Part shown: piece by piece, positions 1 to 16,217 of the stretch
Numbering within the stretch: position 1 is the first letter of the stretch
Layout of the letters: each line of letters opens with the position of its first letter
IMG/VR virus record: IMGVR_UViG_3300029057_000032
Location: 1-16,217 of that record
Length of the DNA: 16,217 bases
DNA from: a virus
Direction: 5' to 3' (one strand)
Notes under the pieces: generated by a model
The model's database searches: none
Told to the model about the DNA's origin: nothing
Seen by the model: only the letters and a program-made list of their open reading frames with translations
Program-made: the position numbers and the translations under genes

Positions 1-613
1 CTCTTAGTTTTACTCAAGTATCAACTGGCATCTCATTATCACAATAAGATAATCCTAAAATTCCAATATCTCTATCTTCTGATTTTAAATAGAATATTGC
101 TATCTTATTAACATCATTAGATTTAAATGTATAATACATTCTTCTATCTAATTCTTTTATATCTTCAACATCTCCAAATCATCCTCCTTTTTTAGATGTT
201 TCCAATATAAATAAATAATCAGATAATAGGAAGTCTTTATAGTGACTTGAAACTGGAGCAACTCCAGGTTCTGTTTCTTCACTATTCATAATTCCATAAG
301 TGAATGGTAATCCTCCTAATCCTGAACTGCCATTATGATACTCAATAACTCAAGCTCTATCTGCATTCGTATTTAAAAGATCTTTAAGGATATATCTAAC
401 ATTAAGATCCACTTCTTGTCGTATTACTTGATTAGTATTATGAACTGTTTCTATATAACTTACAACTTTATCATATATTATTCCTGGATTAGTACTTATA
501 ATTATTACATAAGAAATAAATATAAATCCAAATCCACCTTTAATTATTTTCCACAGTCCATATTTATCTACTCATTCTAATACCTTTCCAAACCAGTTTA
601 ATTTATTTTCCAT
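1..613 (-). CDS. Hypothetical N-terminally membrane-anchored protein. C-terminus runs off the window. Translatable only if TGA is sense (4 in-frame TGA codons).
   Basis: ATG at 611-613 overlaps the TAA of the upstream gene (TAATG, 611-615). Hand translation triplet by triplet gives 204 codons open to position 1 with no TAA or TAG. The only interruptions are TGA at 572-574, 350-352, 179-181 and 14-16. Product: MENKLNWFGKVLE[W]VDKYGLWKIIKGGFGFIFISYVIIISTNPG...ADRA[W]VIEYHNGSS...KKGG[W]FGDVED...PVDT[W]VKLR. It has one hydrophobic helix (GGFGFIFISYVIIIS). The standard-code track calls no ORF here. Confidence 0.7.
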
Positions 614-1038
614 TACATATTATCAGAACAAGTACCCAGAGTATTGTCTACAGCTAAATCAACTCTAACAAATACTCCAGTACAAATATCTTTGAACTTC
701 TGATAAAATGGAGTAAAAATTAAAGGATAAGAAATATCAACTTCTGGATATTGGTTATTAAATCGGTTAATTATATTAGTTAATGCTAATATTCCAGCTG
801 ATTGCTCTTCAAGCTGATTATTATCAGTTTCATCCCATCTTGCTATAAAATAGAGATTTAAAGAGTAAGTAATAGTATCCTCATCCATATTAAATGTATT
901 TGGAGTTATATAAAATACATTATATTCAATAGTTGGGATACTATTAAGTTCATATATATCCTTACTTCCTACAAAATTAATATTGGGTTCTTCAAGAGCA
1001 CAAGCTTTTAAATTGTTTATTAATTCAAAATACGTCAT
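613..1038 (-). CDS. Hypothetical small virion-module protein (141 aa). Neck or head-completion role is suggested by position only.
   Basis: Track ORF 613..1140 trimmed to Met35 (ATG 1036-1038), which lies 1 nt after the TAA (1040-1042) of the upstream gene. The longer start would overlap that gene by about 100 nt. The TAA stop at 613-615 overlaps the next ATG. Confidence 0.6.
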   Translation of the reverse strand: MTYFELINNLKACALEEPNINFVGSKDIYELNSIPTIEYNVFYITPNTFNMDEDTITYSLNLYFIARWDETDNNQLEEQSAGILALTNIINRFNNQYPEVDISYPLIFTPFYQKFKDICTGVFVRVDLAVDNTLGTCSDNM

Positions 1039-1039
1039 C

Positions 1040-1723
1040 TTACTTACTCTTTTTATTGTTATCACTTGAAGGGAAATCATAAGCTCTTTGCAGAGGACCT
1101 TCACAAGAATTATATCTCCAACCTTTACCTCTAGCTCCACCTAACCAAATAGTACAAGATGAACTTGAATACATATTTGGATACATATCTTTAAGAGGTT
1201 TATAAGAATACAATTCAGGAAAATCATTATAATATGTAATTACCCAATTTTGTAATCTCGTTTTAAAGAAATCTGCTTTATCTCTATAATATTTCTTAAT
1301 AAGATTAACTTGGCTAATATCAGAAGTTAAATCTTTCTCATCATCAGTCCTCATAACCCCAAAATTACTCAGCTTAAATGAGATGGGTATAGTAATCTCA
1401 CTTAATACTTGATAAAGTAAATAAGGCTGAATATAGTAATCTAGCAATTCTTTATATCTATGATTTTCTGGGTCATCTATTGAAGTAGGATCATAAATAG
1501 GAGGTTCTATTGGATGAACTGGTTTATTTGGATCTTTTCAATCAATTACTAATTTCTGAATCTTTTCTAAGAGCTTAGTTCCAATTAATGACTGAAGCTC
1601 AATATCTTGTGCAAGTTTAATTGCTGACTGAAGATATTTACCAGAAACATTATTGTCTAGATTAGATTCTGATTTTATATAATCTTCAGATATTAATAGT
1701 ACATTTCTATAATTATTTTCCAT
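1040..1723 (-). CDS. Head-tail connector/adaptor-like protein, 227 aa. Fusion of track ORFs 1538..1723 and 1040..1447 across a sense TGA at 1538-1540.
   Basis: ORF 1538..1723 stops at TGA (plus-strand tca, 1538-1540). The next 31 codons ([W]KDPNKPVHPIEPPIYDPTSIDDPENHRYKELL) run in frame, with no TAA or TAG, into ORF 1040..1447. The M at the start of that ORF is really an internal TTG Leu. ATG 1721-1723 overlaps the portal TAA (TAATG). The N-terminus (EDYIKSESNLDNNVSGKYLQSAIKLAQDIELQSLIG) resembles the gp6-like connector motif from memory, and the gene lies directly after the portal gene. Confidence 0.6.
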
Positions 1724-2805
1724 TATTCAACTTGTTTAGTATCAGCTTCATTAAGGCTAAATGGTGAAATTGTGATTGAATTCTGCATTCCAAAGATCTT
1801 ATCAAATGAATCACAAATCTCTTTCTGAATAGGTCTAATCATAGTTCTATTATAAAGCTTGAATGAAGATTCAAATTCTTGCTCATTAAAACCAGTTGAA
1901 TCTGAGTTAATTCCAAATAAGTTAGGATTAGCTCTGAAGGCACAGAATATTTGATCTCTGGTTCTCTCAGATAATGATTGATATTTCTCATCAAAATCAT
2001 CAGAATCTAATCTTTCAATAGTAGTCTTATTTGCCTCATCTGCATTATATGAAATCAATATTCTGCCAGCATTCTGATAACCAGAGAACTTCTCATTAAT
2101 ATTCCTCTCAATCTCCTCTCTAATTTCATCTGTAGGTTCCCCATTATTAAAGTTAATAATAAGATTACCCATAAATCCATTATTGATGTTATTTAAATGG
2201 AATTCATTAATATTTTTCTCAGTTTCGCAAGATAAAATAGCAGCCCCATAAACAGGAATAGGATATACTCCTCTTGTTATATAACCTTTATTATAAAATA
2301 TACTAGCTGGATTTTCATCCCCAGCTCCAAATTTTGGATATTTTATAGCTTTTACAGACCAAGCTGTCCAATCAGTTGCATAATATAATACATCATTCTT
2401 TTCACTCGACCTTACATTCATAAAATCAATATGATAGATCTCTGCAACTCTTCCGAGCATATCTCTAATTACTTGGATAGCATAACCTCCAAATATCATC
2501 TTATCAATAGTGATTTTTCTCATTATATCAACTATTGTTTCACCTTTCTTGTTTACAACTACTTCAAATCCTGGAGCATTACATTTAACATCGTTACCAA
2601 CAATAAAGTCAGCAGAACCATTAATAATGGATTGGAGAGTGGCAACATTTAAATATAAATCCCATAGATATAATGGATATTTGTTATCTTCTCCCCACAT
2701 TACATAATCTTTTCCCCTCACTTTAGTTTCTGTAGGTAATACGATATTACTTGCAATAAATGGATCAATAGCACTTAACTGAACTTTTGTTTTATTTTCG
2801 CTCAT
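1723..2805 (-). CDS. Portal protein (Phage_portal / HK97-type family), 360 aa
   Basis: Intact ORF ending in TAA, with an in-frame TAA two codons upstream of the ATG. The sequence ...YQNAGRILISYN...DDFDEKYQSLSERTRDQIFCAFRANPNLFGI... matches the remembered portal core motif (r..I..af.vPp.llG). The N-terminal segment LYLNVATLQSIINGSADFIVGN is also portal-like. All 4 Trp codons are TGG. Confidence 0.7.
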   Translation of the reverse strand: MSENKTKVQLSAIDPFIASNIVLPTETKVRGKDYVMWGEDNKYPLYLWDLYLNVATLQSIINGSADFIVGNDVKCNAPGFEVVVNKKGETIVDIMRKITIDKMIFGGYAIQVIRDMLGRVAEIYHIDFMNVRSSEKNDVLYYATDWTAWSVKAIKYPKFGAGDENPASIFYNKGYITRGVYPIPVYGAAILSCETEKNINEFHLNNINNGFMGNLIINFNNGEPTDEIREEIERNINEKFSGYQNAGRILISYNADEANKTTIERLDSDDFDEKYQSLSERTRDQIFCAFRANPNLFGINSDSTGFNEQEFESSFKLYNRTMIRPIQKEICDSFDKIFGMQNSITISPFSLNEADTKQVE

Positions 2806-3184
2806 AACTTACGTATGTATTAGGTTTGTCGTATTGATAATTATTATTCTCATAATCTCCAATTCTTATTAATCCTGTTCCCAATATAGGTATTGGTTTA
2901 CCAGCAACTAATATCTGAGTACCATTAGTAAGAGTATTATTATATGTAACCAGAATAACTGGATTGCCATATAACTCTGATCTAAATGGATTGTTTACAT
3001 CAACTATAACTTGAAATTTATTTGGATTAGTAAATAAAATATATTGATATTCACCGTCTCTCATTCCTTCTTGAAGTGTAATATCAAACTTATAGTAGAT
3101 ATTCTCAGAATAATTCTGATTTTCAAGATTAAATGTATAAACTTCTTTAGTAGTTGTATTTTGCATTAATAAAGTATAATTCAT
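2792..3184 (-). CDS. Hypothetical beta-rich protein, 130 aa. First gene after the intergenic terminator region.
   Basis: Intact ORF, ATG 3182-3184, TAA 2792-2794. It overlaps the portal start by 14 nt. I recognise no family. Confidence 0.55.
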   Translation of the reverse strand: MNYTLLMQNTTTKEVYTFNLENQNYSENIYYKFDITLQEGMRDGEYQYILFTNPNKFQVIVDVNNPFRSELYGNPVILVTYNNTLTNGTQILVAGKPIPILGTGLIRIGDYENNNYQYDKPNTYVSYERK

Positions 3185-3260
3185 ATTTTACAGCAATTTA
3201 CATTAGTTTTACATATCTTTTTCTTAAAATATAAACCAATTTACTAATGTATTAAAATAA

Positions 3261-3286
3261 TTAAAGGAGACCTAAGCCTCCTTTAA
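3261..3286 (-). terminator. Intrinsic-terminator-like hairpin downstream of the fibre gene cluster
   Basis: Minus-strand RNA: TTAAAGGAG-GCTTAGGT-CTCCTTTAA, a 9-bp stem with an 8-nt loop, followed by TTATTTTAAT. It lies about 55 nt after the TAA at 3340-3342, inside the largest intergenic gap in the window (3185-3339). Confidence 0.5.
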
Positions 3287-3339
3287 TGTCAAGTTTTTTA
3301 CTCACTCAAAGTACTAAGAAAAATAAAAACTGACAAAAA

Positions 3340-4305
3340 TTATGCTGACGCTAAAGTTCAGTTTTTAGATGTAGCTAATGATTTCTGTTCTTCAGTAAGT
3401 GCATTATAAACGTTAGTATAAAAAGTTAAAGTTTTGGTATCCTTTCCAGTTAAATCACTAACATTTGTAATAATATCGGTTACTGATTGACTATTTAGTG
3501 CTCTAAAATTTGTTAAATTCATACTTTTATCAGCTCCTTCAACACCCCCAAAATAAGTAACAGTAGTATTAGCAAATGCACATATTGAAGTTTTATTTAG
3601 ATCTTCTATTAATGTGCAATTATTTAATTTAATTTTTCCTACTGTTGTAACACCCTCATTATATGAATTAAAGTAATGATATAAAGCTAGTTGTCCATTA
3701 ATAACTTCAATTTCAGGAACATTACTGCTAACAGAATAAAAGAAAAATTGTAAAGATGATACACCAGTATCAACTTCATTTATCACTTTTAAAGTAGTTG
3801 GTAAATTAGAAGCATTAAAGAATGTTCTTATTGCATAATTTCTACTAGAGGGTAAGGGATTAATTAATTCTAAATTATTTAGTGTGCCTTGAAATCCAGA
3901 AAATGAGTAACTACCCCCAACATTAGTTCTTATATTATCAATATATATATTATATGTGTTTTGAAAGGCATATGAAGCATCATATACTTTAGACAGATCA
4001 ATATGACTTGATATATCTATTGTAGATATAAAATTAGCCCCATCAAATCAATAATTTATATTATCTGGAAGAGAATATTCTATATTATCATATTGCTCTT
4101 GTGTCATACTAGAATGTGCAAATGTTAATCCATAATCATTTAAATTAATCTTTCCTCCACCTCCAGAAATCTGTCCTATCTTATCTGCATAGCTTCTAAA
4201 GGTATCTGAATCTGATACAGCAACACCTTTAGCTACAATAGCATCTTTAATGGCACTCTTAGTACCTTCAAGATACGTTAATTTATCAGAAATTGTATTT
4301 GCCAT
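3340..4305 (-). CDS. Tail fibre / receptor-binding protein, paralog 1 (321 aa). It has a conserved fibre N-terminus, a BspA/DUF285-like LRR region and a shared C-terminal tail. Fusion of ORFs 4048..4305 and 3358..3786 with 2 sense TGA codons.
   Basis: TGA at 4048-4050 is followed by 87 in-frame codons without TAA or TAG, leading into ORF 3358..3786. The M at the start of that ORF is an internal GTG. TGA at 3358-3360 is followed by TLASA and then TAA at 3340-3342. The junctions read ...DNINY[W]FDGANF... and ...SLATSKN[W]TLASA*. The N-terminus MANTISDKLTYLEGTKSAIKDAIVAKGVAVSDSDTFRSYADKI is a motif I recall as typical of gut-phage tail fibres. Confidence 0.75.
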
Positions 4306-4306
4306 A

Positions 4307-4960
4307 TTAGATTACTTCACCATTAATTGTATCAAGAGTAGTTGAAATATTACCAATCTGAGCTTGAATAGCTGAAATTTCTCCATCTAACTCTGTCATC
4401 TTTGTATTATATGCATCTGTAGTTACATAGTTTGATAACTCACTTTTATCTGCTTTAAGTGCAACTTCATCTTTCGTAGCTAATCCAGATACATCAGGAA
4501 TCTTATTCTCTACAGCTGTAAGCTCTTCTTTAGTAGCAAAATCACTAGTATCAGGAATTTCTGCTTTAGTTGCATAGTTACTTAAATCTACAGATAATTG
4601 CAGACCTTCTCCATTTCTATGTAAAGATAGAGGTTGATTAGCTTGAAATACTTCCATTTTAGAAGTTTCTAATTCTTGAACCTCTCCTTTAAGATTAGTA
4701 ATCTCAGTATTAATTGGAACAAGTTTAGCATCAATAGATTGATCTACTAAAGGTGGAACTTGATCTTCAATACTTTCTGTTACTTTAGTATTAATTAACT
4801 CTTCTGCTTTCTCCTCAGAAATGTAATTACCTTTAGGTTGAAATCTTTCATCTGCTTCAATCTTAGTATAAGAACCAACAGGAAGTTGTCCAGGTTCAAT
4901 ACCACATTTCTTACTTACATAAAAAGTTTGTGTATTTTTAGTATTCTTAAGTATAATCAT
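4307..4960 (-). CDS. Tail fibre protein with coiled-coil region and short fibre repeats, 217 aa
   Basis: Intact ORF bounded by TAA. It has heptad-like stretches (ITNLKGEVQELETSK, MTELDGEISAIQAQIGNISTTLDTI) and repeated D-x-S-x-[FY]ATK[AE]E motifs. It shares the QLSVDLSxY motif with the 711-aa fibre. Confidence 0.65.
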   Translation of the reverse strand: MIILKNTKNTQTFYVSKKCGIEPGQLPVGSYTKIEADERFQPKGNYISEEKAEELINTKVTESIEDQVPPLVDQSIDAKLVPINTEITNLKGEVQELETSKMEVFQANQPLSLHRNGEGLQLSVDLSNYATKAEIPDTSDFATKEELTAVENKIPDVSGLATKDEVALKADKSELSNYVTTDAYNTKMTELDGEISAIQAQIGNISTTLDTINGEVI

Positions 4961-4962
4961 AA

Positions 4963-6078
4963 TTATCTAATTCGATTTATGCTCCAATTCTTTGAAGCGA
5001 TTAATGATTTCTGTTCACTTGTTAATTTATCATATGCAGTAGATTTGAATGATATACTTGTATAAGAGGCTACTGCTGTGCCAATAGATTCAGCTATAGT
5101 TTGTAATGAATCTGTAGATAAATTTGGAGATTGTGCAAAATAAAGAACTCCTCCTTTAGTTAAACTCTCTCCTAATCCATTTAAAGCTCCTACAGTTACT
5201 AATTCTGGACAATTTGCAGCAAAACTAGTACAATCTGTAACAAGATGGCAATCTATTTCTGGTGTAGCTGTTAATCTACTACAAGTACTAAACATATAGC
5301 TTATATCTGTAATTCCAGTAAAGGTAAAATTACTTGGAATAGTTGTTAGATATAATGCTCTATGAAACATATGATTACAATCTCCTTTAAAGGGAATATT
5401 AATCGTTATATTATCTATATTAGTAGCTCCATCAGCAGTTTCTGCAAATGCTCATTTTGGATCTACTAATACAAGATTTTGAAAATTATTCATTACAGAG
5501 AAATCATTATTATCTATTTTTACTCCAATAAATAAATAATTTGCACTTACTTCTTTAGTAGTTGTAGGTATTTTAACATTAGATAAAGTAGCACTATGTA
5601 TTGTTTGACCCCAAAATTGAAATTCACTAGACCATCTTCCATATGCTTCATTAAGATTAGTAATCTCCTGGTTATTTAGATCAAAATGTGATGTTTTAAA
5701 AAACCCTCCTTTTCTACTTAAATCTCCACTATTTAACTTTACATCTGCATATGTTTGAGCAGAACCTATAATACTACAAAGAGGTACACCATCTATATTA
5801 AGGGCTAATTCACTTAAATCAGCAGTAAAACTAATTACTGTAGAAGTAAGGCCAGATCCTCTACCCATTCAATCCCTTTGTATATCATTTATAGTTCCAT
5901 CATAACTGCTAAATACATAACTACAAGGATCAACTATTGTAGTGCCTTGAGGAACTGGATTAGCAACTGTAACTATTTGTGGATTACATATAGGCCAGAC
6001 TTTGGTACTGCCAACATAAATAGCAGTACCTTGTCTGTCACCTACATAAAATGTTTTTAAATCATCTCTAATATTCAT
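4963..6078 (-). CDS. Tail fibre / receptor-binding protein, paralog 2 (371 aa). Fusion of ORFs 5869..6078, 5452..5868 and 4963..5370 with 2 sense TGA codons.
   Basis: TGA at 5869-5871 abuts ATG 5866-5868 in frame (...DIQRD[W]MGRGSG...). TGA at 5452-5454 is followed by 27 in-frame codons (AFAETADGATNIDNITINIPFKGDCNH) leading into Met 5368-5370. The C-terminal part has BspA/DUF285-like LRR units (ITDISYMFSTCSRLT, VTDCTSFAANCPELV) and the shared tail LTSEQKSLIASKNWSINRIR. Confidence 0.75.
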
Positions 6079-6079
6079 A

Positions 6080-8215
6080 TTATTCTACAATTAAATATTG
6101 TGTATTAGGATCTTTAGTTGATAAACCATCATATTCTGATTGAGTTAGAACAGTAATAGTATTTATTTGAGGTTGGGTTCCAGTTCCAGCTTCAATATAG
6201 TTTCCAGCAGGCTGAATACCTAAATCTGATAAACTCTTATTGCCAGATAACTCAACAGAATTAATCTGAGGTTTATTTGTTAACTGAGTATAGTCAGTAG
6301 TCCCTCCACCTCCAGATATTTCAAGATTACCTTCTCCTAAAATACTTTCACCATTAATAGTCTTTATATTAGTACCAGAAACTAGTTGCTCTTGATAACT
6401 ATGATAACTAGTATCTGCTGATACTCCAGTTGGAGTAATAGTAGTTTGAATTACAGTATGATTAGCTGTAGTACTTTCAAAATGGAAAGTAGCTTGAATA
6501 TTTTCTCCTGAAACAAAACATACTTCTGGAGCTGCTATATCACCATAACCTAGAATATTTACATAATAAAGCTCAAATGGTGTTTTATTAGCTATAGCAT
6601 TCTTAACAGCAGCGAAATCTCCAGAAAGATGAGTAATGGAATTTATAAATAGAAATGGAATATTAGAACCACTTTCAATTTCTATATTACCTTCTCCAAG
6701 TAAAGACTGACTATTGATTGTTTTGATATTAGTTCCACTTACAAGTAAATCTTGCTTAGTAGCCATCTCTTTATCAAGAGAATCAATCTTATCTCCATCT
6801 TCTTCTTGTTTTGTTTTAATAATTGATATATCTGAAGTATTAGTTGCTACTTGAGTAGATAAAGATTCTACCACAGAAGAATCAGCTTTACCAGCAAGTT
6901 CTGTTTTTGTTGCATAATCTCCTACAGGCTGTTTAGTAGCAAGCTGCTCATCAACATAAGTCTTATCTGCTTTACCTGCTAAATCTCCAGAAACCTCTGC
7001 TTCAGTTACAAAGTTAGAATCATTAGTAAGCTCACTAACTTTAGTTGGAATATCACTCTTTAAAGCATAATCACCAACTGGTTGGTATCCAGATAAATCT
7101 ACAGATAATTGGGATTTATCTTCATTAAAAGCTAATGGAGCTTGTGGAGTAAATACACCTTGCTTAGCTGCAAGTTTCTCATCTACTTCATCTTTAGTAT
7201 ATCCTTTATTAGTAAGATCAACCTCAGTAACTTTAACAGTCATATTACCATTATTTACTAAGATTGCATTAATAACTACTAATACACCATTATCTTGGAA
7301 ATAATAACCATATAAATCAATAGTTTCAGGATGTTCAATAGTTGCAACAGGAATAACTATAATATCACCTTTATATGTAATCTGGCAGAATAAATAGAAG
7401 TCCAGATTAGTTCTAATAAAGTCATAGATATGTTTCTGTCTTACAGGATCATTCTCATCTAAATTAAGTAAGAAATGATTCTCAAAAGCAGAGATTACAT
7501 TATCTATAATAGATATATTCTTTCCTGCTGTAAGCGTTTCCTGTTTTGAAGCTATCTCTTTATTAATAGCTGTATTTAAAGCATCAATTTCAGCTTTGGT
7601 ATATTTATCTGCTAATTGTGCATATAGAGGACCATTAACAATACCAGCTTGATTAGTCTCTGTATTATATATTGGAAGTTCAACTGCTTCTCCAGTTTGA
7701 TTACCAAATACAGGAGCTAAAGTAACTTTAGATGGGACTGATTGAATATTAATGGCAGGTACTATTGAAGCTGCTCCAGATAATTCAGTTCCATTTAAAG
7801 ATGGTTTGTTACGAATAGTATTATAATCTGCAGAAACAGTATTCTCTTCAATTACTATACCATCACCTTGAACAAGTGTATTTTGCTTTCCAGCAGTGGC
7901 TTCAGTAATCTCTGCAGTTACCTCTTCTTTAGTTGGATAGTCAGCTAGTTTCTCAGTAATCTGATTATCAACACCTTCAACTGACGGAATTCCAAGTTCA
8001 TCAGAAGTCATACTTCCATTTAACTCAACTCCATTAATTTCAGGCTTATTTTGAATATCAAAATAACTGTTTGTTCCTAACTGAGAACCATCCATAACCT
8101 TAACTTCATCATCCTTGTCAATAACAATAACTTTAGTCACATTTGACTTATCTATTGTTTCGACTTCAAGGACATTAAGATAGGGAAGAATTGTCTTTTC
8201 AGTTTCGTTTGCCAT
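6080..8215 (-). CDS. Long tail fibre protein, 711 aa
   Basis: Intact ORF bounded by TAA. It has three NKPx[IL]N[GS]xELxG units, two copies of LVSGTNIKTINxxSxLGEGNxEI, repeated YATK/LAGKADK fibre motifs and Gly-rich linkers. It contains no Trp codons at all. Confidence 0.75.
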   Translation of the reverse strand: MANETEKTILPYLNVLEVETIDKSNVTKVIVIDKDDEVKVMDGSQLGTNSYFDIQNKPEINGVELNGSMTSDELGIPSVEGVDNQITEKLADYPTKEEVTAEITEATAGKQNTLVQGDGIVIEENTVSADYNTIRNKPSLNGTELSGAASIVPAINIQSVPSKVTLAPVFGNQTGEAVELPIYNTETNQAGIVNGPLYAQLADKYTKAEIDALNTAINKEIASKQETLTAGKNISIIDNVISAFENHFLLNLDENDPVRQKHIYDFIRTNLDFYLFCQITYKGDIIVIPVATIEHPETIDLYGYYFQDNGVLVVINAILVNNGNMTVKVTEVDLTNKGYTKDEVDEKLAAKQGVFTPQAPLAFNEDKSQLSVDLSGYQPVGDYALKSDIPTKVSELTNDSNFVTEAEVSGDLAGKADKTYVDEQLATKQPVGDYATKTELAGKADSSVVESLSTQVATNTSDISIIKTKQEEDGDKIDSLDKEMATKQDLLVSGTNIKTINSQSLLGEGNIEIESGSNIPFLFINSITHLSGDFAAVKNAIANKTPFELYYVNILGYGDIAAPEVCFVSGENIQATFHFESTTANHTVIQTTITPTGVSADTSYHSYQEQLVSGTNIKTINGESILGEGNLEISGGGGTTDYTQLTNKPQINSVELSGNKSLSDLGIQPAGNYIEAGTGTQPQINTITVLTQSEYDGLSTKDPNTQYLIVE

Positions 8216-8216
8216 A

Positions 8217-8438
8217 TTATTTATTTTTATAAGATTCCTCTTGTTCTTTTAAATATCTTTCATTTGTTTCTGCATCAATAACCCTATAAATAGATATATC
8301 AAAGGTTAAAGGGCAATATAAAATAGTTGATGCACTATACTCTTTAATATCATCACCTTCTTTATATGAGGTGATAAAATATCCTTCATCAGAGTATAAC
8401 TTTATAAATATGCTAGTCTCAATATGTAAATGTTCCAT
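8217..8438 (-). CDS. Small hypothetical protein, 73 aa. A fibre assembly or chaperone role is suggested by position only.
   Basis: Intact ORF. ATG 8436-8438 overlaps the upstream TAA (TAATG). Its own TAA at 8217-8219 lies 1 nt before the next ATG. Confidence 0.5.
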   Translation of the reverse strand: MEHLHIETSIFIKLYSDEGYFITSYKEGDDIKEYSASTILYCPLTFDISIYRVIDAETNERYLKEQEESYKNK

Positions 8439-9625
8439 TATGCTAATATCCAGTTTTTATTAGTAGCTATTGCTTTCTGTTCATCTGATAATTTTGCCAG
8501 ATTGGTAGCTCCTAATGTTAAAGTTTTGCTATTCTCCCCTGTTAAATCAACTAATGCATTAATAACAGACATTAAAGAATCAGTAGTAAGATTGGTACTT
8601 GCTGATAGATATAATCCTGCTCTAAGCTGACCGTTTACTGTAAGATTAGTAATTCCACTACATTTTGAAAATATAGGATTTATTGAACTTTCTTGAGATG
8701 TGTATGATGGAATGTTTAATGTTACATCTGTTAATCTAATGCAATCTCCAAACATATTAGTAGTAGTTACTAATTTAGGAGCGTCTAAATTAAGTGTTTT
8801 CAGGCTATTATATCCAGATAAGGTACCTCTGCTAAACATATTAGACCCATCTGTTAATTCAGGCATTGGAATAGTGAATGATGTTAAATCAGCACATTCT
8901 GTAAACATATATCTGCCATCTTCTAATTTAGGCAATTGCATAGTGAACTCCTTAATTTTTGATCTTTGACATTTATATCTTCCATCAACTAAATTTTCTC
9001 AACCTACAACATTTGCAGGAACAGATGTTCCCGTAAACCTATATAAATTAACTACAGCTTGTGTAATATCATATGTATTCATTGGATTCGTAACATTAAC
9101 AGTTACATCAATAAACTCCATATAATCATATCCATCTGCAGGATGAATCATTGTAGTTCCATTCTCTGTAATAGTAACTTCTCTATGCTCCTCAACTGGA
9201 ATCTCTACATCTACTTCAATACTTGATAAACCTTGATAGCCAGCATCAGGTTTAACTTCAGTCATTGATAGGTTTTTATCTATTGTTATATGTTTCTCTT
9301 GTAAAGTAGGAGTTGGTACTGGAACATTTATTTGTGCAGAAACCTTCTCCATAACATCATAATCTGGATCAGGTAAAATATCTATTAATCCATTAGATGT
9401 AATTGTAATCTCTTTAGTAGCTTGTACTGTAGGAACAACAACATCAACAGATACATTTACTTTCGACATACCATCATAACCCTCATCTGGAGTTACAACG
9501 AACTCAGCATTCTGAGTATATTCTACAGACTTCTCCTGTAATTTACATTCTTGAGCAGCTAAAGCTTCAATATCTCTTGAAGTTGTATTCTTTGCTACTT
9601 CTGGTGTTGTATATTTAATAGCCAT
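8438..9625 (-). CDS. Tail fibre / receptor-binding protein, paralog 3 (395 aa). N-terminal tandem repeats plus a C-terminal BspA/DUF285-like LRR region. Fusion of ORFs 8999..9625 and 8438..8941 across TGA 8999-9001.
   Basis: TGA at 8999-9001 is followed by 19 in-frame codons (ENLVDGRYKCQRSKIKEFT) leading into Met 8939-8941. The bridging peptide LVDGRYKCQRSKIKEF is itself an LRR unit resembling the next one, LEDGRYMFTECADLTSF. This argues for one continuous protein. It ends ...LSDEQKAIATNKNWILA*. Confidence 0.75.
9086..9541 (-). repeat. Four tandem intragenic repeats of about 35-40 aa, consensus (I)T(I)xxNG...xPdxGYDgmSxVxVxVxVP
   Basis: The four copies align by eye: EKSVEYTQNAEFVVTPDEGYDGMSKVNVSVDVVVP, KEITITSNGLIDILPDPDYDVMEKVSAQINVPVP, EKHITIDKNLSMTEVKPDAGYQGLSSIEVDVEIPV, REVTITENGTTMIHPADGYDYMEFIDVTVNV. 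Confidence 0.7.
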
Positions 9626-9659
9626 TTTCTATAAAATATAAATAGTTAATTATCTGTCC

Positions 9660-9698
9660 ATAAACAAAATAAGGGGCAAGTAAATTAATACTCGCCCC
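9660..9698 (-). terminator. Rho-independent terminator after the tail-tube gene
   Basis: Minus-strand RNA: GGGGCGAGUA-UUAAUU-UACUUGCCCC, a 10-bp stem with one G-U pair (9673-9682 pairs with 9689-9698). It is followed by UUAUUUUGUUUAU. It starts about 10 nt after the TAA at 9709-9711. Confidence 0.75.
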
Positions 9699-9708
9699 TC
9701 TTCTGTTG

Positions 9709-10233
9709 TTAAGCACCTACAACACTTTGAATAGCTTCAGCACTCAACTCATAAGGATATGATTCAGAGTCAGTAGCTAAAGTCAGCGTATAAGCGTTCT
9801 GATCACCTTTTGCAGTACCAGTAACACCCGTACCAGCGGAAGCGCTTACATAGTCATCTTTTCCTAAGAACCAGTATTTGCCATTAGAATCTTCTACAAC
9901 AACTACAAGTTGTCCAATAGAAAGAGCAGCAATCTCGATTCTTTTCTTAGTCTCCATCTTTGTAAATACAAGAGCAAGCTCATTACTTACATAGTTGGTT
10001 CCTGCAGTTTCGTCAACGTTCAATGTTGAGGTTAGAGAACCAGTACCTTTGCGGAATTGGTAGTTATACCATTTAGCTGAAGACTCAAGAGTAATAGCTG
10101 AGATTTGATTAGTCTCATCATCTACAGTTACACTCTTAACATTATCGTACTGAGTAATCCATACCTGTTTGATACCACCAAGCGAAGATTCGCAATCCAG
10201 GGTAATACCAGCGATAGTTATTAAACAAGCCAT
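9709..10233 (-). CDS. Major tail (tube)-like protein, 174 aa
   Basis: Intact ORF directly after the capsid gene and followed by a strong terminator. It is beta-rich and its size fits. The segments LVVVVEDSNGKYWFLGKDDY...GTGVTGTAKGDQNAYTLTLA resemble siphovirus tube proteins as I remember them. GC is higher than in the flanking genes. Confidence 0.5.
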   Translation of the reverse strand: MACLITIAGITLDCESSLGGIKQVWITQYDNVKSVTVDDETNQISAITLESSAKWYNYQFRKGTGSLTSTLNVDETAGTNYVSNELALVFTKMETKKRIEIAALSIGQLVVVVEDSNGKYWFLGKDDYVSASAGTGVTGTAKGDQNAYTLTLATDSESYPYELSAEAIQSVVGA

Positions 10234-10271
10234 ATAATTTCAATCTTATTTAAAGTTAAACTCTATTGAAA

Positions 10272-11177
10272 TTAGGCTTTGGCACCAAGAACTACCTCAT
10301 CAGGGAATGCAACCTGTACGCCAGCGTTAAATTCAATAGCTAATCTAAATTCGCGGAAATCTTGTGAATACCACAATTCAAACTTCTCTTCATCGTTCAT
10401 CATATCGCAACCATAGAAGAAGTTCTTATCTAACTGACCAGCAACAATCTTATCAGTTCCATTAAGACCATTAACAGCGATTACTTTAACCTGCGAACCA
10501 GGAAGCATAATCTCACCATTAAGATTCTCACCACTATAGTGGTAGTAGTTCTTAGCAACTAACTCCTGGATAAATTTACGGAAAGTATCACTGCCAACTA
10601 AGATAGAAGCACCATCCAGAACCTTCTCAGGAATAGCGTTATAAACAGCCATAATGTCATCATAAGCAGATGCTCCAGTAATTACTACATCAACAACATC
10701 ATCAGCAGCACCAAGGATCTTTAACAGACCATCAAAATACTTCAGGTTAATTGTTTCAGAAGCAGTATCACCCTGCCAAATAGCAGTCTCAATAGCAGCC
10801 TTAACATTCTCAACTACTGCATTTACGAAATCCTCTTCAAAAGGAAGCGTCTTCTGACCAGCAGCTACTCGTACTTGATACTGAGTCCAGTATTTAAGCA
10901 TCTCTTTATCACAATATGCCATATTGATCTTAATATTACCAGTAGCCAGAATTCTCTGAGAAAGAGTCTGAGTTCCAGCTTCATCCCAACCACAAGCTAG
11001 GCCATCGCCAAACTGAATAGCAGTTGATAACAGGTTAAGAGCAGCACTAGTTTTGATGTCAGTTTGAAGATTGAACAACGAAGCACTCTTAGCCTTTAAT
11101 ACAGCCTCTTTAATAAGAGGAAGACGTCTCTGCTCTACATAAGCAGTAAGACTAGTCATTACAGGACTATTTGCCAT
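10272..11177 (-). CDS. Major capsid protein (HK97 fold), 301 aa
   Basis: Intact ORF immediately downstream of the protease and scaffold genes. Capsid-like features are ...AIWQGD...YFDGLLKIL... and the C-terminal FELWYSQDFREFRLAIEFNAGVQVAFPDEVV. GC is about 45% in the stretch I counted. All 4 Trp codons are TGG. Confidence 0.75.
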   Translation of the reverse strand: MANSPVMTSLTAYVEQRRLPLIKEAVLKAKSASLFNLQTDIKTSAALNLLSTAIQFGDGLACGWDEAGTQTLSQRILATGNIKINMAYCDKEMLKYWTQYQVRVAAGQKTLPFEEDFVNAVVENVKAAIETAIWQGDTASETINLKYFDGLLKILGAADDVVDVVITGASAYDDIMAVYNAIPEKVLDGASILVGSDTFRKFIQELVAKNYYHYSGENLNGEIMLPGSQVKVIAVNGLNGTDKIVAGQLDKNFFYGCDMMNDEEKFELWYSQDFREFRLAIEFNAGVQVAFPDEVVLGAKA

Positions 11178-11199
11178 AATTTTATAAATAATTTAATAA

Positions 11200-11802
11200 T
11201 TAACCAATAAAGTTTTTAAGCTTTTTATCAATAACAGGATTACCAGTCATTATTGAAGCTTTGCCTTCTATCTGTTCCTCAGCTGAAAATGCAGCACTCA
11301 TTTTGCTCATCTTTTCAACCGTCTTTTCTGTAGCTTCAGATTTACCCTCTAATTCAGCTACTTTCTTAACAAGCTTATCAACAATGTCATAAAGCTCATT
11401 AATTTCGCGATGAATTGCATCAATTGCATCAGTTACAGTTTCTTTGTCACCATCAGTAGCTACTTCAGGATCAACTGGCTCTTCAGCAGTTTCTACCTTG
11501 CGTTTTCCACAAGCAGCATCAACTTCTGCTTTAGCTGCTTCTTCTGGATCAACCTCAGCTTTAGGATCAGTTACAGACTCTACTTTACCGTCTTTAACAA
11601 CAATCGTCTTTCCATCCTCAGTTACATACTCACCATCCTCAGCAGGTTTGTATTCTCCGTTCTCATCCTGAACATATACATCCATACCAGCGCGTAAGTC
11701 TTCATCTGAATCCCAAGTAAGTACTGCCTTATCAGTTTTAATATCACTGAACTTTGCAAGCATTTTAGCCAATTCAAGCTTGATTCTTGTGAATTTGCTC
11801 AT
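11200..11802 (-). CDS. Scaffolding protein, 200 aa
   Basis: Acidic, low-complexity and coiled-coil-prone sequence (DPEEAAKAEVDAA..., INELYDIVDKLVKKVAELEGKSEATEKTVEKM). It lies between the protease and capsid genes. Confidence 0.65.
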   Translation of the reverse strand: MSKFTRIKLELAKMLAKFSDIKTDKAVLTWDSDEDLRAGMDVYVQDENGEYKPAEDGEYVTEDGKTIVVKDGKVESVTDPKAEVDPEEAAKAEVDAACGKRKVETAEEPVDPEVATDGDKETVTDAIDAIHREINELYDIVDKLVKKVAELEGKSEATEKTVEKMSKMSAAFSAEEQIEGKASIMTGNPVIDKKLKNFIG

Positions 11803-11815
11803 TTAATTAATAATT

Positions 11816-12409
11816 TTAATGTTTAACTCTTTTTATCTTCTTAATCATATTAAGGATCTCTTTTATTTCGTCATATTCATCAGACTTTCTCTCTAAAGTA
11901 AATAAACCTTCAATTGAGAACCCTTTAAACTTACCAGCTTTAATTGCATCCCAAATAACTTGATTATCTACTTTATAAGTGGCAAATAAAGAACCATCAG
12001 GAACATCCTGGAATTCAACTGGAGATATTCCTCTATTAATATCCTTTACATAGATTTCTTGTAGAGTAATTCCATTTAAATCAGAATCTTCTAAATGTTC
12101 AATATTTACATCTGTAGTTCTCTTATCATACAGCATCTTCTCTGCCATTTTACGAAGAGTTTCCTTATCATACTGTATGTAGTATTCTCCGAGTTTCTCA
12201 TCTCGTCTGAAAATTGGAGTATCACTTAACATTAAGCAAGATGTTACTAAATGCTTATCTTCATCCATCGAGAACTTCTGAGAATTACTAAAAGCAACCC
12301 AGTTAACTTGTGTAGCTGGTTTGCTTGTTAAAGCAACATATTCTATTCCATCACAATCATCAGTAATCACTGCCTGAAATAATGGAAGATCATTATAAGT
12401 AATTTCCAT
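11816..12409 (-). CDS. XkdF-like putative prohead serine protease (Peptidase_S78_2-like), 197 aa
   Basis: The segments ...DVNIEHLED..., ...DGSLFATYKVDNQVIWDAIKAGKFKGFSIEG... match the remembered XkdF-family pattern (vn.eH ... GsW...kV.d.e.W..vk.G..kGfSieG). The gene lies upstream of the scaffold and capsid genes. Confidence 0.6.
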   Translation of the reverse strand: MEITYNDLPLFQAVITDDCDGIEYVALTSKPATQVNWVAFSNSQKFSMDEDKHLVTSCLMLSDTPIFRRDEKLGEYYIQYDKETLRKMAEKMLYDKRTTDVNIEHLEDSDLNGITLQEIYVKDINRGISPVEFQDVPDGSLFATYKVDNQVIWDAIKAGKFKGFSIEGLFTLERKSDEYDEIKEILNMIKKIKRVKH

Positions 12410-12458
12410 TTTTATTAATATATAGCACTTTATAAATTTGTAATATTTTTAGAATATC

Positions 12459-12514
12459 TAATGTAACCTTTTTACTCATATTTTGTAGTTAATAAGAATA
12501 AAAAAGTTACATTA
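12459..12514 (-). promoter_or_regulatory. AT-rich inverted repeat between the tape-measure and protease genes. Either a weak terminator or a protein-binding site.
   Basis: The arm taatgtaaccttttt (12459-12473) pairs with aaaaagttacatta (12501-12514). This gives 14 bp with one bulged C and a 27-nt loop. It begins 8 nt after the TAG stop at 12522-12524. Confidence 0.4.
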
Positions 12515-12521
12515 AACATTT

Positions 12522-14837
12522 CTAGAATGAAGCATTAGATTCAGTAACTGCTACCTTAGTTTGAGCTGAAGTAATATCAGATTCAACAACATAACACTTA
12601 ACTGGATTATTAAGTTCATCAGTCTCTTTATTTCCAAGTAAATTTCGAGTATACTCAACAGGAGCTTGTGTAAGTGCAGATGGAGCGGATACTGAAGATG
12701 ATACATCACTACCAGATATTTCTTCATTTTCAATATTTTTAATTTGAAGTAATCCCATAGCAATAGCTGCAGCAGCAGCAATACCACCTAATACAGGACC
12801 TACTACTGGAATTCCTGCCATAGAGTTATAAGCATTCATTGCTGCAGAAGCGGTATTAAATACGGTAGATATTTTAGCTATAGACTTATAATTTTCCATA
12901 GCTTTTTCTCTCTCCTTTAATGACTTCTTGGAATTATTTGCCTCAAATTTATAGTTTTGAGCTACAGCATCACCTAAACTTCCTAATGCAGCAAAACTTC
13001 CTTGAACAGCAGCTACAATGTCTTTAATTTCATCTTTTTTAGCAGCCTTTATTTTTTCTCCATTAGCTACAATAGCATTTGCAGCAGCAGTATCATTTGC
13101 TTCTCTTTCTGCATTTAATCTTGCATACTCATTATTATACTCTTCTTGAGTTATTAAGCCATTATCAAACGATTCTTTTAAAGTGGTTTGTAATTCTCCA
13201 ATTCTTTTATTATCTCTTTCGTAGAATCCTAACTGTATTTCAAGTAGCTCATTAGATTGTGTTATTCTATCGTTCTTTTCACTCTTTATATCTCCCGCAG
13301 TCTTGTATTCGTTTCCAAGACCTGCATTATGTGTATATGTCTTATTATATTTAGTATCTAACTCAGATTGCCTTTGATCAAAAAATCTATTCTCTCGTTC
13401 TCTAAGTTGTTCTAAAGAATTAATTCTATTATTAATTTCTTTACGATACCGCTCGTTCTGATTGTCTAGATACTCTTTATCATAAGCATCATTTATTTGC
13501 TTTAATCTCTTTCTATATTCCTCAACTGTTATAAGCTCTTTATCTTTAGCTGTTTTAAGAGCATCTAATTGATTTTGATATTTGGTATTTAATTCATCTA
13601 ACTCTCTAGCTTCATCATCTAATAGCAGTTTTCTATTCTCTTCATAGAAATCATTGATAACCTTCAGTAAATCAGCGTTACGTTTCTTTGCATCTTCAAT
13701 ATTCTTTAGATAGTTAGCCTTAGCCTCTTCTCTGGCTTTACGCTCTGCAGATATTTCCATCAATTTAACCTTTTCATAAGTTTCTGAAGTTTTCTGCATT
13801 AAACTATTTCTCTTCTCTATATATGCATTGTAGATACCAGAAGCTTCGTCGTAAGCAGCTCTTTGATCATCATTTAACTTACTTAAAAAGAAATCAACTT
13901 CATTAGAACTAGTTTTTAATCCTCATTGAATCGACTTAGAATAATCTTCCCAAGTGTCATATCCAGATTTCTTAAACTCTTTTCTGAAGTATTTATTACT
14001 CTTAAGTATATCTGTAAATGAATCATTATAAGCTTTAGCTACACTTCCAAATTCCTGGGATATTTTAGCATTTAATTTACCTAATTCTTGAGCATAATCC
14101 TTTCAGATTTGTATTTCATTCTTTTTACCTTCAGCTAAATCTCTTTCTCTCTGTCTTTCTAATCAAGCAATTTCTGTATTAGCTTGTGCATAGCTAGTTC
14201 CTCATTGGTCTGTTATGTCTTTTAACCCTGAAATACTAATCTTTAAATCACCAATTCCAGATGCTGCTTTGATTGCAAAGTCTACTAACATTCCTAATGC
14301 TACTACTAATGCTCCAATACCTGTTGATATAATAGCAGTTCGTAGCACTCCCATCGCAACAGATAAACCTCCAGTAGCAGTAGTAGCACCAGCCATCGCA
14401 ACAGATAAAGCCTTAAATGATTTTACTCCATTAAGAACACCTTCACCTAAACCCTTTAATCCTCCAATTCCTTGAACTATAGCAATAGCTGCTTGAAGCT
14501 TAACCATAGTTTTCTGGAGATTCTCTGTATCTCTTCCAAATAAAGTAAATGCAGCACTTACAGCCGAAACTCCACCTGCAAGACCGCCAGCTACTTGGTT
14601 AATACTATCAAAAGCTTTAACTGCATTTACAGTCTTACCTTGCATAGATTCAGTAGCTACATTAAGCTTGTTTTGTGCACTTACAAGCTCTTCAAGTTTT
14701 TTGGAATAGTCAGAACTACCAATTTCCAATGATTCAAGTTCGTCAGTCAAGCCAGCTACTTGTTCTCGTAGCTGCTTGATTGACTTTGTACTTTTAGTAG
14801 TATCTATATCTATTACCTTTTTAATTTCTTCAGCCAT
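12522..14837 (-). CDS. Tape-measure protein, 771 aa. Fusion of ORFs 14202..14837 and 12522..13799 plus the ORF-less stretch 13800-14201. It carries 4 sense TGA codons.
   Basis: Hand translation of 13800-14201 is in frame with both flanking ORFs and has no TAA or TAG: ...ITDQ[W]GTSYAQANTEIA[W]LERQRERDLAEGKKNEIQI[W]KDYAQELGKLNAKISQEFGSVAKAYNDSFTDILKSNKYFRKEFKKSGYDTWEDYSKSIQ[W]GLKTSSNEVDFFLSKLNDDQRAAYDEASGIYNAYIEKRNSLMQKTSE.... The TGA codons are at 14202-14204, 14163-14165, 14103-14105 and 13923-13925. The protein has long coiled coils and Gly/Ala-rich hydrophobic segments (GIGALVVALGMLVDFAI, GIPVVGPVLGGIAAAAAIAMGLL), which are typical of tape-measure proteins. It is the only gene ending in TAG. 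Confidence 0.75.
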
Positions 14838-14839
14838 AT

Positions 14840-16217
14840 TTAAATAGTAATATTTTTAATAGTATCTGCATTTAAAGTAAGTTCTTCCTCATATTTAACA
14901 ACACTTGATAATTGTACTTCAAAATGGAATGGAACTCCTTTTTGAACATATAAATAGTACTCTCCAGTTGTTGCATCACAATATGTACTATCTACAAAGT
15001 TGTCATTATCTACATAGATATAAGGTTGTACATCTAATACTTTACCATCTGCATCTGTTACTTTTCCAGAAAGCTTTACTGATTTAGATGGATCAGGAGT
15101 TTGATAAAAATATACTTGTCCTAATCTTTCATAAATATCAGATTGAGCTACTAAACTTAGATAGAAGTTATCTTCAATATATTTAGGATTTTCATTATAT
15201 TCAATAGTCATAGTACTAATTCCAGGTAATCCTTCCATTGGTGAAATATTTGTAATCTTCAAATTATTATACCAACTAACTTTCCAAGGAACATTAGATT
15301 CTATAGTTACAACTTTACTTCCAGCTTCATACCCTACAGTAACTTCTGGGTCACTTACTTCTATGTATTTACCTAAAGTAGATACTCCTCCTATATAATT
15401 ATTGATGTCTTGAACTCTTATAAATTCACATCTAGTAGTTGCATCAGAATTAACATCATAAGCATCTATCTTATTTAATACCCAATAACTATCTTCAAAA
15501 TAGTAAAACTGTCTTAACATATCAAAGTTTACTTGTAAATCATTTAATTTTACAAAACAAGTAACTTTCTTAGTATTAACATCAAATTGATCAGTATAGA
15601 ACTCTTTCCAGAATTGAGAATAAATAACACTTTGTTCTGGATATGCAATTTTATCTATATAAATTTCTCTTGGTAATCCAAAATCCCAACTAGATATTAC
15701 ATAATTACTTGATATATTATATCTTATGAATTGTGGTAAAGAGGTTCTTTTAATTGCAATCTTAGCACCAGCTTCATTAGTTTCTCTAGTAGTATATAAA
15801 TAGCAAGGTTCAGAATCATTTAATACAGACATTTCTGTAACATCATCAGTAATCCAATATGTAATAGGATTGCCATCAATATCTTTCATCTCTACATTGC
15901 CATTATAAAATAGTAATGTCGATTTAATTTCTTCTAAACTTTGCTCATCATTATCTAATGAATAGAAACAAGTCTTTGCAAATATATCATTACCAGGAAC
16001 ATCTCACCACTCTGTAGTCTTAGATGAATCAATGAAATTTACTCCATAAAGATCCTGATCGTTTGTTTTTCTTTCAGTAGACGTAGAATGGAATAATTGA
16101 TAAGTAATATTATCATTTAGGAAGCAGGGAACTGGCGAACTTGAACTATTAAAATAGTTTCTATAATACTTATCTACATCTCTTGCAGATATTACATTTT
16201 CATATAAGTTATCTGAG
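14840..16217 (-). CDS. Tail / baseplate-associated protein with a BACON-like domain and a C-terminal CarboxypepD_reg-like beta-sandwich. N-terminus runs off the window. 1 sense TGA codon.
   Basis: The frame of ORF 14840..15889 stays open upstream to 16217. Every triplet was checked and there is no TAA or TAG. The single TGA is at 16004-16006 (...SSKTTEW[W]DVPGNDIF...). The BACON-like motif VTIESNVPWKVSWYNNLKITNISPMEGLPGISTMTIEYNENP falls within about 15104-15364. The CarboxypepD_reg-like segment SGKVTDADGKVLDVQPYIYV...TGEYYLYVQKGVPFHFEV falls within about 14885-15079. Confidence 0.7.

What the first reader, a model, noticed from the sequence alone, without database searches (positions are those of the whole stretch)
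1..16217. TGA is read as a sense codon: the phage late module uses a non-standard genetic code
Every break between co-directional track ORFs that I translated by hand is a single in-frame TGA. The same frame continues on the far side with no TAA or TAG.

There are 15 such codons, given as plus-strand tca positions:
- 14-16, 179-181, 350-352, 572-574
- 1538-1540
- 3358-3360, 4048-4050
- 5452-5454, 5869-5871
- 8999-9001
- 13923-13925, 14103-14105, 14163-14165, 14202-14204
- 16004-16006

Reading them as sense converts the fragments into 7 continuous genes of normal size and domain architecture. These are a 771-aa tape-measure protein, three LRR receptor-binding proteins, a connector-like protein, a BACON-domain protein and a membrane protein.

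Under this model none of the 16 complete genes terminates in TGA (15 TAA, 1 TAG). Coding density rises to about 97%.

TGG remains the commoner Trp codon, about 33 TGG versus 15 TGA by my hand count. This differs from Mollicute-style genomes, where TGA dominates. It fits a phage-specific recoding of late genes of the kind reported for gut phages (Ivanova et al. 2014; Borges et al. 2022).

Standard table-11 annotation would mis-annotate 7 of the 18 genes here.
Basis: seen in the sequence. Interest (0 to 1): 0.92.

Follow-up and report, generated by a model that had tools for sequence, protein, structure and literature searches.

The report
Gut phage reading TGA as tryptophan
This window is about half of a roughly 30-kb human-gut phage genome that reads the stop codon TGA as tryptophan, which is real and makes standard annotation chop up its genes; gut phages that do this are already known, and the odd point here is that the phage carries no tRNA to do the decoding.

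Summary
All 15 listed TCA triplets are in-frame TGA codons on the minus strand. Reading them as sense merges the fragments into 7 normal genes. Coding density rises from 85% to 97%, and no gene ends in TGA.

TGA means tryptophan (code 4), not glycine (code 25). In related phages these sites swap almost only with TGG. Eleven of the 15 sites carry TGG in some homologue. One TGA sits on the Trp of a C-terminal KNW motif conserved in two paralogues in the window and in distant homologues.

Two parts of the interpretation need correcting. First, the recoding is not confined to late genes. TGA is used across the whole ~30-kb genome, on both strands and in regulators and homing endonucleases. It is avoided in the capsid, scaffold-like, tube-like and helicase genes. 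Second, no suppressor tRNA was found in loci that together tile the genome.

The host is unidentified. Indirect evidence points to Bacteroidales. One variant shares a 2.5-kb tail-fibre segment, 95-99.9% identical, with TGA-recoded Zeta crAss-like phages.

Verdict: a new member of a known kind. The decoding mechanism remains open.

The parts
14840..16216 (-). C-terminal 458 aa of a 1149-aa virion protein (full length seen in L026 7961-11410). In-frame TGA at 16004-16006 (aa 71 of the partial protein). Stop codon TAA.
   Evidence: In homologues the codon at 16004 is TGG in 4, TAT in 6 and TGA in 1. No Pfam hit, so BACON is not confirmed.
12522..14837 (-). Tape-measure protein, 771 aa. In-frame TGA at 14202, 14163, 14103 and 13923 (aa 212, 225, 245, 305). 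Stop codon TAG.
   Evidence: A single PHROG tape-measure match (phrog_2854, E=2.7e-14) spans aa 44-709 and so crosses all four TGAs. Site 14103 is TGG in 3 of 6 homologues. Site 14163 is GGA in 5 of 6.
8438..9625 (-). RBP-like paralogue 1, 395 aa. TGA at 8999-9001 (aa 209). C-terminus ...EQKAIATNKNW(TGG)ILA.
   Evidence: Weak LRR_5 hit, E=2.4e-4, below the Pfam cut-off. Site 8999 in homologues: TGA 5, TGG 2, TTT 1.
4963..6078 (-). RBP-like paralogue 2, 371 aa. TGA at 5869-5871 (aa 70) and 5452-5454 (aa 209). C-terminus ...EQKSLIASKNW(TGG)SINRIR.
   Evidence: Site 5452 is TGG in 9 of 9 homologues. Site 5869 is TGA in 8 of 8.
3340..4305 (-). RBP-like paralogue 3, 321 aa. TGA at 4048-4050 (aa 86) and 3358-3360 (aa 316, the Trp of the conserved C-terminal KNW motif).
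   Evidence: Paralogue alignment within the window. Distant homologues (27-35% identity) keep ...KNWT(L/I)... at this position. Library entries P0137, P0138 and P0150 stop exactly at this TGA, i.e. they are code-11 truncations. Site 4048 in homologues: TGA 7, TTT 4, TGG 1, TCT 1.
1040..1723 (-). DUF6712 protein next to the portal gene, 227 aa. TGA at 1538-1540 (aa 62).
   Evidence: Pfam DUF6712, E=7e-11. Site 1538 in homologues: TGA 12, TGG 9.
2..613 (-). N-terminal 204 aa of a 216-aa membrane-anchored GAF-like protein that lies just upstream of the holin-like and M15 endolysin genes (both outside the window). TGA at 572, 350, 179 and 14 (aa 14, 88, 145, 200).
   Evidence: Homologues show invariant or near-invariant Trp at three of the four positions (aa 14, 88, 145) and Trp in most at the fourth (aa 200). 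Sites 350 and 179 are TGG in more distant homologues. The AF2 model (pLDDT 66) has one C-terminal alpha/beta domain containing three of the TGA-encoded Trp, and the top Foldseek hits against PDB are GAF domains.
10272..11177 (-). Major capsid protein, 301 aa. No TGA; 4 TGG. One of the genes that avoid TGA.
   Evidence: phrog_11320 and major-head hits. 0 TGA against 44 TGG in 11 relatives.
1723..2805 (-). Portal protein, 360 aa. No TGA in this window; relatives carry TGA at one Trp site.
   Evidence: Pfam Phage_portal, E=4.6e-16. At alignment column 55 relatives have TGG in 8 and TGA in 9.
3225..3339 (-). Intergenic element between the third RBP gene and the next gene, folding into two hairpins. 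Its 19-nt core GTGAGTAAAAAACTTGACA recurs up to three times per locus (three in the longest) in intergenic regions of relatives, always on the main coding strand.
   Evidence: fold z = -3.8.

Best explanation
The window is about half of a ~30-kb, 30% GC, tailed double-stranded DNA phage genome from the human gut, and in it UGA is translated as tryptophan (genetic code 4).

TGA is never used to end a gene. TAA ends 34 of 37 ORFs and TAG the other three. About 27% of Trp codons are TGA. They are spread over the whole genome and both strands: tape measure, receptor-binding proteins, terminase, endolysin, a lysis-adjacent membrane protein, a sigma/HTH-like regulator and homing endonucleases. They are excluded from the major capsid, scaffold-like and tube-like genes and from the 572-aa SF2 helicase-like gene.

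Shown here: the codon's sense meaning, its identity as Trp, its genome-wide distribution, and the absence of any detectable phage tRNA.

Inferred: the host is probably a Bacteroidales bacterium that uses the standard code. UGA decoding would then be a costly suppression competing with release factor 2, which would explain why the most heavily or earliest translated genes avoid TGA. The decoding agent is not a phage-encoded tRNA. It could be a host tRNA-Trp helped by an unknown phage factor, or something supplied in trans.
For: Frame continuity:
- All 15 sites are in-frame TGA.
- Coding density is 97.3% under code 4 against 85.4% under code 11.

Identity of the amino acid:
- Nucleotide alignments to 29 related loci put TGA (100), TGG (17), TAT (3) and GGA (2) opposite the window's TGA sites.
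- The window's TGG sites align with TGG (291) and TGA (29).
- In protein-guided alignments 11 of 15 sites carry TGG in some homologue; the rest carry TGA, or Phe or Tyr codons.
- The TGA at 3358 aligns with the Trp of a KNW motif kept in two paralogues in the window and in homologues down to 27% identity.

Continuity of homology and fold:
- One tape-measure profile match crosses four TGAs.
- One GAF-like domain contains three TGA-encoded Trp.

Independence from any one assembly:
- The same TGAs recur in dozens of contigs from IMG/VR, ENA, Logan and NCBI.

Genome-wide pattern:
- The composite genome has 37 ORFs, 17 of them with TGA.
- It has 29 TGA against 79 TGG, and no TGA stop.
- By family, summed over relatives: MCP 0 TGA/44 TGG; helicase 0/64; tube-like 1/38.
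- By contrast: HTH_50 regulator 11/1; membrane protein 75/45; GIY-YIG endonucleases 20/5 and 32/18.
- Reverse-strand genes also carry TGA.

No tRNA:
- ARAGORN found none in the window or in the loci scanned.
- An Rfam scan at E<=1 found no tRNA.

Host hints:
- The sample is a co-assembly of human faeces.
- The M15 endolysin is closest to those of Bacteroides fragilis phages (49-52%) and crAss-like phages (45%).
- None of 16 start codons has a Shine-Dalgarno motif.
- A 2.5-kb fibre segment is 95-99.9% identical to Zeta crAss-like phages, which Yutin 2021 lists as 'TGA|w'.
- The share of recoded genes (46%) lies inside the 26-71% that Borges et al. report for recoded phages of standard-code hosts. 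It is below the ~90% they report for code-25 phages on code-25 hosts.
Against: - No direct protein evidence exists. Everything rests on comparative sequence analysis.
- One site (14163, in the tape measure) has GGA in 5 of 6 homologues, which read alone would fit Gly.
- The host was not identified. Two scans of 185,579 species-representative genomes found no prophage or binned copy.
- TGA occurs in probable early and regulatory genes and there is no phage tRNA. That is most simply explained by a host that already reads UGA as Trp, so the 'standard-code host' part of the statement is uncertain.
- Avoidance of TGA in capsid and helicase genes could partly reflect shared ancestry, since the relatives are not independent samples.
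Confidence: 0.9

Rival explanations
1. The phage simply matches its host. The host is a gut bacterium that itself decodes UGA as Trp (code 4), so the phage needs no switch and no suppressor tRNA.
For: - No tRNA anywhere in the genome.
- TGA is present in regulators, in genes of the reverse-strand block and in terminase, so there is no clear standard-code early set beyond one helicase.
- No TGA stop in 37 ORFs.
- The Zeta crAss-like phages that share fibre DNA with it are also TGA-recoded, and no suppressor is listed among their tRNAs.
- New code-4 gut lineages with cell walls are still being found, for example in Eggerthellaceae.
- Cook et al. note that many code-4 phages simply match Mycoplasma or Spiroplasma hosts.
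Against: - TGG outnumbers TGA about 3:1 at 30% GC, and TGA is strictly avoided in the most expressed genes. That would not be expected where tRNA-Trp(UCA) reads both codons freely.
- A peptidoglycan M15 endolysin rules out wall-less Mollicutes.
- Endolysin similarity, the lack of Shine-Dalgarno motifs and the fibre exchange with crAss-like phages all point to Bacteroidales, where no code-4 lineage is known.
- Only 46% of genes are recoded, against ~90% for code-matched phages.
Confidence: 0.25
2. TGA encodes glycine (code 25), as in phages of Absconditabacteria and Gracilibacteria.
For: Site 14163 has GGA in 5 of 6 homologues. ORF structure alone cannot separate code 4 from code 25.
Against: - Across all sites, TGA exchanges with TGG 46 times and with GGA twice.
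- GGA sites do not align with TGA among the eight commonest partners.
- TGA sits on invariant Trp columns.
- The other substitutes are aromatic codons, TTT and TAT.
Confidence: 0.02
3. The TGAs are true stops. The fragments would then be pseudogenes, assembly or sequencing errors, separate small genes, or low-level programmed readthrough.
For: Some public pipelines annotate relatives this way, with strings of 80-200-aa fragments.
Against: - The same TGAs are conserved in many independent assemblies and change almost only to TGG.
- Fragments would lack start codons and would leave, for example, about 400 nt of a tape-measure gene non-coding.
- Domains and profile matches run across the sites.
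- Four successive low-efficiency readthroughs in an essential tape measure would yield almost no protein (inference).
- Selenocysteine is not supported: Cys codons (TGT, TGC) do not align with TGA.
Confidence: 0.02

Closest known systems
TGA-to-Trp (code 4) recoded gut phages (Ivanova et al. 2014; Borges et al. 2021/2022; Cook et al. 2024)
   Same: - Low GC content.
- In-frame TGA aligning to Trp.
- TGA abandoned as a terminator.
- Structural and lysis genes recoded.
- Coding density restored under table 4.
[quoted passage not shown]
   Different: - Much smaller (~30 kb) than the described TGA-recoded Agate, Jade and crAss-like genomes (127-200 kb).
- No tRNA genes at all, and no RF1 or TrpRS genes recognised.
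- Recoding is not concentrated in the late module. It is strongest in a regulator, homing endonucleases and lysis-adjacent genes, and absent from capsid and helicase genes.
Garnet, Amethyst and Topaz clades of small recoded phages (Borges et al.)
   Same: Genome size of 22-34 kb, a one-directional GC skew, most genes recoded, and one key gene kept free of the recoded stop: integrase in those clades, the helicase here.
   Different: The representatives of those clades shown in the paper are TAG-recoded, carry suppressor tRNAs and are often temperate. This phage is TGA-recoded, has no tRNA, has no integrase, and was never found in a bacterial contig. Membership was not tested because no sequences from those clades were available.
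Zeta-group crAss-like phages, subgroup zeta_12 (OGYM01000002, OLVX01000015; Yutin et al. 2021)
   Same: Human gut origin, code 'TGA|w', and no suppressor listed among their tRNAs. A 2.5-kb tail-fibre segment is 95-99.9% identical to one variant of this phage.
   Different: They are 168-169-kb genomes. Apart from the shared fibre segment there was no nucleotide match to this phage in the ~20 kb of each genome that was examined. In the tail-fibre region examined TGA outnumbers TGG. The small phage has a tape measure and an HK97-type portal, and its TerL is under 30% identical to any GenBank phage.
Mycoplasma and Spiroplasma phages (code 4 matching the host)
   Same: TGA is read as Trp and there is no phage suppressor tRNA.
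   Different: TGG remains the majority Trp codon. A peptidoglycan endolysin is present. The affinities are with Bacteroidales phages.

Membership tests
Code-4 (TGA to Trp) recoded phage | In-frame TGA codons interrupt otherwise continuous, conserved genes, and reading them as sense restores full-length genes and a normal coding density | tested here: met
   15 sites in 7 genes; 85.4% rises to 97.3%. A tape-measure profile match and a GAF-like fold both cross TGA sites.
Code-4 (TGA to Trp) recoded phage | TGA aligns with tryptophan in homologues | tested here: met
   46 TGA/TGG exchanges against 2 with GGA. 11 of 15 sites have TGG in some homologue. Trp columns are invariant or nearly so at most of the sites.
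Code-4 (TGA to Trp) recoded phage | TGA is not used as a terminator | tested here: met
   0 of 16 in the window. 0 of 37 in the composite genome. Only TAA or TAG across all gene families in relatives.
Code-4 (TGA to Trp) recoded phage | Phage-encoded suppressor tRNA with anticodon UCA. This is frequent but not universal: 15-35% of code-4 phages have one. | tested here: not met
   No tRNA found by ARAGORN in the window or in the loci scanned, which together tile the genome. An Rfam scan at E<=1 found none.
Code-4 (TGA to Trp) recoded phage | The host uses the standard code, i.e. the recoding is phage-specific | tested here: inconclusive
   No host genome was found. Indirect pointers to Bacteroidales: endolysin similarity, no Shine-Dalgarno motifs, and fibre exchange with crAss-like phages.
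Late-gene-restricted recoding (the model for crAss-like and Agate phages) | Recoded stops are concentrated in structural and lysis genes, while early and replication genes use the standard code | tested here: not met
   The TGA fraction of Trp codons is about 0.49 in small regulator and endonuclease genes and about 0.33 in structural and lysis genes. Reverse-strand genes carry TGA. Only the helicase, MCP, scaffold-like and tube-like genes are free of it.
Code 25 (TGA to Gly) phages of Absconditabacteria and Gracilibacteria | TGA aligns with glycine | tested here: not met
   This holds at only one of 15 sites, 14163.
Mollicute phage using the host's code 4 | TGA is the dominant Trp codon, and the host has no cell wall so no peptidoglycan hydrolase is needed | tested here: not met
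   29 TGA against 79 TGG. A Peptidase_M15_3 endolysin lies next to a holin-like gene.
Selenocysteine insertion | TGA aligns with Cys or Sec, and a SECIS element is present | tested here: not met
   TGT and TGC sites do not align with TGA. TGA aligns with Trp. No Rfam SECIS hit.

The most novel reading that the evidence does not exclude
A ~30-kb phage with no tRNA genes needs UGA read as Trp for 17 of its 37 genes, including regulators. It has recently exchanged tail-fibre DNA with TGA-recoded Zeta crAss-like phages of ~169 kb, which themselves have no suppressor listed among their tRNAs.

This would fit a code change that no phage tRNA supplies. Either an unrecognised gut bacterial lineage with a cell wall already reads UGA as Trp, or there is a trans-acting, non-tRNA mechanism. 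The small phage could share such a mechanism with co-infecting crAss-like phages or borrow it from them. Examples would be inhibition of release factor 2 or alteration of the host's tRNA-Trp.
Probability: 0.2. Interest if true: 0.8.

Novelty: new member of a known kind. Interest (0 to 1): 0.42.

Why it matters
Practical consequence. Table-11 annotation breaks 7 of the 17 genes in the window into fragments. Public JGI and NCBI gene calls on close relatives are fragmented in exactly this way, while Logan and ENA calls made with a code-4 model are full length. This phage family is very common in human gut data: the capsid protein has 4,309 homologues, always on contigs of about 30 kb. The annotation error is therefore repeated many times.

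Scientific consequence. Code-4 phages are rare in the human gut. Cook et al. count 46 of the UHGV vOTUs, about 0.08%. How UGA is decoded when there is no suppressor tRNA is an acknowledged open question (Yutin 2021; Borges 2021).

A 37-gene genome that depends on UGA decoding and has no tRNA is about the smallest system in which that question could be put to experiment.

Tried and rejected
- Megablast of the whole window against GenBank phages found no match. tblastn of the capsid protein also found none. TerL is under 30% identical to anything there. There is therefore no cultured relative and no host label.

- Two scans of species-representative bacterial genomes, one with TerL and one with an MCP alignment, found nothing. 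There is no prophage, and no host could be named.

- The suppressor tRNA search with ARAGORN on the window and 56 fetched loci (the later TerL- and MCP-derived loci were not scanned), plus a permissive Rfam scan, found none.

I used the TGA-free middle fragment instead.

- I chased a 148-kb IMG/VR contig that carries the phage's TerL, hoping it was a prophage in host DNA. It turned out to be joined to a Zeta crAss-like phage through a shared 2.5-kb fibre segment. This is probably a chimeric assembly or a recombinant, not a host junction. A conserved 26-mer from the MCP gene did not retrieve further pieces of that contig.

- Pfam did not confirm BACON in the window's protein. A weak BACON hit (E=0.0018) lies in the neighbouring 734-aa protein, outside the window.

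- An apparent TAA-to-TGA change at the portal stop in two relatives was an alignment artefact next to an inserted endonuclease gene.

- The base following TGA showed no clear bias in the window: 8 G, 4 A, 3 T. The sample is too small to interpret.

Full report
**1. Checking the observation**

All genes in the window lie on the minus strand. Each of the 15 listed plus-strand triplets is TCA, which is TGA on the coding strand.

With TAA and TAG as the only stops, the minus strand resolves into 17 contiguous ORFs. The 15 TGAs fall inside 7 of them:
- the tape measure: 14202, 14163, 14103, 13923
- three paralogous receptor-binding-like genes: 8999; 5869 and 5452; 4048 and 3358
- a DUF6712 gene: 1538
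- the 3' part of a 1149-aa gene: 16004
- the 5' part of a 216-aa membrane-protein gene: 572, 350, 179, 14

The 16 stops inside the window are 15 TAA and 1 TAG. In-frame Trp codons are 33 TGG and 15 TGA. ORF coverage is 85.4% under code 11, 86.0% under code 15 and 97.3% under code 4/25. In the two off-frames of these genes TAA plus TAG make up 7-9% of codons. Frames that stay open past 15 successive TGAs are therefore not chance.

**2. Which amino acid**

Exact-pattern scans of IMG/VR returned dozens of related contigs of about 29-33 kb, mostly from sample 3300045988. That sample is a co-assembly of human faecal samples.

- Opposite the window's TGA sites, nucleotide alignments to these relatives put TGA (100), TGG (17), TAT (3) and GGA (2).
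- Opposite its TGG sites they put TGG (291) and TGA (29).
- Protein-guided alignments that reach more distant homologues show TGG at 11 of the 15 sites. The other codons seen are TTT and TAT, with one TCT and one gap.
- One site in the tape measure, 14163, has GGA in 5 of 6 homologues.
- Inside the window, the third RBP paralogue ends ...SKNw(TGA)TLASA, where the other two have ...NKNW(TGG)ILA and ...SKNW(TGG)SINRIR.
- An exhaustive HMMER search showed the ...KNWT(L/I)... tail is kept in homologues down to 27% identity.
- Several library entries stop exactly at that TGA, which marks them as code-11 truncations.
- For the membrane protein, homologues have invariant or near-invariant Trp at three of the four TGA positions and Trp in most at the fourth.
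- The codons there are TGG at two of the sites in 68%-identical relatives.

TGA therefore means Trp (code 4). It does not mean Gly (code 25) and it is not selenocysteine.

**3. Continuity across the junctions**

A single tape-measure PHROG match covers aa 44-709 and so crosses four TGAs.

An AlphaFold2 model of a 97%-identical homologue of the membrane protein has a mean pLDDT of 66. It shows an N-terminal helical membrane segment and one C-terminal alpha/beta domain. The top-ranked PDB matches are GAF domains. Three of the TGA-encoded Trp lie within that domain.

**4. The rest of the genome**

Overlapping loci close a circle of about 29.7 kb. On the main strand the order is:
- small regulators and homing endonucleases
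- TerL
- a 734-aa and a 1149-aa virion protein
- the tape measure
- a 197-aa gene of unknown function, a scaffold-like gene and the MCP
- a tube-like gene
- RBPs and fibres
- the portal
- the membrane GAF-like protein, a holin-like gene and an M15 endolysin

A short reverse-strand block follows, holding a 572-aa SF2 helicase-like gene and a few small ORFs.

In the composite genome 17 of 37 ORFs carry TGA. Trp codons are 29 TGA and 79 TGG. Stops are 34 TAA, 3 TAG and 0 TGA.

TGA use is not a late-gene trait. Summed over relatives, the TGA fraction of Trp codons is about 0.49 in the small regulator and endonuclease genes and about 0.33 in the structural and lysis genes. Reverse-strand genes also carry TGA.

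The real contrast is between individual genes:

| Gene family | TGA | TGG |
|---|---|---|
| MCP | 0 | 44 |
| Scaffold-like | 0 | 10 |
| Tube-like | 1 | 38 |
| Helicase | 0 | 64 |
| HTH_50 regulator | 11 | 1 |
| Membrane GAF-like protein | 75 | 45 |
| GIY-YIG endonucleases | 20 and 32 | 5 and 18 |

I read this as avoidance of a costly codon in genes that must be translated heavily or early. That reading is an inference, and the relatives are not independent samples.

**5. Mechanism**

ARAGORN found no tRNA in the window or in the loci scanned, which together tile the genome. A permissive Rfam scan found no tRNA-like hit. Pfam and PHROG scans found no release factor or aminoacyl-tRNA synthetase.

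This is not unusual. Borges et al. found suppressors in 35% of code-4 phages and Cook et al. in 15%. Yutin et al. also note the mismatch between recoding and suppressor tRNAs. It does leave the decoding agent unknown.

**6. Host**

No prophage or binned copy exists in 185,579 species-representative genomes. The capsid's 4,309 homologues sit only on contigs of 34 kb or less, which suggests a non-integrating phage. The indirect evidence is:
- The endolysin is a peptidoglycan M15 peptidase. It is closest to those of Bacteroides fragilis phages (49-52%) and crAss-like phages (45%).
- None of 16 start codons has a Shine-Dalgarno motif. From my own knowledge, that is typical of Bacteroidota.
- One variant of the phage shares a 2.5-kb tail-fibre segment, 95-99.9% identical, with large human-gut contigs.
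- Two of those contigs, OGYM01000002 and OLVX01000015, are listed by Yutin et al. as circular Zeta-group crAss-like genomes of 168-169 kb with code 'TGA|w'. No suppressor appears among their listed tRNAs.
- A neighbouring gene on those contigs matches crAss-like phages and a Bacteroides phage.
- Predicted hosts of Zeta crAss-like phages are mostly Bacteroidales.

The pieces of those large genomes that I hold are themselves TGA-sense, with TGA outnumbering TGG. The 148-kb and 175-kb contigs that join the two phages are probably chimeras or recombinants through this shared repeat.

**7. Weighing the explanations**

That TGA is read as Trp is close to certain.

Whether the host uses the standard code is not settled. 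These points favour a standard-code host:
- TGG is the majority Trp codon at 30% GC.
- The most expressed genes strictly avoid TGA.
- Only 46% of genes are recoded, within the 26-71% that Borges et al. report for standard-code hosts and below ~90% for code-matched phages.
- The affinities are with Bacteroidales phages.

These points favour a host that already reads UGA as Trp:
- There is no tRNA.
- Regulators carry TGA.
- There is no TGA stop.
- The same situation holds in the crAss-like phages that exchange DNA with this one.

I put the code-matched-host rival at about 0.25.

**8. Comparison with what is known, and verdict**

Recoded gut phages have been known since Ivanova 2014. They have been surveyed by Yutin 2021, Borges 2021/2022 and Cook 2024. 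Gene callers with a code-4 model already produce full-length proteins for relatives of this phage, whereas table-11 pipelines fragment them.

This is therefore a new member of a known kind. Its particular features are a small, tRNA-free genome, genome-wide rather than late-restricted recoding, gene-specific avoidance of TGA, and recent fibre exchange with TGA-recoded Zeta crAss-like phages.

The restriction to late genes does not. The standard-code host remains an inference.

Noticed in passing
L075 1-2516 (IMGVR_UViG_3300045988_175865) against L095, L096, L097, L103, L109 at 9941-12456; also L111 10000-12255. The corresponding gene in the window is the 711-aa fibre at 6080-8215.: One variant of the phage carries a 2.5-kb tail-fibre segment that is 95-99.9% identical to part of a 1545-aa fibre gene of Zeta-group crAss-like phages of ~169 kb (OGYM01000002, OLVX01000015; code 'TGA|w' in Yutin 2021). 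Elsewhere in the ~20-kb pieces of those genomes that were examined there was no nucleotide match to this phage. Two very long contigs (148 kb and 175 kb) join the two phages through this segment. They are probably chimeras or recombinants.
   Followed up: partly
window 3225-3339 (minus strand); core at 3287-3306; also for example L031 6681, 14128 and 20288: A conserved intergenic element with the core GTGAGTAAAAAACTTGACA recurs up to three times per locus (three in the longest loci), always on the main strand between gene blocks. It folds into a 47-nt hairpin followed by a terminator-like hairpin (z = -3.8). It may be a promoter/terminator unit or another regulatory site.
   Followed up: partly
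window 2-613 (minus strand), continuing outside the window (L022 11642-12295): The gene with the most TGAs (4 TGA, 2 TGG) encodes an N-terminal membrane helix plus a GAF-like domain. It sits just upstream of a 53-aa holin-like gene and the M15 endolysin. The TGA at codon 14 is kept as TGA in 20 of 21 homologues, down to 48% identity, whereas the sites at codons 88 and 145 flip to TGG in some. This could be a checkpoint on expression of the lysis genes.
   Followed up: partly
window 3340-4305, 4963-6078 and 8438-9625 (minus strand): The three RBP-like paralogues share a C-terminal tail, ...LT(D/E)EQK.....KNW.... Homologues of the third paralogue keep the first ~50 aa and the last ~40 aa nearly identical while the central LRR-like part is replaced wholesale (P0136, P0140, P0141, P0148). 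This looks like cassette-style swapping of the receptor-binding part.
   Followed up: partly
L022 12295-12879 and 13962-14594; L031 5103-5624, 7181-7828 and 16625-17110; absent from the window: GIY-YIG and HNH homing endonuclease genes are inserted at different places in different relatives, which explains much of the mosaic identity pattern. They have the highest TGA fractions (0.5-0.8). That suggests they circulate among genomes that use code 4.
   Followed up: no
window, upstream of all 16 start codons: No Shine-Dalgarno-like motif (GGAG, GAGG, AGGA) lies within 20 nt upstream of any start. The upstream regions are A/T-rich instead. This is consistent with translation initiation of the Bacteroidota type.
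   Followed up: partly
window 9500-11500: GC content rises to 0.37-0.39 over the capsid and tube-like genes, against 0.27-0.32 elsewhere. This is the same stretch that has no TGA codons.
   Followed up: no
window 14163-14165: This single TGA, in the tape measure, corresponds to GGA (Gly) in 5 of 6 homologues. It is the only site that, taken alone, would suggest code 25. Most likely it is a G-to-T change in a weakly constrained coiled-coil region.
   Followed up: yes
L035, L036, L037 compared with L031-L034: Public gene calls for near-identical relatives disagree. The JGI and NCBI metagenome calls, and one ENA/JGI record (L035), used table 11 and give strings of 80-200-aa fragments. The Logan, one ENA and one JGI (L033) calls used a TGA-sense model and give the full 734-, 1149- and 771-aa proteins.
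   Followed up: yes
L022 8529-10247 (plus strand of that locus; outside the window): The 572-aa SF2 helicase-like gene (DEYH box, QxxGRxxR motif) is the only large gene on the opposite strand. It has no TGA at any of its Trp codons in the 13 copies found (9 distinct sequences). Pfam does not recognise it. It may be the one large product that can be made before any change in decoding.
   Followed up: partly

What the first reader, a model, noticed from the sequence alone, without database searches (positions are those of the whole stretch)
3340..3360. An in-window paralog alignment identifies the TGA-encoded residue as Trp
Three fibre proteins end with a shared tail:
- ...LSDEQKAIATNKNWILA* (stop at 8438; the W is TGG at 8450-8452, checked on the DNA)
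- ...LTSEQKSLIASKNWSINRIR* (stop at 4963)
- ...LTEEQKSLATSKN[TGA]TLASA* (TGA at 3358-3360, TAA at 3340-3342)

The TGA occupies exactly the conserved Trp column of the KNW motif. The true TAA follows 5 codons later, at about the same distance as in the paralogs.

From memory, BspA/DUF285-type proteins often end with a conserved K-G/N-W motif.

The other TGA contexts also suit an aromatic or hydrophobic residue: GG[.]FGD, RA[.]VIEYH, TEW[.]DVPG, IA[.]LERQ.

This favours table 4 (Trp) over table 25 (Gly).
Basis: partly seen in the sequence, partly recalled or inferred. Interest (0 to 1): 0.75.

Follow-up and report, generated by a model that had tools for sequence, protein, structure and literature searches.

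The report
TGA codon read as tryptophan

Summary

**Evidence for Trp at 3358-3360**
- The TGA sits in the Trp column of a conserved C-terminal ...EQK..A..K(N/G)W.LA tail.
- Allelic orthologues in related phage contigs carry the identical tail SKN-W-TLASA, encoded with TGA in most and TGG in some.
- Homologues in phages without in-frame TGA use TGG there, and one uses TAC.
- Among the 120 best database homologues the column is W 102, Y 3, C 1 and Gly 0. Another 13 are cut off at ...KN.

**Evidence across the window**
- Across all 15 in-frame TGAs, TGA<->TGG is by far the commonest swap.
- Gly codons almost never pair with TGA.
- The summed BLOSUM62 score is W +40, Y +7.5, G -19.
- Long-ORF coverage rises from 0.85 to 0.97 when TGA is read as sense.

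**Context**
- TGA->Trp gut phages are already described (Borges et al.), so this is a new member of a known kind.
- One point stays unexplained. A complete relative genome has no tRNA gene, and its seven non-structural proteins scanned gave no release-factor or Trp-tRNA-synthetase hit.
- TGA is avoided in the capsid, scaffold, tube-like and early genes, but is common in fibres, the tape measure, lysis genes and homing endonucleases.
- What decodes TGA is unknown.

The parts
3358..3360 (-). In-frame TGA that encodes the conserved Trp of the C-terminal K-N-W-T-L-A tail
   Evidence: Searches give the sequence. One search shows orthologues with the same tail using TGA or TGG. Searches show homologues with W (TGG), never Gly.
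3340..3342 (-). True TAA stop of the LRR fibre gene, five codons after the TGA
   Evidence: The family consensus ends W-T-L-A-stop.
3260..3287 (-). Intrinsic-terminator-like hairpin plus T-run, about 50 nt downstream of the TAA
   Evidence: 12-pair stem. One was found in the region against 0.0 expected from shuffles.
3340..4305 (-). LRR (BspA-like/DUF285-related) tail-fibre or receptor-binding protein, 321 aa, with two TGA-Trp codons (3358-3360 and 4048-4050) and no TGG
4963..6078 (-). Paralogous LRR protein, 371 aa. Its tail KNW uses TGG at 4984-4986. In-frame TGAs at 5452-5454 and 5869-5871
   Evidence: At column 5452-5454, 13 relatives carry TGG.
8438..9625 (-). Paralogous LRR fibre protein, 395 aa. 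Its tail KNW uses TGG at 8450-8452. In-frame TGA at 8999-9001
   Evidence: (sub-threshold LRR_5 hit). At column 8999-9001 relatives split TGA 7 / TGG 7, and L038 has TGG.
12522..14837 (-). Tape measure protein with four in-frame TGAs (13923-13925, 14103-14105, 14163-14165, 14202-14204)
   Evidence: One column shows TGG and TAT in relatives. The other three are variable.
14840..16216 (-). C-terminal part of a 1149-aa tail protein, with an in-frame TGA at 16004-16006
   Evidence: Relatives at this column: TGG 10, TAT 15, TGA 7.
1040..1723 (-). 227-aa virion-module protein with an in-frame TGA at 1538-1540
   Evidence: TGA and TGG alternate among 98-100% identical proteins.
2..613 (-). Membrane-anchored protein next to the endolysin gene in relatives. 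It is truncated by the window end and has four in-frame TGAs (572-574, 350-352, 179-181, 14-16)
   Evidence: L038 has TGG, TAT and TGG at the first three columns.
10275..11177 (-). Major capsid protein, TGA-free with 4 TGG. It was the anchor used to collect relatives
   Evidence: TGA fraction 0.01 across 42 distinct sequences.
1723..2805 (-). Portal protein, TGA-free in the window with 4 TGG
   Evidence: PHROG portal families, E = 2e-30; Pfam Phage_portal on the identical gene.

Best explanation
The window is the virion-gene module of an uncultured tailed phage of about 31 kb from the human and animal gut. The phage uses TGA as a tryptophan codon (genetic code 4) alongside TGG.

The TGA at 3358-3360 encodes the conserved Trp of a C-terminal ...EQK..A..K(N/G)W.LA tail. 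Three paralogous leucine-rich-repeat (BspA-like/DUF285-related) tail-fibre proteins share this tail. That gene really ends at TAA 3340-3342, and a terminator hairpin follows.

**Shown**
- The identity of the amino acid.
- The true gene end.
- Recoding across the whole genome.
- The absence of any tRNA gene from the phage genome.

**Inferred**
- A UGA-reading Trp-tRNA, or an equivalent activity, must come from outside the phage genome.
- I think the host is most likely a Bacteroidota bacterium with the standard code. Suppression would then be incomplete or delayed, which would explain why early and high-copy genes avoid TGA.
- A host that natively uses code 4 is the main alternative.
For: **Coding density**
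- Long-ORF coverage rises from 0.85 under code 11 to 0.97 with TGA as sense. Reading TAG as sense gives no such gain.
- The sixteen genes are then tightly packed on one strand.

**The KNW column**
- It is TGA or TGG only in relatives.
- It is TGG in contigs without in-frame TGA, and TAC in one.
- Among the 120 best database homologues it is W 102, Y 3, C 1, Gly 0, with 13 truncated at ...KN.

**Codon pairings**
- Window TGA pairs with relatives' TGG 70 times. The next partners are TAT 27 and GGA 12.
- Relatives' TGA pairs with window TGG 158 times.
- In HSPs of at least 70% identity, TGA->TGG occurs 32 times against 9 for all other changes.
- Summed mean BLOSUM62 over the columns: W +40.2, Y +7.5, F -0.5, G -18.8.
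- TGA and TGG alternate between proteins that are 98-100% identical.

**No decoding machinery in the phage**
- ARAGORN finds no tRNA in the window or in the clade loci. These include a complete 31,033-bp relative (L120+L001).
- An Rfam scan at E <= 1 finds no tRNA.
- Relaxed ARAGORN thresholds give only noise inside genes.
- Pfam scans of seven non-structural proteins of the complete relative show homing endonucleases, an M15 endolysin and the large terminase, but no RF or TrpRS. Two of the seven, including the 572-aa early protein, gave no hit. PHROG scans of the window's structural proteins showed none either.

**Host inference**
- None of 15 window genes has a Shine-Dalgarno-like motif, the same as in bona fide Bacteroidota prophage relatives.
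- Capsid relatives sit in large Bacteroidota contigs.
- The divergent promoter region holds 4 TAnnTTTG boxes in 404 bp. The genome-wide density predicts about 0.3.

**TGA avoided where expression is early or high**
- The TGA share of Trp codons is 0-0.01 in the capsid, scaffold, tube-like and 572-aa early genes.
- It is 0.4-1.0 in the tape measure, the finding's fibre gene, the lysis genes and the homing endonucleases; the other LRR fibre paralogues range 0.2-0.5.
- In the window alone the split is 0/14 against 15/34, Fisher p = 0.002.

**Literature**
- Gut phages with TGA->Trp, mostly predicted on standard-code hosts, are described. Only 35% have a detectable TGA suppressor tRNA (10.1101/2021.08.26.457843).
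Against: **On the amino acid**
- There is no proteomic evidence.
- Three tape-measure columns are variable (Glu, Thr, Ile, Gly) and say nothing either way.
- One column aligns with Gly in distant relatives, although that is explained by an indel edge.

**On the decoding mechanism**
- No tRNA(UCA) was found, so its identity elements cannot be checked.
- Long genes carry 4-6 TGAs, which demands efficient suppression. That is hard to reconcile with a standard-code host that receives no phage tRNA.

**On the host**
- The assignment rests on indirect signals only.
- The closest MAG hits are labelled Clostridia, Acutalibacteraceae and Lachnospiraceae. They sit on short, possibly mis-binned contigs.
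Confidence: 0.93

Rival explanations
1. TGA encodes glycine (code 25), as in phages of Absconditabacteria and Gracilibacteria.
For: - The genome is 31% G+C, like those hosts.
- A few TGA<->GGA/GGN pairings exist: 12 in one direction and 14 in the other.
- Column 1538-1540 aligns with Gly in distant relatives.
- Code-25 phages exist.
Against: - No Gly appears at the KNW column in 120 homologues.
- Only 14 of more than 9,300 window-Gly pairings are TGA, against 158 of about 1,200 window-TGG pairings.
- The BLOSUM sum is G -18.8 against W +40.2.
- The Gly column is an indel-edge artefact, with TGA/TGG alternating in identical proteins.
Confidence: 0.02
2. TGA is a genuine stop here. The genes are split or truncated (pseudogenes, or proteins ending ...SKN), and the downstream codons are untranslated.
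For: - Public gene callers did truncate 13 homologues at ...KN.
- The most abundant virion proteins contain no TGA.
- The phage carries no suppressor tRNA.
Against: - The reading frame, the residues after TGA (TLA, the family consensus) and the distance to TAA are all conserved.
- TGA interchanges with TGG in otherwise identical proteins.
- Under this reading, fifteen stops in essential tail genes, including four in the tape measure, would be conserved across dozens of independently assembled ~30 kb genomes.
- Long-ORF coverage rises from 0.85 to 0.97 with TGA as sense.
- Under the code-4 gene model all 15 window ORFs of at least 100 aa end in TAA or TAG, without long overlaps or gene fusions. 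Close TGA-free relatives do not use TGA as a stop either.
Confidence: 0.02
3. TGA is Trp, but because the host itself natively uses code 4 (no RF2, its own tRNA-Trp(UCA)). This would replace the idea of a phage-specific code on a standard-code host.
For: - A complete 31 kb genome has no tRNA gene, and the Pfam scan of seven of its non-structural proteins found no RF or TrpRS.
- In-frame TGA occurs in most genes, including several just downstream of the divergent promoter.
- Up to 5-6 TGAs per long gene require efficient decoding.
- DUF285 is a family name associated with Mycoplasma.
Against: - TGG remains the commoner Trp codon (520 against 383 distinct sites) despite 31% G+C. From established knowledge, in native low-GC code-4 bacteria such as mycoplasmas UGA dominates.
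- TGA is almost absent from the capsid, scaffold, tube-like and early genes.
- Relatives at 56-67% capsid identity have no in-frame TGA, so the code varies at phage-lineage level.
- There are no Shine-Dalgarno motifs, and relatives are Bacteroidota prophages. As far as I know, no free-living code-4 Bacteroidota has been described.
Confidence: 0.3
4. TGA encodes selenocysteine or cysteine.
For: - One database homologue has Cys at the KNW column (P0112).
- Relaxed ARAGORN calls spurious 'tRNA-SeC(tca)' hits.
Against: - Those hits lie inside coding genes and appear only at noise thresholds.
- The BLOSUM sum for Cys is -28.4.
- The sites lie in structural proteins, aligned to Trp, Tyr and Phe.
Confidence: 0.01

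Closest known systems
Alternatively coded (code 4, TGA->Trp) gut phages described by Borges et al. (bioRxiv 10.1101/2021.08.26.457843; Nat Microbiol 2022), including the small Garnet, Amethyst and Topaz clades (22-34 kb)
   Same: - It is a low-GC gut phage with in-frame TGA aligning to Trp.
- Close relatives have no in-frame TGA.
- TGA stops are depleted in those relatives.
- Recoding is concentrated in tail and lysis genes, and the early replication-type gene is TGA-free.
- No suppressor tRNA is detected, as in 65% of their code-4 genomes.
   Different: - I could not test membership of any named clade, because their sequences are not in the tools.
- The representatives of those small clades shown in the paper's figures are TAG-recoded.
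- Here the major capsid, scaffold and tube-like genes are essentially TGA-free, so 'structural genes are recoded' holds only for low-copy structural genes.
- The complete ~31 kb genome shows no integrase in the genes scanned.
Opal-recoded crAss-like phages of Bacteroidota (Crassvirales; Yutin et al.; reviewed in PMC10136315)
   Same: - The inferred host phylum is Bacteroidota.
- G+C is about 30%, there are no Shine-Dalgarno motifs, and TGA reads as Trp.
   Different: - The genome is about 31 kb rather than about 100 kb.
- There are no crAss-type genes and no match in the phage collection.
- From my own knowledge, crAss-like recoded phages commonly carry suppressor tRNAs. This phage has none.
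Code 25 phages of Absconditabacteria and Gracilibacteria (PMC10746230)
   Same: Low-GC phages with in-frame TGA that rely on the host's own TGA-decoding tRNA.
   Different: TGA there is Gly. Here Gly is excluded.
BspA-like LRR_5 / DUF285 (PF13306 / PF03382) phage tail proteins
   Same: - Database homologues of the three window proteins carry PF03382 and PF13306.
- They share the N-terminal ...KGV...SGGG module and the C-terminal ...LGSTNLAKLTDEQKAIATNKNWTLA tail.
- They lie in tail and lysis neighbourhoods of other phages.
   Different: - The window proteins themselves score below Pfam's threshold.
- No solved structure is related by sequence.

Membership tests
Genetic code 4 (TGA->Trp) phage | In-frame TGA inside otherwise intact, conserved genes, with longer and tightly packed ORFs when TGA is read as sense | tested here: met
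   There are fifteen in-frame TGAs. Long-ORF coverage rises from 0.85 to 0.97. Sixteen collinear genes result.
Genetic code 4 (TGA->Trp) phage | TGA columns align with Trp (TGG) in homologues | tested here: met
Genetic code 4 (TGA->Trp) phage | A tRNA with anticodon UCA and Trp identity (phage- or host-encoded) | tested here: not met
   No tRNA gene was found in the window, in the clade loci, or in a complete 31 kb relative. The host tRNA set cannot be tested. The literature does not treat this feature as required: only 35% of code-4 phages have one.
Genetic code 4 (TGA->Trp) phage | Direct protein evidence for Trp at TGA | not testable with these tools
   This needs mass spectrometry.
Genetic code 25 (TGA->Gly) | TGA columns align with Gly in homologues | tested here: not met
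   No Gly appears at the KNW column in 120 homologues. The BLOSUM sum for G is -18.8. Only 14 of more than 9,300 Gly pairings are TGA.
Phage with a code different from its host (stop-codon recoding used as a regulator) | The host uses the standard code | tested here: inconclusive
   The signals are indirect: no SD motifs, Bacteroidota prophage relatives and TAnnTTTG boxes. No host sequence is linked to the phage.
Phage with a code different from its host (stop-codon recoding used as a regulator) | Early genes are free of the recoded codon and late genes are enriched | tested here: inconclusive
   The 572-aa divergently transcribed gene is TGA-free in 20 distinct sequences. Several small genes just downstream of the promoter do contain TGA, and the capsid, scaffold and tube-like genes (late) are TGA-free.
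BspA-like LRR_5 / DUF285 proteins | A Pfam PF13306 or PF03382 match above the gathering threshold | tested here: not met
   The best hit is LRR_5 at 21.4 bits against 27.7, for protein 8438-9625. The other two proteins have no hit. Homologues found by profile search do carry both domains, so the relationship is real but distant.
BspA-like LRR_5 / DUF285 proteins | A conserved C-terminal K-(N/G)-W-x-L tail | tested here: met
   The homologue set was retrieved with a query that contained this tail.

The most novel reading that the evidence does not exclude
A widespread ~31 kb gut phage clade reads TGA as Trp throughout most of its genome while encoding no tRNA, and no release factor or aminoacyl-tRNA synthetase among the proteins scanned, on a probably standard-code Bacteroidota host. 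If so, the code switch must be made by something not yet described. Candidates are a small phage protein that blocks RF2 or lets host tRNA-Trp(CCA) read UGA efficiently, or a suppressor borrowed from a co-resident element. The near-total exclusion of TGA from early and high-copy genes would be the footprint of that mechanism.
Probability: 0.2. Interest if true: 0.75.

Novelty: new member of a known kind. Interest (0 to 1): 0.3.

Why it matters
**Practical**
- Standard-code gene calling cuts these fibre, tape-measure, tail and lysis genes into pieces.
- Public databases hold both truncated (...SKN) and full-length versions of the same proteins.
- Knowing that TGA is Trp, not Gly, gives the correct protein sequences, including the receptor-binding fibres.

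**Biological**
- This is a further, apparently common, TGA->Trp gut phage lineage. Individual protein clusters have hundreds of member sequences.
- TGA recoding seems much rarer than TAG recoding in human gut viromes: 21 against 5,706 contigs in PMC9610469.
- A complete, small genome without any suppressor tRNA makes a compact test case for how such phages get TGA decoded, which is still an open question.

Tried and rejected
- **Isolate phages.** Megablast of the whole window and tblastn of the capsid protein against 50,697 phage records gave no match, so no cultured relative or host is available.
- **PHROG and Pfam scans of the fibre proteins.** They gave almost nothing.
- **PDB sequence search.** Two fibre proteins gave nothing significant.
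- **Homologue search with the 2-613 protein (four TGAs).** It returned only 14 clade members, probably called under code 4, so it adds no independent evidence.
- **Possible host contig.**
  - Relative L019 lies on a 148-kb IMG/VR contig, which I hoped was host DNA.
  - The 7 kb further upstream is still the same phage.
  - A second walk returned the same stretch.
  - I suspect a concatemer or chimera and found no host information.
- **Relaxed ARAGORN thresholds.** Lowering to 80% or 70% to catch an odd tRNA(UCA) gave only noise inside coding genes.
- **Base after TGA.**
  - I looked for a weak-termination signature in the next base.
  - C is depleted after TGA (5% against 12% after TGG). That is not the pattern expected for leaky UGA-C.
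  - The sites are phylogenetically non-independent, so this is inconclusive.
- **Deduplicated counts.** They merge TGA and TGG sites that share the same context and so undercount TGG.
- **Selenocysteine, cysteine and sequencing error.** I considered and rejected all three; selenocysteine and cysteine are treated under the rival explanations. The TGA is present in more than 20 independent assemblies.

Full report
**1. What is in the window**

All long ORFs lie on the minus strand. With TGA as a stop there are 19 fragments. With TGA as sense there are 16 tightly packed genes. Long-ORF coverage rises from 0.85 to 0.97, and reading TAG as sense gives no such gain.

Profile searches identify these genes:
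- a portal (1723-2805);
- a capsid-like protein (10275-11177);
- a head-maturation protease (11819-12409);
- a scaffold-like protein;
- a tape measure (12522-14837);
- several fibre proteins.

G+C is about 31%. There is no tRNA gene.

**2. The observation**

The minus strand reads ...ALTEEQKSLATSKN TGA ACT TTA GCG TCA GCA TAA.

- TGA at 3358-3360 and TAA at 3340-3342;
- TGG at 8450-8452, with a TAA stop at 8438-8440;
- TGG at 4984-4986, with a TAA stop at 4963-4965.

The three C-terminal domains align with L, E-Q-K and K-N invariant around the W/TGA column. All 15 in-frame TGAs were located and verified. A terminator-like hairpin at 3287-3260 follows the TAA.

**3. Related genomes**

The capsid protein retrieved 55 IMG/VR loci. 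A second scan with the 2-613 protein retrieved 35 more. Most come from contigs of 29-32 kb.

Joining L120 and L001 gives a complete, circularly permuted 31,033-bp relative. Most close relatives show the same gain in ORF coverage when TGA is read as sense.

Several more distant relatives have no in-frame TGA. They include L038, L041, L044 and L056-L058, at 55-67% capsid identity. The low-GC members among them do not use TGA as a stop either.

**4. Which amino acid**

*(a) The KNW column.*
- Allelic orthologues align end to end with the window protein and have the identical tail SKN-W-TLASA. They carry TGA in most contigs and TGG in L002/L119, L005/L109, L010/L106 and L015/L116.
- Homologues in contigs without in-frame TGA carry TGG. 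These are L038, the pig-gut phage contigs L123-L125, and L126. L127 carries TAC.
- Among the 120 best database homologues the column is W in 102, Y in 3 and C in 1. Thirteen entries are cut off at ...KN by standard-code gene calling, and none has Gly.
- Some of those W residues may themselves be code-4 calls of TGA, which is why I checked codons directly.

*(b) All 15 columns.*
- Ten show TGG in relatives.
- One shows Phe codons.
- One has only TGA.
- Three tape-measure columns are simply variable.

*(c) Global codon pairings.*
- Window TGA pairs with relatives' TGG 70 times. The next partners are TAT 27 and GGA 12.
- Relatives' TGA pairs with window TGG 158 times.
- About 13% of window-TGG pairings are TGA, against 14 of more than 9,300 window-Gly pairings.

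*(d) Substitution scores.* Summed mean BLOSUM62 over the columns is W +40.2, Y +7.5 and G -18.8.

*(e) The one column that looked Gly-like (1538-1540).* It sits at the edge of a clade-specific insertion. Within the clade, TGA and TGG alternate among proteins that are 98-100% identical.

TGA is therefore Trp. Gly, Cys and Sec are excluded, and so is a genuine stop.

**5. What the proteins are**

Profile search with the three tails finds 355 proteins. The more distant ones carry Pfam DUF285 (PF03382) and BspA-type LRR_5 (PF13306).

These homologues share two modules:
- an N-terminal ...KGV...SGGG module;
- the tail ...LGSTNLAKLTDEQKAIATNKNWTLA.

In other phages they lie beside tail and lysis genes. 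The window proteins themselves reach only a sub-threshold LRR_5 score. No solved structure is related by sequence.

Among relatives the central part of the finding's protein varies from 41% to 93% identity, while both ends stay conserved. This fits an exchangeable receptor-binding region. That reading is an inference.

**6. How TGA is decoded: the unexplained part**

No decoding machinery was found in the phage:
- No tRNA gene was found in the window, in the clade loci or in the complete relative, with either ARAGORN or Rfam.
- Relaxed thresholds give only noise.
- Pfam scans of seven non-structural proteins of the complete relative found homing endonucleases, an M15 endolysin and the large terminase, but no release factor or tRNA synthetase. 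Two of the seven, including the 572-aa early protein, gave no hit. PHROG scans of the window's structural proteins showed none either.

The TGA share of Trp codons differs sharply by gene family:

| Gene family | TGA share of Trp codons |
|---|---|
| Capsid, scaffold, tube-like protein, divergently transcribed 572-aa early gene | 0-0.01 |
| Protease, portal | 0.07-0.13 |
| Large tail proteins, terminase | 0.3-0.4 |
| Tape measure, the finding's fibre gene, lysis-region genes, homing endonucleases | 0.4-1.0 |

In the window alone the split is 0/14 against 15/34, Fisher p = 0.002. TGG remains the commoner Trp codon overall, at 520 against 383 distinct sites, despite 31% G+C.

Several signals point to a Bacteroidota host:
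- Window genes have no Shine-Dalgarno-like motifs, like confirmed Bacteroidota prophage relatives.
- Capsid relatives sit in large Bacteroidota contigs.
- The main divergent promoter region has four TAnnTTTG boxes in 404 bp.

My best inference is a standard-code Bacteroidota host with an external or unknown source of suppression. A native code-4 host is the main alternative, at about 0.3. Both remain untested.

**7. Comparison with what is known**

Borges et al. describe gut phages with TGA->Trp and TAG->Gln. They report:
- recoded phages with close standard-code relatives;
- recoding concentrated in structural and lysis genes;
- a detectable TGA suppressor tRNA in only 35% of code-4 genomes.

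The present phage fits that picture. It differs in that its high-copy structural genes are TGA-free. TGA recoding appears much rarer than TAG recoding in human gut data.

The finding is therefore a correct inference about a new member of a known kind.

**8. Verdict**

| Item | Assessment |
|---|---|
| Observation | Confirmed |
| Interpretation | Supported |
| Confidence that TGA = Trp | About 0.93 |
| Interest | 0.3 |

The more interesting residual question is how a complete 31 kb genome without any tRNA gets TGA read as Trp.

Noticed in passing
window 12463-12510 (minus strand; between the tape-measure stop at 12522 and the protease start at 12409): A long, near-perfect hairpin of the form GTAACTTTTTT...AAAAAGGTTAC. 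Its RNA fold is -25.6 kcal/mol with z = -9.5, and shuffles predict no pattern match in the window. Similar elements occur in two more intergenic regions of the complete relative: L120+L001 around 14041-14444 and 19056-19316. Its function is unknown; it might be a regulatory or processing site.
   Followed up: partly
whole window and relatives: TGA is almost never used for Trp in the capsid, scaffold, tube-like and 572-aa early genes. It is the main Trp codon in the tape measure, the finding's fibre gene and the homing endonucleases. This looks like selection against TGA where expression is early or very high.
   Followed up: yes
window, 20 nt upstream of every start; L120+L001 14041-14444: No gene has a Shine-Dalgarno motif: 0 of 15 in the window. 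The divergent promoter region of the relative has four Bacteroidota-type TAnnTTTG boxes. Together with the Bacteroidota prophage relatives, this suggests a Bacteroidota host.
   Followed up: partly
window ~1723-1735 (portal / next-gene junction), compared with L120 7702-8334, 9417-10001, 11275-11844 and 15108-15599: Relatives carry GIY-YIG, NUMOD and HNH homing-endonuclease genes, for example between the portal gene and the next gene. These are absent from the window. The endonuclease genes are themselves rich in TGA, at 0.5-1.0 of Trp codons, so they appear adapted to the same code.
   Followed up: partly
window 3340-4305 compared with orthologues in L002-L120: Both ends of the fibre protein are conserved, but the central region drops to about 41% identity between otherwise close phages. 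This looks like swapping of a receptor-binding cassette.
   Followed up: partly
window 6083-8215 and 4310-4960: The 711-aa and 217-aa fibre proteins contain no Trp codon of either kind. The 711-aa protein has an internal repeat (..LVSGTNIKTIN..LLGEGNIEI.. occurs twice) and a Phage_tail_C hit on the identical gene.
   Followed up: no
L038, L041, L044, L057, L058 (relatives without in-frame TGA): These low-GC relatives also have no TGA stop among their long ORFs. TGA is effectively unused in them, which fits the proposed route in which the stop codon is lost before it is reassigned.
   Followed up: partly
L019 / L129 (IMGVR_UViG_3300045988_175865, 148,631 bp): One relative sits at the end of a 148-kb contig. 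The 23 kb I could read is all the same ~31 kb phage. The rest may be a concatemer, a chimera or something else.
   Followed up: partly
database proteins P0024, P0033, P0035, P0043-P0052, P0062 compared with P0026, P0031, P0034: Public protein collections hold the same fibre gene in two forms. One is cut off at ...SKN by standard-code calling. The other is a full-length 322-323-aa protein from code-4 calling. This is an annotation inconsistency.
   Followed up: partly
L062, L063, L071, L076 (MAG contigs labelled Clostridia, Clostridium, Bacteroidaceae, Rikenellaceae): More distant capsid relatives at 34-44% identity and 42-47% G+C also gain ORF coverage when TGA is read as sense. This hints that TGA recoding arose more than once in this phage family.
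   Followed up: no

What the first reader, a model, noticed from the sequence alone, without database searches (positions are those of the whole stretch)
9709..12409. The recoded codon is absent from capsid-core genes and confined to tail, receptor-binding and membrane-protein genes
Portal, protease, scaffold, capsid and tube genes together contain 14 Trp codons, all TGG. The seven TGA-containing genes have about 18 TGG and 15 TGA.

Individual genes:
- tape-measure protein: 1 TGG, 4 TGA
- membrane protein: 2 TGG, 4 TGA
- RBP paralog 1: 0 TGG, 2 TGA

The window-wide TGA fraction is about 0.31. A naive binomial then gives roughly a 0.5% chance that 14 of 14 are TGG. This rests on hand counts and assumes independence.

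Two explanations are possible:
- The most highly expressed genes avoid a codon that depends on a suppressor tRNA. Recoding would then gate or delay production of tail and lysis-type proteins.
- The pattern is only a side effect of the higher GC of the capsid genes.
Basis: partly seen in the sequence, partly recalled or inferred. Interest (0 to 1): 0.65.

Follow-up and report, generated by a model that had tools for sequence, protein, structure and literature searches.

The report
TGA-free capsid genes in recoded phage
In a human-gut phage that reads the stop codon TGA as tryptophan, the capsid and tail-tube genes made in the largest amounts avoid TGA, most likely through ordinary codon optimisation of highly expressed genes rather than a timing switch.

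Summary
The hand counts are exact. Portal, protease, scaffold, capsid and tube genes hold 14 TGG and 0 TGA. Seven other genes hold 18 TGG and 15 TGA.

In the window alone the signal is nominal: Fisher p=0.002, about 0.03-0.07 after scaling for each gene's A/G bias, and 0.11 without the post-hoc grouping.

Forty-two related TGA=Trp genomes (~30 kb, human gut) make it solid:
- TGA-poor: capsid 164 TGG/2 TGA, tube 122/2, scaffold 27/0.
- TGA-rich: tape measure 155/131, receptor-binding family 174/151, terminase 55/48, homing endonucleases 186/281.
- Portal (149/26) and protease (67/11) orthologs do carry TGA.

GC3 does not explain the pattern. TGA share is uncorrelated with GC3 across gene families. 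The capsid/tube bias is codon-specific (TTC, CAC, GGT, CCT favoured; ATA, AGG avoided). TGA share follows that optimisation axis in the other 24 families (rho -0.56, p=0.004).

Window 9709-12409 looks like one transcription unit, with a promoter-like gap upstream and a conserved terminator downstream.

Gating is unsupported. No tRNA gene exists in any complete genome, and TGA occurs on both strands and in terminase, endolysin and early-block genes.

Verdict: translational selection against a poorly decoded Trp codon. The host and the way TGA is decoded remain unknown.

The parts
12410..12521 (-). AT-rich 112-nt intergenic gap upstream of the protease gene. It holds promoter-like hexamers (ATTACA-16-TATATT at 12444-12417). 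Most relatives have TTGACA...TATA-type elements here.
   Evidence: These are consensus matches conserved in the clade alignment. Promoter function is inferred, not shown.
11816..12409 (-). Prohead protease (XkdF-like, Peptidase_S78_2), 197 aa, 2 TGG/0 TGA.
   Evidence: Pfam PF14550 E=6e-9; PHROG head maturation protease; counts. Orthologs pooled: 67 TGG/11 TGA.
11200..11802 (-). Scaffold-like acidic coiled-coil protein, 200 aa, 1 TGG/0 TGA.
   Evidence: Assigned from its position between protease and capsid and from its composition. It shares PHROG 24921 with the protease. Orthologs pooled: 27 TGG/0 TGA.
10272..11177 (-). Major capsid protein, 301 aa, 4 TGG/0 TGA. It has the highest GC3 (0.30) and the strongest codon optimisation in the window.
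   Evidence: PHROG major head / virion structural hits. A source names a 96%-identical homolog 'Major capsid protein' (P0062). Orthologs pooled: 164 TGG/2 TGA.
9709..10233 (-). Tail-tube-like protein, 174 aa, 3 TGG/0 TGA.
   Evidence: AlphaFold model with pLDDT 69. The top Foldseek PDB hits are the SPP1, lambda, 7-7-1 and Sf11 tail tubes (E about 2e-3 to 7e-3, TM 0.31-0.37). No sequence-level family was found. Orthologs pooled: 122 TGG/2 TGA.
9671..9700 (-). Intrinsic-terminator-like hairpin (12-bp stem, then a T run) directly after the tube gene's stop codon.
   Evidence: A stable hairpin (MFE below -12) is present at the same place in all 40 code-4 relatives examined; the code-11/TGA-less relatives displayed also have one, with different stem sequences.
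12522..14837 (-). Tape measure protein, 771 aa, 1 TGG/4 TGA. TGA codons at 14202-14204, 14163-14165, 14103-14105 and 13923-13925.
   Evidence: PHROG tape measure E=3e-14; counts. All four TGA sit at non-conserved positions, mostly Ile/Leu in relatives.
14840..16216 (-). C-terminal part of a tail/baseplate protein of about 1150 aa that runs off the window. 7 TGG/1 TGA (16004-16006).
   Evidence: identical to the C-terminus of the 1149-aa protein of L002.
8438..9625 (-). Receptor-binding-type protein, paralog with a conserved C-terminal ...KNW motif. 1 TGG/1 TGA (8999-9001).
4963..6078 (-). Receptor-binding paralog. 4 TGG/2 TGA (5869-5871, 5452-5454).
3340..4305 (-). Receptor-binding paralog. 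0 TGG/2 TGA (4048-4050, 3358-3360). The second TGA is the conserved C-terminal Trp, which is TGG in the other two paralogs and in code-11 relatives.
   Evidence: In that column, code-4 relatives have 41 TGA/38 TGG and the code-11 relative has TGG.
1723..2805 (-). Portal protein, 360 aa, 4 TGG/0 TGA in the window.
   Evidence: PHROG portal E=2e-30; PF04860. Orthologs pooled: 149 TGG/26 TGA; column aa37 is TGA in 16/40 genomes.
1040..1723 (-). DUF6712 protein, 227 aa. 3 TGG/1 TGA (1538-1540).
2..613 (-). Membrane protein with an N-terminal transmembrane helix. Its 3' end runs off the window. 2 TGG/4 TGA (572-574, 350-352, 179-181, 14-16).
   Evidence: The conserved Trp columns are 50-100% TGA in relatives and TGG in the code-11 relative.

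Best explanation
The window is about half of a ~30-kb tailed phage from the human gut that reads TGA as tryptophan. Genome-wide, TGA is a disfavoured Trp codon in this lineage. Its share (about 0.37) is far below the A-ending share of Lys/Glu/Gln codons (about 0.7).

The stretch 9709-12409 (protease, scaffold, major capsid protein, tail-tube-like protein) looks like a single transcription unit. A promoter-like gap precedes it and a conserved intrinsic terminator ends it. The proteins it encodes are needed in the largest numbers.

The capsid and tube genes carry a codon-specific optimisation signature. TGG is part of the optimal set and TGA is purged, just as ATA, CCA, GGA and AGG are. Tail, receptor-binding, terminase, membrane and homing-endonuclease genes are needed in few copies. 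They are weakly optimised, so AT mutation pressure lets TGA accumulate there, and many of the new Trp positions in fast-evolving genes are TGA.

Shown: the counts, the clade-wide reproducibility, TGA=Trp, the absence of phage tRNA genes, the codon-specific bias and its correlation with TGA share, and the conserved terminator.

Inferred: that the head unit is the most highly expressed; that TGA is decoded more slowly or less reliably than TGG, for example because only a tRNA-Trp(UCA) reads it while both Trp tRNAs read TGG; and that the decoding is supplied by the host.
For: - Exact counts.
- TGA=Trp: conserved Trp columns are TGG/TGA polymorphic within the clade and TGG in code-11 relatives.
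- Clade-wide TGG/TGA: capsid 164/2, tube 122/2, scaffold 27/0, against tape measure 155/131, tail proteins 342/155 and 336/241, receptor-binding family 174/151, TerL 55/48, membrane protein 95/116, homing endonucleases 186/281.
- Lack of time is not the cause. In the capsid gene 37 of 47 conserved Lys/Glu/Gln columns are A/G polymorphic (68 changes). Its four Trp columns show 0, 2, 0 and 0 TGA among about 41 genomes, and the TGA variants arose independently and stay rare.
- Column tests: capsid+tube 7/7 columns at or below 5% TGA against 16/61 elsewhere (p=2.5e-4). After subtracting own-gene A/G bias, p=0.026.
- Genome-wide, Trp columns have about 6-fold lower A:G odds than Lys/Glu/Gln columns (Wilcoxon p=2e-7).
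- Codon table, capsid+tube against the rest: TTC 0.62 v 0.19, CAC 0.70 v 0.11, ATC 0.30 v 0.07, ATA 0.05 v 0.37, GGT 0.76 v 0.32, CCT 0.92 v 0.47, AGG 0.02 v 0.12, TGA 0.01 v 0.42. This is not a plain GC shift.
- A codon-optimisation score built without Trp codons predicts TGA share across the 24 other families (Spearman -0.56, p=0.004).
- The capsid gene uses fewer A-ending Lys/Glu/Gln codons than the non-core genes in every relative with a capsid gene except one short 4.5-kb contig (0.57 v 0.59), including standard-code and 55%-GC relatives. The optimisation therefore predates recoding.
- Homing endonuclease genes inserted inside the head unit keep genome-typical usage (GC3 0.17, A-share 0.79) and carry TGA (17 of 61). 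The bias is therefore gene-specific, not regional.
- Promoter-like gap and positionally conserved terminator.
- Head and tail proteins of many phages are biased towards host-preferred codons (Lucks et al. 2008, PMC2266997).
Against: - Expression levels were not measured, and the host and its tRNA pool are unknown. 'Optimal' is defined only internally, from capsid+tube against the rest.
- Some TGA-poor families are not obviously abundant: the replication-type protein on the opposite strand (134/1), a holin-like 53-aa protein (70/0) and a 79-aa protein (30/0). The small ones rest on 1-2 Trp columns each.
- The tape measure gene has an optimisation score like the portal's but 46% TGA.
- A percentile-based, gene-normalised test found no difference between core and non-core (p=0.31), although it suffers a floor effect.
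- The residual class effect after composition control is modest (p=0.026).
- Pooled counts are phylogenetically non-independent.
Confidence: 0.6

Rival explanations
1. Compositional by-product. The capsid genes simply have higher GC3, through regional mutation bias or recent acquisition from a higher-GC phage, so G-ending TGG is expected there without any selection on TGA.
For: GC3 is highest in capsid (0.30), tube (0.28), scaffold (0.24), protease (0.22) and portal (0.21), against 0.10-0.18 elsewhere. Scaling by each gene's A/G bias weakens the window-only signal to P=0.03-0.07.
Against: - Across families TGA share is not correlated with GC3 (rho -0.31, p=0.15) or with Lys/Glu/Gln A-share (rho 0.16).
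- The bias is codon-specific, with T-ending GGT/CCT/GCT favoured and G-ending AGG avoided.
- Capsid Trp columns are at 1% A while Lys/Glu/Gln columns of the same gene are at 33% A.
- Homing endonuclease genes embedded in the head unit keep AT-rich usage.
- The nearest non-recoded capsid is only 67-69% identical, so recent import is not supported.
Confidence: 0.07
2. Temporal gating, the model proposed for recoded phages of standard-code hosts. TGA cannot be read until a phage-supplied suppressor appears, so TGA-free genes are made first and TGA-bearing tail and lysis genes are delayed.
For: The replication-type gene of the opposite-strand block is essentially TGA-free (134 TGG/1 TGA), as early genes are in the published model (Borges et al., bioRxiv 10.1101/2021.08.26.457843). 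Only 35% of code-4 phages in that survey had a detectable suppressor tRNA, so lacking one is not disqualifying.
Against: - No tRNA gene was found in any complete genome by ARAGORN or Rfam.
- Small genes in the same opposite-strand block are TGA-rich (59-aa family 2/31; 164-aa family 20/30).
- TerL (55/48) and TerS carry TGA.
- The TGA-free head unit sits between TGA-rich tail genes in one co-directional late region. Virion assembly gives no reason to make the capsid before the portal but the tape measure later.
- The holin-like gene is TGA-free, the opposite of the lysis-gene enrichment reported for other clades.
Confidence: 0.07
3. Dosage throttle. TGA is positively kept in low-copy genes because inefficient decoding limits their output and so sets virion stoichiometry. 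TGA-free genes are simply the unthrottled ones.
For: TGA-rich genes are those needed in few copies: tape measure, receptor-binding proteins, terminase, endonucleases. Some conserved Trp columns are fixed at TGA: membrane protein 38/38, a tail protein 32/32, endolysin 31/31. TGA share here (0.37) is well below that of Mollicute phages (0.77-0.95), which fits costly decoding.
Against: Fixation at A is common at Lys/Glu/Gln columns too (15-34% of columns), so no positive selection is needed. Most Trp columns in tail genes are polymorphic, with TGG in the majority. No strong sequence context distinguishes TGA from TGG.
Confidence: 0.12
4. Historical inertia. Conserved proteins retain ancestral TGG from the pre-recoding ancestor, and TGA marks only Trp positions that arose after recoding in fast-evolving proteins.
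For: All four tape measure TGA codons and four of the five receptor-binding-paralog TGA codons in the window lie at non-conserved positions where relatives have Ile/Leu/Phe and the like. The tape measure family has no conserved Trp column at all.
Against: - Synonymous sites are saturated in the same genes, so TGG would have drifted if it were neutral.
- TGA share is unrelated to protein conservation across families (rho -0.10).
- Conserved Trp columns in the membrane protein, the receptor-binding C-terminus and portal aa37 are 40-100% TGA although code-11 relatives have TGG there.
Confidence: 0.1
5. Chance plus post-hoc grouping in a sample of 48 codons.
For: A grouping-free permutation in the window gives p=0.11.
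Against: The same genes are TGA-poor in 42 related genomes despite saturated synonymous sites.
Confidence: 0.03

Closest known systems
Stop-codon-recoded gut phages (TGA->Trp 'code 4' and TAG->Gln 'code 15'; Borges et al., bioRxiv 10.1101/2021.08.26.457843; clades Garnet, Amethyst, Topaz, Agate, crAss-like, Lak)
   Same: - Low-GC gut phages of about 22-34 kb (Garnet, Amethyst, Topaz).
- In-frame TGA aligning with Trp.
- Close relatives that do not use TGA as sense.
- TGA stops already lost in non-recoded relatives.
- TGA use uneven among gene families. That paper already tested TGA against TGG family by family.
- Many members have no detectable suppressor tRNA.
   Different: - In that work, structural and lysis genes are the recoded set and replication or integrase genes the unrecoded set, read as a timing switch.
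- Here the most abundant structural genes are the unrecoded ones. TGA also sits in the terminase, endonucleases and early-block genes, and the holin-like gene is TGA-free.
- No code-change gene (tRNA, RF, TrpRS) was seen.
- Whether this clade belongs to one of the named clades was not tested.
Phages of natively code-4 Mollicutes (Mycoplasma phages MAV1 and P1, Spiroplasma phage 4)
   Same: TGA=Trp with no phage tRNA. Similar GC (27-32%).
   Different: TGA dominates there: MAV1 50 of 65 Trp codons, P1 39 of 41, and the SpV4 major capsid gene 9 of 10. Here TGA is 0.25-0.45 of Trp codons per genome and about 0.01 in the capsid gene. This phage also encodes a Peptidase_M15_3 endolysin, which implies a host with a cell wall.
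Translational selection for host-preferred codons in phage head and tail genes (Lucks et al. 2008, PMC2266997)
   Same: The head and tube genes differ from the rest of the genome by a codon-specific bias that is separable from GC3.
   Different: The codon concerned is a reassigned stop codon. Only the head unit is strongly optimised here, not the tail and fibre genes. Host-preferred codons could not be checked because the host is unknown.
TGA-avoiding phages of code-25 CPR bacteria (Liu et al. 2023, PMC10746230) and recently recoded code-4 gut Eggerthellaceae (Parks et al., bioRxiv 10.64898/2025.12.01.691617)
   Same: - Relatives such as L038 use TGA neither as stop nor as sense, like the code-agnostic phages described there.
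- Parks et al. describe code-4 gut Eggerthellaceae (Actinomycetota) with 31-40% GC that keep both tRNA-Trp(CCA) and tRNA-Trp(UCA). Their cell wall is my inference from the taxonomy; the paper does not discuss it. A host of that kind would make TGG the better-served codon.
   Different: Those bacteria were found in non-human mammals. No link to this phage clade was tested or found.

Membership tests
Code-4 (TGA->Trp) recoded phage | In-frame TGA in conserved genes aligns with Trp (TGG) in homologs. | tested here: met
   The receptor-binding C-terminal Trp column has 41 TGA/38 TGG in the clade and TGG in code-11 relatives. Membrane protein aa14 and aa145, and portal aa37, behave likewise. Gly (code 25) is excluded.
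Code-4 (TGA->Trp) recoded phage | Coding density rises markedly when TGA is read as sense. | tested here: met
   Density is 0.91-0.97 under code 4 against 0.57-0.81 under code 11 in most relatives (0.86-0.88 in two partial contigs); for the window, 0.98 against 0.84.
Code-4 (TGA->Trp) recoded phage | Phage-encoded suppressor tRNA(UCA) or other code-change genes (RF1, TrpRS). | tested here: not met
   No tRNA by ARAGORN in the window or in L001-L130, which cover many complete genomes. No tRNA by Rfam at E<=1 in the window plus a complete genome. No RF or TrpRS among the annotated genes.
Code-4 (TGA->Trp) recoded phage | Recoded codon restricted to late (structural/lysis) genes and absent from early genes. 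| tested here: not met
   TGA occurs in TerL, TerS, homing endonucleases and small opposite-strand genes. It is nearly absent from capsid, tube, scaffold and the holin-like gene.
Code-4 (TGA->Trp) recoded phage | Host uses the standard code. | not testable with these tools
   Host not identified. The GTDB scan found only distant relatives that are not TGA-recoded (at most 61% capsid identity), sitting in MAG bins. The long contigs of 148 and 193 kb are wrap-around assemblies, not host DNA.
Translational-selection codon bias of highly expressed genes | Codon-specific shift, not merely a GC shift, in the putatively most expressed genes. | tested here: met
Translational-selection codon bias of highly expressed genes | The focal codon (TGA against TGG) follows the same bias axis in other genes. 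| tested here: met
   Spearman -0.56, p=0.004 over 24 families, with Trp excluded from the score and capsid/tube excluded from the test.
Translational-selection codon bias of highly expressed genes | Favoured codons match the host's tRNA pool or its highly expressed genes. | not testable with these tools
   Host unknown.
Translational-selection codon bias of highly expressed genes | The biased genes are in fact the most highly expressed. | not testable with these tools
   Indirect evidence only: the identity of the proteins, a promoter-like gap and a conserved terminator bracketing the unit.
Siphovirus tail tube protein (for 9709-10233) | Tail-tube fold. | tested here: inconclusive
   The model has pLDDT 69. 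The best PDB matches are the SPP1, lambda, 7-7-1 and Sf11 tail tubes, but at E about 2e-3 to 7e-3 and TM 0.31-0.37. No Pfam, PHROG-function or PDB sequence match.

The most novel reading that the evidence does not exclude
The clade infects a walled, standard-code gut bacterium, carries no suppressor tRNA, and makes TGA readable by an unknown phage function or by near-cognate reading by host tRNA-Trp. TGA would then be a slow, leaky Trp codon that acts as a built-in translational throttle setting virion stoichiometry. It would be absent from proteins needed in hundreds of copies and frequent in those needed in a few.

Alternatively, the clade marks an unrecognised walled code-4 bacterium in the human gut.
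Probability: 0.12. Interest if true: 0.8.

Novelty: new member of a known kind. Interest (0 to 1): 0.35.

Why it matters
The result shows that a reassigned stop codon can behave as an ordinary non-optimal codon. It is tolerated where expression is low and purged where expression is high. This gives a simpler reading of uneven recoding in phage genomes than a timing switch. It also warns against reading every TGA-free gene as 'early'.

The clade is a good test system. It has dozens of complete, tRNA-less, TGA=Trp genomes from the human gut, an endolysin that implies a walled host, and relatives that use no TGA at all. How TGA is decoded in the roughly two-thirds of code-4 phages without a detectable suppressor tRNA is still an open question, and this clade could address it.

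Tried and rejected
- GenBank phage collection, tblastn with the capsid protein: no match.
- GTDB genome scan with a capsid alignment: only distant relatives (at most 61% capsid identity), none clearly TGA-recoded, in MAG bins of Clostridia, Lachnospiraceae, Bacteroidales and others. This gave no host for the code-4 clade.
- The 148-kb IMG/VR contig and the 193-kb ENA scaffold looked like possible prophage-in-host contigs. The contig end repeats an internal stretch 29.8 kb away at 100% identity, so they are wrap-around or concatenated assemblies of phage variants.
- A percentile test of Trp columns against same-gene Lys/Glu/Gln columns showed no difference between core and non-core (p=0.31). 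I judged it underpowered because of a floor effect (fixed-G columns are common) and replaced it with threshold and logit-difference tests.
- Sequence context of TGA against TGG (positions -3 to +6) and position within genes showed only small differences and no readthrough-type signature.
- PDB sequence search and Pfam scan for the tube-like protein found nothing.
- Rfam search of the window plus a complete relative gave no credible RNA family.
- Recent import of the head module from a standard-code phage was rejected, because the nearest non-recoded capsid is 67-69% identical.

Full report
**What is in the window.** All genes lie on the minus strand. With TGA as a stop the region breaks into 33 ORFs. 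With TGA as sense it becomes 17 tightly packed genes.

Annotation gives this order, read from window position 16217 down to 1:
- the C-terminal part of a large tail protein
- tape measure protein (12522-14837)
- XkdF-type prohead protease (11816-12409)
- scaffold-like protein (11200-11802)
- major capsid protein (10272-11177)
- a 174-aa protein whose predicted fold best matches the SPP1 and lambda tail tubes, though only marginally (9709-10233)
- three paralogous receptor-binding-type proteins interspersed with a 73-aa protein, a 711-aa fibre and a 217-aa fibre-like protein, followed by a 130-aa protein
- portal (1723-2805)
- a DUF6712 protein and a 155-aa protein
- a membrane protein that runs off the window.

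The window matches ENA human-gut metagenome contigs (the human-gut label comes from a related contig).

**Checking the observation.** The five 'core' genes hold 14 TGG and 0 TGA. Seven genes hold 18 TGG and 15 TGA. The window-wide TGA fraction is 15/48 = 0.3125.

Tests on the window alone:
- Fisher's test gives p=0.002.
- Scaling each gene's TGA odds by its own A:G odds at Lys/Glu/Gln codons predicts 2.4-3.0 TGA in the core genes. P(0)=0.03-0.07; likelihood-ratio p=0.014.
- A permutation that ignores the post-hoc functional grouping gives p=0.11.

The window alone is therefore suggestive only.

**Relatives.** The capsid, a tail protein and the portal recovered 130 loci from IMG/VR. I merged them into 62 contigs, 43 of them fully covered.
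- Coding density separates a TGA=Trp clade from relatives that do not read TGA as sense. The clade comprises all contigs with at least 88% capsid identity plus a few at 56-69%.
- Three of those relatives use TGA neither as stop nor as sense.
- TGA=Trp is shown directly. Conserved Trp columns are TGG/TGA polymorphic inside the clade and TGG in the standard-code relatives.
- Complete genomes are about 26-31 kb. On average 55% of genes carry TGA and the TGA share of Trp codons is 0.37.

**Does the pattern hold?** Pooled TGG/TGA over 42 genomes:

| Group | Gene family | TGG/TGA |
|---|---|---|
| TGA-poor | capsid | 164/2 |
| TGA-poor | tube | 122/2 |
| TGA-poor | scaffold | 27/0 |
| Intermediate | protease | 67/11 |
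| Intermediate | portal | 149/26 |
| TGA-rich | tape measure | 155/131 |
| TGA-rich | two large tail proteins | 342/155 and 336/241 |
| TGA-rich | receptor-binding family | 174/151 |
| TGA-rich | fibre | 1/23 |
| TGA-rich | TerL | 55/48 |
| TGA-rich | endolysin | 53/40 |
| TGA-rich | membrane protein | 95/116 |
| TGA-rich | homing endonucleases | 186/281 |

Other TGA-poor families are a replication-type protein on the opposite strand (134/1), a holin-like 53-aa protein (70/0) and a 79-aa protein (30/0).

So 'capsid-core against tail, receptor-binding and membrane' is only approximately right. Capsid, tube and scaffold are robustly TGA-free. Portal and protease orthologs carry TGA in a substantial minority. 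TGA is not confined to tail or membrane genes.

**Is it lack of time or ancestry?** No.
- In the capsid gene, 37 of 47 conserved Lys/Glu/Gln columns are A/G polymorphic, with 68 parsimony changes. Its four Trp columns show 0, 2, 0 and 0 TGA in about 41 genomes.
- TGA variants do arise in capsid and tube (four independent origins) but remain singletons.
- All 7 capsid+tube Trp columns are at or below 5% TGA, against 16 of 61 elsewhere (p=2.5e-4). For the five core genes the figures are 9/12 against 14/56 (p=0.0018).
- After subtracting each gene's own Lys/Glu/Gln logit, p=0.026.
- Trp columns everywhere sit well below the A-share of Lys/Glu/Gln columns (p=2e-7). TGA is therefore generally disfavoured.
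- Ancestry does explain part of the tail-gene excess. All four tape measure TGA codons and four of the five receptor-binding-paralog TGA codons in the window lie at non-conserved positions.

**Is it GC3?** Not as such.
- Across families TGA share is uncorrelated with GC3 (rho -0.31, ns), with Lys/Glu/Gln A-share (rho 0.16, ns) and with protein conservation.
- Capsid+tube differ from the rest by a codon-specific signature. TTC, CAC, AAC, ATC, GGT, CCT, GCT, CGT/CGC and CTT go up. ATA, CCA, GGA, AGG and TTA go down.
- A score built from these weights without Trp predicts TGA share in the 24 other families (rho -0.56, p=0.004).
- The capsid gene uses fewer A-ending Lys/Glu/Gln codons than the non-core genes in every relative but one short 4.5-kb contig, including standard-code and 55%-GC relatives.
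- Homing endonuclease genes inserted inside the head unit keep AT-rich usage and carry TGA. The bias is therefore gene-specific.

**Transcription unit.** A strong terminator-like hairpin follows the tube gene's stop codon (9700-9671). A stable hairpin sits at the same place in all 40 code-4 relatives, and the non-recoded relatives shown also have one, with different stems. The 112-nt gap upstream of the protease gene carries promoter-like elements conserved in the clade. The coordinates given in the finding therefore coincide with one probable high-output unit. This is inference from sequence.

**Gating and the decoding mechanism.**
- No tRNA gene was found in the window, in any related locus or in complete genomes. 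No release factor or TrpRS was seen.
- TGA occurs on both strands and in every functional class. The head unit is embedded among TGA-rich late genes. A timing switch is therefore not supported.
- The phage has a Peptidase_M15_3 endolysin, so the host has a cell wall.
- Phages of wall-less code-4 Mollicutes use TGA for 77-95% of Trp codons, including 9 of 10 in the SpV4 capsid gene. This clade is unlike them.
- The most economical reading is a host that decodes TGA natively but less well than TGG, for example one that keeps both tRNA-Trp(CCA) and tRNA-Trp(UCA). The recently described low-GC code-4 gut Eggerthellaceae are of that kind (bioRxiv 10.64898/2025.12.01.691617).
- The host was not identified. 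A standard-code host with an unknown decoding mechanism cannot be excluded. I put native decoding at roughly 0.65.

**Relation to what is known.**
- Uneven use of recoded stop codons among phage gene families, and family-wise TGA-against-TGG tests, are published (Borges et al.). That paper stresses recoding of structural and lysis genes as a timing device.
- Codon optimisation of phage head and tail genes is also established (Lucks et al. 2008).
- This case joins the two: a reassigned stop codon treated as a non-optimal codon and purged from the highest-output genes.
- It is a further example of known phenomena with a somewhat different distribution. The open mechanistic question lies in the tRNA-less decoding, not in the codon distribution itself.

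Noticed in passing
L038 (IMG/VR 3300029905_000019), L041, L044: The closest non-recoded relatives (capsid 57-67% identical, GC 0.28-0.34) use TGA neither as a stop codon nor in frame. Coding density is the same, or within 0.003, under codes 4 and 11. They look like a TGA-less intermediate or a code-agnostic state.
   Followed up: partly
Relatives, e.g. L010 9348-9986, L148 9212-9979, contig 3300045988_046576 (several sites). None in the window.: Many HNH and GIY-YIG/NUMOD homing endonuclease genes (142 copies in 41 contigs) are inserted at variable sites, including between scaffold, capsid and tube genes. They are the largest TGA-rich family (186 TGG/281 TGA), which suggests they circulate in a TGA=Trp gene pool.
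   Followed up: partly
Window and all of L001-L130: Not a single tRNA gene was found in dozens of complete TGA=Trp genomes of about 30 kb. Yet they encode an M15 peptidoglycan peptidase and a holin-like protein. This implies either an unrecognised walled code-4 host in the human gut or an unknown decoding mechanism.
   Followed up: partly
Window 9671-9700 (minus strand); same position in relatives: The terminator hairpin after the tube gene is conserved in position from the code-4 clade to relatives with only about 33% capsid identity. The stem sequences differ (for example GAGGGGCGAGTA/TACTTGCCCCTT against AAGAGCGGGTAA/TTACTCGCTCTT).
   Followed up: partly
Window 8438-9625, 4963-6078, 3340-4305 (and 4307-4960): Three paralogous receptor-binding-type proteins share a conserved C-terminal ...EQK...KNW... 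end. The family is highly variable in copy number and sequence among relatives (115 members in 39 contigs), which looks like cassette exchange.
   Followed up: no
Window 6080-8215: The 711-aa fibre protein contains no tryptophan at all. In relatives, the few Trp codons of this family are almost all TGA (23 of 24).
   Followed up: no
IMG/VR 3300045988_175865 (148,631 bp; L019, L079, L122) and ENA scaffold LIJU14-1 scaffold_39 (193,455 bp; L148): These very long 'viral' contigs are wrap-around or concatenated assemblies of related phage variants. The contig end repeats an internal stretch 29,846 bp upstream at 100% identity, while neighbouring fibre genes differ.
   Followed up: yes
Whole genome map (contig 3300045988_046576): The gene order is unusual. 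It runs TerS, TerL, tail proteins, tape measure, then protease-scaffold-capsid-tube, then fibres, then portal about 20 kb from the terminase. A single 575-aa replication-type protein is the main recognisable early gene.
   Followed up: no
Window 12410-12521: A 9-bp inverted repeat (TAATGTAAC ... GTTACATTA, 38 nt apart) lies in the gap between the tape measure and protease genes. Most relatives instead have a near-consensus TTGACA element there.
   Followed up: no
Window 11200-12409: Protease and scaffold each match different halves of one PHROG family (phrog_24921, 349 positions). In some phages they may therefore be a single fused protease-scaffold gene.
   Followed up: no
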